Shown here: piece after piece, positions 1 to 64,000 of the stretch | How positions within the stretch are numbered: position 1 is the stretch's first letter | Layout: each line of letters starts with the position of its first letter | Origin: Pseudomonadota bacterium | GTDB taxonomy: Bacteria > Campylobacterota > Campylobacteria > Campylobacterales > Sulfurimonadaceae | Direction of reading: 5' to 3' | NCBI GenBank assembly: GCA_043797085.1 | Contig: JAZDQA010000005.1 | Location: 32,001-96,000 of the forward strand | Length of the DNA stretch: 64,000 nt | Position numbers and translations under genes: made by a program | The notes under the pieces: generated by a model | The model's input: the letters and a program-made list of their open reading frames with translations, nothing else | What the model was told of the DNA's origin: nothing | The model's database searches: none

Positions 1-1
1 G

Positions 2-184
2 AAAGATCCTCTTTTTTATCAGCGCTTTAGTGTTTTGGGGATTTATAGCACTCAGTTCAAGGTGTTTCATTTTAATCCGGATCCGGAGATGAATATTGAG
101 CCCGGTGATGTTGCGATTGTCATTGCCAATAGGGGTTTGATCGATGAATTTAGAACCAAACTTCACCGCAGAGGAAAAGTATGA
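2..184 (+). CDS. 3' end of a potassium channel/TrkA-C (RCK-C) domain protein, partial at window edge
   Basis: Open frame from base 2 reads KDPLFYQRFSVLGIY...FHFNPDPEMNIEPGDVAIVIA...RGKV*. The FNP-x-I-x-PGD pattern is typical of RCK-C. The stop overlaps the next ATG (ATGA). Confidence 0.65.
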   Translation, partial: KDPLFYQRFSVLGIYSTQFKVFHFNPDPEMNIEPGDVAIVIANRGLIDEFRTKLHRRGKV

Positions 185-885
185 AACCGCGTAGTGCCGC
201 CATCTTCGGATACAATGAATATTCTAAGCAGATTGCTAAACAAATAAGCGCTGTGTATGACAATGTCGGTGTATTTGTAATCGATGAAGCAGAGTTTTTA
301 GAAGCTCAAGATGATGGAATTATTGCCCAGCGATTTGATCTCAGTGATGATTGGGAGTCGATTGAATCGCAGTTTGATGTGAACGGTTTGATTGTTTTTT
401 GTGCCCTTGCAGATGATGCTGAAAATGTTTTTTTGACCATTTCACTACGTGCAACATTTGATAAGCTCTTTATAATTGCACTGGCGCAAGACAATGAGAG
501 TATGATGAAGATGAAGAGTGCCGGAGCGGATAAAGTCATGCCGATTTTGCCGATTGCCGCCAACGTCATCAATGATCTTCTGACCAAACCCATTATGACG
601 CAGGTGTTGCACGATATATTATATGAAGACGGTGACCTTACGGTTTTGGAAATCGAAATTACGCAGAAATCCCCTCTTAACGGCTGTTATTTGCATGAAC
701 TTCATTTCAAGCGTGATTTTGATCTTATTTTACTAGCAATTGTTGATCAGGAGATGGGGACGACGTTTAGTTTTGCATCAAAAGGACATAACCACCATAT
801 TGATGCCGGAGATATTTTGGTCTTTATGGGATATGCCGAAAAGTTAAATGTAATAAAGAAATGGAATGATGGGGTGACGATATGA
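181..885 (+). CDS. TrkA/KtrA-family RCK (NAD-binding + TrkA-C) potassium transport regulatory protein
   Basis: IFGYNEYS Rossmann-like start, DDAENVFLTISLR, AGADKV, C-terminal TrkA-C (SPLNG...IDAGDILVFMG). Confidence 0.8.
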   Translation: MKPRSAAIFGYNEYSKQIAKQISAVYDNVGVFVIDEAEFLEAQDDGIIAQRFDLSDDWESIESQFDVNGLIVFCALADDAENVFLTISLRATFDKLFIIALAQDNESMMKMKSAGADKVMPILPIAANVINDLLTKPIMTQVLHDILYEDGDLTVLEIEITQKSPLNGCYLHELHFKRDFDLILLAIVDQEMGTTFSFASKGHNHHIDAGDILVFMGYAEKLNVIKKWNDGVTI

Positions 886-1769
886 AAGTAGGAGTAATCG
901 GTGCTGGAAAATGGGGCGAGGCACTTGCCTTTGCTTTGAGTGAAAAAAACGACGTTATTATCACCTCTCGTACAGTACGGGATTGGAAAAATTTTAAACC
1001 TTTAGCTGAAGTGTTGGAGTGTAAGTATTTGGTCATAACCGTTCCCGCACAGCAAGTTGCGGCATGGCTTGACGAAAATTTTATTTACCATGGGCAAAAA
1101 GTATTGGTTGCGGCAAAAGGGATTGAAGCTTCATCCGGACGATTTTTAAACGAGATTTATGCACAGTATATTCCGGAAGAAAATCTCAGCTTTCTATCGG
1201 GTCCTTCTTTTGCGTCAGAGGTCATTCGCTCATTGCCGACGGCGTTGGTGATTAACTCGCACTCTCCTCAAACCGCGCATGAATTTGCAGCATTGTTTCC
1301 TAAATTTATTCGTACGTATATTAGCGATGATGTAATCGGAGCAGAGATTGCGGGAGCGTATAAAAATGTCATTGCTATTGCTGCGGGTATTTGTGAGGGA
1401 TTGGGTTTAGGACATAATGCGGCGGCTTCTCTTATATCCAGAGGTTTAGTAGAGATGCAGCGCTTTGGCAAGGTCTATGGCGCGCATGAGGATACTTTTG
1501 TGGGTCTTAGCGGGGCAGGGGATTTATTTTTGACAGCCAGTTCTTCGATGTCACGTAACTACCGTGTTGGTCTTGGATTGGCAAGTGGAAAAACCAAAGA
1601 GGCGGTATGTTCTGAAATCGGTGAAGTAAGTGAGGGGATCGGTACGGCGTATGCTCTTCATGAGATTGCAGCAAAAAAGAATATATACCTTCCCATTGCT
1701 GCAGAAGTGTATGCAATTTTAGAGGGGAAATCTCCAAAACAGAGTTTAAAAGATTTGATAGAACGGTAA
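882..1769 (+). CDS. gpsA: NAD(P)H-dependent glycerol-3-phosphate dehydrogenase
   Basis: GAGKWGEALA, KGIE, LSGPSFA, GAYKNVIAIAAG, GLSGAGDLFLT, SRNYRVG. Confidence 0.97.
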   Translation: MKVGVIGAGKWGEALAFALSEKNDVIITSRTVRDWKNFKPLAEVLECKYLVITVPAQQVAAWLDENFIYHGQKVLVAAKGIEASSGRFLNEIYAQYIPEENLSFLSGPSFASEVIRSLPTALVINSHSPQTAHEFAALFPKFIRTYISDDVIGAEIAGAYKNVIAIAAGICEGLGLGHNAAASLISRGLVEMQRFGKVYGAHEDTFVGLSGAGDLFLTASSSMSRNYRVGLGLASGKTKEAVCSEIGEVSEGIGTAYALHEIAAKKNIYLPIAAEVYAILEGKSPKQSLKDLIER

Positions 1770-1775
1770 TGATTT

Positions 1776-1839
1776 GTCATTCCGTACAACGACACGGAAT
1801 CTAAAAAACAACTAGATCCCGTATCGAGTAGGGGATGAC
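1776..1839. repeat. Intergenic palindromic element (GTCATTCCG...GGAATCT / AGATCCCG...GGGATGAC), REP/RPE-like
   Basis: Two imperfect hairpin arms in inverted orientation: gtcattccgtacaacgacacggaatct and agatcccgtatcgagtaggggatgac. Confidence 0.65.
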
Positions 1840-1868
1840 GGGAAAATATTAAATTAAAGGGAAAAAAT

Positions 1869-2159
1869 ATGCTAGTACACATTGTTATGTTTCAATTCAA
1901 AGAAGAAAATAAAGAGGCGAATTTGGTGAAGGTTAAAGCAATGCTTGACGCACTTCCTTCTAAAATAGACACACTTAAAAGTATGGAAGTCGGTATGGAT
2001 ATAAGCCGCAGCGAACGCTCATTTGATTTGGTTTTGGTCTCTAAATTTGAAGATCAGGAAGGGCTAAATGAATATGCTGTTCATCCTGCTCATTTGGAAG
2101 TTGTGAGTATTATCAAAGAGGTAACAAGTCTCTCAAAAGTGGTTGATTATATCCAATAA
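1869..2159 (+). CDS. Dabb family (stress-responsive A/B barrel) protein
   Basis: HIVMFQFK start, FDLVLVSKF, YAVHPAH, VVDY end; 96 aa. Confidence 0.92.
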   Translation: MLVHIVMFQFKEENKEANLVKVKAMLDALPSKIDTLKSMEVGMDISRSERSFDLVLVSKFEDQEGLNEYAVHPAHLEVVSIIKEVTSLSKVVDYIQ

Positions 2160-2226
2160 TTTTTGAACTCATATTTTACTTATTTGATTGGTGTAAAATA
2201 TTTCTATATCAATTCGGAGGTTTCGT

Positions 2227-2580
2227 ATGAAAACATTAATGAGTTTAGTATCGGCTTCGGCTATTTTTGCAACGTTAGCATTTGCTGAAACACCTGTACA
2301 AAATCAAGATCAGGTTCAAAATAAAGTGCAAAACGAAATTCAAAATCGCTTTAGAGCGATGAGTACAGATGAATTGTTAGAAAAACGGGGAACAATGACG
2401 TCTCAACAAGAGCGTGAGCAGCTTCATAATGAACTGATGACTCGTGAGCAAAAAATGACGAAAGAACAAAAAGAAAAGTTCAATAAGCGTCCTCCTGAAA
2501 ATCGTGTTCCAAAAGGGATGGGTCAAGGTGGTGGTATGGGTAGTGGCGGAGGAATGGGCGGAGGTAAAGGGGGACGTTAA
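2227..2580 (+). CDS. Exported DUF1104-like protein with Gly/Met-rich tail
   Basis: Signal peptide (AFA-E), FRAMSTDELLEKRGTM, GMGQGGGMG tail, GGAGG RBS. Confidence 0.7.
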   Translation: MKTLMSLVSASAIFATLAFAETPVQNQDQVQNKVQNEIQNRFRAMSTDELLEKRGTMTSQQEREQLHNELMTREQKMTKEQKEKFNKRPPENRVPKGMGQGGGMGSGGGMGGGKGGR

Positions 2581-2592
2581 TCGTCCTTTTTT
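2572..2592 (+). terminator. Probable intrinsic terminator overlapping the stop codon
   Basis: ggacg-ttaat-cgtcc stem followed by a T run, between convergent genes. Confidence 0.45.
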
Positions 2593-2613
2593 CCCTTAAA
2601 GAGAAATTGGCGA

Positions 2614-4563
2614 TTATTTTTTAAGTGCTTCTATCTCTTCGGCTTTTTCTTCGATTGTGAGTAACTCATCCACTTTTTCTTCATAGAGGGCTTTGGTTTT
2701 TTCGAGCTCTTGGGCTAAGACACTAATCCCTATTTTTTCATATTTTTTTGGATCGGCGAGAGAGGCATTTAGCTCATCGATTGTGGCCTCAAGTGTTTCG
2801 ATTTCTAGAGGAAGTTTTTCGAGGGCGCGCTGTTCGTTAAATGTGAGTTTGAATATTTTTGGTTTTTCAACGATACTTTGTACTGTGGCAGTTTTAGAAA
2901 ATTCCAGTGCCATGGCATCTATTTCTTGAAGCTCTTTCTCATCGTCGAGGTATTCGCTGTACGGTTTAAGACTCTCTTCGATTGTCCCATCACCCTTGAA
3001 AATAAAGAGTTTTTTAGCAATTTTATCGACGAAATAGCGGTCATGGCTTACCAAAATAACAGCACCAGAAAAGTTTTGGAGTTTTTCTTCTAAGATATTA
3101 ATGGTTGGGATATCGAGATCATTGGTCGGTTCATCGAGGATGAGACAATCGACTTTTTTGGTGAAAAGTAAAGCGAGTGCAACGCGGTTTTTTTCTCCGC
3201 CGCTGAGTGAGCCTATTTTTTTATCCAAAAATTCTCGAGGGAAGAGAAAGTTTTTGAGATAGCCATAGACGTGATAATCTGTCCCTTGCGCATCGACGCG
3301 ATCACCGCCATGAGGACAAAACGTCTCAATGAGATTGAGTGAATCATCGAGCATTTCGCGGTGTTGATCGAAATAGCCAATACTTAGTTCCCCTTGCTTG
3401 ATAATCCCGCTTGTAGGTTTAAGTCGTCCCAGCAGGGCTTTGAGGAGAGTTGATTTTCCGCTTCCGTTGGGTCCTACGACGGCGATGACATCTTTTTGTA
3501 AAATTCGTGTTGAGAAATCTTTGATGAGAAGTTTATCCCCCAGTGTCAGACCTAAATGCTCTAATTCAAAGAGCATTTTTTGACGATTTACCCCTTCTCC
3601 ACGGTTAAAATGTTTGGCTTCGCGTTCCAGTTCGAGACGCATCTTGTGGATTTTAGTGGGATTGTTTTTGGCATCTTCACGTAGAGCCAATACACGCTCT
3701 TTACGTCCTTCGTTACGTTTTAGACGTGCTTTTACCCCACGTGAGAGCCACTCATTTTCGGTTTTAAGCAGTTTGAGGAGGTTGTCGTGCTGTTGAGCCA
3801 TCGTGCGCAAGAGTTCTTGTTTTTGTACGAGGTAATTGCTATATCCGCCGGTGAATTCACGCAAAGCGCAATCTTCAACTTCGATGGTTTTGGTGGCAAT
3901 TTGATCGATAAAATAACGGTCATGGGAGATAAAAAGGAGGGTGAATTTTTCTTTTAAAATCAGCTCTTCGAGAAACTCGACCATATAAACATCGAGGTGA
4001 TTGGTGGGTTCATCCAGCAGTAAAATATCGGGCTTGAGAAGCAGCAGTGATGCGAGAGCGACACGACGCTGTTCCCCTCCGCTTAGGAGATCAACGTTTT
4101 TATTTTCATACTCCGTAAGCATAAAGTGATGCATGATGCGCTCGATTTTATCGTCCAAATTCCAAGCGTTATGATGATCCAAAAAGTTGCTTAAACGTGC
4201 TTGCTCATCCAACAAAGCAGTATTTTCATATTCAGTTGCCAGAAGGGCAGAAATCTCATCAAAACGCACTTTGGAGGTTCGAAGTTCACCCAGTCCTGCT
4301 TCGACTGCTTCTCGAACGGTATGAGACGGGTCAAATTTCGGAACTTGAGAGAGCATTTTGATCTCAATTCCTTGGCGTGTCATGCGCTCGCCCTCATCGG
4401 CATCAAGTGAACCGTGGACAATTTTCATCAGAGTTGATTTGCCGCTGCCGTTTTTACCGACGATAACGACACGCTCACCCTCATCGATGTGAAAGTTAAT
4501 ATTTTCTAAAATTTTCTGCGCTTCGTAGTGTTTGCTAACACCGAGTAAATCGACTAATGCCAT
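2614..4563 (-). CDS. ABC-F family ATPase (Uup-like)
   Basis: Two ABC cassettes (GKNGSGKST, LSGGEQRR, LDEPTNHLD; GPNGSGKST, LSGGEKNR, LDEPTNDLD), no TM segments, C-terminal coiled coil (KLTFNEQRALEKLP). Confidence 0.93.
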   Translation of the reverse strand: MALVDLLGVSKHYEAQKILENINFHIDEGERVVIVGKNGSGKSTLMKIVHGSLDADEGERMTRQGIEIKMLSQVPKFDPSHTVREAVEAGLGELRTSKVRFDEISALLATEYENTALLDEQARLSNFLDHHNAWNLDDKIERIMHHFMLTEYENKNVDLLSGGEQRRVALASLLLLKPDILLLDEPTNHLDVYMVEFLEELILKEKFTLLFISHDRYFIDQIATKTIEVEDCALREFTGGYSNYLVQKQELLRTMAQQHDNLLKLLKTENEWLSRGVKARLKRNEGRKERVLALREDAKNNPTKIHKMRLELEREAKHFNRGEGVNRQKMLFELEHLGLTLGDKLLIKDFSTRILQKDVIAVVGPNGSGKSTLLKALLGRLKPTSGIIKQGELSIGYFDQHREMLDDSLNLIETFCPHGGDRVDAQGTDYHVYGYLKNFLFPREFLDKKIGSLSGGEKNRVALALLFTKKVDCLILDEPTNDLDIPTINILEEKLQNFSGAVILVSHDRYFVDKIAKKLFIFKGDGTIEESLKPYSEYLDDEKELQEIDAMALEFSKTATVQSIVEKPKIFKLTFNEQRALEKLPLEIETLEATIDELNASLADPKKYEKIGISVLAQELEKTKALYEEKVDELLTIEEKAEEIEALKK

Positions 4564-4572
4564 AAATTATTC

Positions 4573-4662
4573 CTAAGTTCTTGGGTACCAATAAAATGGT
4601 TTTTGATTTTGATGCATAACGGCGATAATGGTGAGACGATGGTTGATAAATTTATAGACGAT
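4573..4662 (-). pseudogene. C-terminal remnant of a RelE/ParE-family toxin
   Basis: Frame reads IVYKFINHRLTIIAVMHQNQKPFYWYPRT*, matching the IVY...IIAVMH..RKPxYW end of ParE-like toxins. No start codon or N-terminal part is present. Confidence 0.75.
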
Positions 4663-4879
4663 TCTTGATTTTTTGAAAGACTTCTTTCCCATCTATTGGG
4701 GTGATTGTTCCTGAATCGAGTATTTGAACACGTTTTTCAATCTCTAGTTTCCATAACTCTTCAACAATCTCTGAGTGAGGGTTTAAACTTGAAAATAATT
4801 TTTCAATCAATTTTGTTTTGAGATCAATAGGCATAAAATCCACTTGTGATAAGAGCTGGTTTGTGTCTAGTGCCACCAT
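4652..4879 (-). CDS. Putative addiction-module antitoxin component
   Basis: 75 aa; LIEKLFSSL...EELWKLEIEKR...DSGTITPIDGKEVF pattern; followed directly by a toxin remnant. Confidence 0.85.
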   Translation of the reverse strand: MVALDTNQLLSQVDFMPIDLKTKLIEKLFSSLNPHSEIVEELWKLEIEKRVQILDSGTITPIDGKEVFQKIKNRL

Positions 4880-5150
4880 GATATACGCCCTTTTAATGAA
4901 ATATTTATTCTACGAATATTATAGCTAAAACAGGAGAATTCAAAATACTATTTCATTAAAAAGCGTACGAATTACATCCATTTCAGCGTTTGAGAGTACC
5001 TCTAGCTTTTGTAACACTAGTTCTTAATCATGTTTAATATTTAGTTTATTAAACTGTTTATTGCTGATAGTGAAAATAAACAAATATTAGTATAAATTTA
5101 TTTTTATTACGATAGCATCTTCTCAAAGAAATTCAAATGGAGACTTTCGA

Positions 5151-6218
5151 ATGATTAAAAAAATTAAACTTGGGCTTATTGCTTCAGCTATCTTGGCATC
5201 TTCTACGCTTTTTGCAGAAGGAACTCAAGAAACAATCTTTTTTATTGGGGATGATTTAAAAACAGGTATATCCTATAAAAATGTGAGATACCCAGTAGCA
5301 GGAAAAAAAGGGATGTATTTTGGAAGTAATTATAATAAAAATAATTTATCTTATATTAAACCAAATAACTATTCTTGGTCAAAAGAAAGCCAAAATGGAA
5401 AGATAAATGATTTGCTGTCTTTTCCAAATACAAATTCATATGCTTATCTTGAAAGAATAAGTCTAAAAGATAATTTAGGGCTTTTAAATGTAAATAATTT
5501 AGGAGAAAAAGAAGATGGTAGCTACTATGTTGTTCTTGATGGTGGAAGCTGTACAGGAACTGATTGCTTGGCAGATGAAAATATAATTTCTGTTGTTGTT
5601 CCAAAACGATTTAAAATAGTCTCCTATGAGGCAAAAGAAAAAAGAAATGAAGAATATAAATATAATGCCGATGCTGATTTTAAATTAATCGATAATACTT
5701 TAACTTTATACACGAATAATCTGCAAGGAGCTTATGTTAGACTTTGGTTTAAAGATACCTCTTTGGCTTCCGCTATCTATAAAAATGTTTCCGATTCCCT
5801 TGCAAAATTCTCAGATATTAGTGTGTCAAAAACAGATACAACAACAACAATTTCAATGCCTATGGATAATGTTTTCACAATTGGAAAAGCTAATATGAAT
5901 AATCTCGGTAAAGAATGGATGGCTACTCTTGCTGAGACACTAAAAGAACAATCTTTCAAAGAAATTCGAGTTGAAGGGCATACGGATAATGTTCCTATGA
6001 AAGGCGGAGCATATCCTTCCAACTGGGAACTTTCCTCTGCTAGAGCATCAGATGCAGTTAAATTTATGATTTCAAAAGGGATTGATTCTAAAAGTATTGC
6101 TGCTGTCGGATACGCAGATACCCATCCTTTGGTAGCAAATGACACAAAAGAAAATCGTGCCAAAAATAGAAGAATAGAAATAACTATTGTAGGAAATTCA
6201 GAAAAGGCGGCTGATTAA
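5151..6218 (+). CDS. Exported protein with C-terminal OmpA/MotB-like peptidoglycan-binding domain and unrecognised N-terminal domain
   Basis: Signal peptide; VEGHTDNVP, SNWELSSARA, GYADTHP, NRAKNRRIEI. Confidence 0.85.
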   Translation: MIKKIKLGLIASAILASSTLFAEGTQETIFFIGDDLKTGISYKNVRYPVAGKKGMYFGSNYNKNNLSYIKPNNYSWSKESQNGKINDLLSFPNTNSYAYLERISLKDNLGLLNVNNLGEKEDGSYYVVLDGGSCTGTDCLADENIISVVVPKRFKIVSYEAKEKRNEEYKYNADADFKLIDNTLTLYTNNLQGAYVRLWFKDTSLASAIYKNVSDSLAKFSDISVSKTDTTTTISMPMDNVFTIGKANMNNLGKEWMATLAETLKEQSFKEIRVEGHTDNVPMKGGAYPSNWELSSARASDAVKFMISKGIDSKSIAAVGYADTHPLVANDTKENRAKNRRIEITIVGNSEKAAD

Positions 6219-6288
6219 AGCCTCTTAGATTTTAAAAATATCTTCTCTCGTTCCAACTTTCCAAGTGGAAGAGAGGGATGTTTGTTAT

Positions 6289-6603
6289 CTATTCGTGAAA
6301 AATAAAACAGTGATTGCGTGAGAGATACCATGTTGCGATGGCATAATCGTTGTATTCGTATTCACGTTGAGCGAGGGGAATTGAGTCGTTGCGCAGTTTG
6401 GAGCGGAGGATTCCAAAGAGTATAAAGCCCAATAAAAGCGTTCCAATAGCGATAAACCAATCGCTTTTCCACCATACTAAAAGGGCTAATGCATAATTTC
6501 CATAGCTCAAAGCCCATCCCAAACAACGTGCCATAAATCGACACCTGCGTGTCGGAAGGGTTGGGGTTGGGTCAATGTGGAAGGTAAAAGGTTCATTATT
6601 CAT
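6289..6603 (-). CDS. Small hypothetical membrane protein
   Basis: 104 aa with two hydrophobic segments; same strand and directly downstream of the nitrate reductase. Confidence 0.65.
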   Translation of the reverse strand: MNNEPFTFHIDPTPTLPTRRCRFMARCLGWALSYGNYALALLVWWKSDWFIAIGTLLLGFILFGILRSKLRNDSIPLAQREYEYNDYAIATWYLSRNHCFIFHE

Positions 6604-6625
6604 AGGGCGAATTATAGCGAAATAG

Positions 6626-8647
6626 TCATATCCTTTTTGTACTTAGGGTGACTTGTGCAGATTTTAAAGCAGTTTGAAATGAAAAAGGGTCGTTAATGGT
6701 GGGGACTAACGTATTTATCGGAGCTTTCGGATAGCCAAAAGGGGCAAAGAGATGGCGTGAGGCGAGTTCTCCAAAACGAATAGGCAACTCAAGCTGTCCA
6801 AGTTCATTGGAAACTATAACGCTGTCACCTTCATTTAGATTCATCGCAAGTGCTTCGGAAGCATTCATAAGCAGATATGGATGTTCTTCGTCTTTTAAGA
6901 GTTCATCGACCAATCCTGTTCGGGTCATGGTGTGCCATTGTTTTTTGGTTCTTCCTGTAATGAGGACATAGTGTTCATCAGCAAGAGTTAAAGTAGAGGA
7001 GATGATGGGGTGAAACTGTACTTTGCCCGATGTTGTTGGAAATATCTCATCGGTATAAAGGCGTTCTCCTCCCCATTGATAGGAGAGGGTGTCATACTCT
7101 TGTGTGCTTTGGTCGCATAATCGTTTTGCGGTTAGGGCTTTGTACTCATCGTACACGTCTTGGGTATTAGGGTACTCAAATCCGCTCAATCCTAGTTTTC
7201 TGGCAATATCACAAATAATATCAAGGTCGCTTTTCGCTCCCGATGGCGGAGATTTAAACGGACGTACGCGTTTGATGAAACGTTCTGAGTTGGTCATGCT
7301 CCCCTCTTTTTCACCCCATCCGAAAGTTGGCAATACCAAGTTCGCTAAAGCTGTTGTTTCGCTCATGACGCAATCTTGAACGACTAAAAAAAGATCAGGA
7401 GATTCAAGTGCGCGTTTGGTTTTTGCGACATCGCTCAGGCTTAGGAGAGGATTGGTGCAAGCGACCCATAAAAATTTGGTTTTATCGCAGAGTATGGAAT
7501 CCACGGCTTCGGTAATGGTGATTCCTACCTCTGGTGAGATGGCATTTTTTGGAAGGTTCCAGTGAGTTTCACAGGCGATTCGGTCATGGTTATTTCGAAC
7601 ATCACGGTATCCTGGTAGGGCATTGGAAAGATAGCCTGTCTCTCGCCCTCCCATAGCATTGGGTTGACCTGTCAGAGATAAAGGTGAGCCTTTGGTGGCA
7701 TTTAGTCTGCCTGTTGCTAAAAAGAGATTGATAAAACCGATGTTGCGCATCACGCCATCATGTGCTTGGTTGAGTCCTTGACACCACAGACCGAGTATTT
7801 TTTTATTTGATCCCAGCGCTTGAAGGAGTTGTTCGGAGGCTTCTATGGGTATACCGCATGATTTGATGGCATCGAGATAGGGAGTTTTAAGGGCTTCGAC
7901 CAAAGTGTTTTCAAATCCTTGCGAGGAACGTTGGATGAAATCGATGTCGCACTGATTTCGTCGATAGAGTTCACCTAAGAGTGTATTGTAAAACAGGGTA
8001 TCACTTCCGCTGTGCAGACCAATCCAAAGGTCGCTTTTTTGCGCCGTTTCGGTACGGATAGGATCAATAGTGATGATGAGTGTATCGGGATGAGATTTTT
8101 TACGTGCCAAGATGCGTCGAAATACAATCGGATGTGCCCATGCAGGGTTCGAACCGCTGATGAGTATCACATCGGCATTATCAATGTCTTGGTAATTACC
8201 TACTGGACCGTCGCTTCCAAAAACCATTTTGTGGGCTGTCACGGCGCTTGCCATACATAGCCGTGAGTTGGCATCGACGTTGTTGGTTCCTAAATGCCCT
8301 TTAATCAGTTTAGTAAAAAGATAGCTCTCTTCAGTCAGAAGCTGTCCTGAGAGGTAAAAATAGAGCTCTTCTTTGGAGCGAGAAGTAATATTTTGAGCAA
8401 CAAGATCGATGGCTTTATCCCAAGAAATTTCTTCAAACAAAGCATTTTTATCTTCTCGGTATAACGGTGCATGTATGCGGGAGGTATCAAGTGCTTTTGC
8501 CATTTGAATGGGTTTAAAACACAAATCACCATGGGTGGAGGGGTTGGTTTTATCTCCTTTTACCTTATAGCCTTTATCGGTGCATTCTACGGTTAAAGCA
8601 CACCCTGTACCGCAAAACGGACACCCAGTAGAGATGGAATTACTCAT
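6626..8647 (-). CDS. narB: Assimilatory nitrate reductase, molybdopterin subunit (NarB/NasA type)
   Basis: CPFCGTGC...GDLCFK Fe-S motif, YLSGQLLTEE, DANSRLCMASAV, SLTGQPNAMGGRE, TNSER, TGRTKKQWHTMTRTG; adjacent to nitrite reductase. Confidence 0.92.
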   Translation of the reverse strand: MSNSISTGCPFCGTGCALTVECTDKGYKVKGDKTNPSTHGDLCFKPIQMAKALDTSRIHAPLYREDKNALFEEISWDKAIDLVAQNITSRSKEELYFYLSGQLLTEESYLFTKLIKGHLGTNNVDANSRLCMASAVTAHKMVFGSDGPVGNYQDIDNADVILISGSNPAWAHPIVFRRILARKKSHPDTLIITIDPIRTETAQKSDLWIGLHSGSDTLFYNTLLGELYRRNQCDIDFIQRSSQGFENTLVEALKTPYLDAIKSCGIPIEASEQLLQALGSNKKILGLWCQGLNQAHDGVMRNIGFINLFLATGRLNATKGSPLSLTGQPNAMGGRETGYLSNALPGYRDVRNNHDRIACETHWNLPKNAISPEVGITITEAVDSILCDKTKFLWVACTNPLLSLSDVAKTKRALESPDLFLVVQDCVMSETTALANLVLPTFGWGEKEGSMTNSERFIKRVRPFKSPPSGAKSDLDIICDIARKLGLSGFEYPNTQDVYDEYKALTAKRLCDQSTQEYDTLSYQWGGERLYTDEIFPTTSGKVQFHPIISSTLTLADEHYVLITGRTKKQWHTMTRTGLVDELLKDEEHPYLLMNASEALAMNLNEGDSVIVSNELGQLELPIRFGELASRHLFAPFGYPKAPINTLVPTINDPFSFQTALKSAQVTLSTKRI

Positions 8648-8649
8648 CG

Positions 8650-10290
8650 TTAGATCCGATCAAAGGTCTGAAAATCATGGTTAGACTCATGTGTCATGGT
8701 ATAGTTGTGGCGTACGATTTCGGCAATCTCGCTGATCTCATAGTAGGAACGAAGACGTTTAATAAACTGTTCCAAACTTTCACCATCGCATCGAGTATCC
8801 CGATAGAGTTTCATCAACTCCGCCACATAGTGGGGTGCCTCTTCGAGTACGATCCCTTTTAGAAAGAGTTTTGCCTCTTCGTCATTGTGGCTGAGACTTC
8901 CGCCGAGGAAGATATCGACTCCAAGGGTCGTTTTCCCATCACGAGGAACTTTGCATCCCACAAATCCCAAATCTCCCGCACCGTGGATTCCGCACCCTTT
9001 GATGCATGCTGACCAATACAGGCGTACTTTTGCATTATCAATCGGGACATGTTGGCTTAAATACTCACTCATGACAATCGCATCGGGTTTTCCGGGAATT
9101 ACGCCAAAGGGGCAGTGTTCGCTTCCGGCGCACGCGATGAGGTTTGCCATATACGGCGATGGTCGGTTGGGGTATTTGAGAAAGAGCGGTGATTCAAGGG
9201 CGGTGATTTCATCACGAATCCCGCTTAGGATGAGGTTTTGCTCGATGGTGAGACGGATGGCTCCGTTTTGGGATTCGGCGATACGGGCGGCTTCCATTAA
9301 ATCACTTCCGCTAAACACTCCACTAGGGACAGCTGCATAGAGGGCAAAGGTTCCGTCTTTAAGCTCAATTCGGCCGTAATGATCTCCACCTTCGGCATCA
9401 CACAGTGTCGTCCCCGCTTGAGGCATCTCAATCCTGAGTGATTCGATAATGGCACTGCGAAATTCCTCCATACCGACGGCATCAATGAGGAATTTGAGAC
9501 GGTTTTTGTTTCGATTATCCCGAAACCCGTAGGTTTTAAAGAGCGATGCAACGGCTATAAATACCGATTTTGCCTGCGCTGGTAGAACAAACATATCGGC
9601 ACTTTGGGCGAGATGCCCGACGCGTCCTCCCAGATAGAGATTAAACCCGTATTCTTCCTCTTTTTGGGCGAGGGCGAGGGCGAAGTCTTGACCGAAGATG
9701 TTGCAGCGGTTAGAGAGCGAGCCGTTGATGCCGATGTTGAATTTACGAGGAAGGGTGGTGATCCACTCTTCTTGTTTTAAAAATACTCCTTGAATCTCTT
9801 GGAGGATGCTTTTGCAGGAGAGTATGTTATCCATCGCTAATCCATCGAGCGGGTCGAGGAGGATGTTGCGGAAATTATCGACTCCGGTTTGATAACTGGT
9901 GAGTCCGACACTCTCCAGCAGGGCGAGTGCTTCAGGGAGATCTTCGATACTAACATAGCGCAGTTCGATTTGCTGGCGGGTAGTGAGATCGATGTAGTCG
10001 CGTCCGAAACGTTGTGCGACATCTGCCAATACGGATGCTTGGTGGGATGTGAGGGCACCTCCGGCGATCCGTACACGAATCATAAACCGCTCAGGAGTAG
10101 CAGGGCGGTCAAAGACACCAAAACTTTTGAGGACAAAATCTTTGTCTTCGTCGGTGATGGAAGCATACCCTGTTTTGGAATATCGAATCAGCCGTTCCCA
10201 TGCTTCGGTAGCGTTAAAAGCGTCTTTAATGGTTTCGGTTTTGTGGCGTTTTACACTGCGCGCTTCATTAGCCTGCATTAGCGATGTCAT
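8650..10290 (-). CDS. nirA: Ferredoxin-nitrite reductase (siroheme)
   Basis: FMIRVRIAGG, DLTTRQQIELR, LPRKFNI, ACAGSEHC...SACIKGCG siroheme/4Fe-4S ligands. Start moved to ATG 10290 (MTSLMQ), which has an AAGGAG RBS. Confidence 0.9.
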   Translation of the reverse strand: MTSLMQANEARSVKRHKTETIKDAFNATEAWERLIRYSKTGYASITDEDKDFVLKSFGVFDRPATPERFMIRVRIAGGALTSHQASVLADVAQRFGRDYIDLTTRQQIELRYVSIEDLPEALALLESVGLTSYQTGVDNFRNILLDPLDGLAMDNILSCKSILQEIQGVFLKQEEWITTLPRKFNIGINGSLSNRCNIFGQDFALALAQKEEEYGFNLYLGGRVGHLAQSADMFVLPAQAKSVFIAVASLFKTYGFRDNRNKNRLKFLIDAVGMEEFRSAIIESLRIEMPQAGTTLCDAEGGDHYGRIELKDGTFALYAAVPSGVFSGSDLMEAARIAESQNGAIRLTIEQNLILSGIRDEITALESPLFLKYPNRPSPYMANLIACAGSEHCPFGVIPGKPDAIVMSEYLSQHVPIDNAKVRLYWSACIKGCGIHGAGDLGFVGCKVPRDGKTTLGVDIFLGGSLSHNDEEAKLFLKGIVLEEAPHYVAELMKLYRDTRCDGESLEQFIKRLRSYYEISEIAEIVRHNYTMTHESNHDFQTFDRI

Positions 10291-11044
10291 GTGCGGTCTC
10301 CTTGATTTCATGGATGTATTTTGGAAGTTTGGATTCGAGTGCGACGACATCACCAAAAATGATGATGGCAGGTTTGGGTGCTTTTTTGGCAGCTTTAGGC
10401 AAATCTAACAGTGTCGTGATAATCGTGCTTTGATACTGTGTTGTAGCATTGGAAACGATAGCGACATTGAGTGCAGGGCTAATCCCTTTATTCAGTGCCT
10501 CGGCTGTAATTTGCTCTGCACGGCTGAGACCCATCAAAACGATTGTTGTATGGTTCTTCATATTTAGCAAGGGTATCCATTCCAAATTCACTCGATCACC
10601 TGCTAGATGAGCGGATACAATCGACATTCCCGTGGCATATCCGCGTGCAGTCGGGGCGATTCCGGCTGAGAGCGGACCGCAGAGTGCTGAAGATATCCCC
10701 GGAATTACTTCGGTATGAATACCGTGTTCCATCGCATAAATGGCTTCTTCCGTTCCGCGTCCGAAAATATAGGGGTCACCGCACTTGAGACGACCGATAT
10801 TTAAACCGCTTAGGGCATACTTGGCAATGAGGATATTAATCTCCTCTTGGGTTGAACTGTGGCGACCTTTTTCTTTTCCAACGAAGACAACTTTGGTCTG
10901 CAATGGAATCAAATCAATGATCTCTTGGGTAAGGAGATGATCGATCAGGGCAACATCGAGTTTTTGAATAGTTTTTAGGGCTTTGAGGGTTAGCAAGTCG
11001 GCATCTCCCGGTCCGCATCCAATCAAATAAAGGTGTCCGCTCAT
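10268..11044 (-). CDS. cobA: Uroporphyrinogen-III C-methyltransferase
   Basis: LIGCGPGDADLLTLKA, RLKCGDPYIFGRGTEE, IPGISS, IIFGDVV. Confidence 0.95.
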   Translation of the reverse strand: MSGHLYLIGCGPGDADLLTLKALKTIQKLDVALIDHLLTQEIIDLIPLQTKVVFVGKEKGRHSSTQEEINILIAKYALSGLNIGRLKCGDPYIFGRGTEEAIYAMEHGIHTEVIPGISSALCGPLSAGIAPTARGYATGMSIVSAHLAGDRVNLEWIPLLNMKNHTTIVLMGLSRAEQITAEALNKGISPALNVAIVSNATTQYQSTIITTLLDLPKAAKKAPKPAIIIFGDVVALESKLPKYIHEIKETAHDIANAG

Positions 11045-11051
11045 CGTATTT

Positions 11052-11074
11052 TCCTTATTAGGACTTTTTAATCT
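11052..11074 (-). promoter_or_regulatory. Shared 23-bp nitrate-unit leader motif, copy 1 (cobA-nirA-narB)
   Basis: + strand TCCTTATTAGGACTTTTTAATCT; aligns without gaps to copies at 16612 and 38257. Confidence 0.65.
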
Positions 11075-11145
11075 TCAAAATAATAGTGTAAAATGAGGTT
11101 TAGAAATACAATAAATTGATTATTTTTTAAGCACAAAGGAATGTT

Positions 11146-11721
11146 ATGGCACTTTTCCCCATGTTCGTTGATTTGAAAGATCAAGATTGTCTCGTAATCG
11201 GTGCAGGTGAAGTGGCACTTCGTAAAATTGAGCAACTGGTGAAGTTCGCACCAAACCTCACGGTCATAGCACCAGCTATACATGAAGAAATACACACCTT
11301 GGCACAAGCGTATTCAATCATCATTATCCAGCGAGAGTACGGTTTAGAAGATTGTGAAAATCGATTTTTGGTTATTGGTGCATTGGATGATCTGGGTGAG
11401 CAGGAAAAAATTTATGCTGCTTGTATGTCATTGAAAATTCCCGTCAACTGTGTTGATTCTCCGGCATTGTGCAGTTTTATTTTTCCTGCCTTGATTGTTG
11501 AGGGAGATTTGTGCGTGGGGATTAATACCTCTGGGAAGGCACCTGCTGTGAGTTCGGCGTTGCGTCAGTATCTTACGACTTTGATTCCGCAGGGGATCGG
11601 GGCTCTTATTGATTGGGTGCATGGTATTCGTCAAAGTGAACCCGTAGGAAAGGAACGCCAAGAGAAGATTATCGGAATATGTCGGGAGTTTTTTAAGTTG
11701 TCACCTGATGTTACACACTAA
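11146..11721 (+). CDS. Precorrin-2 dehydrogenase / sirohydrochlorin ferrochelatase (CysG N-terminal, SirC/Met8-like)
   Basis: FPMFVDL, VIGAGEVALRK, PVNCVDSPALCSFIFPA, INTSGKAPAVS; divergent from cobA. Confidence 0.92.
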   Translation: MALFPMFVDLKDQDCLVIGAGEVALRKIEQLVKFAPNLTVIAPAIHEEIHTLAQAYSIIIIQREYGLEDCENRFLVIGALDDLGEQEKIYAACMSLKIPVNCVDSPALCSFIFPALIVEGDLCVGINTSGKAPAVSSALRQYLTTLIPQGIGALIDWVHGIRQSEPVGKERQEKIIGICREFFKLSPDVTH

Positions 11722-11795
11722 AACGAACTGGTCCGTTTTAGTGGCAGGGACACATGTCCCTTGCATCCCCCTAAAGCTACCAGTATAAATACTGG
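11705..11795. repeat. Multi-hairpin intergenic element
   Basis: Three stems: aaacg..cgttt, gcagggaca-ca-tgtcccttgc, ccagtat..atactgg. Begins with CTGATGTTACACA, identical to 16737-16749. Confidence 0.45.
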
Positions 11796-11853
11796 AGAGT
11801 AATAAAGTTTTAGAATTGCTGGGTATGCTTGGCTAAAAAAAAGGAGCTCTTGA

Positions 11854-12297
11854 ATGTTGAACTGGAAAGAAGTATTGAGATTGGGAAAAGAAGGGAATTT
11901 AACTCCCGATAAGCGTGTTGAAAAAACACCGCAGGAATGGCGTGAAATACTCAGTGAAGAGGAATTTCGTGTAACGCGTCAAGCAGGGACAGAGAGAGCT
12001 TTTAGCTCGTCAATGTGTACTCTTTTCGAACCGGGAGTTTATGCGTGTGTTTGTTGCGGTACGCTGCTTTTTGATGCGACGGAAAAGTTTGATTCGGGTA
12101 CGGGCTGGCCGTCGTTTACTCAGCCGATTCAAGCTAATGCAATCGCCTACAACGCAGACCACTCTCATGGAATGACGCGCGTTGAGACAGTGTGCAACAC
12201 ATGCGATGCCCATCTGGGACATGTATTTCCCGATGGTCCACCTCCAAGCGGATTACGTTATTGTATGAATGCGGTGGCGTTGAAAAAAGTGCATTAG
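11854..12297 (+). CDS. msrB: Peptide-methionine (R)-S-oxide reductase
   Basis: GTERAF, CVCC, KFDSGTGWPSF, CNTC, HLGHVFPDGP, RYCMN. Confidence 0.97.
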   Translation: MLNWKEVLRLGKEGNLTPDKRVEKTPQEWREILSEEEFRVTRQAGTERAFSSSMCTLFEPGVYACVCCGTLLFDATEKFDSGTGWPSFTQPIQANAIAYNADHSHGMTRVETVCNTCDAHLGHVFPDGPPPSGLRYCMNAVALKKVH

Positions 12298-13544
12298 AAT
12301 TTATAGCCCACTTGAAGCCATACTTTTGTGACATCTTTGCTGTAGGTTACAACATCGCCGCCGTCATAATAAGCGGCTTTGATTAAACCGTTTAGCCCTT
12401 TTACACCAGGGATGGCATTGGCGTATTGGATATCCCATTCGCTTCCCAGATCACTTTTTCCGCTCATGGCTACATCGGTTTCAAAATCATGATAGGTAAT
12501 CGTCGCATTGCCCAATCCTGCAGCACCGTATCCGAGGCTTACACTGGTATCACACAGTCCTCCAGTTGGAGTGGCAAGAAACTTATCCGCTGTCCCGTTA
12601 AATTTGTGTAAGGTTGCCAGTGGTGTTTGAAATTTAGTTTTTCCGTCACTTCCCGTGGTTCCGCTTAAGAACTCATACCCCGTACCCAAACTAACACCCA
12701 TCATGCTTGCTGTTGCTTCGAGATCGTAGTAGGATGCATCGTTTTGTCCTTGAATGTTCGTCGTAGTGGTATCAAACGTCGAATCACCTTGTTTGGCATA
12801 CTCTGCACGGTAACCGATTTTAGCCCCTGCTGAGAGAACATCACCGCTGAGGACCACTCCATAGGTATCGGCTGAAAATTGCCCTTTTTCCAAAGAGAGC
12901 ATGTAATCATAGGCCGTGACTTTCAGCATCTCATTAATTTTATACGCTGCATTCAGAAGAACCGAGTCGCTGTCTTGTGTTGGTTCATCAAATACCGTTG
13001 CATAGCTATACACGTATGCTCCATAGAGACTTAATCCTGCAATGGAGGTATTCGTAAGCGACAGGGCATCCAAACTTTGCGGCATTTGTCTCCAATCGAC
13101 GGAGCCGATAAAGCGCTGATTATCAAGATTGCTGATTTGACGACCTGCTTTAAGGGTCGTTGTCCCCATTTTATACTGAACGTACCCTTGTGTAAAGCGG
13201 GTTTGTTCTGGATCGGCAACAACATCGTAATTGCTAAACTTCGTCGGTGAGAGGTCATTGTATTTGGTACCGCCGAGGGTTTGTACAGTGGTTCCATCCA
13301 CTTTCATACTCAATCCATCAACTCCTAACAGAGTGGTTTCAAGACCCAGCGTTGCTCGGAGCGTATAGGCATTGGCTTGTTGTACCGCATTGTTTTTATC
13401 ATCAACGTTTTCATAACGGGCACGTATTTCTCCGTTGTATTTGGTATTACTAAAGAGGGTAAAGCTGTCATCTGCACTTAGTGTACTTGTAAATGTACTT
13501 ACAAGAGAGAGAACAGCCACAGCGGGTAAAGTAATTTTTTTCAT
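12294..13544 (-). CDS. Alginate-export-family outer-membrane porin, probably nitrate/anion entry
   Basis: Signal peptide, EIRARYE, GRQISNLDNQRFIGSVDWRQ, FQTPLATLHKFNG.ADKF, terminal YKF; downstream of the nitrate ABC genes. Confidence 0.8.
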   Translation of the reverse strand: MKKITLPAVAVLSLVSTFTSTLSADDSFTLFSNTKYNGEIRARYENVDDKNNAVQQANAYTLRATLGLETTLLGVDGLSMKVDGTTVQTLGGTKYNDLSPTKFSNYDVVADPEQTRFTQGYVQYKMGTTTLKAGRQISNLDNQRFIGSVDWRQMPQSLDALSLTNTSIAGLSLYGAYVYSYATVFDEPTQDSDSVLLNAAYKINEMLKVTAYDYMLSLEKGQFSADTYGVVLSGDVLSAGAKIGYRAEYAKQGDSTFDTTTTNIQGQNDASYYDLEATASMMGVSLGTGYEFLSGTTGSDGKTKFQTPLATLHKFNGTADKFLATPTGGLCDTSVSLGYGAAGLGNATITYHDFETDVAMSGKSDLGSEWDIQYANAIPGVKGLNGLIKAAYYDGGDVVTYSKDVTKVWLQVGYKF

Positions 13545-13568
13545 AGATAGTTCCTTTATATTAATTTA

Positions 13569-13652
13569 ACGCTATCGGAGCAAAAGCCCCGATTAGCTAC
13601 GCTAACGCTAAGTTTACCCACAGGGGGCACAATGTACTTCGGCAGTAAGCCC
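13569..13652 (+). repeat. Dispersed ~82-bp structured repeat, copy 1
   Basis: acgctatcggagcaaaagccccgattagctacgctaacgctaagtttacccacagggggcacaatgtacttcggcagtaagccc; aligns to 53283 (reverse), 54617 and partly 42514. Confidence 0.8.
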
Positions 13653-13667
13653 ACCAAAATTTTATGA

Positions 13668-14465
13668 TTAGTCTTCATGTTTTGCAAATTTAGAGTAAAG
13701 AAACTCGACAATAGCTCCACGACATCGTAGATACTCTTCGTTGTGTTGTAGTTCTAAACGATTTCGCGGACGGGGAAGGTTCACTTCCAATATCTCGCCA
13801 ATGGTAGCCTCCGGTCCATTGGTCATCATAATGACGCGGTCGCTGAGTAAGACCGCTTCATCGACATCATGGGTGATGATGATGACGGTATTACCGGTTT
13901 GCATCTGAATACGCATCAAATGATCCTGCAAGTTGGCGCGGGTCAGTGAGTCGAGTGCTCCAAACGGCTCATCCATCAACAGCACTTTTGGCTCGATGGA
14001 GAGGGCTCGGGCGATTCCGACACGCTGCTTCATCCCACCGCTGATTTCAGCCGGATATTTGTCTTTGGCGTGATCGAGATTGACGAGATCGATATAGCGC
14101 ATCACATGGTCACGTACTTCTTTGGGGTGAAGATCATCTCTTACTTTTTTGACCGCCATCTCGATGTTTTGATAGACGGTCAACCACGGCAACAGGGAAT
14201 GGTTTTGAAACACCACCGCACGCTCAGGCCCGGGGGCATTGATTTCTCGGTCTTCGAGCAATATGACACCATTGGTGATCGTATCCAGACCTGCGATGAG
14301 GTTGAGAATCGTTGATTTACCGCATCCGGAGTGACCGATGATGGAGACAATCTCATTTTCACGGATTTCAAGTTTCACATCCCGCAATGCGACGTACTCT
14401 TTACCTTTTCCCAAAGGAAATATTTTATCGACATGATCGATGTTTAAAAAGGGTTTTGCACTCAT
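13668..14465 (-). CDS. Nitrate ABC transporter ATP-binding subunit (NrtD/NasD-like)
   Basis: GHSGCGKST, VFQNHSLLPW, ISGGMKQRV, LMDEPFGALD, MMTNGPEATIG. Confidence 0.93.
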   Translation of the reverse strand: MSAKPFLNIDHVDKIFPLGKGKEYVALRDVKLEIRENEIVSIIGHSGCGKSTILNLIAGLDTITNGVILLEDREINAPGPERAVVFQNHSLLPWLTVYQNIEMAVKKVRDDLHPKEVRDHVMRYIDLVNLDHAKDKYPAEISGGMKQRVGIARALSIEPKVLLMDEPFGALDSLTRANLQDHLMRIQMQTGNTVIIITHDVDEAVLLSDRVIMMTNGPEATIGEILEVNLPRPRNRLELQHNEEYLRCRGAIVEFLYSKFAKHED

Positions 14466-15244
14466 ACGCGACCTCGCTTGCGATAATCAAAATGATCAGC
14501 GATAAACCCCATGATGGTGTCGAGGATATACCCGACTATACCGATGAGGATGATACCGATGATAATATGGGAATAGTTGAGATTGTTATACTCATCCCAA
14601 ATCCAAAAGCCAATACCCAAACCGCCCGTAAGCATCTCAGCAGCTACAATGACCAGCCATGCGATTCCCAGTGATAAGCGCATCCCTGTAAAGATAAACG
14701 GTACCGCAACAGGGAGAATGATCTGAAACACTCTCTCAAATGCCGTGAGCTGAAGCACGCGAGCAACGTTGATAAAATCGTCACTCACACTTCGAACTCC
14801 TAAAGCCGTGTTGATGATAATCGGCCAGATAGAGGTGATAAAGATGACAAAAATCGCCGTCATATCGACGTCTTTGAACACAAACAACGCCAACGGCAAC
14901 CACGCAAGCGGTGATACGGGTTTCAGGATTTGAATGTACGGATTAAAAGCGGTTTGCGCCATTTTAGACATTCCGATCAAAAGCCCTACGGGAATACCTA
15001 CTGCGATTGCCAATGCAAATCCGCCGAATACCCGTTTGAGGGAACTAAACAACTGCAATGCAATCCCCTGATCTCCCGCTCCATTGTCATACAGCGGATC
15101 GGAGAGGACGATGAGTAATTCGTTCCATGTCTCTATCGGAGTTGGAAACCCGGGGATTTTAATCGCAACGGTTGACCATACAGCAATAAGGACACCAAAG
15201 AGCAGTGTCGGAAGTGCTACGGTGTTGATGGTTTTTAAGAGCAT
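14462..15244 (-). CDS. nrtB: Nitrate ABC transporter permease
   Basis: QILKPVSPLAWLP, IWPIIINTALGV, LGIAWLVIVAAEMLTGG.GIGFWIWDEYN. Confidence 0.93.
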   Translation of the reverse strand: MLLKTINTVALPTLLFGVLIAVWSTVAIKIPGFPTPIETWNELLIVLSDPLYDNGAGDQGIALQLFSSLKRVFGGFALAIAVGIPVGLLIGMSKMAQTAFNPYIQILKPVSPLAWLPLALFVFKDVDMTAIFVIFITSIWPIIINTALGVRSVSDDFINVARVLQLTAFERVFQIILPVAVPFIFTGMRLSLGIAWLVIVAAEMLTGGLGIGFWIWDEYNNLNYSHIIIGIILIGIVGYILDTIMGFIADHFDYRKRGRV

Positions 15245-15310
15245 AAATGCCTCCTTTTATTAATGTTAAACACTAAAATAAATACATTCGTTTATTCACT
15301 TGCGTACTTT

Positions 15311-16603
15311 TTATTTTACTTTCCATTTATTCACTTTTGCGAGTGCTTCTTTGGTTACTTTTGGATGTTTAATCGGTGCGTTATAGATGTAATCAACCGC
15401 TTTGTTAGGATCAAATACCGAACCGTCGATAAACTTATTACCTGCTGCTTTTCCTTCGATTTTCCATCCTGTTGCAGGTAGTGCATAGTTGACTTCTTTT
15501 GCAGCTGTAGCAAACAAATCAGGACGATAAACACTCTCTACCGTTTTTTTCATATCAATGGCGTGATCGAGCTGTCCCCAGCGAACCATTTGGGTAACTT
15601 GCCACATTCCATGGGTGTAGTACGGATAGAGGGCTTGTTTTTTACCAAACACGTTAAACTGAGGCATAGGAGTTGATACTCCGTTCGTAAACATAAATGT
15701 TCCCGTCATTGAGTTGTCAATAACATCTTTGGGAGCATTGACGTACGATTTAGACGATAAAATCGCCGAAGCCTCTTTGCGGTTTTCCCATGAGGCATCC
15801 AGCCACATACCCGCTTCGATTACTGCTTTTATCATGGCTTTGGTCGTTTCAGGATTTTTATCGGCAAATGCTTTTTGAACCCCTAATACTTTTTCGGGTC
15901 CGTTTTCCCAAAGCTGATACCCTGTAATCACTGTTTTTCCGACATTGCCCATAACGGCACGTTGATTCCATGGTTCACCGACACAAAATCCGTCGATGTT
16001 TCCGGCGGTCATGTTTGCAACCATTTGCGGTGGAGGAACGACTTTGAGTGCTACATCAACATCGGGATCCACTCCTCCAGCTGCCATCCAAAAGCGCAAG
16101 TGATAGTTATGAGTACCTGTTGGAAATGTCATCCCAAATTCAGGAACGCCCATCGTTTTAGAAGTAATCACTTTTTTCAGTGCTACGGCTGAACCTTTTT
16201 TTGTAGCAACTGGGTCGGCTGCCATCATCGCATCGTACATTTTATTGGATACGGTAATTGCATCACCATTTTGTCCCAATGCCATGAGTGCAAGCATGCT
16301 TTTTTGGCTGCTTCCAACACCCAGAGTCGAAGCGATCGGCATTGCCGCGAGCATGTGTGATGCGTCGAGTTCACCAACGGTCATTTTGTCACGGACATTT
16401 GCCCATGATGCTTCTTTGCTTAGTTCTACATTGAGACCGTGTTTTGCAAAGAACCCTTTTTCTTTGGCAATAACGAGAGCCGCACAATCTGTCAGTGGTA
16501 TAAATCCAATCTTGAGATCTTTTTTCTCAACGGCTGCCATGGCTACTGATGCTGCTAGAGAGAGCAGCAAAACACTTTTTCCGAGTAAATTCAAACTTTT
16601 CAT
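15311..16603 (-). CDS. nrtA: Nitrate ABC transporter substrate-binding protein (NrtA/CmpA family)
   Basis: Signal peptide, IGFIPLTDCA, TFPTGTH, PPPQMVANM, FCVGEPWN, QMVRWG. Confidence 0.93.
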   Translation of the reverse strand: MKSLNLLGKSVLLLSLAASVAMAAVEKKDLKIGFIPLTDCAALVIAKEKGFFAKHGLNVELSKEASWANVRDKMTVGELDASHMLAAMPIASTLGVGSSQKSMLALMALGQNGDAITVSNKMYDAMMAADPVATKKGSAVALKKVITSKTMGVPEFGMTFPTGTHNYHLRFWMAAGGVDPDVDVALKVVPPPQMVANMTAGNIDGFCVGEPWNQRAVMGNVGKTVITGYQLWENGPEKVLGVQKAFADKNPETTKAMIKAVIEAGMWLDASWENRKEASAILSSKSYVNAPKDVIDNSMTGTFMFTNGVSTPMPQFNVFGKKQALYPYYTHGMWQVTQMVRWGQLDHAIDMKKTVESVYRPDLFATAAKEVNYALPATGWKIEGKAAGNKFIDGSVFDPNKAVDYIYNAPIKHPKVTKEALAKVNKWKVK

Positions 16604-16611
16604 AATGAAAC

Positions 16612-16634
16612 TCCTATTTAAGATTTAAAAATCT
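16612..16634 (-). promoter_or_regulatory. Shared 23-bp nitrate-unit leader motif, copy 2 (nrtABD-porin)
   Basis: + strand TCCTATTTAAGATTTAAAAATCT, containing a perfect AGAT-N6-ATCT; TACAAT -10 candidate 6 nt upstream on the minus strand. Confidence 0.65.
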
Positions 16635-16727
16635 GAAATAATTGTAATACAAATAATAAATAGTTTCTACAACTAAATGATTAAAAAATATACAATTAGT
16701 TGATTTATAATTAAATAACGAATTTTA

Positions 16728-16897
16728 TTTTTTTAACTGATGTTACACATATTGAATGATTTTCTTGAAAATTCAAAGATGCACATGCTAAATGACGTAA
16801 AGTTAAAGCACCTTCACTTCTTAACGAATGAAGTTTAGAGTTGAATTTTCAAGAAAATCATTCAATATCTATAAGTACGTAACATCAGTTAAAAAAA
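16728..16897. mobile_element. MITE-like non-coding element with long terminal inverted repeats
   Basis: Perfect 19-bp outer IR (16728-16746 / 16879-16897) and perfect 28-bp inner IR (16749-16776 / 16841-16868); no ORF. Confidence 0.65.
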
Positions 16898-16982
16898 GGT
16901 GTTGAGGCGTTTTTAAAAGCAGTATCATTAAAAGTTCTTGACTCTATGCTACAATGGTAATAAATAGAAATAAAAAAGGAGG

Positions 16983-17417
16983 GTGTATATGTTTAAAAAT
17001 ACTGTAATGCTATTTTTATTTTCCTGCACTCTTGTCGCTAATGTTTTAGAGTACGAACCTTATTTTCAAAAAGCGGGGAGTTATTACAATATTCCGCCGC
17101 TGCTTTTAAAAAACATCGCCACTATCGAAAGTGCGGGTAATCCAAACGCGATTCGGATCAATGATAACGGGACAAAAGACTATGGGTTGATGCAGATTAA
17201 TTCAATCCATTTTAAAAGGCTGTCTGCATGGGGGATCAATGAACGCAATATTCTCAACCCTCAAGTCAATATTTTCGCGGGCAGTTGGCTTTTATCTGAG
17301 CATATTAAAGAACGGGGATTTAATCTCCAAGCGATTGGGAATTACCACTCAAAAACACAAATTTACAAAGAACGATGGCTTCGCCGCCTCATCCTCTCTC
17401 TAAAAAGATCAGCCTAA
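16983..17417 (+). CDS. Lytic transglycosylase (SLT domain, IagB/EtgA-like), secretion-system associated
   Basis: IATIES, DYGLMQINS, NIFAGSWLL, AIGNYHS; converges on gspF. Confidence 0.92.
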   Translation: MYMFKNTVMLFLFSCTLVANVLEYEPYFQKAGSYYNIPPLLLKNIATIESAGNPNAIRINDNGTKDYGLMQINSIHFKRLSAWGINERNILNPQVNIFAGSWLLSEHIKERGFNLQAIGNYHSKTQIYKERWLRRLILSLKRSA

Positions 17418-18626
17418 ATTTAACGAGAAAATAGGCAGCAGCATCGCGGTAACCATCACCCCGATAATACCTCCGATAATCAGCATAAGTGACGGTTCCA
17501 AAATCGAGAGGAAGAGAGTAATTTTATCTTTGTTCGTGTCGATGTAAAAGGCAGAAAGGTGCTCAAGCATCGAGGCGAGTTCACTCGTCTCTTCACCAAT
17601 TGCGACCGCTTCGATAAACGAATCATCGATTTTATATCCTGTCTCTTGTTTTAGAGCTTTTGAGAGAGAAGAACCCTCGACTACTTTTACCGAAGCTTTT
17701 TCAAAAAGTTCTTTTATGACTTCCGATGAGAGGGTGATGCAGGAGAGTTTGATGGTATTAACGACGGGTATCCCTGAGCGAATTAATAGGGAAGAGATAG
17801 TACAAAAACGTGCTAAATCACTGGTTTCGACCATTTTCCCGACAATCGGAAGCTTCAAAATAATCGCGTGAATACTTTTCTTAAATTCAGAATTGGTTGC
17901 CATTTGATACGAAAAGAAGCCTACCAGACTCAATACCACAATGGCTATTACAAACCAATACTGAGCAAAAAAATGGGCCATTGCTACGACAATTTGTGTT
18001 AAAAGCGGTAGAGCTTGACCGGTGGACTCGAAAATGGCGGTGATTTTTGGAACAACTACGGTGAGCATAAAAGAGATCATCAAAATCGACACCACTATGA
18101 TAAAAGAGGGGTATACCAATGCTTGTCCCAGTTGTTTTTTGATTTTTTCCTGAAGAATCAAATAGACGGAAAGCTCGTTTAAAACCTCGGCAAGAATACC
18201 TCGGTCTTCGGATATTTTGAGCGTTCCGGTATAAAAAACAGGCAAGGTATAGTGTTCTTGGGATTCAAGGGATTGGGCGAAACTTTTTCCTTCATTGATG
18301 AGGGTTATGATGGTTTCAAAAAAACGTTCCAATCGGACGGTCTTATGATTTTGGTGTTTGAGCAATGTGAGTGCGCGGATCAACGGGATACCGGCATTGA
18401 GATAGACAGCGAGATCACGACTTAAGGTGGCTAAGAGAGAAGTAGGGAGATTTTTTTGTTTAAAGAGTGCCAAAACACCAAAAAAAGATTCTTCACGCGT
18501 TGAGATGTCCGAATAGAGAATCCCTTGCACTTTTAGTTTTATTTTTGCTTCGTCTATCGTAGACGCTTCAATCGTTGATTTTAACGGATTTCCTGCAGCG
18601 TCCATCCCTTTGTAATGAAATTCCAT
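17409..18626 (-). CDS. gspF: Type II secretion inner-membrane platform protein F
   Basis: FHYKGMD, LNAGIPL, ALVYP, VVPKI, IGEETSEL, LEP, AMLLPIF. Confidence 0.93.
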   Translation of the reverse strand: MEFHYKGMDAAGNPLKSTIEASTIDEAKIKLKVQGILYSDISTREESFFGVLALFKQKNLPTSLLATLSRDLAVYLNAGIPLIRALTLLKHQNHKTVRLERFFETIITLINEGKSFAQSLESQEHYTLPVFYTGTLKISEDRGILAEVLNELSVYLILQEKIKKQLGQALVYPSFIIVVSILMISFMLTVVVPKITAIFESTGQALPLLTQIVVAMAHFFAQYWFVIAIVVLSLVGFFSYQMATNSEFKKSIHAIILKLPIVGKMVETSDLARFCTISSLLIRSGIPVVNTIKLSCITLSSEVIKELFEKASVKVVEGSSLSKALKQETGYKIDDSFIEAVAIGEETSELASMLEHLSAFYIDTNKDKITLFLSILEPSLMLIIGGIIGVMVTAMLLPIFSLNLG

Positions 18627-20140
18627 TATGCCTCTTTGACTCCCACACGGATGATCTCATCGAGACCAGTCGTGTGATCGAGCAATAATTCGATGAGTTG
18701 ATTGGATAGAAACTGCATTCCTCTGGATTTCATTATTTCTCGAAGTTCAAAATCATTGTCGCTAATTTTTAACAATGGACGCAAAGTATCATCAATCATG
18801 AAAAATTCACCGATAGCAACGCGTCCAGAATAGCCTGTATAATGGCAGTGAACGCACCCTTTTGGCTGTGCTATGATCTGTCCATGTACAATTCCAAGCT
18901 CGTCCGCATCTTTATCAGACAAGGTGACATTTTCTTTGCATTCAGGACACAGGCATCGAACGAGCCGTTGAGCTAAGACGCCTAAAAGAGTGGAAGTAAT
19001 CAAAAATTTATCGATTCCCATATCGGCTAATCGTGTTAGTGCCGCAGTGGCATTGTTGGTATGGAGCGTTGAGAGAACGAGGTGACCTGTCATTGCCGCT
19101 TGGATGGCAATGTGCGCCGTCTCAGTATCACGAATCTCACCAATCATAATAATATCAGGGTCTTGACGTAAAATGGAGCGCAGTCCTCCTGCAAAGGTTA
19201 GTCCTGCTTTGGTATTGACGGCGATTTGACTCACATGAGGTGCATCGTATTCCACTGGGTCTTCGATCGAGATGATGTTCTTTTCAGGGGAAGCCAACTG
19301 TTGTAAAAAAGAGTGCAGGGTGGTTGATTTACCGCTTCCCGTTGGTCCTGTGACTAAGATGATACCATGAGAGAATTTGAGAAGTTCTTCAAGATTTGAA
19401 GTGGTTGTTTCATTAAATCCCAATTCACGCAAAGAGGGAATCGAGGTTGCCTGCATTAAAAGCCGCAAAACTACCCGTTCACCGTGATAAGTGGGGAGGA
19501 CTGAAACACGAACATCGAGACTTTTACCGGCTACTTTGACTTGTGTTCGTCCGTCTTGAGGAAGGCGTTTTTCGGAAATATCCAAAGCAGAGATGACTTT
19601 GATACGACTGATGATGAGATCGATGATATTTTTGTCCAAATCAATATGTTTGATGAGTGCGCCATCGACTCGAAATCGTACTTCCCCTTTTTTTTCGTGC
19701 GTTTCGATGTGGATATCACTGGCTTTTCGTTTGATGGCTTGATAGAAGATGGTGTTGACAAATTTGATAATCGGGGCGGATTCTTCACTAGTCAGCAAAT
19801 CCGCCGAATTTTTGATGAAATCGACCAACGATAACTCTTCATCGATGAACTCATTGCTGCCGGAAACAGTTTTAGAAATATCAAGATCCGTTTTATGTTC
19901 CAAAAATTTCAAATAAAGATTTTCATATCCTGCATGGGAAAGATGCGCGATTGGATAGTTGAGAGAGAGTTTATTGTAAAGCTGAAGCGCTGCTAGATGC
20001 TGTGTTTCAGGGATAATAGCATAGAGCTCTCCATCATACGTACAAAATAAAAGTGAGTGACGAATGCACAAAGCAACATCAATATTTTCAGGATAAGTGA
20101 ACAAAATTTCTGTTTCATCCAAAAAAGGGAATGTTATCAT
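18626..20140 (-). CDS. gspE: Type II secretion ATPase E
   Basis: ASDIHIE, RFRVDG, EKRLPQDGR, GPTGSGKST, EDPVEY, LRQDPDIIMIGEIRD, STLHTN, CPEC...CVHC. Confidence 0.95.
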   Translation of the reverse strand: MITFPFLDETEILFTYPENIDVALCIRHSLLFCTYDGELYAIIPETQHLAALQLYNKLSLNYPIAHLSHAGYENLYLKFLEHKTDLDISKTVSGSNEFIDEELSLVDFIKNSADLLTSEESAPIIKFVNTIFYQAIKRKASDIHIETHEKKGEVRFRVDGALIKHIDLDKNIIDLIISRIKVISALDISEKRLPQDGRTQVKVAGKSLDVRVSVLPTYHGERVVLRLLMQATSIPSLRELGFNETTTSNLEELLKFSHGIILVTGPTGSGKSTTLHSFLQQLASPEKNIISIEDPVEYDAPHVSQIAVNTKAGLTFAGGLRSILRQDPDIIMIGEIRDTETAHIAIQAAMTGHLVLSTLHTNNATAALTRLADMGIDKFLITSTLLGVLAQRLVRCLCPECKENVTLSDKDADELGIVHGQIIAQPKGCVHCHYTGYSGRVAIGEFFMIDDTLRPLLKISDNDFELREIMKSRGMQFLSNQLIELLLDHTTGLDEIIRVGVKEA

Positions 20141-21738
20141 GGTTTGGCGTCTTTTTTGGCTTCGATGTTTTTCGTGATATTCGTAATGTAGCGATCTTGA
20201 ATCGCATCAAGCTCGGTTAATTGCGCTCGCAACGTATTTAAATCACCACTTTTCTCGATGATATAGGGAGTGAGGATAATAACTAGATTGATTTTATCGC
20301 GACTGGCAGCTTTGCTTTTAAAGAGATTTCCTAAAATAGGTATGTCTCCTAATAAGGGAACTTTACTGTTCGTTTCATCGATTTTTTCTCGAATAAGTCC
20401 CCCGATAATGACACTTTCTCCATTATTGACGATGGCAGAAGTGAGGACTTCTCGTTTTGTAGTACTGGGGCGACCACTATCTGAACCGGATTCGATATCT
20501 TCGAGTTTTGCGGTTACTCCCAAAAGTACTTTATTATCATTGGAGAGACGCGGCTTGATTTTGAGGGTCAGACCTATGTCTAGACGGGTGAAATTTTCTT
20601 GAGATAATAGACCATTTATTGTCGTTCCTGCACTAATGGACTGGGTTTTTCCGACATAGATGCTAGACTCTTGGTTATCAATACACAAAATAGAGGGCTC
20701 CGATAGTATATCCGCTGCTCCGTTAGAGTTGAGCAAAGCAATATTCGCTCCCAATGCAATTCCCGCAGAAATTGTTATTGGATTAAATTTAGCAATACTT
20801 GCTATAGTTGAATCCAATGATACTGCATTCGTTAATCCGTCTCCAAGTTGTGAATCAAAAGTAAATATTCCATTTGATCCTACTCTCCCCCCCGATAGCC
20901 CGTATTTTATACCAACCTCTTGAGATTTATTTTCACTGATTTCAATAATTTTTGCGCGTACATAGACTTGCTGCCGATCGTGATCTAAACTTAGTATCGT
21001 TGCTTCCAGACTTTTAAAGAGTTCATCGCTGGTTATGACGATCAGTGAATTGGTACTATCATCACTGGCAATACTGGGTGGTTGCTGACCGGGCATCAAG
21101 GTCATTTTCCCCAAAATCGTATTGAGTGTTGTCACAATCGATTTCGCATCGGCATTTTTCAAAGGGATGACGTGGGTCGTATTTGCGAGGGTCTCATCTT
21201 TCGTGTCTAATATTTTCATCGCCTTTTTGATGGTGGCAATATTGTCGGGGAAGTCGGTGACGATGACGGAATTGGACTCTTTGGATGCGGTGATTTTTCC
21301 ATTCTTACTCGTAAAATGTTTGATCTTTGTCCCCATGTTCTCAGCGGAAGAAAAATGAAATGTAAAAATATGCGTTTGCATTTGAGCAATGTCACTTTTT
21401 TCCATAAACGGGAGATTCATTTGCGTTGCATCAACGGTTTTGACCACGCTTAAATACCCGCCGCCTGTGTCAACCAGAGTGTATCCCCTCGCATCGAGGG
21501 TGCTTTGCAGTATTCCAAAAAGATCTTTTTTATTGATGGGTCTGTTACCGGCATAGCTAATCGTTCCGGGAATCTCTTCACCGATAAAAATGTTCTTATG
21601 GGTTGTAGCCGCAACCAGCTTAATCAAATCGGTCATTCCCATCCCATCGATCGCAAGGGAAACTTTTTCATTAGCAGCTGCACCTAAAAGAGTTGCGAGT
21701 GTCATTGATAAGAGAAAAATTTTAGCGGGTGATTTCAT
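20137..21738 (-). CDS. gspD: Type II secretion secretin D
   Basis: QQVYVRAKIIE, DNQESSIYVG, DIGLTLKIKP, IIGGLI, KVPLLGDIPILGNLF. Start moved to ATG 21738 (MKSPAKIF, signal peptide, AAGGA RBS). Confidence 0.92.
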   Translation of the reverse strand: MKSPAKIFLLSMTLATLLGAAANEKVSLAIDGMGMTDLIKLVAATTHKNIFIGEEIPGTISYAGNRPINKKDLFGILQSTLDARGYTLVDTGGGYLSVVKTVDATQMNLPFMEKSDIAQMQTHIFTFHFSSAENMGTKIKHFTSKNGKITASKESNSVIVTDFPDNIATIKKAMKILDTKDETLANTTHVIPLKNADAKSIVTTLNTILGKMTLMPGQQPPSIASDDSTNSLIVITSDELFKSLEATILSLDHDRQQVYVRAKIIEISENKSQEVGIKYGLSGGRVGSNGIFTFDSQLGDGLTNAVSLDSTIASIAKFNPITISAGIALGANIALLNSNGAADILSEPSILCIDNQESSIYVGKTQSISAGTTINGLLSQENFTRLDIGLTLKIKPRLSNDNKVLLGVTAKLEDIESGSDSGRPSTTKREVLTSAIVNNGESVIIGGLIREKIDETNSKVPLLGDIPILGNLFKSKAASRDKINLVIILTPYIIEKSGDLNTLRAQLTELDAIQDRYITNITKNIEAKKDAKP

Positions 21739-22549
21739 AGACGAGTTCCTTTTGGAGGTTATTACGGTTGACGGTGATACGAAGACTTCGAAGATTGGGA
21801 ACTTGAGCGTAAACGGCGAATGCGTCTGCATACGATTCAAGTTTTTTATTATTGACTGAGAGGATAATATCTCCATTTAGAATACCAAGCTGCCCAAATA
21901 TAGATTCCGGTGCAATCGTATTGACGCGAAATCCAGAAATTTTTGCTCCATTGGCAACGGCTGAAATATCAATGGATTTGCCAATATTCTGCAAATCACC
22001 CATCTGACTTTTAATGGTTTGGTACGCGATAGTACGCGATTCATCCTCTTGCACTCCCGCTTGTGCCAAATCGGCTACCGATTCGGTTACGACTTCTCTG
22101 CGTGCGAGCATATCATCATGTCCCAGTCGCAGGCGATACGTCTTGCCATATCCGCGAAAGGTTGCTGTCGAATTAGTCAGTGCGGTGAGACGAAATACAT
22201 TTTTATAGATTCCGCCCAAAGGGACAATGAGCGTCGTATTTGCATCGCTGATGCTGACAAAAGAGTCTGAAGCGGAGCGATAAATTGCTTTAATTCTGTG
22301 CGGTGCAGGGACAAGTTTAGTCGCGGTGATGCTTTTAGTATGTATCGCACCGCCGAAATGTTCTGCAATACCAAATTTTTGACCAAAATGAAAAATCTCA
22401 AAAAAAGGATCAAAGCGAGAGGTAAACCCCTGTGTCGGAGAGTCTGATAAAAAGGCTCCTCCCAGTGTTGACAAACTCCAAACCACTACCAGCGGAGCAG
22501 CCAAAAGATTGAATCGTTGAAGTGCGGATTCATTAAAAATTGCTTTCAT
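21722..22549 (-). CDS. Type II secretion protein C-like (TM + PDZ)
   Basis: N-terminal TM, C-terminal PDZ (GFRV...SIFGQLGILNGDIILSVN); immediately upstream of the secretin. Confidence 0.78.
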   Translation of the reverse strand: MKAIFNESALQRFNLLAAPLVVVWSLSTLGGAFLSDSPTQGFTSRFDPFFEIFHFGQKFGIAEHFGGAIHTKSITATKLVPAPHRIKAIYRSASDSFVSISDANTTLIVPLGGIYKNVFRLTALTNSTATFRGYGKTYRLRLGHDDMLARREVVTESVADLAQAGVQEDESRTIAYQTIKSQMGDLQNIGKSIDISAVANGAKISGFRVNTIAPESIFGQLGILNGDIILSVNNKKLESYADAFAVYAQVPNLRSLRITVNRNNLQKELVYEITR

Positions 22550-23045
22550 AGACCAATCCTTCCTTCGCTTGATGTAATTTATTCACAAGCAGTGGGTAAC
22601 GTCGAAGCTGTGGTGTTGGTTCAAAAACAACACGGATTTTCTGGTCAAGAAGATCAAAATCACCCTCGCACTGACCAAAATCACCCTCTCCATCAATGCT
22701 TACACTCAAAGGGTGAAGTAAAGAATAGGTGAAAACAATCGAGTCGATTTTACCGGGAAAAAAGTTTCGATACAGGGGAGAAAAATTAATGTTTGAGAGG
22801 CTCAGTTGATTGATAAAAAGCAACGGCGCGATTCGAATCGATTCAATCGAAGCAAATTCTTGGTTATCCAGTAAAACGTTTCCATTGAGGGCATCGAAAA
22901 AGAGAAAGCGGTTGGTGAGTTCTTCGTTATTGATGAATAAATGATGCTGGGAAAGTATTGATTCAAACGTGAAATATAGCTTTTCTTTTGGGATCATTAC
23001 GATGACAATGAGAAGAATATACAGAACGTATAAAGAGCGTTTCAT
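22533..23045 (-). CDS. T2SS accessory protein (GspN-like by position)
   Basis: N-terminal anchor ending in P, beta-rich body; overlaps both neighbours in the operon. Confidence 0.5.
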   Translation of the reverse strand: MKRSLYVLYILLIVIVMIPKEKLYFTFESILSQHHLFINNEELTNRFLFFDALNGNVLLDNQEFASIESIRIAPLLFINQLSLSNINFSPLYRNFFPGKIDSIVFTYSLLHPLSVSIDGEGDFGQCEGDFDLLDQKIRVVFEPTPQLRRYPLLVNKLHQAKEGLVYESNF

Positions 23046-23434
23046 GATTCAATCTCCACGAGAATTATCCCTTTTGATGCACTGTTGCGTCGGAGGGTTA
23101 ACTTTTTTATCACCAGCATAGAGTTAAGAATTTTGTTTGAAATACGATTGAATTCCAGCGATGAAAGGTTGTCGTATTCAAAATAGACATTACCACCTCG
23201 TTTTTCTTGTTTGATTAGGTTAGGATGATTTTTTAAATACTCAAACTCGTTGTGAGATTCTTGAGCACCCCAGCGTGTTTTTAAGATATCGATTGTTTTG
23301 GCTTGCTGTGTGAGCATTGCGTGTTCTTGTTGTAACTCTTTTGCGGCTGAATGTTGCCATAATGCACCCAGTGCAGTAACGACAACAAGCGCCAAGGTTA
23401 TCATCAAGGAGAGGGTAAGAATTTTTGGTTTCAT
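23042..23434 (-). CDS. T2SS assembly-platform protein (GspM-like by position)
   Basis: N-terminal TM, coiled coil, small C-terminal domain. Confidence 0.5.
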   Translation of the reverse strand: MKPKILTLSLMITLALVVVTALGALWQHSAAKELQQEHAMLTQQAKTIDILKTRWGAQESHNEFEYLKNHPNLIKQEKRGGNVYFEYDNLSSLEFNRISNKILNSMLVIKKLTLRRNSASKGIILVEIES

Positions 23435-24558
23435 TTTAATCGAACCTCTAGTTGAGTGTTACGGCTATTGATCTGTGCTTGCTTAAAGTGCTTGGTGATT
23501 TCATTTTTGAGTTTTTCAGCAGCGCTTGAATCGCGTGTATCGATGGTAAAATTGATAGTATTCCCATCGTAATGAAGCTCTTGTATCCCCTCACCGTGAA
23601 AGGAAATTATTTCTGCTGCTGATGAGTTATTTTCGACTAAAAGACGATTGGCTTCACCCGGTTTTGATCCCGGAATGAGGATAATTCCCTCCGGTGAGGA
23701 ACTGGGAGCAGTAGAGATTAGGGGCGCTGTAGGAGGAGGTGTAATGCTTTTAGCTTCTACTGGGAGATCGGAAACTTCTTTGCACACTTTTCGAACATGA
23801 AGCTGTTTGGTCTCTTTACTCTTTAATGTACTGAGAATAGCTTCCCGTTCAAGCGATGTTTCAGGGAGGTTTGAAGCCTTTAAAATTTCGGTCATTTTTT
23901 CACTGAGTTTGGTAGATTCTTGATAGCTAAACAGTGCTTGAGTACCCAAATTTCCCAAGAGTATGAGTAAAATAAAGAGCGTTGTTTTGAGCGTTTTTTG
24001 GGTAAGCGCTGCGGGGATAAATCCTTCTATGGAAACCGTTTTTAAAAAAGGTCTTGAGTGTGCCAATGCTTCATCTAACTCTACAAAAGAGGGCGCATTG
24101 ATATACGAGGCATCCAACTCAACGAGTATTCTCTCAATCGTGGTTAAATATTTTCCGTTTGGAAGATGGATGGGCTGAGGCTCTTGCGCAAATACCCATT
24201 GCGCAAACGTGACTTTTTGAATCAGTGAAAAGTGGGGAAGCGAAAGCAGTTTTTGGGATATTTCATCGGGATTGTAGGCGATTAAAATATAGTTATTTTC
24301 TTCTATTTTTTGCGCTTCATAACGATATTGATCGCTTAGATCAAACAATGCCGGAGCATATTTTACCGCTTCTTTTGCGCTCTTTGCATTCAAGTTTACG
24401 GCTAATGCCCAATAGTCGTTGGGTGAGAGGACTAAAACGGTTTCTTTAGAAATTGGTTCAAGACTTAGGGTATCGGCATAGACCAAAGGGGACAAATCAC
24501 AGAAAAAACGGCGAATAAATGGGTATTTAGTGCACAGCGATTCGATCAACTCCGTCAT
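23431..24558 (-). CDS. T2SS assembly-platform protein (GspL-like by position)
   Basis: Cytoplasmic N-domain, central TM, periplasmic domain with a Pro/Ser-rich insert; ATG 24558 lies just after the gspK stop. Confidence 0.55.
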   Translation of the reverse strand: MTELIESLCTKYPFIRRFFCDLSPLVYADTLSLEPISKETVLVLSPNDYWALAVNLNAKSAKEAVKYAPALFDLSDQYRYEAQKIEENNYILIAYNPDEISQKLLSLPHFSLIQKVTFAQWVFAQEPQPIHLPNGKYLTTIERILVELDASYINAPSFVELDEALAHSRPFLKTVSIEGFIPAALTQKTLKTTLFILLILLGNLGTQALFSYQESTKLSEKMTEILKASNLPETSLEREAILSTLKSKETKQLHVRKVCKEVSDLPVEAKSITPPPTAPLISTAPSSSPEGIILIPGSKPGEANRLLVENNSSAAEIISFHGEGIQELHYDGNTINFTIDTRDSSAAEKLKNEITKHFKQAQINSRNTQLEVRLK

Positions 24559-24559
24559 A

Positions 24560-25468
24560 TCAAAGAAATTCAACACGTTGTACTTTCTTATCTACAAGAT
24601 TATATTGAAATTTCATATGCTCTTCATGGCTGTTTTCAAAGAGGTGAACATCGCATACAAGATTGTAAGAAACACCTGCTTTGTAAATGAAAAAGTAGTT
24701 GTCAAAAACAGCACCAAGTGCAGGCTCTGCCGTAATAGCTTCTTCTTTCGTAACGTATGCCTTGGTGCGAAAAAGTGTAAGTGAACGGATTTTTTCAGAG
24801 GAAGTATTGGGCAGAATGAGAGAGAGAGTTTCGGCATTAATTGCATTAAAATCCATTTTCTCCCCTTCATATCCGATATATAGATTCCATGGTATTGATA
24901 AAACCGCCGTATCTTTTGTCAGCTCAATATAACGCGATAAGATGAGATTAAAATGAGATTCATTTGCAATCAAACCATTTTTAAAGTCGCTTTGCAATAC
25001 TCTAATTTCCGTATCCGTCCCGCGCTCTGCTGTATCAATATCGATTGTATCAAAAACGAGCTTAAGTAGCATGTCCGCATCCGCAATAGGATGCAAGGCA
25101 AACACCCGCATGAACAAGGCTAGATTCACCTCATTGACTTTTCCGTCAGAGCTCATCAAGTTATTAATATTAAACCGATTATACGGCGATGAGAGTTGTG
25201 CTTTGAGACTAAAATCACCTTTTTTATTTTCCAGCTGCAACGGCAGACGCATAGCTAAATCCAGTTCCTCAGCTCCGGTAATAGGACTAAGCAGTGATGG
25301 AAGCTGTTGCTCCAAATCATTAATGGCACGTAACGACGCACTTTGAAAAAATGCATTGTTCCCCAACCGTGACAATCGCTCGCTTTGCGTCAGCACTAAA
25401 GTAACGATACCCATCATAAGCGTTATCAATACCAAGGTCATCATCAAAACTATTCCGCGTTTTTTCAT
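24560..25468 (-). CDS. gspK: Type II secretion minor pseudopilin K
   Basis: MKKRG-IVLMMTL prepilin-like start, RFNINNL, MDFNAINAETL. Confidence 0.8.
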   Translation of the reverse strand: MKKRGIVLMMTLVLITLMMGIVTLVLTQSERLSRLGNNAFFQSASLRAINDLEQQLPSLLSPITGAEELDLAMRLPLQLENKKGDFSLKAQLSSPYNRFNINNLMSSDGKVNEVNLALFMRVFALHPIADADMLLKLVFDTIDIDTAERGTDTEIRVLQSDFKNGLIANESHFNLILSRYIELTKDTAVLSIPWNLYIGYEGEKMDFNAINAETLSLILPNTSSEKIRSLTLFRTKAYVTKEEAITAEPALGAVFDNYFFIYKAGVSYNLVCDVHLFENSHEEHMKFQYNLVDKKVQRVEFL

Positions 25469-25603
25469 ATCAGTTAAGTTGTCTTTTTTTTAATATTTTA
25501 AAAAGAAGTATAGCGTTCATACATGAACTTTTAATGAACAAATCCCTCTTTGAGAGGGAATAAGTGGACGTTGATGTTAAAATTGAGCAATACTAATATG
25601 GAT

Positions 25604-25659
25604 TGGTTACGTATTGATAATATTACAGTAATGGATTTGTAATCTATGCCCCCTACTAT
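25604..25659 (+). promoter_or_regulatory. Pho-box-like 11-bp tandem repeats and -10 element upstream of phoX
   Basis: gttac/ataat/gtaat/gtaat cores at 25606, 25617, 25628 and 25639; TACTAT at 25654, 10 bp after the last core. Confidence 0.5.
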
Positions 25660-25694
25660 TTTGCCGTTACGAAACACCTAAAAAGGGATGGATT

Positions 25695-27836
25695 ATGCTT
25701 AAAAAAGAGTTTGACATTGAATGTGATAGTGGAAGCGGTAATGATTCAGAAAACCAAAGTTTTGAGAATGTATTAGCGGAGCGTCTAAGCCGACGTGATG
25801 TTTTTAAATTGGGTGCCGGAATGATCGGAACAGCATTTTTCGGCTCATTTATGAGTGGATATGGAAATGATGATGATTCAACAACGTCAACTGCTGCTGC
25901 CACAGCACTTCTTGGATTTAATGTTGTCGCTAAAAATCTCAATGATACTGTAACTGTTCCATCGGGATATACAGCAAAGTCTATTTTTGCGACAGGAGAC
26001 CCAATCAAACTAGGTGTTAGTACTTATGCAAATGATGGAAGCAACACGGGTGACTTTGATGATCGTAGCGGTGATTGCCACGATGGAATGACCTATTTTG
26101 GTCTTAAATCAGACAACAGCGGCTACGATGCAACGAACTCTAAAAATGCCCTTCTCTGTATGAATTATGAATACATCAATCAAGATTATCTTCATACACC
26201 TGCAGAAGTAGCGGCAATCGTTCCTAGTGCCCGTGTAGCGGATCAAGTTGACAAAGAGATCGCTTCACACGGTGTTGGAGTGATTAAAGTAACAGATTCG
26301 GGTTCAGGATTTGCAGTAGATAAAAGCTCTAGCTACAATCGCCGTATCACTGGAGCCACTCCAATAGCGATCAACGGTCCCGCACGCGGAAACGTATTGG
26401 TTCAAACAGCCTATTCGACCGATGGAACCATGACACGCGGAACGCTTAATAACTGTGCTGTAGGATCAACTCCATGGGGAACGTTCCTCACGTGTGAAGA
26501 GAACTGGGCAGGATATTTTAAACGCGATACTCGCATCGGCAAAGAGGCGACCGCTATGAGCCGCTATGGCATCGGAACTAGTAGCCGTTATGGATGGGAA
26601 AGTGTTTATCCGCAATTTAGTGCAAGCATCACAGGTGCCGATGCAACTGCTGATTACCGTCATGTTGCTAATACTCAAGGATGGATCGTAGAGATAGATC
26701 CGTTCAGCCCATCATCAACGCCGATTAAACGTACCACAATGGGTCGTTTTGCCCATGAAACAGCTTCTTTGGCAAAAGTAACCGTCGGTAAACCTGTCAT
26801 ATTTTATATGGGAGACGATGCCAAAGGGGAATACATCTATAAATACGTCTCTACTCAAAATTGGGTAGCTTCTGATGCGACAGGCGGTCTGGCTGCCGGA
26901 AACAAATATCTCGATAGCGGAACCCTCTATGCTGCTAAATTCAACGCAGATGGAACAGGGACATGGCTTAAAGTCGATATCAGTGAAACGGTTATCGCCT
27001 CTTACGCAACGTATGCATTCAGTGATGCTGCCGATGTTGCTATTAATACCCGTCTTGCTGCGGATGCACTCGGTGCGACGAAAATGGACCGTCCTGAATG
27101 GTGTAGTGTTCATCCAACAACCGGAGAAGTTTACGTCACTTTGACGAATAACTCTGATCGTGCTAAATCAGGTAAATACGGTCTCGATGCCGCAAATCCA
27201 CGTTACTATACTGATACCTATGGTTCATCAACAACGAACAAAGGTAACGTAAACGGTCACATTATCCGATGGAAAGAAGCGAGTAACGATCCTGCCGCAA
27301 CAACCTTTACATGGGATATCTATCTCTTCGGTGCACAAGCGGATGCCAATGGAACCAATGTCAATATCTCAGGATTAACAAATGACAACGATTTCTCCAG
27401 TCCGGATGGATTATGGTTTAGTGATGTGACTAAAGGACTCCTTTGGGTACAAACCGATGATGGTGCTTATACCGATACTACAAACTGTATGATGCTCGCC
27501 GCTGTTCCGGGAAGTGTCGGTGATGGTAGCAGCCAGATCGTTACCAGTACGGCTGTTCCTACAAACGCAGCTGCAGATCAAGCCGTTACAACTTATGTCG
27601 GAAAAGACGCGACGGCAACAACACTTAAACGCTTTCTTGTTGGACCAAAATCGTGTGAGATTACCGGTATTGCAGAGACACCGGATGGTAAAACAATCTT
27701 CGTCAATATCCAACACCCGGGTGAAGATGGAACAGCAACAACTCCTACAAGTCACTGGCCTGATGGTGGAACTGCACGTCCGCGTTCAGGTACAATCGTT
27801 ATCACTAAAAATGATGGCGGAGTTGTCGGGTATTAA
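25695..27836 (+). CDS. phoX: PhoX-family alkaline phosphatase, Tat-exported
   Basis: SRRDVFK twin-arginine motif, HDGM, GTLNNC, TPWGTFLTCEEN, MGRFAHE, ATKMDRPEW, SPDGL, QTD, CEITG, FVNIQHPGE. Confidence 0.95.
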   Translation: MLKKEFDIECDSGSGNDSENQSFENVLAERLSRRDVFKLGAGMIGTAFFGSFMSGYGNDDDSTTSTAAATALLGFNVVAKNLNDTVTVPSGYTAKSIFATGDPIKLGVSTYANDGSNTGDFDDRSGDCHDGMTYFGLKSDNSGYDATNSKNALLCMNYEYINQDYLHTPAEVAAIVPSARVADQVDKEIASHGVGVIKVTDSGSGFAVDKSSSYNRRITGATPIAINGPARGNVLVQTAYSTDGTMTRGTLNNCAVGSTPWGTFLTCEENWAGYFKRDTRIGKEATAMSRYGIGTSSRYGWESVYPQFSASITGADATADYRHVANTQGWIVEIDPFSPSSTPIKRTTMGRFAHETASLAKVTVGKPVIFYMGDDAKGEYIYKYVSTQNWVASDATGGLAAGNKYLDSGTLYAAKFNADGTGTWLKVDISETVIASYATYAFSDAADVAINTRLAADALGATKMDRPEWCSVHPTTGEVYVTLTNNSDRAKSGKYGLDAANPRYYTDTYGSSTTNKGNVNGHIIRWKEASNDPAATTFTWDIYLFGAQADANGTNVNISGLTNDNDFSSPDGLWFSDVTKGLLWVQTDDGAYTDTTNCMMLAAVPGSVGDGSSQIVTSTAVPTNAAADQAVTTYVGKDATATTLKRFLVGPKSCEITGIAETPDGKTIFVNIQHPGEDGTATTPTSHWPDGGTARPRSGTIVITKNDGGVVGY

Positions 27837-27841
27837 TAATG

Positions 27842-27864
27842 TTCTCCCTTTTTAGGGAGAATTT
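27842..27864 (+). terminator. Hairpin downstream of phoX
   Basis: ttctccct-tttt-agggagaa perfect stem immediately after the stop. Confidence 0.65.
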
Positions 27865-28227
27865 CAACCCTAAAAAGTTCATAAACCCCAACTATTCATT
27901 CAAAAGCAAATTTATTGTCTTAAGTTTGAGAGCTTCACTTCAACCCTAAAAATCTTCATCTATATGCGCTTATGAAGTAGAACCTATGAACGAATATTTT
28001 ACTTCAAAGTTTAGATGTATTTCAAAAATAACTGTGTTGCACTTGATTGTTGAATGAGCGTTTCAAAATTGATTTTATTTTTATTAATATTAAAAAATAA
28101 ATTGTGTGAAATAGTTAGAAAAATAGTTCTACAACTAAACAGTATAGATTTTATAATAGTGTTCATTAAGTTGTCATTTTTTCATGTTAGAATACAATAG
28201 TGATTACAAAAAAGTAGGAGTTATAGA

Positions 28228-28659
28228 ATGAAATTTGATTCTAAAAGAAAAGCGTTTACCTTAATAGAAATTATGGTTGTTATCATTATTTTAGGACTTT
28301 TGGCGGCGTTTGTTATTCCTAATATTACAGGAAAAAGCGGTGAAGCCAAACAAAAATTGGTCTGTATTCAGATGAAGAGTTTAAATGAGAGTCTGAAAAT
28401 GTTCAAAGTTGACAATGGTTCTTATCCTGCAAGCGAAGAGGGATTGAATGCTCTTATCACAAATCCTAATCCTAACGAATACACCTCGTATGCTCCAAGT
28501 GCTTACATTGAGGGGAAAAACCTTCCTAAAGATCCGTGGAATAAACCGTATTTATATCTCAATCTCGATGGTTCTGTCGAACTCATCTCTCTAGGTGCTG
28601 ATGGCAAAGAGGGTGGAGAAGGTGAAGATAAGGATCAAAAACTTTCCGAGTGCCGCTAA
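28228..28659 (+). CDS. gspG: Type II secretion major pseudopilin G
   Basis: KA-FTLIEIMVVIIILGLLA, FKVDNGSYP, GLNAL, PKDPWNKPY, SLGADGKEGGEGEDKD. Confidence 0.95.
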   Translation: MKFDSKRKAFTLIEIMVVIIILGLLAAFVIPNITGKSGEAKQKLVCIQMKSLNESLKMFKVDNGSYPASEEGLNALITNPNPNEYTSYAPSAYIEGKNLPKDPWNKPYLYLNLDGSVELISLGADGKEGGEGEDKDQKLSECR

Positions 28660-29211
28660 GTGAAAACGTTTCGTGGGGGGATGACTCTTTTTGAATTACT
28701 GATCGTTATGATAATTGTCGGGATTGTCTATTCGATTGGTATATTTACGTTAAAAAAAGAGAAAGTCACCGCCACGACGATGAGTATATCCACACTAAAA
28801 ACTACTCTTTTATCTCTTTCTCAATCAAGCGAAATCCGTATGTTTTGCGATACCTCTTGTGCAGAGTGCCGTGTATTTTCAAATGAGGGGAAAGTCATTA
28901 CCGTGTTAAATCTGCATTCGAATGAGACAATACAGCGTTATGGTTTTGATCGTTTTGGCGAACTTCAACGGTTGGGGAATACTGTTGCACGAACAGAAGA
29001 CGCATTAGAGCAAGGGTGTTTTGAGATGTCACTTCGTCCTGATGGATCGGTAACGCCTGTAATATTAAAGAGCAATAATACATTTTATGCGTATACCCCT
29101 ATGGGCGAAAATAAACCCTACATTGCCAAAAGTGAAGAGGCTTTACGAAATATGCTCTTTAATGAAGCTGACTATCCTCTGAGAGGAGATGACGTGTATG
29201 GCGCTTTCTAA
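28660..29211 (+). CDS. Minor pseudopilin (GspH-like)
   Basis: G-MTLFELLIVMIIVGI N-methylation motif. Confidence 0.75.
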   Translation: MKTFRGGMTLFELLIVMIIVGIVYSIGIFTLKKEKVTATTMSISTLKTTLLSLSQSSEIRMFCDTSCAECRVFSNEGKVITVLNLHSNETIQRYGFDRFGELQRLGNTVARTEDALEQGCFEMSLRPDGSVTPVILKSNNTFYAYTPMGENKPYIAKSEEALRNMLFNEADYPLRGDDVYGAF

Positions 29212-29632
29212 AGGCTTTTCTCTTATCGAAACACTGGTTGCCATAACCATCGCTTCCATCGCTACGATGGCGTTGATGAAGGTAATTTCCAACTCTTCGA
29301 GCATTTCTATAAATGCGATTGGACGTTTTGATTCATCGATTATGATGGGTTTGGTTGCAGGAGAAGTGAATGAGACGTTCGATGGCAGAGTTATGAGTGC
29401 GGATGAGATTGTAGAGACTCGTTATACCATCGATCACCCTGTGATTCTTGAATCGCTGAAATCAACCTCGTATGAGATTCGCTTGTTACCTAAAGAGATT
29501 CTCAACCCTCTTATGACAACCAACGTAAATGGGGTAGATCCGACAACGGCTTCGATTGCTATCCAAAAAGTGATTTTAAAAAATCCCCAAGAGCAGAAAT
29601 CTTTTTTCCGTATTACATCGGGTTCTCTATGA
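29198..29632 (+). CDS. Minor pseudopilin (GspI-like)
   Basis: KG-FSLIETLVAITI; start set at ATG 29198 by AGGAG spacing. Confidence 0.75.
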   Translation: MALSKGFSLIETLVAITIASIATMALMKVISNSSSISINAIGRFDSSIMMGLVAGEVNETFDGRVMSADEIVETRYTIDHPVILESLKSTSYEIRLLPKEILNPLMTTNVNGVDPTTASIAIQKVILKNPQEQKSFFRITSGSL

Positions 29633-30132
29633 GACGCAATGCTTTTACCCTGATCGAATTGGTGGTTTCAATAGCTTTGTTTGGGCTTATCACGGTTTTT
29701 TTATTCGGGGCGATTGATGAGTTACGAAAGCAACAAATGTTTTTTCAACAAAAAGAAGTTGTGATTGAACGAAAAAATCAAATTGTGTCATTGTTGCGAA
29801 CTGACTTAGACCGGGCACAGTCAGTCACTGTTTCGACAAGCATGAGCAAGGATTTTGACACGGTCTCGATTACCGGTTCAAACCGCTCGTTATATGGAAT
29901 CGATCGTCCATACGTTGTATGGCTGGTACTAAAAGCGGATAATACGTTGATACGGCTAGAATCCTCTTCTCTCATCACCATACCTATCGCACCTGAAACA
30001 CTGTATTCGATCCACAGTGACCGTATCGCAAAGCAGTGTGAATTGTTTCGCGTGTATGATTCCCCCAAACATCGACTGCTCTATCTAAAATTTGAAAATC
30101 AATCGCCCTTGATCGTTGAAACAACCAAATAA
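29629..30132 (+). CDS. Minor pseudopilin (GspJ-like)
   Basis: NA-FTLIELVVSIALF, LRTDLDRA. Confidence 0.75.
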   Translation: MRRNAFTLIELVVSIALFGLITVFLFGAIDELRKQQMFFQQKEVVIERKNQIVSLLRTDLDRAQSVTVSTSMSKDFDTVSITGSNRSLYGIDRPYVVWLVLKADNTLIRLESSSLITIPIAPETLYSIHSDRIAKQCELFRVYDSPKHRLLYLKFENQSPLIVETTK

Positions 30133-30143
30133 TTAGAAATTTT

Positions 30144-30569
30144 TTAAAGACGTTTTATTTTGCTGGTAGAAAAATCAGCGACCAATTCTTCAAGCCGCAT
30201 AGCAGAGTACATGGCATCGATTTCATTACGCCAAATTTCCCATTGGGCATGAAGGGCACACGGCTTTTCAGCTTCGCATTCACCGATCCCCAACAAACAC
30301 GTATCAAATAAGACCGTACCATCCACAGCATGGATGATCGAGATTAGGGTTATTTCTGACGCGTCACGGGAGAGTTTTACCCCTCCTGAAGCGCCTCGAT
30401 GTGAGGTTAAAATGTCTGCATGAACGAGTTTTTGGAGTGATTTTGCTAAAAAATGATAGGGAAGATCGAGCGCTTCACTGATAATTTGAATACGATAATA
30501 CTCATCTCGCGGTTTGGTGGCGAGCCAAACAGCCGCTCGAATGGTATCTTGGCAGGCAGAGGAGAGCAT
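30144..30569 (-). CDS. Rrf2-family transcriptional regulator with three Fe-S-type cysteines
   Basis: LPYHFLAKSLQKL, SHRGASGGVKL, ITLISIIHAVDG, CLLGIGECEAEKPCALH. Confidence 0.92.
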   Translation of the reverse strand: MLSSACQDTIRAAVWLATKPRDEYYRIQIISEALDLPYHFLAKSLQKLVHADILTSHRGASGGVKLSRDASEITLISIIHAVDGTVLFDTCLLGIGECEAEKPCALHAQWEIWRNEIDAMYSAMRLEELVADFSTSKIKRL

Positions 30570-31426
30570 TATTCTTTTTCCGTTTTACGAATGATGTACA
30601 CAAAAACCGCAAATACGAGCAATAAAAAGGCGAGAGCAGCAACCAATGTTGACGCATAAGGTAAATCTTTGTAGTTATGAAGTGAAATTTTAAAGACCAC
30701 TAAGAGCGCTTCGATGAGTAACGCGATGATGATGGAGACCGAAAAATTTAACAACGTTTTGGGATTAAAGACATCGCTTACATGCTGAGTTCTTGGAAGT
30801 ACCTCTTGTTCTACGATGGTTTTTCCCAAATCATAAACCGCAAGACCGAGGGTGAGAGCGATGATGGGCTTAAAGACTGCGTCAATGGAGAGCGGAGCAA
30901 CACCCACCAAATACCCTATAAACGTATAAAATCCATACAGCACGACAAAGACCCCAAAAAAGAGCAGTCCACCGCCGATAAGAGCGTAAGAGGTTCGGTT
31001 AAGGAATTTGAATACGTCATTTTTTTCGATAACGTCAAATCGTTCTAAAAGTTTTCGGAGACCAAAATCCAAGAAGAGATACCCTTCTCCCACAGCATAG
31101 ACCACGGTGATGCATAAAGCACCGGTAGCCGTTGAGATATAAGGATCGCTGATGTAGTGCCCTTTTTGAATTTCAACTTCATTGATGAGATAGGAGCGAT
31201 CCACCCCGATATGGTGATGTTCTTCACGATTAAGATAGATATTCGGAGAGTTTTGGACAAATCCCTCATCCGACATATAAAGAAGTTCCAAGCTTGGGAA
31301 GGTTTTGTAAAGTCGCTCGATTAAGTGAACATTGAGTGTTTTTAAACTGACATTTCCCAACGTTGAGAGAATAAATTTTTGGATAAGCGGAGCATTCGCT
31401 GCATAGCTTCGTACTAGATCTTGCAT
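30569..31426 (-). CDS. Cache/PDC-like sensor domain fused to a four-helix membrane domain
   Basis: DRSY...ISDPYISTATGALCITV Cache-like motif; C-terminal TM block (LGLAVYDLGKTIVEQEV, IIIALLIEALLVVFK). Confidence 0.7.
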   Translation of the reverse strand: MQDLVRSYAANAPLIQKFILSTLGNVSLKTLNVHLIERLYKTFPSLELLYMSDEGFVQNSPNIYLNREEHHHIGVDRSYLINEVEIQKGHYISDPYISTATGALCITVVYAVGEGYLFLDFGLRKLLERFDVIEKNDVFKFLNRTSYALIGGGLLFFGVFVVLYGFYTFIGYLVGVAPLSIDAVFKPIIALTLGLAVYDLGKTIVEQEVLPRTQHVSDVFNPKTLLNFSVSIIIALLIEALLVVFKISLHNYKDLPYASTLVAALAFLLLVFAVFVYIIRKTEKE

Positions 31427-31546
31427 GGACTCTCCTTAGGTAAAATTGATGAGAAAATTATAGTCTAATATAGTACCTAGAAGCTGATTATAAAATCATC
31501 AATTTTACAGAAGTCTCTTATAAGCTCCGGTTGTTAAAATACGCCA

Positions 31547-32272
31547 ATGCAAAAAATTATTATAAATCAAAAGTTTTATGGCTCACTCGAACTCGATAAT
31601 ACCGACGAAGCACGACGTGTTTTTTCCAAAGTAAAAAGTGCTTTCGGAACTCAAAAAAAGATGGAAATCGGTTTGATTTTCCCCAGCTATAAGCTCAAAG
31701 CCCTTGAAAGTTATCAAAAAGGGGGAGCGCGGCAGGAATTGGAAGACATCGAGCTTTACATCGAGCTGGGTAAAATCTTGCGATTTGATACACAAGATGC
31801 ACAAAAGCTCAAAAATAGTATCGAACTGACCAACGATATTGCTCATAATCATTACAATATTTCCAAGCGCCTTACTCTTATAAATAAGCCACATCCAACT
31901 AAAAATGGTGGTCATTATCTGTTCTGGGACATCGAAAATTTTTCCAATATCGGCTCGATGTTCAACGATGTTATTGAAAAATACGATATTCCTGACCATC
32001 ATATTTATGTGGCAGCAAATCCTGATTCCTTGTATTTGTTTAGAAAAGAGTGGGAAGCAGAACTGTATGACTATAAAAAAACGCTCAATTCGTTCAATTT
32101 TACCAAGTGCGATCACGGAAAAAATGTGGCGGATGATGTATTGTTATTAAACTTTCAAGCGCTAACTTTGCACAATACTAATATCTATTTGATGACATTC
32201 GACCGCGAGCTAAAAGAGCGATTTACGGCAGTAACTCATTTAACTAATAATCTTTATATTCTCGAAAAATAA
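31547..32272 (+). CDS. NYN/PIN-like nuclease-domain protein
   Basis: LFWDIEN, GKNVADDVL and LMTFDREL acidic motifs in the C-terminal half. Confidence 0.65.
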   Translation: MQKIIINQKFYGSLELDNTDEARRVFSKVKSAFGTQKKMEIGLIFPSYKLKALESYQKGGARQELEDIELYIELGKILRFDTQDAQKLKNSIELTNDIAHNHYNISKRLTLINKPHPTKNGGHYLFWDIENFSNIGSMFNDVIEKYDIPDHHIYVAANPDSLYLFRKEWEAELYDYKKTLNSFNFTKCDHGKNVADDVLLLNFQALTLHNTNIYLMTFDRELKERFTAVTHLTNNLYILEK

Positions 32273-32288
32273 ATTATTACGGAACATT

Positions 32289-34403
32289 ATGGCCCCACTA
32301 ATCAACTTACTCACTCAAAAAACCGGTATTTCTAAAAACAACATTGAGTCGATTTTAAAACTTCTCGAAGAGGGTTCAACTATCCCTTTTATCGCTCGTT
32401 ATCGCAAAGAGATGACGGGGGGTGCTAGTGATGAGCAGTTGCGTGATTTTGAAACTATTTATGCGTATTCCAAAAAACTGTTGGAGCGTAAAGAGGAAAT
32501 TCGTAGACTGATACAAGAACGGGGAGTGTTAAGTGTTGAGCTGTCCACTCTCATCGATGCAGCGCAAACGCTTCAAGTGCTTGAAGATATTTATCGTCCA
32601 TTTAAGGAAAAGAAAAATACGCGTGCCGCATCAGCAATAGCCGCAGGACTTCAGCCATTGGCAAATATTCTTCAAAGTTGCAGATTGGAGTTGGCAGAAT
32701 TCAAAAAGAAAGCACAGGAATTTGTCAAAGGGTCGATAAAAACTGTTGATGAAGCGGTGCAGGGGGCAAAAGATATCGTAGCGGAAGCGTATAGTGATGA
32801 TCCGCGTGAACGGGAGCACTGGAGAAAACAACTTCTAGACTATTCTTCTTTTGAGATAAAAGGGACAAAAACACTCAAAGAAGAGGGATTGTTTGTAAAA
32901 TTGGCGGGAAAAGCTGAGCGTATTTCTTCTATCCCTTCGCATCGTTATCTGGCGTTAATGAGAGGGGTTGACGAAAAAGAGCTAAGCGTTAAAATCTCGC
33001 ATGATATGGAACGCGTGGAAAGTTCCATTAAACAATTCAGGCTTCCTAGAAATGCCAATGGAAGTAAAGAAATACTGCTCGAAGCGTATTTAGACGGATT
33101 TAAACGGCTGTTATTTCCTTCGTTGGAACGGGAGATTCACAGTACGATAAAAGAACGTTCGGATATTCAAGCCATCAAGACATTCGGTAAAAATCTTACA
33201 CAACTTCTCAACACGCCGCCTGTCACAAAACGAGTCATTTTGGGAGCCGATCCTGCGTACCGTACGGGGTGTAAACTAGCTGTTGTGGATGAACACGGAA
33301 CCTATCTAGCCCATGCCGTGATCTATCCTACCCCTCCGGTAAACGATTATGCGGCTTCGGCAAAGGTGGTCAAAGAGCTCTCAAAAAAGTACAACATCAC
33401 GGGTGTCGCCATCGGAAATGGTACGGGTTCACGCGAAACACAGGAATTTTTTGCCCGTGTCAATCAAGAAGAGGGGCTTAACCTCTCGTATACGGTGGTA
33501 TCGGAAGCGGGCGCATCGGTCTATTCGGCATCCAAAATCGCACAAGAGGAATATCCGAATCTCGACGTGACGATACGGGGAGCCATCTCGATTGCTCAGC
33601 GTCTTCGTGACCCGATGGCAGCATTGGTAAAAATCGATCCGAAATCGTTGGGTATTGGGCAATATCAGCACGATGTGGATCAAAAACTTTTGGAAAAAAA
33701 GCTGGGTGAAGTGACGGAAGATTTGGTAAATCGTATCGGTGTGGATCCTAACAGTGCATCAGTTTCACTGCTGTCATACGTTGCGGGAGTTGGGACAAAA
33801 CTTGCTCGTGCGATTGTCGAACATCGTGAGAATCAAGGTGCATACAAGAGTAAAAGTGACCTTTTAAAAGTCAAAGGACTGGGAGCAAGAGCGTATAAGC
33901 AGTGTGCGGGATTTTTTCGTATTCGTGAGGGGAAAAGTATTCTCGATAATACGGGCGTTCATCCTGAGAGTTACGCCGTGGCGCAAACATTGAGTACGCG
34001 ATACGATTTCCATACCCTTACAAAAGAACAAATTCCGAAGCTGGCAGTGGAAATGGGTATAGGAGAATTAACCCTTCAAGACATAATATCGGAGCTCAAA
34101 AAACCGGGATTCGATCCTCGTGAGACATTACCACCCATCATGTTTCGAGAGGGACTTACCGACATTAAAGAGCTTCAAGAGGGATCAATCGTCTCAGGAG
34201 TTGTACGAAACATCGCTGATTTCGGCGCATTTGTCGATATTGGGCTCAAAAATGACGGCTTAATTCATATCTCTCAGATGTCCGAAAAACGAATTGTACA
34301 CCCGCTGGAAATATTGAGTGTCAATCAGCATCTACGTCATATCCGCGTTGTGGAAGTGGATCACCAAAAAGGGAAAGTGTCACTTAGTTTAAGGGATATA
34401 TAG
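32289..34403 (+). CDS. tex: Tex-family RNA-binding transcription accessory protein
   Basis: TIPFIARYRKEMTG, DPAYRTGCK, IGNGTGSRET, EAGASVYSAS, IGQYQHDV, C-terminal S1 domain. Confidence 0.96.
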   Translation: MAPLINLLTQKTGISKNNIESILKLLEEGSTIPFIARYRKEMTGGASDEQLRDFETIYAYSKKLLERKEEIRRLIQERGVLSVELSTLIDAAQTLQVLEDIYRPFKEKKNTRAASAIAAGLQPLANILQSCRLELAEFKKKAQEFVKGSIKTVDEAVQGAKDIVAEAYSDDPREREHWRKQLLDYSSFEIKGTKTLKEEGLFVKLAGKAERISSIPSHRYLALMRGVDEKELSVKISHDMERVESSIKQFRLPRNANGSKEILLEAYLDGFKRLLFPSLEREIHSTIKERSDIQAIKTFGKNLTQLLNTPPVTKRVILGADPAYRTGCKLAVVDEHGTYLAHAVIYPTPPVNDYAASAKVVKELSKKYNITGVAIGNGTGSRETQEFFARVNQEEGLNLSYTVVSEAGASVYSASKIAQEEYPNLDVTIRGAISIAQRLRDPMAALVKIDPKSLGIGQYQHDVDQKLLEKKLGEVTEDLVNRIGVDPNSASVSLLSYVAGVGTKLARAIVEHRENQGAYKSKSDLLKVKGLGARAYKQCAGFFRIREGKSILDNTGVHPESYAVAQTLSTRYDFHTLTKEQIPKLAVEMGIGELTLQDIISELKKPGFDPRETLPPIMFREGLTDIKELQEGSIVSGVVRNIADFGAFVDIGLKNDGLIHISQMSEKRIVHPLEILSVNQHLRHIRVVEVDHQKGKVSLSLRDI

Positions 34404-34435
34404 AAATTTTGTATTTTAAGTTTTTATACCTGTGA

Positions 34436-35221
34436 TTAATAAGAATAGATTAATACGGCATTAAAAATATTGAAGTTCGATTCGGAACGAGGTTCTATCC
34501 AAGGGATACCCGTGGTATCAACAATAATATTTGATTTTTCTATATCCCATGTTTGATAGGTATAGGCAAATTTTAATGCCCATTCCGATGTAATTGTGTG
34601 TATCCAAGGAATAGAAACAGTGTAACCATCAGTACGCCCTAAATCAAATGTTCCGAACATATTTGACTTCATTTTAGGAGAAATTGCTCTGTGGTATTCA
34701 ACTGAAATCCCGATATTATCATCAGGAAAAATATTTCCACTAAGTCCAGTAGAGAGTGATCCATACGGCCAAACATATTGTTCATTATGACCACCGTTTA
34801 AAACTCTTTCCCAAAATCGGTACCCTATTCCAACACGCATAGACCAGAGTGCTTGGTCTAATACTTTATCTTCGCTATAGCCAATCGTTGCTTCAGAGAT
34901 ATGGTTATGTGTTGCTGTAACGAGGTCTCCATAGTTACCTCCTTGATAAGAGCCAATATAGGTTGTATCACCATAAAAATGAGAAAATCCAGCGTCTATG
35001 TATCCGCAGTCTCCATCCACACCATCATTGATATGCGTTTTGTAACCTATGGAAAAGCCAGGTAAGGTGTCTGCTGTTTCTGAATCAAATCTATCTCCAT
35101 TAGCTTTGTATTCCATATAATCCATAGACATGGTATTCGCTCCGACAGTGAGCTGACTCTCTTTTGCCAAGGCTGCAAAGGCTATTGATAAAATTAAAAT
35201 TACTAAATAGTGCTTTTTCAT
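34436..35221 (-). CDS. Hypothetical outer-membrane beta-barrel protein
   Basis: Signal peptide, alternating aromatic beta strands (GIGYRFWER, FAYTYQTW), terminal YSY. Confidence 0.7.
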   Translation of the reverse strand: MKKHYLVILILSIAFAALAKESQLTVGANTMSMDYMEYKANGDRFDSETADTLPGFSIGYKTHINDGVDGDCGYIDAGFSHFYGDTTYIGSYQGGNYGDLVTATHNHISEATIGYSEDKVLDQALWSMRVGIGYRFWERVLNGGHNEQYVWPYGSLSTGLSGNIFPDDNIGISVEYHRAISPKMKSNMFGTFDLGRTDGYTVSIPWIHTITSEWALKFAYTYQTWDIEKSNIIVDTTGIPWIEPRSESNFNIFNAVLIYSY

Positions 35222-35331
35222 CGTTAAAACTCCCTTTTTTTGTTAGAGGGTATTTGTAAATTTCTTATTTTATGATACATAATTTATGGTTAATATTTTC
35301 ATGTTTTCATTATAAGGGAATTAAAATAAAG

Positions 35332-36972
35332 TTATTTTGAGATATAAAAGACAAAAGTAATAACTTCAAGAATGAGCATCATAAAAAACCCGACCTTATA
35401 AAATGTAACAGGAGAGCGTTCGATGAGGGGGATTCCTTTACAAAAATAGGGTTTTACTTTTTCAGGCGATTTAAGTTCGTAAAAAAATTCTGAGTAGTGA
35501 GTGTAGCGTTCATTGGAATCGAGTGCAATGGCGTGCATAATGATGGAGTCAAGCCATACTGGAATATTTTTGTTGAGCTTGATAGGGCGTTTGGGCGTTT
35601 TAAATGTAGGTGTTTGGAACGGCTCGATCTCACCGTAGGGCATAACACCTGTTAGTGCCCAGTACAGTGTTACTCCGATGGAAAATATTTCACTGGATTC
35701 GTTGATGATTCCACCTGTAAAACGCTCAGGAGCGAGATAGCTTGGGGTCCCTGCACGGGAGTTGAGCGAGTAAATTTCGACAACAGAGCCAAAATCAACC
35801 ATTTTGAAAGTGACTCCTGCCTCACCCACTTTTTTGGTAACGATGATATTTTCGGGTTTGATGTCCCCGTGGACCAGTCCTAAATGAAGGAGATGTGCTT
35901 GGGCTTTGTGCAAAAATTTCCCAAGCTCAATTGCAGCATCGATAGAAATAGGTCGATTTTTGAGATAGTCATGCAGATTCATCCCCTCAACAAGTTCCAT
36001 CATGTAGTAGCGTACCGTTCGTTCCGCCGGAACCCATGCGTGACCGAAGGCTTTGTGGGTTACTTGTTTGGCGTACCATGCTTCTTTGACAAACTTATCG
36101 AGCGCTTGAGGATCATCACCGCTCATTGGAAATTTCATCACAAACAGTTCATTACTTTTAGAGACTTTCCAAATACGGCTGTGCTCCATCATGGGAGAGA
36201 GGAGGGTATATCCGTCGATGATTTGACCCTCAAAGAGAGTTTCAGGAATAGGAAGGGGAGCATTTTTGAGTGCATGAAGCGGATCGAGTGCTTCGATATG
36301 AAAAATTTGCAAACTCATATCATCACGATCTTTTGGGAGAGCGTTTTGAGAGACGTGAGTGACGATGCTTTTTGCGCCCAACCCTTTTTGTATTAGTTCT
36401 AAAAAAGAGTCATTGTCGATGAGATTATAAACCCCATCACTGCAAAGGATAAGGGTGTCGCCAACGGCTATGTGCGTAGAGAGAATCGGGACATCAATAT
36501 TTTCGCAAAGCCCGCATGCTTGCGTAAGTACGTGAGACATATACTCATCGTCCATAGTGTGATCGGTACTTAGCTGTTGCAGTTTACCATCGGATGACAA
36601 AAGATAGATGCGTGAATCACCGAGATTAAGGGAGTAGAGCGTTTCACCTTCGATGACGGTAAGGCAAAGGGTAGTGAGAAGCTCGATTTTCTCGTATTGC
36701 GACATTGATTCTTTGAATAAAAGATTGTTGATGTGACGGGTGAAAACTTCCATTGTTTTGGGAATGTCCCACGCTTTTGGACGCGTTTTAAACTGGTCGA
36801 TAAAAAATTTTACGCATTGGCGCGCCGCGCTTCCGCCGCGCTTCGCACTTCCGACACCATCGCATAAGACGCTGACAAACAGGGTATTATCGATGATGGT
36901 AAACGCGCAAGCATCATCCCCGACACAATCAGGTTTAGGAAGGATGACTTGCGAAGATTGGAGTTGTAACAT
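35332..36972 (-). CDS. Bifunctional PP2C phosphatase / Ser-Thr protein kinase with C-terminal TM
   Basis: PP2C motifs CDGVG, NLGDSR, CSDGV, DDMS; kinase motifs VMKFP, HGDIKPEN, DFG, GTPSYLAPE; start abuts the narK stop. Confidence 0.92.
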   Translation of the reverse strand: MLQLQSSQVILPKPDCVGDDACAFTIIDNTLFVSVLCDGVGSAKRGGSAARQCVKFFIDQFKTRPKAWDIPKTMEVFTRHINNLLFKESMSQYEKIELLTTLCLTVIEGETLYSLNLGDSRIYLLSSDGKLQQLSTDHTMDDEYMSHVLTQACGLCENIDVPILSTHIAVGDTLILCSDGVYNLIDNDSFLELIQKGLGAKSIVTHVSQNALPKDRDDMSLQIFHIEALDPLHALKNAPLPIPETLFEGQIIDGYTLLSPMMEHSRIWKVSKSNELFVMKFPMSGDDPQALDKFVKEAWYAKQVTHKAFGHAWVPAERTVRYYMMELVEGMNLHDYLKNRPISIDAAIELGKFLHKAQAHLLHLGLVHGDIKPENIIVTKKVGEAGVTFKMVDFGSVVEIYSLNSRAGTPSYLAPERFTGGIINESSEIFSIGVTLYWALTGVMPYGEIEPFQTPTFKTPKRPIKLNKNIPVWLDSIIMHAIALDSNERYTHYSEFFYELKSPEKVKPYFCKGIPLIERSPVTFYKVGFFMMLILEVITFVFYISK

Positions 36973-38250
36973 TTATATTTTCGCTCCTGAAACTGCGCCC
37001 CACGTTGTTCTCCAACGCGTTTTAACCAGACTGATACCGCTCATAGCGATAAGAACCATCACACCGAAGATCAAAAATCCGGCTGTATACCCCTCGAATG
37101 CTCCTTGCGACCATCCGAATGTTTTGATAAGAGCTGTACCGCCCAAACCGCCTGCTGCACCGATAAGCCCTGTCATAACGCCGATGTCTTTACCAAAACG
37201 CTGCGGAACGAGCTGAAATACTGAACCGTTCGCCATTCCGAGATTTGCCATGATAAGAAACATCACGACAATCGCTGCCCAAAACGGAAGCTTGATAAAG
37301 GCACTGATAAGAGATAGAACGACAATCATACCAAAAAAGATGTAAAGGGATTTTATTCCTCCCATTTTATCCGCAACTGCACCGCCGACCGGACGAAGCA
37401 TTGCTCCTGCAAAAATACAAAGTGCTCCGAAATATCCGGCGATAACTTTGACGTTCTCCTCGTTCATCACATCGATGCCAAAGGCAGACATATCTGCTTG
37501 GTAGGTGTTCATCAAATAGACTTTCATGTAGTTGGCAAATCCGATAAATCCTCCGAAAGAGACGGCATAAAAGAGGTTAAACCACCATGTGTCTTTGTCT
37601 CGCATGAGTTTCATATAATCCGCTAATTTTTTAGGATTTGGTTTATAGACACTTGATGGTGCGTCTTTTGCCATAAGCATATAGGCTACCAATACAATAC
37701 TTGATAGAATCCCGCCGACCAAGAAGACCGATGCCCATCCCCAAAGTTCTGCAATCTTAGGGGCAAATAAAAAGTCAATAACAACCCCGATATTTCCTGC
37801 ACCCGCAATCCCAAGAACCGTTCCCTGAAGACGCGGCGGATACCATTGACCTGCTTGCGGGAGTGCTACGGCAAATGATGCACCTGCAAATCCAAGACCC
37901 AATGCGACAAGAAGAAGCTGATTATACGTAATAGAATCCGCACTGATATAGGCCAAAAAGAGTGTGGCAATCACGATGAGCTGAGAAACAAGAGCGGTTT
38001 TCTTCGCTCCGAATTTATCGACAAATACGCCCAATACGATGCGCAGCAGAGCACCAGCAAGTACCGGAACCGCGAGCAGTGTCGCTTGCTGATCATCACT
38101 CATGGTAAATCCACGAAGTGAGAGGCTTTCCCCAATCTCGGTTGCCAGTGGTCCCAGCATCGTCCACATCATAAAACTAAAATCAAAATACAAGAAAGCT
38201 GCAAACAGCGTTGGCCAGTGCCCCTCTTTTTTTAAATCTCCGAATTTCAT
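36973..38250 (-). CDS. narK: NarK/NasA-family MFS nitrate/nitrite transporter
   Basis: GHWPTLFAAFLYFDFSF, GFAGASFAVALP, GAGNIG, FYAVSFGGFIG, LRPVGG, NGSVFQLVPQRF. Confidence 0.93.
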   Translation of the reverse strand: MKFGDLKKEGHWPTLFAAFLYFDFSFMMWTMLGPLATEIGESLSLRGFTMSDDQQATLLAVPVLAGALLRIVLGVFVDKFGAKKTALVSQLIVIATLFLAYISADSITYNQLLLVALGLGFAGASFAVALPQAGQWYPPRLQGTVLGIAGAGNIGVVIDFLFAPKIAELWGWASVFLVGGILSSIVLVAYMLMAKDAPSSVYKPNPKKLADYMKLMRDKDTWWFNLFYAVSFGGFIGFANYMKVYLMNTYQADMSAFGIDVMNEENVKVIAGYFGALCIFAGAMLRPVGGAVADKMGGIKSLYIFFGMIVVLSLISAFIKLPFWAAIVVMFLIMANLGMANGSVFQLVPQRFGKDIGVMTGLIGAAGGLGGTALIKTFGWSQGAFEGYTAGFLIFGVMVLIAMSGISLVKTRWRTTWGAVSGAKI

Positions 38251-38256
38251 GTATCC

Positions 38257-38279
38257 TCCTAATTAGGATTTTTTTATCT
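38257..38279 (-). promoter_or_regulatory. Shared 23-bp nitrate-unit leader motif, copy 3 (narK-kinase)
   Basis: + strand TCCTAATTAGGATTTTTTTATCT; TACACT -10 candidate 4 nt upstream on the minus strand. Confidence 0.65.
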
Positions 38280-38421
38280 CAAAAGTGTACACTAATGTGT
38301 AATGCTTTCTATTCAGTTGATTGTTTAAATTTTAATCACTTTGACTTTTAGATGAATTTTTAACGATTCATGAACATTTAAGGGATACAATAGAAAATTA
38401 AGATCAAAAGGAGAGTGCGCT

Positions 38422-38853
38422 ATGTTGGCTGAATTCAAAAAATTTTTAATCGGTGGCAATGTCATTGATATGGCGGTAGGGTTTATTTTTGGTGCTGCGT
38501 TTGCGACAGTTGTTAAATCATTGGTGACAAATATCATTATGCCACCCGTTGGTTTGCTTATGGGGGGAGCCGATTTTTCGTCGTTATTTATCGCTTTGGA
38601 CGGGAAAGAATATGTTTCTTTAAGCGCTTTGGATGCCGCTGGGGCTCCGGCAATTAAGCTTGGATTGTTTGTAAATGATGTTATTTCGTTTACGATTTTA
38701 GGATTTGTGATGTTTATGATGGTGAAAGCCTACAATAAACTCAAAGCGAAAGAGCCAGAAGCAGCTGTACCTACGACTAAAGTATGTCCTGAATGTGCGA
38801 TGGAAATTCCATTGGCAGCACATGTGTGTCCCCATTGCCGAAGTGTGCAATAA
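38422..38853 (+). CDS. mscL: Large-conductance mechanosensitive channel with C-terminal zinc-ribbon-like motif
   Basis: EFKKFLIGGNVIDMAVGFIFGAAF, IIMPPVG; tail CPEC-x10-CPHC. Confidence 0.95.
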   Translation: MLAEFKKFLIGGNVIDMAVGFIFGAAFATVVKSLVTNIIMPPVGLLMGGADFSSLFIALDGKEYVSLSALDAAGAPAIKLGLFVNDVISFTILGFVMFMMVKAYNKLKAKEPEAAVPTTKVCPECAMEIPLAAHVCPHCRSVQ

Positions 38854-38856
38854 GTT

Positions 38857-41805
38857 TTATGAACGACTCATTCTAAATACTTCAAACGCTTCGGCGGGAA
38901 GAGGTTTAGAATAAAAATATCCTTGTATTTCATCGCATCCTTCTTCTTGAAGATATTCGAGCTGCTCAATCGTTTCAACTCCCTCTGCAATTGTTTGCAA
39001 GCCTAAGCGTTTTGCCATACTGATGATCGCACTGACGATAGCTTTATCCTCTTTATCAATGTTGATGTCCCGAATAAATGATTGATCAATCTTGAGTTTG
39101 TAGATTTTGAATTTCTTGAGGTAGCTTAAGCTTGAGTACCCTGTCCCAAAATCATCTATGGACATGTGTACCCCAAGATCGTGTAAATCATTCATTACAT
39201 TGATGGCTTTTTGCGGATCATGCATCGCTATGCTTTCGGTCAGTTCAAGTTCTAGGTATTGAGGGGGTAATCCGACTTCTTCAAGTATCATGGAAACCGT
39301 GTTTAACAGCGATAAATGCCGAAATTGTATCGCTGATAGATTGACTGCAATAATAATTGGTTTACTTCCTTGGTCCATCCACATTTTTGCTTGAGATATA
39401 GCGGTTTGCAGTACCCATTCCCCTACAGGTAAGATGAGACCATTTTCTTCTAAAATAGGGATAAATTCCGCAGGAAATATGCTTCCATACTCTGGATGAT
39501 GCCAGCGTAAAAGTGCTTCTGCCCCAATGATTTCGCCATCCTTAGCAGAAATTTGAGGTTGATAGTGCAGCTGAAATTGATTTTTTTCCAGCGCATGACG
39601 CAAGGCATTATTCAATTGTAGATTTCGAGCTGAATGTTCTTGCATCTCACTAGTAAAGAAGCTGTAGCCGTTACGTCCTTCTTGTTTGGCGCGATACATC
39701 GCAGTATCGGCATTTTTATAGAGAGTTTCGAAATCCGTTCCGTCATTAGGGTACAAAGCAATTCCAATAGAAGCGCTGATACTAAGTTCATGATGATCGA
39801 TTTGGAAAGGAGTGTTAAAGACATCTAAAAGTTTTTGAGCTACTTTTATGGCTCCATTTATCTGTATGTTGGGGAGAAGAATGATGAACTCATCGCCTCC
39901 TAGCCGTGCTAAGGTGTCTTCTTCACGCAATAACGATTGCAGACGTGCAGAAGACTGAATCAGCAGGGTATCACCGATGCTGTGTCCTAAGGTATCATTA
40001 ATTTCCTTGAATCGGTCAAGGTCGAGAAACATGACCGTAATCTCTTTATTGTTGCGTTTTGCCAAACTCAATAAATGTTTAATTTGGAGGTTGAGCTGTG
40101 TACGATTTGGCAATCCTGTCAGAGAATCAAAATTTGCCAGATAGCGTATTTGTTCTTCGTTTTGTTTACGTTGGGTCGTATCTCTTGTGATGCCCAGTAA
40201 CATAGTGATATTTCCGTTTGTATCACGTAAAGGCGTTGCATGCGTTTCAAGCCAGCGATGGGTCCCTTTTATTCCTTGAATTTCAAATTCTAATATAGCA
40301 TTTTCTCCATTCATCACTCGTTTGTGCAACTCGATAAAAGGAGCTCGCCATTCAGGCAGGATGTAGTGCATCAAAGTATATTTTTGTGCCTCTTCTAGGG
40401 TATCAACCTCTAACATTTTTAATCCGGCAGGATTCATCTCTACAAGCTTACCGTTTGCATCTACCAATTTGACACATTCGGGTTCTGTTTCAATAATAGT
40501 AGATAGATGTTTTTGACTTTTTTGTAAAGCCTCTTCCATGTCTTTTCGGAGGGTGTCATGTTTGAAACTCTCTAGCGCAAAGCTGATATCCATTGCCATC
40601 TCTTCGAGCAATCTTTTGGCCGCTTCATCAAAGGCTTCTATGTCTTGAGCATAGAGAGTAAATATTCCCACCGTTTTTTTGTCGCGATAAAGTAGAAATT
40701 CGGTACTGTAATCGGTACTTTCTCCATAAAATGCGACCAATTCCATTTGCTGATTTTGTTCATTGTGAATGGAAATCGATGCCCTTTTCATACCACCGAA
40801 ATTGACGGCATCACGACAAATGATAGGAAATAGCTCTTCTTCATTTTTACATCGGACGATGGCTTGATTGCATTGACTTAATGCGGCATAGAGCCGTTTG
40901 AGCCGTTCATTTTTAGTGATGAGATCTTTTAGCGTTGATTGTGTTTCGCCAAGCCATCCTAAAACACTGTTTTCTTGACCTGAATTTACAATTATTGGAA
41001 TCGAAAAATCTCCCTGTCCTATACGTGAAATATGCGAGTGCAAATCATCGACGGAGCTGCCGAGTATCATATTGAGTGTTTTATAGAGACGAAAAAGCAT
41101 AAAGAAAAAATAGATGCCGATGAATACAAAGAGTATTCGAAAATAGTAGGCAATGGTTTCGGCTGTGTAAACTGCATCATTTGTCCGTTTTTTCATCATG
41201 ACATAAGATTCATCAATAGGATGCATAATAGAAGCTTTTGCCTGATGGTAAGTTGCATCATGCAAAAGTTCGAGAGCTTGTTGTTTTTTAAGAGCCATCT
41301 GCGATTGGGAGCCTTTGGATTCTATCAGCTTCATTGCGGTAAATTCGGTTTTGGTGAGTACATCGGAATTATTTTTGGCTTCGGATAGTTTGGCAAATTC
41401 GTCTTTTGTAAATCCTGCTTGACGCATTCTATCGATTAAAGGTACGGATTGATTGCTAAGAGGACGCGGACGTTTATCATCCAGTCCAACTAGATCCCAA
41501 TAAATATTCTGATAGTCAATCGGGCGAGCATTTAATCCATTACGAATATCGAGAATTTCTTGATAATGTTCTTTGTAAAGTGGATTTCCGGTGGCTATGT
41601 AGGTTCGAACCATTCGTGTTAAATCATCCGAAGATTGGCGTAATTCATCTGCGAGTAAAAAAGAGTTCAGACGTATTTCATTCAAACGATCAATTTCTTT
41701 TTCAGAATAAACATAGATATTAAGTGAGATTAAAAGCAGTATTAGGACAGAAATTGTTTGCCAAATATTTCGTATAAATGGAGAGAAAGATTTTTTTAAA
41801 AGCAT
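38857..41805 (-). CDS. Membrane-anchored sensor diguanylate cyclase/phosphodiesterase (periplasmic sensor, shortened GAF, PAS, GGDEF, EAL)
   Basis: Two TMs, LRQSSDDLTRMVRTY, PAS (EPECVKLVD), DSLTGLPNR, RLGGDEF, AEALLRW, DDFGTGYSS, AEGVE. Confidence 0.93.
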   Translation of the reverse strand: MLLKKSFSPFIRNIWQTISVLILLLISLNIYVYSEKEIDRLNEIRLNSFLLADELRQSSDDLTRMVRTYIATGNPLYKEHYQEILDIRNGLNARPIDYQNIYWDLVGLDDKRPRPLSNQSVPLIDRMRQAGFTKDEFAKLSEAKNNSDVLTKTEFTAMKLIESKGSQSQMALKKQQALELLHDATYHQAKASIMHPIDESYVMMKKRTNDAVYTAETIAYYFRILFVFIGIYFFFMLFRLYKTLNMILGSSVDDLHSHISRIGQGDFSIPIIVNSGQENSVLGWLGETQSTLKDLITKNERLKRLYAALSQCNQAIVRCKNEEELFPIICRDAVNFGGMKRASISIHNEQNQQMELVAFYGESTDYSTEFLLYRDKKTVGIFTLYAQDIEAFDEAAKRLLEEMAMDISFALESFKHDTLRKDMEEALQKSQKHLSTIIETEPECVKLVDANGKLVEMNPAGLKMLEVDTLEEAQKYTLMHYILPEWRAPFIELHKRVMNGENAILEFEIQGIKGTHRWLETHATPLRDTNGNITMLLGITRDTTQRKQNEEQIRYLANFDSLTGLPNRTQLNLQIKHLLSLAKRNNKEITVMFLDLDRFKEINDTLGHSIGDTLLIQSSARLQSLLREEDTLARLGGDEFIILLPNIQINGAIKVAQKLLDVFNTPFQIDHHELSISASIGIALYPNDGTDFETLYKNADTAMYRAKQEGRNGYSFFTSEMQEHSARNLQLNNALRHALEKNQFQLHYQPQISAKDGEIIGAEALLRWHHPEYGSIFPAEFIPILEENGLILPVGEWVLQTAISQAKMWMDQGSKPIIIAVNLSAIQFRHLSLLNTVSMILEEVGLPPQYLELELTESIAMHDPQKAINVMNDLHDLGVHMSIDDFGTGYSSLSYLKKFKIYKLKIDQSFIRDINIDKEDKAIVSAIISMAKRLGLQTIAEGVETIEQLEYLQEEGCDEIQGYFYSKPLPAEAFEVFRMSRS

Positions 41806-41889
41806 TAGAATTCCTAATATAGGATAAAGTATGATTAGATATTATCATACTTTAAAAGAAATATAACTGACGTTTTCCACTCTTGGAAT

Positions 41890-42456
41890 TTAGGCTGTAG
41901 CGTTTAGAATATTGCCCCCAAGAGCAGTGATTTTTTCATCGATTTTTGCCAGTGCTTTGTTTAGTGTTTCGTAGGAAATATCAGGCAGTTTTCCACCCCA
42001 TATTTTTTCGGCTTCATTAAATCCGCGAACGATTCCCTCTCGACCTGCTTTGAGTCTATCGATATCATCGCCACCGCCGCTGAGAACAAAATCGGCAAGA
42101 CGATTGGACGTTTGTGCGACTCCGAAAAATCCCTCTTCACTGACCAATGCTTTCGCTTCATCAGGGTTCATATCGGCTATGGGTTTACCGGTATATCCGA
42201 TGGCGGTAAAATCAATGGATTTTAAAATATCTTTAACTTTATTGATATCAAATGAGGCACTTTGTGCTTCTAAATTATTGGAGGAATAACTTTCAACGCT
42301 TTGGGTGTATTCAATAAGATAAGCTTGAGAAAGAGTTTTTCCTGAAATCTCACCGCTTTTTATTTTCTCTTTAAAGTCGGCAGACTCTTTTTCATTTTGT
42401 CCGAGGGTATTTGCCGCGTATGGATTAACTGAACTTGTTGTTGTATTGACTTGCAT
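41890..42456 (-). CDS. Conserved hypothetical protein, probably sigma-28 controlled
   Basis: EAKALVSEEGFFGVAQTSNRLADF, GFNEAEKIWGGKLPDISYET; MQVN-type start and sigma-28-like promoter. Confidence 0.7.
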   Translation of the reverse strand: MQVNTTTSSVNPYAANTLGQNEKESADFKEKIKSGEISGKTLSQAYLIEYTQSVESYSSNNLEAQSASFDINKVKDILKSIDFTAIGYTGKPIADMNPDEAKALVSEEGFFGVAQTSNRLADFVLSGGGDDIDRLKAGREGIVRGFNEAEKIWGGKLPDISYETLNKALAKIDEKITALGGNILNATA

Positions 42457-42485
42457 AATGGTTCCTTTGTAAATCGTATACCTCT

Positions 42486-42510
42486 ATATCGTCCAAATCA
42501 CTATTTTTTA
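42486..42510 (-). promoter_or_regulatory. Sigma-28 (FliA)-like promoter
   Basis: Minus strand TAAA-N15-CGATAT about 30 nt upstream of ATG 42456. Confidence 0.55.
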
Positions 42511-42513
42511 TTA

Positions 42514-42587
42514 ACGCCAAAGGAATAAAAATCCCTTTAGCTACGCTTGCAGCACAAGGCACTAAAGCTTGCCTCTTGCGAGGCAGA
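42514..42587 (+). repeat. Dispersed structured repeat, copy 2 (5' half conserved, 3' half divergent)
   Basis: acgccaaaggaataaaaatccctttagctacgct matches the family; ends in a tgcctc-ttgc-gaggca hairpin. Confidence 0.6.
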
Positions 42588-42588
42588 A

Positions 42589-43796
42589 TTACTCATGTCG
42601 CAGGGCATCGATCGGATTAAGTCGGGCTGCCTTTCGCGCCGGAAAATATCCAAAAACGATCCCGACGATTGTTGAAAATAAAAAAGCGATAACAACAATC
42701 GAGGTATTGAAAACAAAAGGAAGCTCAAAAAAGAGGTTGATTCCCACCCCCACGCTGACTCCAAGCATCATACCGATAATTCCTCCCAGCGAAGAGAGGA
42801 CAACGGCTTCGACCAAAAATTGAAGCAATACTTCACGCTCCAGTGCACCTATAGCCAGACGGATACCGATTTCCCGTGTTCGTTCAGTGACGGAGACGAG
42901 CATGATGTTCATGATTCCGATCCCTCCGACAAGCAAGCTTATGGCTGCGACGGCACCCAGTAAGACGGTTAGCATTTTGGTTGTGGAAGAGAGGGTTTGG
43001 ACGACTTCACGCAAGTCTCTGACATTGAAGTCATCTTCATCTCCCATGCGTATATGACGGCGTTCACGCATGAGGGATGTAACACTGTTTTTGATCGTTT
43101 CAACTGTGGAAGCATTTTTTGCGGAAAGCATGATGGTTGAAATATCCTGATTGCCGCTGATACGACGCTGGAACATTCGAATCGGAACGACGATCAGATC
43201 GTCCTGATCCGTTCCGAACATCGATGCACCTTTAGGATGAAGCAGTCCGACGACCTGACACGAAAAATTTCCCAAACGAATCGATGCATCAATTGGATTT
43301 TGCTCACCGAAAAGTTCTTTGCGGATGGTTTCTCCGATGATGCAGACGGCTTTTCCCCCTTGCAGTTCGGCAGGAGTGAAGTTGCGTCCGGATTCAAAAA
43401 TCCAATCTTTGACGGTGAAATAATCGTTATTGCTTCCATCGATCGATGTGGAGTAGTTTTGATTGCCATAGACTACTTGCATCCCTTTGGATGAGACGGG
43501 AGCTACCCCTTTTAGACTTCCGATCTCGCGTGAAATGGCAGTAATGTCATCTTGGGTAAAACGTTTGGCAGTGGCATCACCACCACCTGGACCGTGACGC
43601 TCTTGTCCGGGGCGGATGATGAGCATATTACTGCCGAGTTTGGAGATACTGTTAGTAACGTATGCGGTCGTAGCGTCACCTAGCATTACCATGGCAATGA
43701 CGGAGGCTACTCCGATGACAATCCCCAACGTCGTCAGAACAGAACGCATCACACTGCGGCGGATTTCGCGAAGAGCCAAAATAAAGGCATTCCAAA

Positions 43797-43800
<4 letters not shown>
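42589..43800 (-). CDS. MacB-like ABC exporter permease
   Basis: RSVLTTLGIVIGVASVIAM, SLLVGGIGIMNIMLVSVTERTREIGIRLAIGA, PARKAARLNPIDALR. Confidence 0.93.
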
Positions 43801-44494
<694 letters not shown>

Positions 44495-44498
<4 letters not shown>

Positions 44499-45715
44499 AG
44501 TTCTTCTTCAATGCCGATGATGATGCGATCACCGATTTTTAAGGATGAACCCTGCACTATACTGCTAATACCGTCTGATTGTCCGATAGCAACTTTTATT
44601 TTGGTTGGAGTTTCATTTTTTAATACCCAAACATACTTTCCTTTGTCCTCTTGATCTGTGGCATGCTTTTTCTTATCGTCATTGTCCGAAAGAGGAGGGG
44701 TAAAGCGTAATGCCGCATTAGGGATAACGGGGACACTTTTAAACGTGCCGGTAATAATAGAGGCATTGGCAGTCATCCCCGGACGCAAAAGGAGATTAGT
44801 GTTGTGAACTTCTACCACCGCTTCATAGGTGACGACTCCGTTTACGATAGCCGAATTCATCCGCAGTTGTGTGATTTTTCCTTCGAATTGTCGGTTTGGG
44901 TACGCATCGACGCTAAATTGTACTTTTTGCCCCTCCTTGACTTCTCCGACATCGGCTTCATCGACGCTGACGATTACGCGCATTTTTGTTAAATCTTCTG
45001 CCATTTTAAAGAGTACAGGAGTCTGCATGGATGCCACGACAGTTTGCCCCGGCTCGATTTTTCGCTCCAATACGATTCCATTTACGGGAGAAACCACAAC
45101 GGCTTTACGAAGATCGTCTCTATCGGCATTGAGTTGTGCGGTAGATTGATCGCTTTGAGCAACAGCGGATGCCAGCTGGGCTTTGGCTTTTTCAACGGCA
45201 GTTGAGGTGTTGTCCATTTCCTGTTTGGAAGGGTAGTTTCCACCCGTTGCTGTGTACATTGAGCGAACTCTTCCCCATTCATTTTGAGCATTTTTTAATG
45301 TTGCTTTGGCTTGAGAAATACTAGCTTGACTGCCGGCAAGTGAGGCTTGGGAACTAATCACTTTAGAATTTAGTTTGGTCGTATCAAGCCTCGCCATGAC
45401 TTGCCCCACCTTTACCTGATCGTTATAATCGACGAGCACTTCGCTGATGGTTCCGGAGACTTCTATACCCACATCGACAGTATTTGTTGGCTCTATGTTC
45501 CCCGTTGCTGAGACCGTGGTGGTAAGCGTTTTGACCACAAGCTGGGAAGTTGTATACGTTACTTTTTTATCATCCGCATGTTTCATCCATCCCCAAACAC
45601 CTGCACCCGCTATTAATAAAAAAAGTCCTAAAAACCAAAGATATTTTTTTATAGGTCGTTTGGCGGATGTCCCCAGCCCGAGTGTTTTTTCGATAGTCTG
45701 AGATGAAGAAGTCAT
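44495..45715 (-). CDS. MacA-like periplasmic adaptor (membrane fusion protein)
   Basis: VSATGNIEP, EVSGTI, SPVNGIV, GQTVVAS, VDEADVG, LRPGMTA. Confidence 0.92.
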
Positions 45716-46926
45716 AATAGTTCCTTAGAAGTTTTGAGGGAAAAATGGAGTTTGGCAAGCTCTGTTTGGATATTGATTTCATTGATTTTAATCTCTAATT
45801 CCTCAATTTTTTTGGAATTTTTGAGTGTTTGAAGATCGTAACCGGTTTTCGTTCCTGAATCGACTCCCGCTTGGGTAGCTTGGATGAGATCATCGTAGAG
45901 GGCGAGATTATGCGTCGTGATGGCAATGTATTCACGATAACTCTCGATTTTTTCGATGGTCTGGGTATAGGTAGATTCGAGTTCACGACGTTTATCGGCA
46001 CTGGTGGCTACTTCTTGGAGATACGATGCTTTTGCCTCTTGGATAGTGGATGATGCATTATAAACTAGAGGGAGGTTGAGCGATACCCCCGCTCCGTAAT
46101 AGTTGCCACTGTAACTGCCGGAGAGTTCTTTTGGGTCATAGCTTTGATAGCCGATATTTCCATTGACCGCTAGAGAGGGGAGATAGTTAGTGCGGGTGAC
46201 ATCGTAAAGTTTTTGAAGTGTATCACTTTGAGCACGAGCGTATTGCACCTCAAATTGATTTTGCAAAAAATCTTCTTTTTGGATCAGCTCAAAACTGGGA
46301 ATTGAAAAAGTGTTTGGATCTATATCACTGATTTTAGTGACCTCAAAGCGCTGTTGGGCAATAGCGTATTTAGCGGATGCATAGGTTTTGAGTTCGCTGC
46401 TTTTGAGCATTAGTACATTATTGAGTTCGGTTATGTCTGCTTTTCCTGCATCGTATAAATGACGTTTGATGAATAGGGCGATTTCATGATTATCTAGTCG
46501 AAGCCGGCTTTGCTCAAGCTGCAGGAGACTTTTTTGTACACTTAATAGCGCGGTAAAAAGTTGTTGATTCAGTGACGCGATTTGCATTTGCAAGGTTATG
46601 GAATTGGTTTGCATTTTGGCATCGGCGTACTGGATTTGATAGGTGATTCCACCGGAGCGAAAAATGTCTTGTGAAACGGAGGCGGAAGCACGCTTCATAT
46701 CACTGTGAGTATCTCCTAACGCACTTTTATCATATTCGTAGGTGGCGTTAAGATTGATGGGGGCTATCCAGTTGGTTCGCAGTTTCTCGTGTTCTGAGTC
46801 ATATATCTCTTGCTGTTTTTGCAAGATCGTCTGTTTTTCGTTGGAAAGCAGCGTCATATTATCTGCTGCACTCACAGCCATAGAACAAAAAGCCAAGATA
46901 GGGAAAAGTAAAGGATGATATTTCAT
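45712..46926 (-). CDS. TolC-family outer-membrane efflux protein
   Basis: Signal peptide, helical repeats, YDAGKADI, YLPSL, GVSLNLPL; first gene of the exporter operon. Confidence 0.82.
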   Translation of the reverse strand: MKYHPLLFPILAFCSMAVSAADNMTLLSNEKQTILQKQQEIYDSEHEKLRTNWIAPINLNATYEYDKSALGDTHSDMKRASASVSQDIFRSGGITYQIQYADAKMQTNSITLQMQIASLNQQLFTALLSVQKSLLQLEQSRLRLDNHEIALFIKRHLYDAGKADITELNNVLMLKSSELKTYASAKYAIAQQRFEVTKISDIDPNTFSIPSFELIQKEDFLQNQFEVQYARAQSDTLQKLYDVTRTNYLPSLAVNGNIGYQSYDPKELSGSYSGNYYGAGVSLNLPLVYNASSTIQEAKASYLQEVATSADKRRELESTYTQTIEKIESYREYIAITTHNLALYDDLIQATQAGVDSGTKTGYDLQTLKNSKKIEELEIKINEINIQTELAKLHFSLKTSKELL

Positions 46927-46971
46927 CCTTCTATTGTAATATAAATTGGGTAATCAAAAAGTAACAAAAGG

Positions 46972-47640
46972 TTAATAAGTGTGAATAGAGAGGTCTCTTT
47001 GGGGTCTTATTCTAAAGCGTTTTGTTGAAATACACCCGATCTGATACTCGACCATCGATAAAAATGGCTCTAAAAAAGGTTCAAACTGTGCATCATCTAT
47101 GGTTTCTAATCCGTGAGCGTTGAGCAACTCTAAAATAGTAAGGGTTGATTCGATGGTTGAAAGACAAAAATCTTTGGGCTGTTCTTTGATTTGAAATTGA
47201 GAGCACTTGGTATGGGTGAAACTCAGTTTCGGCAACCGTTGTAGATTGGTGCTCAAACGAAGCATTTTCATCGAACAAGGCCACGTCGAATCGAGGATAA
47301 AAATCACTAACTGCTTGTTTTGAAGATCGATTTTTTGGGCATTGAGATGGAGAGAGTCATTCCCGGGATAGAGGAGATAGCAACAATTATTGGTATCGTC
47401 TATGAGGGCATTAACTGCGTTATGATTTGTAAAATCAACATCGATATAAATTTCTGAATTGGGAAGAGAGAGATGGGTCATTCTACCCGTCCCGTTTTTG
47501 GTCTTTTTAAACTCTTTGGGGTGCATTAAGATGATAAATTTTGTTGCAGTTTGAATCGGTTTGACGCAGGTGCATAAGCACTGTTTTTGAGGTCGATAAC
47601 AGTGATAACATGTCTCTCTGTTTACAGTTTCGCTATCCAT
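46972..47640 (-). CDS. DTW-domain tRNA-uridine aminocarboxypropyltransferase (TapT/YfiP-like)
   Basis: CYHC...CLC, LMHPKE, NGTG, LDSTW, LSTIES. Confidence 0.9.
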   Translation of the reverse strand: MDSETVNRETCYHCYRPQKQCLCTCVKPIQTATKFIILMHPKEFKKTKNGTGRMTHLSLPNSEIYIDVDFTNHNAVNALIDDTNNCCYLLYPGNDSLHLNAQKIDLQNKQLVIFILDSTWPCSMKMLRLSTNLQRLPKLSFTHTKCSQFQIKEQPKDFCLSTIESTLTILELLNAHGLETIDDAQFEPFLEPFLSMVEYQIGCISTKRFRIRPQRDLSIHTY

Positions 47641-47700
47641 ACCAAATCTTTCAATTTTTTTTGACAGTATACTAGATAAATAATCTCAAATCTTAGGCTG

Positions 47701-47716
47701 TTATCGTTTTAGATAG
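47701..47716 (+). promoter_or_regulatory. 16-bp motif shared by the rhodanese and TonB-receptor upstream regions, copy 1
   Basis: TTATCGTTTTAGATAG; one mismatch to 48782-48797. Confidence 0.5.
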
Positions 47717-47788
47717 CTAGTAAAGGAAAAAAATTATCGTTTAAGTGAAATCTCTTTATGATTGGCAAAATTATTACAAGGAACTTTA

Positions 47789-48673
47789 ATGAAACTTTTC
47801 ATCGCATTGGCAGTGAGTGCTGTATCTCTTTTGGCAATCGAGCCGTTAGTAAGCCCGCAATGGCTCAATGAACATAAAAATGATCCAAAACTTCGTATTA
47901 TCGAAGTCTCCGATGGAAATGCGTATGCGTTAGAACACATTACGAATGCAGGGCACACGGCTATTGGAAAATGGCGATATGACAACGGTACTTTTCTTTC
48001 GATCCGTCCCGTAGCAGAGATTGAAAAAGAGATCAGCGCATTAGGAATCGATGAAAACAGCGACGTCGTATTGTACGCACCGATCAATGAGCCCAAAGAT
48101 CTTCTCAAAGCGAGTTATATTTATTGGGCGTTAAACTATCACGGTGTTAAAAATGTTGCACTCTTGGACGGAGGGATGAAGGGATGGAAAAACGGATCAT
48201 TCGAATTGACACAAGCACAATCCGATATCAAGCCAACTGCATTTAAAGCGAAAATACAAAAAGAAAAAATCGCTGATCTTACCTACGTTAAAAATCATTT
48301 AGGAAAACTCCCGATGATCGATGCCCGCCCCAGCGATATGTACCTAGGAGTGACTCCAACAGCGACGGTAAAGCGTAATGGTCATATCAAAGGTGGTATG
48401 AGTTACTCATGGAACTATTCGGTCGATAAAGAGTACATTCTTAAACCAAAAGCACTTTTAGAGAGCGTTTTCAAAGAAGGGTACGGATTGGATAAAAACA
48501 AAGAAGTACTCGTCTATTGTACAGGTGGGCTAGAAACCTCGTATAACTATTTCGTCCTCAGCGGTGTACTGGGATACAAAAATGTCCGTTTATACGATGC
48601 ATCGATGAAAGAGTGGGGCAACCGTGAAGATACAGCGATGACACAATACCGCTACGAGAATTTTAAACAATAA
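47789..48673 (+). CDS. Exported tandem-domain rhodanese/sulfurtransferase
   Basis: Signal peptide MKLFIALAVSAVSLLA, LVSPQWL, LLDGG, IDARP, GHIKG, active-site YCTGG, LYDASMKEW; start at ATG 47789 after AAGGA. Confidence 0.92.
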   Translation: MKLFIALAVSAVSLLAIEPLVSPQWLNEHKNDPKLRIIEVSDGNAYALEHITNAGHTAIGKWRYDNGTFLSIRPVAEIEKEISALGIDENSDVVLYAPINEPKDLLKASYIYWALNYHGVKNVALLDGGMKGWKNGSFELTQAQSDIKPTAFKAKIQKEKIADLTYVKNHLGKLPMIDARPSDMYLGVTPTATVKRNGHIKGGMSYSWNYSVDKEYILKPKALLESVFKEGYGLDKNKEVLVYCTGGLETSYNYFVLSGVLGYKNVRLYDASMKEWGNREDTAMTQYRYENFKQ

Positions 48674-48687
48674 ATTTCATCTCATCA

Positions 48688-48703
48688 TTCCCCTTTCGGG
48701 GAA
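48688..48703 (+). terminator. Hairpin after the rhodanese gene
   Basis: ttcccc-tttc-ggggaa. Confidence 0.5.
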
Positions 48704-48781
48704 ATCCAATTCTTCTCAAAAAAATACTAAGATTTTTATATGTAATGTTAAATCACTATAATTGCAAAACAAAATAAAAAA

Positions 48782-48797
48782 TTATCATTTTAGATAG
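48782..48797 (+). promoter_or_regulatory. 16-bp shared motif, copy 2
   Basis: TTATCATTTTAGATAG, 23 nt upstream of the receptor ATG. Confidence 0.5.
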
Positions 48798-48820
48798 TGT
48801 TTATAACAAAAGGAACTCTC

Positions 48821-50857
48821 ATGAATCGTATCCCACTTCTTCTTACTTTCACTCTTTCGCTTGTCTGCGCACAGGAGATTGTTCAGATGGAAAAAATTGA
48901 GGTGCAGGAAAATGTTTCAGTTATCGAAGAGCGAAAAGAGAGTTCAATAGCCAAGCGTATTATTACAGGTTCTGAGCTCACGCAATACGGTGACATGAAT
49001 GCTCTTGAGGTATTGAAGCGAACGCCGGGAGTAACACTTTCAGATGGAAAAGGGAAAAAAGGGGCTCCGGGAAAAGGGTATACCGTTGTCATGATCGACG
49101 GCGAGCAAACTTCCGGTTCCAAACGGGGAAATCCGTTGGAGCAAATCTCTCCCGATATGATTGAGCGGATCGAAGTGATGACGAACGGTTCAGCGGAATA
49201 TACGGCAGAATCGATGGGCGGTATTGTCAACATTGTCCTCAAAAAGCCAAAATCTCAAGGACTAAGCCGAGTCAAAATAACGGCAGGAGCATACAGCGAT
49301 CAGCCTATGGGGTCATTATTCGCACAGCAAGAGGGAAAATCGGGACATCTTTCGTATTTGATCAATACAACCATCTCCGATAATTCTCAAGCGGATGAAG
49401 TTCTAACGCACACAAACACTCCAACTTCATCCAGCGATGAAACGAGTGACTACGATGCCCGTTATCGCTCGCTTTCATTGAATACAAAACTGATTTATTC
49501 TACGTCACCTAAAAACAAGTACACTTTTGACGGTGCTGTTAATGTCAATGATTACGACAAAACAACGTTGGATACACGTACTATCGACGGCGCACTAACT
49601 CCCGATCGAATTATTCATGGAAATGACAGCGGCGATGGAGCAATGGTATGGGCAAAATTATCGGGTAATCATAATATTTCCACTACAGAATTGGTCGAAT
49701 GGAAGCTAAAATATCATCAAAATAATCAAACAAGCAACACTCGTACGCAATCCACGACATTACTTGAACAAAATGACGATAATAACTATCGTGTATTTGG
49801 AACTGAGGGGAGCTATTCGGTTGCGTTGGAGAATCATTTTATTAAAACAGGATTTGAGCTCAAGCACTCATCCCAGCACGATGAGGTGACATCCAGTACA
49901 AACGGTATGGATACAACTTCAATGAGTGAAAATAAAGGTTCCGTGTATCTCCAAGATGAGGTGACTTTCGGTGAAAATATGGTGATGACCCCGGGATTAC
50001 GCTACGAAACACTGCATCGCGATTACGATACAACTACAAGCATTGGGTATGTAGCGCCCTCACTCCATCTTTTGTACAAACTTACCCCCAATGATAACGT
50101 GCGAGCCAGTATCGCCAAAACCGTTAAACTGCCACGTTTAAATGAACTCTCATCAAACGTTGACAGTTCGTTGTATCAAAATGACCTTACCCATCCCGAT
50201 GTTATTGGAAATCCAGATTTAAAAGAAGAAGAAGCTTTAAGTTATGAGCTTCGAGGTGAGCACTTTTTTGAAGATAAAGGGGTCGTGAGTATCGGCGGAT
50301 TTTATCGCAGTCTCACGGATAAGATCGAAAAAATGACGACCTACAATCCAACTGCATTACGTTATGAAGAGCGCCCATACAACAGTGGAAACGGTGGACT
50401 TTGGGGTATTGAACTGGAACTCAAAAAATCTCTTAACCGATACGTAGAAGGATTGGGAATGTTTGCAAACGCAACTTTTCAAAACTCTTCCCTTACCAAC
50501 AGCGCGAACAATACGACCTATTCGATAAAAGGGACTAACGATTACATTTATAATGTTGGTTTGGATCACACGATTCCCTCTTATCGTCTGACCTATGGAG
50601 GAGCATATCGTTATGTGAGCGGATACGATGACAGCAGAGACATTAATGGTTTTGCAGAATCCCAAAAAGGATACGGTACACTCGACTTTTACGCGATCAA
50701 ACGATTAAATGATACCTTTAAATTGTCTCTGAATCTGAAAAATATCACTCACACAACGATTGAAACTGTTTCCAATGACTACAACGCGGGAACAACTCAA
50801 ATCGATAAAGAAAGATCCACTCCGATAATTCTCCTTTCCTTGGAAGGGAAGTGGTAG
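48821..50857 (+). CDS. TonB-dependent outer-membrane receptor
   Basis: Plug (LKRTPGV, VMIDG, IERIEVM, GGIVNIVLKK), PGLRYE, GNPDLKEE, terminal W; start at ATG 48821. Confidence 0.93.
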   Translation: MNRIPLLLTFTLSLVCAQEIVQMEKIEVQENVSVIEERKESSIAKRIITGSELTQYGDMNALEVLKRTPGVTLSDGKGKKGAPGKGYTVVMIDGEQTSGSKRGNPLEQISPDMIERIEVMTNGSAEYTAESMGGIVNIVLKKPKSQGLSRVKITAGAYSDQPMGSLFAQQEGKSGHLSYLINTTISDNSQADEVLTHTNTPTSSSDETSDYDARYRSLSLNTKLIYSTSPKNKYTFDGAVNVNDYDKTTLDTRTIDGALTPDRIIHGNDSGDGAMVWAKLSGNHNISTTELVEWKLKYHQNNQTSNTRTQSTTLLEQNDDNNYRVFGTEGSYSVALENHFIKTGFELKHSSQHDEVTSSTNGMDTTSMSENKGSVYLQDEVTFGENMVMTPGLRYETLHRDYDTTTSIGYVAPSLHLLYKLTPNDNVRASIAKTVKLPRLNELSSNVDSSLYQNDLTHPDVIGNPDLKEEEALSYELRGEHFFEDKGVVSIGGFYRSLTDKIEKMTTYNPTALRYEERPYNSGNGGLWGIELELKKSLNRYVEGLGMFANATFQNSSLTNSANNTTYSIKGTNDYIYNVGLDHTIPSYRLTYGGAYRYVSGYDDSRDINGFAESQKGYGTLDFYAIKRLNDTFKLSLNLKNITHTTIETVSNDYNAGTTQIDKERSTPIILLSLEGKW

Positions 50858-50968
50858 AACGACGTAAAAACAATCAAATAAATAAACTTAATCCGTCAAA
50901 TTAAGGAAAAATTGTTAACCGTTTATAGGATAAGATGGTTAATATATTAAAAATTTGAGGAGCTACCC

Positions 50969-51166
50969 ATGAAAGACAATGAACCAACACTCAGTTCAAT
51001 CGAGGACTACGACACCTTAAAAGGATCAAAAAAACGTATTGTTTGGATTGTTATCCTAAGCGGTTTGTTGATTGGTGCCATATTTGTCGGAGTGAGAATA
51101 TATTACGGTGAATCAAGCGACACCATACCCGTTCAAGATACTATTGGCAAAGTGCCAGTCAAATAA
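50969..51166 (+). CDS. Small single-TM hypothetical protein
   Basis: 65 aa, strong GAGGAG RBS, one hydrophobic helix. Confidence 0.7.
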   Translation: MKDNEPTLSSIEDYDTLKGSKKRIVWIVILSGLLIGAIFVGVRIYYGESSDTIPVQDTIGKVPVK

Positions 51167-51201
51167 TGATAAAATTCGCCACTTTTAGCATAAGGTTTTA
51201 A

Positions 51202-52446
51202 ATGATCTCTACCATTATCGTACTCTATAGCGTCTACATTCTCATCCGTCTTTACGTCAGTGTGATGCAGATAGGTTATATCAATCAGATGAAACGCAAA
51301 GGTGCGGTTCTTATGGGAGAACAGGCGTATTTGGATGCCGGTAATTATGCCGTTGCCAAAGAAAAGCTCTCTATGATTGAAGCATTTGTAGAGTACGGAC
51401 TCTTTTTGGTTTGGATGATGGGGATGATTTATTGGCTGGATACGCAGTTAATGGCAGAAAGTGCCGTTGTGCAGTCGATTGCAGCGGTTTTAGGAATGCT
51501 GTTGATTAATTCATTGGTTATGCTTCCTTTGGGATGGATCGCTAAATTCAAGATCGATGCACAATTCGGATTTAACCGCTCTTCTACGGCGCAATTTGTC
51601 AAAGACACACTCATTGGTACGGTACTAACCATCGTTATCGGAAGCATTATTGCGTGGATTATTTCAATGATTATAACCTCCAGCGCGTTATGGTGGTTAT
51701 GGAGTTTTTCATTTATTTTTGCGGTGGTAATCGCATTAAATATGTTTTTTCCGACGATTCGAGCTCTTTTCTTTGACAAAGTGACTCCGTTGGAAAACAG
51801 CGAACTTCGAGAAAAAATTGAAGAGTTGATGAAAAAAACAGGTTTCGTAAGCAGCGGCGTGTTTGTGAGTGATGCCAGTAAGCGTGATGCACGTCTTAAT
51901 GCCTATTTCGGCGGTTTAGGTAAAACAAAACGGGTCGTCTTGTTTGATACCCTGATTGAAAAGCTTTCACCCTCTGAGCTGGTTGCCGTTTTAGGGCATG
52001 AGTTGGGACATTTTGCACACGGCGATTTATACAAAAATATTGCGATGGTGGGAGCAATGCTGTTTGGTATGTTTGCCTTGTTTGGCAATCTCCCTGATAG
52101 TCTCTATCTTGAGCTTGGCGTTGCAAAATCTCCGCACGTTATTATGATGGTATTTATCCTTATTCTTCCTATGGTGAGCTTTGTGATTATGCCGTTGATG
52201 GGGATGATGAGCCGTCATAACGAGTACGAAGCAGACCGTACTGGAGCAGAACTAGGCGGAGCAGAACATCTGGTCAATGCGCTTAAAAAACTGGTGACGG
52301 AGAATAAAAGCTTTCCGTTATCGCATCCAGTTTACCGCTTTTTTCACACAACACATCCTCCGGTTATCGACCGTCTTCGCGCGTTGGGTGCGGATATTCG
52401 AGTGGAGTCTTCGGAAGGTTTTCCTGATCCATGTCCAGTACTCTAA
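51202..52446 (+). CDS. M48 (Ste24-like) membrane zinc metallopeptidase
   Basis: NAYFGGLG, LFDTL, HELGH, EYEAD, THPP. Confidence 0.95.
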   Translation: MISTIIVLYSVYILIRLYVSVMQIGYINQMKRKGAVLMGEQAYLDAGNYAVAKEKLSMIEAFVEYGLFLVWMMGMIYWLDTQLMAESAVVQSIAAVLGMLLINSLVMLPLGWIAKFKIDAQFGFNRSSTAQFVKDTLIGTVLTIVIGSIIAWIISMIITSSALWWLWSFSFIFAVVIALNMFFPTIRALFFDKVTPLENSELREKIEELMKKTGFVSSGVFVSDASKRDARLNAYFGGLGKTKRVVLFDTLIEKLSPSELVAVLGHELGHFAHGDLYKNIAMVGAMLFGMFALFGNLPDSLYLELGVAKSPHVIMMVFILILPMVSFVIMPLMGMMSRHNEYEADRTGAELGGAEHLVNALKKLVTENKSFPLSHPVYRFFHTTHPPVIDRLRALGADIRVESSEGFPDPCPVL

Positions 52447-53255
52447 AAGAGCTTCATGCAGATGTTACAATCGCATTAGAAGGAGTTATTGAGTTTCCAA
52501 GACGTGAAGCAGAGCTTTTGCTTATGGCGTACTTGGAGTGCAATCAGCTCTATTTTATCACTCATCAAGATGAGATAATCGATGTAGGCAATCCAAGATT
52601 GGCAGAGTGGATAGAAAAGCGCTCACGTAACGTTCCTCTTGAATATTTAACGAATCGTGTCAGTTTTTATAGCCGTGAATTTTACATTGATGAGGGAGCA
52701 CTTATTCCCAGACCTGAAACCGAACATCTGATCGATGAAGTTCTCTCTTTAGTGAATAAAGATGAAAAAATCACGATTGTGGAAGTGGGAGTAGGCAGCG
52801 GTATTATTTCAATACTTCTAGCCCTTCATTTTCCCAATGCCCATTGTATTGCCGTTGATATCTCACCTCTTGCTCTAAGTGTTGCGCGTCGTAACATTCA
52901 AGCCTTTGGATTGGAAGATCGGATTGAACTGCGTGAGGGTGATTTGCTTGCGTGTGTGAGTGAAAAAATTGATCTGCTTGTTTCCAATCCCCCTTATATC
53001 GCCGATGATGCCTTTTTGGAATCCAATCTGTCGTATGAACCGCAAAACGCTCTTTTTGGCGGCAGTGTGGGCGATGAAATCATACAGAGGCTTTTAGATG
53101 AAGTGTATGCGCGATCCATTCCTCTATTCGTTTGCGAGATGGGCTACGACCAGCGCCTAAAAGTGCAGGAATATCTCAAATCTTTTGCGGTACAATCGTT
53201 GGAGTTTTATAAAGATTTAGCCTCGTTTGATCGAGGATTTATTTTAAAAATTTAA
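52431..53255 (+). CDS. prmC: Release factor glutamine methyltransferase
   Basis: LIPRPETE, EVGVGSG, VSNPPYI, EPQNALFGG, EMGYDQ. Confidence 0.95.
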   Translation: MSSTLKELHADVTIALEGVIEFPRREAELLLMAYLECNQLYFITHQDEIIDVGNPRLAEWIEKRSRNVPLEYLTNRVSFYSREFYIDEGALIPRPETEHLIDEVLSLVNKDEKITIVEVGVGSGIISILLALHFPNAHCIAVDISPLALSVARRNIQAFGLEDRIELREGDLLACVSEKIDLLVSNPPYIADDAFLESNLSYEPQNALFGGSVGDEIIQRLLDEVYARSIPLFVCEMGYDQRLKVQEYLKSFAVQSLEFYKDLASFDRGFILKI

Positions 53256-53282
53256 GAATTTAAAGAGCGCAAAAATGCGCGA

Positions 53283-53364
53283 GGGCACTCTGCCGAAGAC
53301 ATTGTCCCCCTTGAGGGTAGAACCTAGTGTTAACGTAGCTTAGGGGATTTTATTCCCTGAGCGT
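53283..53364 (-). repeat. Dispersed ~82-bp structured repeat, copy 3 (inverted)
   Basis: Reverse complement acgctcagggaataaaatcccctaagctacgttaacactaggttctaccctcaagggggacaatgtcttcggcagagtgccc. Confidence 0.8.
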
Positions 53365-53378
53365 ATAAAAGGAACAAA

Positions 53379-53861
53379 ATGAGTAATAAAAAAACTTTTA
53401 TCGATATTTTTTATCTTTTCACCCTTGCAATAACTGCGGGAGCCGTCTTTACTTTAGGTGCACTCGTTGCCGCTGTTGTCTTTCACTCTGAGCTTTATTT
53501 GAGTATACCGATCCTCTCCCGTTATGAAGAGGGAAAGATTATGGGAGAAATCTTCCGCCGTTTTAGTTATTGGGCGTATTTTATGACAGCTGTTATCGCT
53601 ATTTACGAGGTTTCTCGATACAAAGTAATGCAGATTGATAAAATTTCAATTTTAAGTGCATTGGGTGTAATCAGTACTCTTTTGCTTTTTGCTGCCGTGT
53701 ACGTTCCTAAAATCTTAGAGTATCAATCACGCGGTGAAAGTGCTATAGATGCATCGTTTGAGTCGCTGCATCAAGCGAGTGAAATTGATTTTAAAATCTT
53801 GCTTTTAATGTTGATTGTACTTTTTGCCCGTCGCACTTATTTGATGGTGGCTAAACGATGA
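53379..53861 (+). CDS. DUF4149-like membrane protein
   Basis: Four TM segments, GALVAAVVF, GKIMGEIF, FESLHQASE. Confidence 0.75.
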   Translation: MSNKKTFIDIFYLFTLAITAGAVFTLGALVAAVVFHSELYLSIPILSRYEEGKIMGEIFRRFSYWAYFMTAVIAIYEVSRYKVMQIDKISILSALGVISTLLLFAAVYVPKILEYQSRGESAIDASFESLHQASEIDFKILLLMLIVLFARRTYLMVAKR

Positions 53862-54610
53862 TACGTTTTGAAAATGTCACGAAAAGCTTCGGAAAACGGG
53901 AAATTCTTCGAGGTGTCAATCTTGAAATCGAAGCAGGTAAAACAACGGTTATTTTTGGCGTTTCCGGTGGCGGAAAATCGACGATTATCAAACACATGGT
54001 TGGATTGCTAAAACCCGATAGCGGAACGATAAGCTATAAAGGCATAAATATTGATAAGGCAGATGAGACAGCATTGCGCGAAATTCGTAAAAAAATCGGG
54101 TTTCTTTTTCAAAGCGGAGCGTTATTTGACAGTATGAACATCGGGGATAATGTTGCATTCCCGATGGTGGAACATCAAAAGTTAACGCCAAAAGAACTCA
54201 ACTATAAAATTGATGAAAAACTCACTATGGTAGGACTTGACCCTTTAATCGTTAAATCTCTTTACCCGGAAGAACTCAGTGGCGGGATGCGCAAACGTGT
54301 TGGTTTGGCACGTACTTTAGCATTGGAACCTGAAGTGATCTTGTACGATGAACCAACCTCAGGACTTGATCCCGTCACCAGTGATTTTATCACTCAGATG
54401 ATTTGCAGACTACGTGATGAGATGGGTATGACTTCGGTACTCATTAGCCACGACATTGCAGAGAGTTTCAAAGCAGGGGATAACTATGCGATGCTTTTTG
54501 AAGGAGTTATCGTAGATTCTGGAAACAAAGAGTATTTTAAAAATTCACAAAATGCAGTTGTTCAGCAGTTTATAAATGCCCGTTCAGAGGGACCAATCGC
54601 GTTTCATTGA
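53858..54610 (+). CDS. ABC ATP-binding protein (MlaF-like)
   Basis: GVSGGGKST, LFQSGALFDSM, LSGGMRKRVGLAR, LYDEPTSGLDP, VVQQFI. Confidence 0.88.
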   Translation: MIRFENVTKSFGKREILRGVNLEIEAGKTTVIFGVSGGGKSTIIKHMVGLLKPDSGTISYKGINIDKADETALREIRKKIGFLFQSGALFDSMNIGDNVAFPMVEHQKLTPKELNYKIDEKLTMVGLDPLIVKSLYPEELSGGMRKRVGLARTLALEPEVILYDEPTSGLDPVTSDFITQMICRLRDEMGMTSVLISHDIAESFKAGDNYAMLFEGVIVDSGNKEYFKNSQNAVVQQFINARSEGPIAFH

Positions 54611-54616
54611 TTTGAT

Positions 54617-54698
54617 ACGTATTGGGAATAAAATCCCCAATACTACGCTAACGCTGTGTCCTACCCTCAAGGGGCACAATGTCATCAGCAGAGAGCTC
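54617..54698 (+). repeat. Dispersed ~82-bp structured repeat, copy 4
   Basis: acgtattgggaataaaatccccaatactacgctaacgctgtgtcctaccctcaaggggcacaatgtcatcagcagagagctc. Confidence 0.8.
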
Positions 54699-54720
54699 AA
54701 AATCGCTTACGATTTTTTAC

Positions 54721-55011
54721 TTATCTCCCCCCAAACTTCTTTGTCCACCACTCTTGAGGAGTGAGGGTTTTATTCTGTAAAAACTCTTCGTCAAAATTGT
54801 ATTCATAGGTTGAGCAATATTCGAGTACGGTAGCATAAGCTTCATTGATTTGAGTGCTCATGGCGTGAGCAGTATCGGGGTCATTAGGATGTTTATCGGG
54901 ATGCCATTGTTTCATCATTGTTTTGTAGCGGGTTTTAATCTCGGAGAGGGTAGCTTTGTCACTCAGGCCAAGGAGCGTTTTGGCCTTTATGAGTGTGTCA
55001 AAAGAGAGCAT
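54721..55011 (-). CDS. Small J-domain (DnaJ-like) protein
   Basis: LLGL, EIKTRY, WHPDK, INEAY. Confidence 0.9.
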   Translation of the reverse strand: MLSFDTLIKAKTLLGLSDKATLSEIKTRYKTMMKQWHPDKHPNDPDTAHAMSTQINEAYATVLEYCSTYEYNFDEEFLQNKTLTPQEWWTKKFGGR

Positions 55012-55023
55012 AATTAGTAGTAT

Positions 55024-56148
55024 TTAATCTTTTTGTTGACGCATAAACGTCGGAACATCCAAGAAATCTTCACTGTAATCGCCATTGGATACCATAGCGG
55101 CACGAACAACGACGCGTGGTTTAACCACAATGTCTTTATTTTCAAACTCGCTGTTATTTATACCTTGAGAAGCTCTTTTTTCAAAGCCGGTAGCGACAAG
55201 AGTGATACGAATAAAATCAATAGGAAGATCTTTGTTTGTAGTTGTTCCAAAAATAACTTCGGCACTGTCATCAACGCTTTTTTGTACGATTTCCATTGCC
55301 GAGCTGATTTCCATAAATGGATATTCAGGATGCATATTGAAGTGAACCAAAACACCCAATGCGCCGTTGATTGACATGTTATCAAGCAATGGAGATTCGA
55401 TAGCGTTTTTAATCGCTTCGTTCGCTGCATTGTCACCTTTGTATTCGCCCACACCCATGAGAGCCAATCCGCGATGACTCATAACGGTTTGTAAGTCTGC
55501 GAAGTCAAGGTTGATATCGTCTTCACCGCTTGCCAAGATCACACCTGAAGTACCGCTAACAGCACGAGCAAGTACACTGTCAACGATTTTGAAGCTCTCT
55601 TTGATCCCCATTTTTGGATCAATGATTGAAAGAAGTTTATCATTAGGGATAACAACAATCGAATCGGATTCATTCTTGAGTTCTTCAAGACCCTCTTCAG
55701 CAAGCTTAAGACGTTTACGCCCTTCAAACGAAAAAGGTTTAGTGACAACAGCGATGGTCAATGCCCCACACTCTTTAGCAATTTTAGCAATGATAGGAGC
55801 AGCACCCGTACCTGTTCCGCCGCCTAAGCCAGCAGCAACAAAAACAATATCTGCACCATCAAGGGCACGACGAAGGTCTTCGTAACTCTCAATTGCAGAC
55901 TCTTTGCCTACTTCAGGTTTCATCCCTGCACCCAAACCTTTGGTCAGTTTAGCACCAAGTTGAATTTTAATAGCAGCTGAGCCTTGCTCCAATACTTGCG
56001 CATCGGTGTTGGCAATAATGAGTTCAATACCAGGAATTTGCTCTTTGAGCATAAATCCGATCATGTTACCGCCGCCGCCTCCAACGCCGACTGCTACAAT
56101 ACGTGCCCCTGTTAATGATGATGATTCGTTAATTGAAAATGGTTCCAT
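55024..56148 (-). CDS. ftsZ: Cell division GTPase FtsZ
   Basis: GVGGGGGN, ANTDAQ, GLGGGTGTG, PFSFEG, INLDFAD, LDVPTFMR. Confidence 0.99.
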   Translation of the reverse strand: MEPFSINESSSLTGARIVAVGVGGGGGNMIGFMLKEQIPGIELIIANTDAQVLEQGSAAIKIQLGAKLTKGLGAGMKPEVGKESAIESYEDLRRALDGADIVFVAAGLGGGTGTGAAPIIAKIAKECGALTIAVVTKPFSFEGRKRLKLAEEGLEELKNESDSIVVIPNDKLLSIIDPKMGIKESFKIVDSVLARAVSGTSGVILASGEDDINLDFADLQTVMSHRGLALMGVGEYKGDNAANEAIKNAIESPLLDNMSINGALGVLVHFNMHPEYPFMEISSAMEIVQKSVDDSAEVIFGTTTNKDLPIDFIRITLVATGFEKRASQGINNSEFENKDIVVKPRVVVRAAMVSNGDYSEDFLDVPTFMRQQKD

Positions 56149-56167
56149 GCTTGCTCCTTAGGTGTGA

Positions 56168-57595
56168 TTAAAATAGTTGTGTTGCCCAATTCCAAAACTT
56201 GGCGAATGGATTTGGTTCTTCGGTTTGACGACTGGCGTTATTTGTGATATTACCCATTTTGGATGGTTCTACTTTTGGTTTTGCTTCCACTTTTGGTGTA
56301 CTTTTAGGTGGAGTTGCCGAAACGTTTCGAGGCTGTGTTTGGGATGAATAGGTAGGGACAGAATATTCAATCTCAACTTCTTCTTCAACGCCAGGAGTAT
56401 CATAATGAATTTCTTCACCCGAGTGGCGCATCCGTTTGTTTACATCAATCTCATAGCGTGTATATCCGTCAGCTGAATATTTGATAAGACCTACTGCTCC
56501 TGAATAAGAAGGATCACGAAGGGTATCAAACAAACCGCCCATATCGGAAGGTTTCGCAAGCCGTACGGGCATATTGTCTAAAATAGCAACCGCAAGTTCG
56601 CGAAGTCCTTCTATTTTGGTGAATCCGCCGGTGAGGACGACACCCGCTCCCAAATGTTCTTTTAATCCGCTTTTTTCTAAGGATTGAGCAATAATCATCA
56701 ATGTTTCTTCTACGCGAGCATAGATAACGTTGTGTACCACTTCCAGTGATACTTCATGCGTTGCATTTTCATCACCGATCACAGGAAGTTCAATCAAATC
56801 ATTACTGGGCGCATAAAGTGAGCCATAATTCATTTTTACATTGTCAGCGGTTTGCAACGGTGTGTGCAATGCCATCGAAAGATCATTGGTAATATGGTTA
56901 GAGCCGACCCCTAAAAAGTCGTTATAGCGGATAGCATGTCCGGAATGGATAACGATATTGCTGGTGTTTCCACCCATGTCAACCACTGCAGCGCCTAACT
57001 CTTTTTCATCTAGATTCAGAACAGCGATAGCGGAAGCATAACCGCTTAGAACAACACTCTCAACATCAACACCGGCAGCTTTAACTGCTTTTCGCAAGTT
57101 GTTGAGATTACTTTTTACGGTTGTAATAATATGTGTTTCAACTTCCAAACGTGATGCATTCATTCCCAGAGGATCTTCGATAAAATCTTGATCGTCTACT
57201 TTGAAGTTATACGGGAGTGCATGAAGCACTTCAAATTCATTGGGGATATTGGCATTATATAGAGACGTGTGCATAACACGACTAATCTCTTTTAGTGTAA
57301 TCTCTTTATCAGGAATATTGACAATACCGCTAGAATTAAGACTTTTCGTATAAGCACCTGAGATAGAGACGATTGCACTCTTTAAATCAGTACCTGCTAC
57401 ACGCTTGGCATCATTGAGAGCATTTTTAATCGACTTGGAAGCCAACTCTATATTGGTAATACTCCCTTTTCTAAGACCCTGCGCTTTTGCTATACCTGCT
57501 CCGATAATCTGAGCACTGTTGTCATCACCAATCTCTGCGATAATGGCACAGATTTTTGTCGATCCGATATCGATGGCTAAAACCGTTCGTTTCAA
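56168..57595 (-). CDS. ftsA: Cell division protein FtsA
   Basis: AIDIGSTKI, VDMGGNTS, ITNDL, VLTGG, amphipathic tail FAKFWNWATQLF. TTG 57595 preferred by RBS spacing; 57601 is possible. Confidence 0.97.
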   Translation of the reverse strand: MKRTVLAIDIGSTKICAIIAEIGDDNSAQIIGAGIAKAQGLRKGSITNIELASKSIKNALNDAKRVAGTDLKSAIVSISGAYTKSLNSSGIVNIPDKEITLKEISRVMHTSLYNANIPNEFEVLHALPYNFKVDDQDFIEDPLGMNASRLEVETHIITTVKSNLNNLRKAVKAAGVDVESVVLSGYASAIAVLNLDEKELGAAVVDMGGNTSNIVIHSGHAIRYNDFLGVGSNHITNDLSMALHTPLQTADNVKMNYGSLYAPSNDLIELPVIGDENATHEVSLEVVHNVIYARVEETLMIIAQSLEKSGLKEHLGAGVVLTGGFTKIEGLRELAVAILDNMPVRLAKPSDMGGLFDTLRDPSYSGAVGLIKYSADGYTRYEIDVNKRMRHSGEEIHYDTPGVEEEVEIEYSVPTYSSQTQPRNVSATPPKSTPKVEAKPKVEPSKMGNITNNASRQTEEPNPFAKFWNWATQLF

Positions 57596-57597
57596 AA

Positions 57598-59064
57598 TCA
57601 AATCCCCTCTGCATAGATTTCTATTGGATACTTACTCTCAAGCATTTTTAACAGCTTTTGATTGAGTAAATTTCCTTTTAGCTTTATAACGGTGTTATCA
57701 TCAGCTATTACCGTCTCTTGTAGCAACTTTTGTTCCAAAACGTTATAAAGAATAACATTTCCGCTTTCCAAAGTTAAAAACCCTTGTTTTTGTTTAGAAG
57801 CAAACAGCTTGTTAACAAATTCGCTAGATTCTCTTGCTGATAATCCCGCCAATTGTGTACTTTCTTTACGGGTAATGAAGTCACTCACTGTCCCATGAAA
57901 TGTTTTAAAACTATTTTGTGCTAACTCTTGAAGTTTGGCTTTTCTCATCTCATGAGTGTAACCGATGTTAGCTTCAGCTTTTGCTTCTTCATACGTTTTT
58001 GACATGGACGGATTAAGTTTTTCAAGCTTAATAATAATGTATTCGTTATTCATTTTTCGGGGTTTCAAAAATTGTTTTTGAGCATTAAGCGTTGCAAGGT
58101 CTTTTAAGAGTTCAGCCGGAAAGATTTTTGAATCGGAAGAGACATTGATTTTTTCAATTGCAACCGAGGAAGGAAGTGAGCCTTTTTTAAAGTCGATATA
58201 ACGTCGAAGAGCTTCTTTTTGGGTTGCTGTATCATTGAGAGCTGCGATGACTTGAGGACGTGCTTGAGAAAGTTCAAGTATTTTGCCGTCATTGGAGGTG
58301 AAGGTGTGCATGTTTGACTGGTAGTAAGCAGTGATCTCTGTTTCACTTGGAACAGTATTTAAAGGAGCTTGATGGACGATTGAGATATCGTAACTTGCTG
58401 CTTTTTTATAATTATTTTTATTTTTTCCCCAATACGCTTTTAATGCCGCTTCATCAGCCTGAATGGTAATCATATCGGGAGTAAGAACTTTGTAGTCGAT
58501 TTTATCCGCAACACCCATGGCGTATGCAATGGATTTTTCTTCTAACGGACTAACTTTTGGAGAGAAAAGATAAAGCGTTTTTTGGATGAGCAGTTCACGA
58601 CGCATCGTAGACTCATACTCTTTAATCGTAAGATGATTTTGTTTAAGGGTATCAGTATACTGTTGTTTGTCAAATTGACCATTTTTAGTAAATGCCTGTT
58701 GTGTTTTGATCAAATCAAAAAGCTCTGCATCGCTGATTTGCAATTGATAACTTTCTGCCAGATTTAAAATAAGCGATTGATCAACAAGATTTTTAAGAGC
58801 TTGACGTTGCAAACCAAACTCTTTTGCTTGTTTCTCATCCAGCTTGCCTTGAAACATTTGATTGTATTGGTTAAACAAATTGGTATAACTTTTTTGAAGT
58901 TCTTCTTGAGTGATGGTGATCTTTCCGACTTTAGCGACTGCTCCGGCTTTATCGCCGTAATCGTATTGTCCCCAGCCTACAAATCCTGCTCCAATAAAAG
59001 CGATGGTAGAGATCCAAATCGTTATGACAAGGTATTTTCGGTGGCGTTGCATCCAAGTAATCAT
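57598..59064 (-). CDS. PpiD-like periplasmic chaperone (SurA N-terminal domain)
   Basis: MITWMQRHRKYLVITIWISTIAFIGAGFVGWG, GQFDKQQY; upstream of ftsA as in other Campylobacterota. Confidence 0.88.
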   Translation of the reverse strand: MITWMQRHRKYLVITIWISTIAFIGAGFVGWGQYDYGDKAGAVAKVGKITITQEELQKSYTNLFNQYNQMFQGKLDEKQAKEFGLQRQALKNLVDQSLILNLAESYQLQISDAELFDLIKTQQAFTKNGQFDKQQYTDTLKQNHLTIKEYESTMRRELLIQKTLYLFSPKVSPLEEKSIAYAMGVADKIDYKVLTPDMITIQADEAALKAYWGKNKNNYKKAASYDISIVHQAPLNTVPSETEITAYYQSNMHTFTSNDGKILELSQARPQVIAALNDTATQKEALRRYIDFKKGSLPSSVAIEKINVSSDSKIFPAELLKDLATLNAQKQFLKPRKMNNEYIIIKLEKLNPSMSKTYEEAKAEANIGYTHEMRKAKLQELAQNSFKTFHGTVSDFITRKESTQLAGLSARESSEFVNKLFASKQKQGFLTLESGNVILYNVLEQKLLQETVIADDNTVIKLKGNLLNQKLLKMLESKYPIEIYAEGI

Positions 59065-59208
59065 TATGTTGTGGACCTTTAATATGGTTTTATGGTGTAA
59101 AATTAGGATATTTTAGTGCGTTTACCATTAAACTTCTATGAAAATAGAGGTGGAATAACAGATGTTATAACATTTATAGGTAAAAATTGATTAATTATAG
59201 GGATTGAT

Positions 59209-60510
59209 ATGACTAATGCTACGATTTCACAACGGGATCAGAATGTTTTATGGCATCCGTGTACCCAGATGAAAGATCACGAAACGTTTCCGATTATTCC
59301 CATTGCACGCGGACGAGGTGTTTATCTTGAAGATTTTGAGGGAAAGCAATACATCGATGCGATCAGCAGTTGGTGGGTAAATCTTTTTGGTCATGCAAAC
59401 CGCGAAATTAACGATAAAATCAAAGAACAATTGGACACATTGGAACATGTGATACTTGCAGGATTTACCCATGAAGGGATCGTTCGTCTCTCAGAGCGTC
59501 TGATTGCGCTTGCTCCGGATGGATTAAGCCGCTGTTTTTACGCCGATAACGGTTCGAGCGCCATTGAAGTTGCGCTAAAAATGTCGTACCATGCACACAA
59601 AAATAAGGGTGCTAACAAAGCGTTATTCGTCTCTCTTTCCAACAGTTATCACGGAGAAACATTGGGAGCCCTTTCGATCGGCGATGTAGCTCTTTATAAA
59701 GAGACGTATGCCCCGTTGTTAATCCATTCCATTCAAACTCCTGTTCCTATCAATCAGTCGATTGAAGCAGCGCAAGCGGCACTTGATGCGTATGAAGTGT
59801 TATTAAAAGAAAAAAGTGCCGAAATCGCCGCACTCATTGTTGAGCCGCTTGTTCAAGGGGCGGGTGGAATGGTGATGTACCATCCCTATTTTCTAACCGG
59901 AGCCAAAAAATTGTGTGAAAACTATGGCGTCCATTTTATTGCGGATGAAATCATGGTAGGGTTTGGGAGAACGGGGAGTATGTTTGCGTGTGAGCAAGCG
60001 GGTATTACGCCTGATTTTCTAATCCTCTCCAAAGGGCTTACAGGAGGATATTTACCTTTATCGGTGGTAATAACAACGGATGCTGTTTATGATACTTTTT
60101 ATTGCGATTATGACCCATACCGAACTTTTTTGCATTCACACAGTTATACGGGCAATGCGCTTGCGTGCGCGGCAGCCAATGCAACATTGGATATTTTTGA
60201 GAATAACAATGTTATTGAAGCCAATAAAGTTTTATCTGCCCTTATTGCGATAGAACTTTTACGGTTTGAAAAACGTACTGATGTGAAAGAAACACGCCAA
60301 TGCGGTATGATTGGAGTTATTGAACTAGAGGGCTTTGACCCAAGCCAACGAATTGGGGTGAAGCTTCATCGACATTGTTTGGGGCTTGGGGTATTAATAC
60401 GACCTTTGGGGAGTGTTATTTATGTTATGCCTCCGTATGTTATAACAAAGAATGAGCTAGTGAGAATATTTGATGCGATTGAGTCGGCTTTAAACGAGCA
60501 CTGTGTATAA
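59209..60510 (+). CDS. bioA: Adenosylmethionine-8-amino-7-oxononanoate aminotransferase
   Basis: WHPCTQM, DAISSWWV, DNGSSAIEVALKM, YHGET, EPLVQGAGGM, ADEIMVGFGRTG, SKGLTGG. Confidence 0.97.
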   Translation: MTNATISQRDQNVLWHPCTQMKDHETFPIIPIARGRGVYLEDFEGKQYIDAISSWWVNLFGHANREINDKIKEQLDTLEHVILAGFTHEGIVRLSERLIALAPDGLSRCFYADNGSSAIEVALKMSYHAHKNKGANKALFVSLSNSYHGETLGALSIGDVALYKETYAPLLIHSIQTPVPINQSIEAAQAALDAYEVLLKEKSAEIAALIVEPLVQGAGGMVMYHPYFLTGAKKLCENYGVHFIADEIMVGFGRTGSMFACEQAGITPDFLILSKGLTGGYLPLSVVITTDAVYDTFYCDYDPYRTFLHSHSYTGNALACAAANATLDIFENNNVIEANKVLSALIAIELLRFEKRTDVKETRQCGMIGVIELEGFDPSQRIGVKLHRHCLGLGVLIRPLGSVIYVMPPYVITKNELVRIFDAIESALNEHCV

Positions 60511-60538
60511 TGCAACTAACATAATCTAAGGTTTTTAA

Positions 60539-61459
60539 GTGCAAGATATCCCTCATATTCCTGTTTTGTACCGTGAAGTGGTAGAAGCATTTGCCATGTG
60601 TGACACAGGAATTATTATAGACTGTACGCTTGGGTACGGCGGGCATACGTCATTATTGCTCGATGCTCAACCCAACCGTAACGTAGTCGGTATTGATCAA
60701 GACCCTACGGCGATTGAATTTTCAACGAAGCGTTTGATCCCTTACGGAGATCGAGCTGAGATACGGCAAGGGCGTTTTTCGACCGTGGCAGAAGCTGTTT
60801 TGACCGAAAAAACCGATCAGGTTTGCGGTATTTTAGCCGATATAGGGGTATCCTCTTTACAGCTTGATGTAAGAGAACGCGGATTTTCATATGAGAGCGA
60901 TTGCTTGGATATGCGAATGGACCCCAATGCGTCATTGAGTGCGTATGAGGTGGTCAATACCTATGGACAAAGTGATTTAGAGAAAATTTTGCGTGAATAC
61001 GGAGAAGTGACAAACGCTCGTGTCGTTGCCGAGACGATGGTCAAAAAACGTCCTTTTGAGTCGGCAAAAGAGCTTTCGAATGCGATTTTTCATTTGATGC
61101 CCAAGGGTAAAAAAATTCATCCAAGTACCCTTGTGATGCAGGGAATCCGCATTGAGGTAAACGATGAACTGGGTGAATTGGTCAGATTGTTGGATGCGAT
61201 TGAAAATGGACCGCAAAAACGGTTGCGCGTCGGAATCATTACGTTCCATTCTCTGGAGGATCGAATTGTAAAGCAGCGTTTTGCCTTGTGGGCAAAAAAT
61301 TGTATCTGTCCGGATGATGCGATGCGATGTACGTGCGGCAATAATCACTCAATAGGTAAAGTAATAACCAAAAAACCGTTGAGTGCGCAAGACGACGAAC
61401 TGCGTGCCAACTCGAGATCACGAAGTGCAAAATTACGAATTTTTGAGATAAACAGATAG
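60539..61459 (+). CDS. rsmH: 16S rRNA m4C1402 methyltransferase
   Basis: HIPVL, DCTLGYGGH, DIGVSSLQLD, LDMRMD, RIEVNDEL, TFHSLEDRIVK, RSRSAKLR. Confidence 0.97.
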   Translation: MQDIPHIPVLYREVVEAFAMCDTGIIIDCTLGYGGHTSLLLDAQPNRNVVGIDQDPTAIEFSTKRLIPYGDRAEIRQGRFSTVAEAVLTEKTDQVCGILADIGVSSLQLDVRERGFSYESDCLDMRMDPNASLSAYEVVNTYGQSDLEKILREYGEVTNARVVAETMVKKRPFESAKELSNAIFHLMPKGKKIHPSTLVMQGIRIEVNDELGELVRLLDAIENGPQKRLRVGIITFHSLEDRIVKQRFALWAKNCICPDDAMRCTCGNNHSIGKVITKKPLSAQDDELRANSRSRSAKLRIFEINR

Positions 61460-61465
61460 GTTACA

Positions 61466-61744
61466 ATGAACGAAAAGCATGACATATTAGAAGAGACGCA
61501 ATCGATTATAAACCCTGATGAAACGATGGGAATAGGGTTTTTACGTAATGTTTTTTTTGGAATATTTTTAATTTTGATCATTGTATTTCCAAAAATCTTT
61601 ATCCAAACTCAAATCTATTTCAAAAGCCGCGAAATCTCAACGCTTAATCGCGAACACGATGCCCTCAAAGAAGAAAATCGAATCATAAGAGCAAAGGTAG
61701 AACATATGGTGTACAAAAATAAAATTTTGGATACGTTGTTTTAA
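61466..61744 (+). CDS. FtsL-like small bitopic protein
   Basis: Single TM followed by a coiled coil, directly after rsmH. Confidence 0.6.
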   Translation: MNEKHDILEETQSIINPDETMGIGFLRNVFFGIFLILIIVFPKIFIQTQIYFKSREISTLNREHDALKEENRIIRAKVEHMVYKNKILDTLF

Positions 61745-61809
61745 CGTTTTATGAACTAAAGAATACAGATGGTATAATCGCCGTTTTAAATTGATATTTT
61801 GGGGATACG

Positions 61810-62094
61810 ATGTATAATTTATTCGAAGACGAAGACGATATTTTTCAGGGTTCACCGAAAAGCAAATTTATGGACATTGTTTATGCCGCTAATCGTGATT
61901 TAGTTCAAAATGAGCTTGAACGTTTGATGGGGCGTATGGCGGTCATGGAGATGCTATTGCAAGAACAGCATGGTGAAGACCATATTGATTCGATTCTTCG
62001 CAATGCTGAGTTTGAGCGGGCAGATGAAGTCAGCTCGATGATTAAAAATCTCTATATCATCTCTGTTGGGAACGTGTTGAGCCGAAACGAATAG
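61810..62094 (+). CDS. DUF2018-like conserved hypothetical protein
   Basis: DIFQGSPKSKFMDIV..ANRDLV, GNVLSRNE. Confidence 0.7.
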   Translation: MYNLFEDEDDIFQGSPKSKFMDIVYAANRDLVQNELERLMGRMAVMEMLLQEQHGEDHIDSILRNAEFERADEVSSMIKNLYIISVGNVLSRNE

Positions 62095-62102
62095 AAGGAT
62101 TG

Positions 62103-62522
62103 ATGATTAAAGCTTTTCTACTCTTTGTGTTTCTTGTTTTTTCATTGCAGGGAGCTCCTTGGCGAGAAATGAAAAGTTTTACTCTCAAAAAAGATGAAAC
62201 CGTTCGATTGGTCATAAAAACAACAACACCCAAGAAAGAGAGAATTTTTTTATGGCGATGGACTCTTTATGCTGATAAAGCGTTGGTGGTTCATGAAAGT
62301 TTTGATCGATTTGTCGGGCAGCATATTCTTTATCTTGGGCTCAATGACAGTTTTCGAAAACCTCTCTTGCCTGCGCTTAAAAGCGAGAGAGATGTTCCGT
62401 ATGCTTTAGTGGTATTTAAAAAGTTTGACGATAAAAATCAAACCGCTTTGTTTGATTTTTTACTGATTGATAGAGAAAAGAGAATTTTAGTGGATTATTT
62501 AGAGAAGGAAGTGAAGAAGTAA
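62103..62522 (+). CDS. Exported hypothetical protein
   Basis: Signal peptide, LKKDE, WRWTLY; translationally coupled to the next gene. Confidence 0.65.
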   Translation: MIKAFLLFVFLVFSLQGAPWREMKSFTLKKDETVRLVIKTTTPKKERIFLWRWTLYADKALVVHESFDRFVGQHILYLGLNDSFRKPLLPALKSERDVPYALVVFKKFDDKNQTALFDFLLIDREKRILVDYLEKEVKK

Positions 62523-63412
62523 TGATGGAACGTGTCGAAGCTCTCATCCGCCAATTGATTACAGAAATTGATTTTCCTCAAGCCGTGGAGCTTTTTTCCA
62601 AGCTCTCAGGGGGAAAACGACTTCGTGCAAAACTGATTTTGACGATCGCTCCCTCACATCCTGATGCTCCTTTGCTTGGGGCTATTGTCGAACTCATCCA
62701 TGCTGCAAGCTTGCTCCACGACGATGTTATCGATGAAGCAACGTTGCGACGGGGAACAGCATCGGTAAATGCCACGCATGGTTCCAAGGTTGCTATTATG
62801 CTGGGGGATATTTTGTATTCCAAAGCTTTTAGTGCATTAACGGCATTTGATCCGCGCATTGCCCATGCGGTCGCTCAATCGGTGACGAAACTCTCAGTAG
62901 GCGAAATGATGGACGTTGAGATGGCAAAAAGTTTCAATGTTAATCGTGATGATTATCTCCATATGCTCTACCTTAAAACAGCTACGTTGATTGAGTCGTG
63001 TGCTTATTGTGCGGCTTTGCTTGAAAACAAAGAAGAAGAGAAATATGCACTGTACGGGAAAAATTTAGGGACTGCCTTTCAAATTGTCGATGATATTTTA
63101 GATATTACGAGCGACGATGCTACCCTTGGCAAACCTTCACTGAATGATTTTGTCGAAGGTAAAACAACCTTGCCTTATATTGATCTATACGATGCACTTG
63201 GTAGCAGAGAAAAAGAGATGTTAGTGGGATGTCATGGACGTGTTTTGGATTCGCAGGAGAAAGAGTGGCTTTTTGGCGTTATGGAAAAACACGGTGTCAT
63301 TGAAAAGTCGTACGCGTATGCACAGCTGCTTTGTGATGAAGCTATCCGTGCCGTTTCTCATGAGGATGCATTGCGCGCCATCATTACCAGTGTCATTTTG
63401 AGAAACCATTAA
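62522..63412 (+). CDS. ispB: Polyprenyl diphosphate synthase (IspB-like)
   Basis: GGKRLR, ELIHAASLLHDDVID, RRG, FQIVDDILD, EGKTTLP. Confidence 0.9.
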   Translation: MMERVEALIRQLITEIDFPQAVELFSKLSGGKRLRAKLILTIAPSHPDAPLLGAIVELIHAASLLHDDVIDEATLRRGTASVNATHGSKVAIMLGDILYSKAFSALTAFDPRIAHAVAQSVTKLSVGEMMDVEMAKSFNVNRDDYLHMLYLKTATLIESCAYCAALLENKEEEKYALYGKNLGTAFQIVDDILDITSDDATLGKPSLNDFVEGKTTLPYIDLYDALGSREKEMLVGCHGRVLDSQEKEWLFGVMEKHGVIEKSYAYAQLLCDEAIRAVSHEDALRAIITSVILRNH

Positions 63413-64000
63413 TGCATTACTTTGTCATTAGTTTTTCACATAAAAATTCAACATTGGCTCAGCGTGAAAAACTGGCATTCGCGGATGATGCCTCAAAAAT
63501 AAAAATGCTCACCCATATTAATGAGCACAGCAACATTAGTGAATCCATGATTCTCTCAACCTGTAACCGCATGGAAATTTTATGCAGCTGTTCTTGCGTT
63601 GAAGATGCAGAAGACCATATCTTGACGTTGTTGTCGATCCATGCTAAAAGCGGACGAGATGAACTGAAATCACGAGCGGATATTCTCAATAATTACGGAG
63701 CGATTCATCATCTTTTTAGTGTTGCAAGTTCTTTGGATTCGATGGTAATCGGAGAGACGCAAATCGCAGGTCAGCTCAAAGATGCTTTCAAGCTTTCCAG
63801 TGAAAATGGGTTCTGCGGAATTAAGCTCTCACGAGCATTGATCGCGGCCCAAAAATGTGCTGCTGAAATTCGTAATGCAACCGATATCTCATCCCGTCCC
63901 GTCTCTATCGCGAGTGTGGCTGTTTCAAAAGCCCGCGAGTGCGTAGGAACGTTTGAAGGGGTGAAGGTTCTTGTCATCGGTTCGGGCGAAATGTCCGTGA
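63412..64000 (+). CDS. hemA: Glutamyl-tRNA reductase, 5' part (runs off window)
   Basis: MHYFVISFSHKN, ILSTCNRME, HLFSVASSLDSMVIGETQIAGQLK, VIGSGEM. Confidence 0.95.
   Translation, partial: MHYFVISFSHKNSTLAQREKLAFADDASKIKMLTHINEHSNISESMILSTCNRMEILCSCSCVEDAEDHILTLLSIHAKSGRDELKSRADILNNYGAIHHLFSVASSLDSMVIGETQIAGQLKDAFKLSSENGFCGIKLSRALIAAQKCAAEIRNATDISSRPVSIASVAVSKARECVGTFEGVKVLVIGSGEMSV

Follow-up and report, generated by a model that had tools for sequence, protein, structure and literature searches.

Our analysis indicates that the conserved site shared by the three nitrate-assimilation operons in this 64,000-nucleotide stretch of DNA (the window) is most likely the docking site of the neighbouring iron-sulfur Rrf2 repressor. 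This site, referred to here as site A, is a 20-bp DNA palindrome that lies over the presumed transcription start, and it is neither a 23-mer fused to the ribosome binding site nor an RNA hairpin. A second palindrome, TGATTAAAWTTTAATCA (site B), is located near -52 in all three nitrate promoters and also precedes amtB, glnA and nifA; judging from its sequence distribution, it most likely marks a nitrogen-starvation gene set that is common to many free-living Campylobacterota. Taken together, the two sites suggest a two-input model, which we consider likely, in which derepression of the Rrf2 by NO or nitrite would be combined with activation by nitrogen limitation.

The coordinates of the target operons, the predicted promoters and both sites are given in Table 1. 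In profile searches, the cobA product (uroporphyrinogen-III methyltransferase), the nrtA product (an NMT1_2 binding protein) and the nitrate ABC permease and ATPase that follow it all scored above their family cutoffs, while the narK product had the NarK-type MFS transporter as its top family, yet below the cutoff; the nitrate gene labels of the preliminary description were thereby borne out. The three 23-mers that it had reported were located on the minus strand at 11074-11052 (cobA), 16634-16612 (nrtA) and 38279-38257 (narK), and the -10-like hexamer that was said to lie 4-10 nt upstream was found 10, 6 and 4 nt before the respective cores. Public RNA runs, which matched as contigs with shares of 0.14 or less, yielded neither start sites nor expression values.

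Table 1. Target operons, predicted promoter elements and regulatory sites in the window.
Feature	Position	Strand	Score or basis
Operon 1: cobA, ferredoxin-type nitrite reductase (nirA), assimilatory nitrate reductase (nasA), 104-aa unknown protein	6289..11044	-	
Operon 2: nitrate ABC binding protein, permease, ATPase, alginate-export-family porin	12294..16603	-	
Operon 3: narK-type transporter, PP2C/Ser-Thr kinase fusion, 261-aa unknown protein	34436..38250	-	
-10-like hexamer TACACT, cobA (predicted promoter)	11085..11090	-	conserved in orthologs
-10-like hexamer TACAAT, nrtA (predicted promoter)	16641..16646	-	conserved in orthologs
-10-like hexamer TACACT, narK (predicted promoter)	38284..38289	-	conserved in orthologs
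Site A, 20-bp palindrome, cobA-nirA-nasA, over presumed +1	11058..11077 (core 11074-11061)	-	17.2 bits, rank 3 in genome
Site A, nitrate ABC transporter operon, over presumed +1	16618..16637 (core 16634-16621)	-	22.3 bits, rank 1 in genome
Site A, narK-PP2C/kinase, over presumed +1	38263..38282 (core 38279-38266)	-	19.8 bits, rank 2 in genome
Site B, 17-bp palindrome, upstream of cobA within divergent cobA/siroheme-synthase N-terminal-domain spacer	11117..11133	.	18.8 bits
Site B upstream of nrtA	16678..16694	.	16.2 bits
Site B upstream of narK	38322..38338	.	20.7 bits
Weaker site B upstream of 285-aa membrane protein-rrf2 pair, 21 nt 5' of TATAAT	31484..31502	.	13.8 bits
rrf2, 141 aa, proposed site A binder	30144..30569	-	PF02082, alignment, co-occurrence

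The site A matrix (20 bp) was trained on 58 upstream regions of orthologs, all of them from other genomes, which makes the scan of the present genome (2,404,792 bases; 2,449 upstream windows) a non-circular test. With this foreign-trained matrix the three sites took the top three ranks genome-wide, and the next match had 14.6 bits. Four of the 2,449 upstream windows scored at least 17 bits (four for three sites, because the cobA site was counted from both sides), whereas 60 matrices with permuted columns averaged 0.1 such windows and never exceeded 2. A scan with the consensus of the preliminary description, which is circular as a test, returned three exact matches, none with one mismatch, one with two and seven with three. 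The signal claimed there is indeed conserved, in that the 14-bp palindromic core RGAY-W6-RTCY was present in 53 of 58 orthologous promoters, but the full 23-mer was present in only 14. The scan with the learned matrix found no site A before the glnA, amtB or PII genes; the motif had been expected before glnA, amtB and glnB, and those genes carry site B instead.

Site A is inherited together with the rrf2 gene of the cluster. Among 66 genomes of the genus, rrf2 and nirA were both present in 43, rrf2 only in 1, nirA only in 4 and neither in 18. For rrf2 and the strict site A pattern the corresponding numbers were 40/4/4/18 (the pattern in 40 of 44 genomes with the gene and 4 of 22 without), although these tables overstate the association because the genomes are related and hence no independent samples. 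In rrf2-bearing genomes all 28 narK promoters scored at least 14.2 bits. Several genomes with rrf2 have a cobA site of about 14 bits that has lost the first G. In three of five rrf2-less genomes the narK site had decayed (7.5, 4.5 and -3.2 bits), and the cobA site had decayed in G171, which is also without rrf2. A perfect narK site was retained in the other two (L012 and L014, both small assemblies), a 22.3-bit nrtA site was retained on a long contig of L003 with no rrf2 found, and a cobA site was retained in G183 (57% complete), again with no rrf2 found. The family's 22 other genera yielded no rrf2 ortholog, and among 44 narK promoters from outside the Sulfuricurvum-like group none had site A (best score 8.7 bits). 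Where both genes occur, rrf2 lies directly 3' of the kinase gene in 14 of 18 loci. This co-inheritance supports the earlier naming of the nearby Rrf2 as a candidate regulator and indicates that the protein very probably binds site A. For the PP2C/kinase, the other candidate named there, no sign of a role as binder emerged.

The cluster Rrf2 matched PF02082 with 88.9 bits (cutoff 30) and TIGR00738 with 83.7 bits (cutoff 73.3). Its predicted structure (pLDDT 85.5) has the winged-helix Rrf2 fold, with RsrR, CymR, IscR and NsrR as structural matches (TM 0.67-0.77, 20-28% identity). In the alignment C91, C98 and C104 of the motif C91-X6-C98-X5-C104-X2-H107 are invariant and H107 nearly so, and from these three Cys and one His we infer that the protein carries an Fe-S cluster. 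It belongs to the same clade (support 95/87) as the uncharacterised Rrf2 proteins encoded in clade II nosZ clusters from Bacteroidota and others. A second member of this clade, with the same cysteine pattern, is encoded in the genome (C4:122465-122878) inside a nor-type operon; site A is absent from the promoter of that operon, which makes a poor fit to a simple NO regulon.

The pairing of Rrf2 and operator extends beyond the genus. In two genomes of other families, with Rrf2 proteins 46% and 41% identical, site A adjoins rrf2; two copies are located before cobA-nirA-narK-nasA in G459, and in G344 a single copy precedes a REC/HD-GYP gene that is unrelated. More distant loci were represented by 35 metagenome loci, all relatives of the single distant protein P0116 (33-43% identity). 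Within 150 nt upstream of rrf2 the strict core was found in 13 of 28 distinct regions, compared to 0 for an N5 spacer, 0 for an N7 spacer, 0 for a permuted core and a mean of 0.67 for shuffles. The softened matrix scored above 11 in 20 of 24 loci, with the site missing in 4. The adjoining genes include nosZ, qNor, HemN, ric and hmpA; most of the relatives lie next to NO/N2O genes, and one member precedes HemN. No core was present within 200 nt upstream of the Gemmatirosa, Azospirillum and Tritonibacter Rrf2 loci. Rrf2 genes are enriched in clade II nos scaffolds, and the available part of the report calls their role hard to predict (PMC6264515). The new element is the use of this Rrf2 operator for nitrate assimilation.

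Other explanations of site A differ in what would bind it and in what the protein would sense. The proposal that the motif is fused to the ribosome binding site is not supported, since the distance from core to Shine-Dalgarno varies from 3 to 15 nt. The related idea of a tiny RNA element, or of a site for an ANTAR- or CsrA-like RNA-binding protein that hides the Shine-Dalgarno, draws on the motif's location where the presumed transcript begins, on the 5-nt gap found in 36 of 55 sites and on the chance that UCYU pairs with AGGA in the three copies of the window. That reading is very improbable, given the variable gap, the poor pairing of two of the seven mirrored columns (3/18 in 37% and 4/17 in 68% of 38 distinct sites), the presence of just one stem, itself variable, the occurrence of the same palindrome beside Rrf2 genes in other phyla, and the extra copies 5' of the -10 hexamer and outside the transcript, for example at -58/-59 in L016 and L031 (14.6 and 14.5 bits) and at -112 in L018 (20.8 bits). 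The ANTAR profile PF03861 had no match in the genome, and the control genomes gave no match either. A repressor operator over +1, the other reading offered in the preliminary description, is the most likely from the sequence comparisons. The binding protein could instead be the C4 paralog, which shares cysteine pattern and clade with the cluster Rrf2, or another protein, with the cluster Rrf2 as a passenger, as the few genomes that retain sites with no cluster Rrf2 found might suggest. This is improbable: paralog and strict pattern are distributed as 25/8/19/14, compared to 40/4/4/18 for the cluster gene, its own operon is without site A, and G107 has the paralog yet a decayed narK site (4.5 bits). 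With the cluster Rrf2 as the likely binder, the remaining alternative concerns its signal. It may sense Fe-S cluster supply or oxygen/redox in the manner of IscR or RisR, and so adjust the production of reductases rich in Fe-S and siroheme to the cofactors available. The three Cys and His107 are as in IscR, with the His aligned to that of IscR; IscR is the best named NCBIfam family (TIGR02010, 57.9 bits), ahead of NsrR (NF008240, 34 bits); the core GAY-N6-RTC has one base fewer than the GAC-N7-GTC given for RisR in the available text of PMC9973013; and the HemN gene stands behind one distant member. However, every named family is far under its cutoff (207.55 for IscR, 182 for NsrR), no isc or suf gene is among the top sites or carries site A in the genome, and the relatives mostly adjoin NO/N2O genes. 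Sensing of this kind is accordingly a minority reading, and NO or nitrite is slightly favoured as the putative effector.

The preliminary description had overlooked site B, although it is present in all three nitrate promoters. The top genome matches were amtB (twice), narK, cobA, a nif-region spacer, glnA, nrtA, one unrelated spacer and nifA. The statement that NtrC is not encoded holds for the window, but elsewhere in the genome an NtrC-derived protein is encoded on contig C14 (C14:11066-11881). Members of this group have about 230-300 aa and start at the AAA+ domain, with no receiver or other recognised sensor domain. Among 34 alignment rows, a Walker A-like motif was found in 32, NRxTL in 34 and a GAFTGA-like motif in 0; the sigma54-contact loop region is deleted relative to the NifA of the genome, which reads GAFTDA. 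TIGR01818 matched 10 of 10 members, all far under the cutoff, and the best structural match in a fold search was NtrX (AAA+ core and Fis-type HTH). All 40 genomes that encode the protein have site B at glnA (weak in two), compared to 2 of 19 without it. In one family (f7) the numbers were 17 of 17 (above 10 bits in 16) and 2 of 12, and in further genomes from 11 families 23 of 23 and 0 of 7. The two exceptions, G508 and G510, were without the protein even by alignment-based search, and absence in the other genomes counted as without it was judged from searches with one protein as query, a method that overlooked two true members elsewhere. Of 10 loci, 4 (from three families) have the gene next to amtB-glnK, in one case together with glnD. 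These associations make it likely that the receiver-less protein binds site B, and it appears to be a previously undescribed candidate activator. A literature search that did not extend to subscription journals, curated regulon databases or supplements turned up no account, for Campylobacterota, of the two motifs or the two regulators.

Site B could also be bound by a different protein, such as the C12 regulator, which we take to be CemR/HP1021-like, or the C14 protein could be a Fis-like architectural factor and not a nitrogen-sensing activator. The site fits the Fis G-N13-C pattern, the C14 protein has no recognised sensor domain, its gene lies before fabD and away from nitrogen genes in 5 of 10 loci, and in two genomes the site occurs with the protein not found. 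Against these points, the sites are concentrated on nitrogen genes and lie at one fixed distance from the -10 hexamer in 69 of 78 narK promoters, site and protein were lost together in several separate genera, and the gene adjoins amtB-glnK in three families. We regard this alternative as unlikely. The predicted complex of the PII trimer with the C14 protein had a score of 0.00, which speaks neither for nor against an interaction.

In the two-input model, each nitrate operon has a sigma70-type promoter in which the two DNA sites keep a fixed spacing. The cluster-bearing dimer of the Rrf2 encoded in the same gene cluster would occupy site A, centred near +6, and block transcription, as the position over the start site suggests. 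NO or nitrite-derived nitrosative species would damage the Fe-S cluster and release the protein, as in NsrR. The C14 protein, bound to site B centred near -52, would turn on all nitrogen-scavenging genes under ammonium limitation, activation again being suggested by position. Two sites with two inputs would form an AND gate, and nitrate assimilation would be expressed when nitrogen starvation coincides with the presence of a nitrogen oxide. A broader reading, which we offer tentatively as possible rather than probable, is a class-wide regulon of free-living Campylobacterota under an NtrC descendant that has lost its receiver and sigma54 loop. Positioned at about -52, this protein would activate sigma70 promoters, and it would sense nitrogen status with no NtrB, by way of a PII protein or of a metabolite bound to the shrunken AAA+ domain. 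Sulfuricurvum would have recruited, in addition, an NO-sensing Rrf2 repressor whose family guards the nosZ (clade II) and nor genes, and nitrate assimilation would consequently be induced through a nitrogen-oxide product and not a nitrate sensor.

Campylobacterota are dominant at vents, in sulfidic aquifers and in oxygen-poor waters, and no paper naming their nitrogen regulator was found. Site B and the C14 protein provide a named gene, motif and regulon open to experiment in Sulfurimonas or Sulfuricurvum strains in culture and, if the proposal is true, an NtrC lineage that works without phosphorylation or sigma54. Site A links nitrate assimilation to the Rrf2 subfamily that also precedes clade II nitrous-oxide reductases, and because the subfamily is shared, one biochemical study would inform both.

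Each part of the proposed system is a variant of known regulatory logic and not a new type of machine. The cluster Rrf2 resembles the NO-sensing NsrR of Streptomyces, enterobacteria and Bacillus in its fold, its three C-terminal cysteines, a palindromic operator on the promoter and relatives that adjoin hmp, ric and nor. In contrast to NsrR, it falls under the family profile cutoff, its targets are assimilatory uptake and reduction genes, and its operator is RGAY-N6-RTCY compared to gATGyAT-(N5)-ATrCATc in the portion available of PMC1274295. The N-terminal Asp D8, the fourth cluster ligand of NsrR according to the available text of PMC9218516 and PMC9338935, is out of register: by eye, from the sequence alignment and not from structure, its position is Gln in the cluster Rrf2 (C-Q-D-T-I-R), compared to T-D-Y-A-L-R in the hmp-linked L283 protein. 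With IscR of E. coli and RisR of Myxococcus xanthus it shares the Cys3-His pattern and GAC...GTC half-sites, but the N7 spacer of RisR occurs in 0 of 28 regions of the relatives, and isc/suf targets are missing here. Clade and operator are shared with the Rrf2 of clade II nosZ clusters, whereas in Sulfuricurvum the protein has been transferred to nitrate assimilation, is paired with a nitrogen-status site and no longer has the operator directly 5' of rrf2 itself, which in most relatives is read from the narK promoter. The C14 protein is similar to NtrC and NtrX of Proteobacteria in its AAA+ and Fis-type HTH domains and its predicted regulon (glnA, amtB-glnK, nifA, nas), and differs from NtrC in having neither a receiver domain nor a GAFTGA loop and in its predicted sites near -52 of sigma70-type promoters. 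The combination of a global nitrogen activator with a pathway-specific nitrate/nitrite input, the logic proposed here, is known from NtcA and NtcB in cyanobacteria and from NtrC with NasST or NasR in Proteobacteria; in the present case the specific input would come from a DNA-bound Fe-S repressor in place of a LysR activator or ANTAR antiterminator.

The three 23-mers described earlier before cobA, nrtA and narK were found in place on the minus strand, and the gene calls held. Scanning the 2.4-Mb genome with the consensus proposed in the preliminary description gave exact matches at these three places only. Because that test is circular, a palindromic matrix was learned from other genomes, using the regions upstream of 58 narK, nrtA and cobA orthologs; the closest narK relatives were Sulfuricurvum records with up to 98% identity. 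With this matrix the three window sites ranked first to third genome-wide (22.3, 19.8 and 17.2 bits; the next match had 14.6), and 4 upstream windows scored at least 17 bits compared with a mean of 0.1 for permuted matrices. The signal is real, and its original interpretation was right in part. What is conserved is a 20-bp palindrome (site A) with the core RGAY-W6-RTCY, which is kept in 53 of 58 orthologous promoters, while the full 23-mer is kept in only 14 of the 58. Nor is the motif fused to the ribosome binding site, as had been proposed, since the distance from site A to the Shine-Dalgarno sequence ranges from 3 to 15 nt across orthologs. The -10-like hexamer reported just upstream was borne out, lying 4-7 nt before the core in 53 of 53 promoters (6 nt in 33), and from its position site A is predicted to lie over +1. 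The half-sites vary independently: of 38 distinct sites, 37% are paired at mirrored columns 3/18 and 68% at columns 4/17. In several nrtA promoters site A occurs a second time, either 25 nt upstream, where it spans the -10 region, or at -112, and a porin gene heading an operon (locus L032) has gained the site, which the 9 other scored porin genes are without. Together with the variable spacing, these features indicate that site A behaves as a DNA operator.

The proposed binder of site A is the Rrf2 protein encoded in the window. A search for its orthologs was positive in 24 of 28 genus genomes; in 22 other genera of the family it gave none with more than 38% identity. Across 66 genus genomes, many of them incomplete and the related ones not independent of each other, rrf2 and nirA occurred together in 43, rrf2 only in 1, nirA only in 4 and neither in 18; the corresponding counts for rrf2 and the strict form of the site A motif, with the same limits, were 40, 4, 4 and 18. 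Outside the Sulfuricurvum-like group, 44 narK promoters were scored and 0 had site A (best score 8.7 bits; locus L045, which has no upstream DNA, was dropped). Among 33 loci with searched genomes, the 28 with rrf2 all scored at least 14.2, these having been in the training set, and the five without rrf2 comprised three decayed sites and two intact ones. An intact nrtA site without rrf2 at locus L003 counts against Rrf2 as the binder. At 14 of the 18 loci that hold both genes, rrf2 lies directly behind the kinase gene, so that rrf2 expression would usually depend on the narK promoter and the protein would be autorepressing. One contig labelled Candidatus Izemoplasmatales (L016) contains a Sulfuricurvum-type nitrate cluster, 88% identical, and is probably misplaced. 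The narK leaders of eight loci outside Sulfuricurvum (L038, L040, L044, L051, L053, L067, L069 and L072) have a common short stretch before the Shine-Dalgarno sequence, TAATGAWAAATTAAG, which is possibly another nitrate-specific signal.

The strongest support for Rrf2 as the binder comes from sequence comparisons in which site A appears to track the protein away from nitrate genes. Outside the genus, the protein was found in two of 301 phylum genomes, G459 and G344 (46% and 41% identity). The first carries two site A copies before cobA-nirA-narK-nasA, and the second carries one, for which the predicted targets are a REC-DUF3369-HD-GYP phosphodiesterase and a histidine kinase, not nitrate genes. 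The 35 metagenome loci of relatives with 33-43% identity gave 28 distinct regions once 7 duplicates had been removed; 13 of these have the strict core upstream of rrf2, in every case at -29 to -34, and N5, N7 and permuted controls gave 0 matches on the same 28. A softened matrix scored above 11 in 20 of 24 loci picked as non-redundant, compared with an own-genome 99.5th percentile of 10.4, and the core lay at most 200 nt upstream at 5 of 8 plasmid loci. Site A might instead be bound by a second Rrf2, the C4 paralog, which falls in the same clade as the window protein. This explanation is disfavoured, because the paralog correlates poorly with the strict pattern (both in 25 genomes, paralog only in 8, pattern only in 19, neither in 14), because in genome G107 the paralog is present and the site has decayed, and because its own nor-type operon is without site A.

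In terms of its family, the window Rrf2 has the Rrf2 fold and the motif C91-X6-C98-X5-C104-X2-H107, and it scored below the cutoffs of the NsrR, IscR, RirA and CymR families. In a tree with long branches it belongs to a clade that includes Bacteroidota and other proteins (support 95/87). A scan of 41 of the 69 proteins neighbouring the distant relatives found nosZ at 4 loci, qNor at 3, HemN at 1 and ric at 1, the rest being unrelated or unnamed. Among plasmid members, hmpA adjoins in Hymenobacter, and ric, truncated haemoglobin and nosZ in Tunicatimonas. Rrf2 is reported to be enriched in clade II nos scaffolds, with no role assigned to it (PMC6264515). From this report and the NO/N2O-type neighbours, NO or nitrite would be the likeliest effector, an assignment to which we give somewhat better than even chances; the main rival is that the protein senses Fe-S or oxygen status.

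All three promoters also contain a 17-bp palindrome, TGATTAAAWTTTAATCA (site B), upstream of site A, and the two sites were 56.5-59.5 bp apart, centre to centre, in 55 of 55 promoters measured. The site B matrix scored at least 10 bits in 78 of the 79 regions upstream of narK, all from other genomes, on which it had been trained. In 69 of these 78, a -10-like hexamer followed 31 or 32 nt after site B, which would place its centre near -52. Nine matches of at least 14 bits were found in the genome itself, before or between amtB (two), narK, cobA, the nifQ/631-aa protein spacer, glnA, nrtA, the yigZ/mutY spacer and nifA, and 15 site B windows were observed compared with 0.75 for permuted matrices. 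Site B fits the pattern G-N13-C of Fis, and proteins with a Fis-type HTH were examined for this reason.

The candidate binder of site B, the C14 protein, has an AAA+ core and an HTH like those of NtrX/NtrC. No receiver domain was found in it, a GAFTGA-like loop was absent from 34 of 34 rows of its alignment, and its database label is only 'Fis family transcriptional regulator'. A single query retrieved it from 76 of 301 phylum genomes, and 48 of 61 genomes of family f7 have it. It was nearly absent from f2 and f3 (1/90 and 0/124), both large families made up of small genomes, which are probably the host-associated Helicobacter and Campylobacter groups. A sample of f7 comprised 17 genomes with the protein and 13 without, one of the latter being dropped for a split glnA. 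Site B preceded glnA in 17/17 with the protein (16 with at least 10.4 bits, one with 5.1 at the same position) and in 2/12 without. Among 30 genomes of other families, glnA had site B in 21/21 with the protein (one at 8.8) and in 0/7 without, and two further genomes with site B proved to have the protein on alignment search. The remaining exceptions are G508 and G510, which have a glnA site B and in which the protein was not found even by alignment. At 4 of 10 loci, representing three families, amtB-glnK is the neighbour of the C14-type gene, with glnD behind it in one case; at 5 of 10 the gene stands before fabD. On these comparisons the C14 protein is a candidate class-wide regulator, and this candidate and site B carry more of the significance than site A.

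Locations of the features discussed (L, G and C denote locus, genome and contig handles)
Feature	Location	Strand	Remarks
rrf2 gene	window 30144-30569		member of the nitrate cluster in relatives
C14 protein gene, 271 aa	L095:1462-2277; genome C14:11066-11881	-	candidate binder of site B
Type II secretion gene cluster, including phoX	window 16983-30132		parts rrf2 from nrtA; most relatives have an undivided block of nitrate genes
Short intergenic elements	window 11706-11798 and 13583-13645		many contigs gave high depth and loose ends here, as with dispersed repeats
Separate REP-like palindrome			11-15 genome copies
narK of G459	L133:5583-6997	-	split into two reading frames
Site A of G344	L134:10049-10068		behind TATAAT, before HD-GYP gene adjoining rrf2
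Deinococcus radiodurans hmpA/Rrf2 spacer	L280:1640-1810		core GGAC-N6-ATCC; its Rrf2 outside the clade in the tree
nor-type operon of C4 paralog	L284:4466-10211 (C4)	-	cytochrome c, COX1-fold, VWA, NorQ-type AAA, COX3, COX4-like, Rrf2 last; paralog in 33/66 genus genomes
631-aa protein, no known family	L081:10712-12607	-	divergent from nifQ, behind strong site B (18.3 bits)
Circularly permuted ATP-grasp operon	L083:7173-8537	+	likely site B target, 10.3 bits
Small divergent pair with FeMo-co-binding-like protein	L083:2147-3051		likely site B target, 13.9 bits
CZB-like protein adjoining nifH	L089:3218-3775	-	likely site B target, 13.2 bits

From the observed sites, their geometry, their co-inheritance and the gene neighbourhoods, we infer a model of binding and direction of control with two inputs. 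Under ammonium limitation, the NtrC-derived protein would bind site B and help the sigma70 polymerase, while transcription initiation would stay blocked by an Rrf2 dimer on site A until its putative cluster is broken by NO or by species derived from nitrite. Traces of nitrite arising through basal reduction or respiration would then bring about the joint induction of uptake, siroheme synthesis and both reductases. The window Rrf2 would act like NsrR, yet three NsrR membership tests placed it outside that family. Site A differs from the operators given in the reports on NsrR (PMC1274295), RisR (GAC-N7-GTC; PMC9973013), Thermus NsrR (PMC5748679) and SifR/HypR (PMC9218516), the last of which also describes three large Rrf2 clusters as uncharacterised. 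In the main texts of open-access articles, our literature search found no description of the site A or site B motif. The two-input logic proposed here is the same as that of NtcA plus NtcB, and of NtrC plus NasST.
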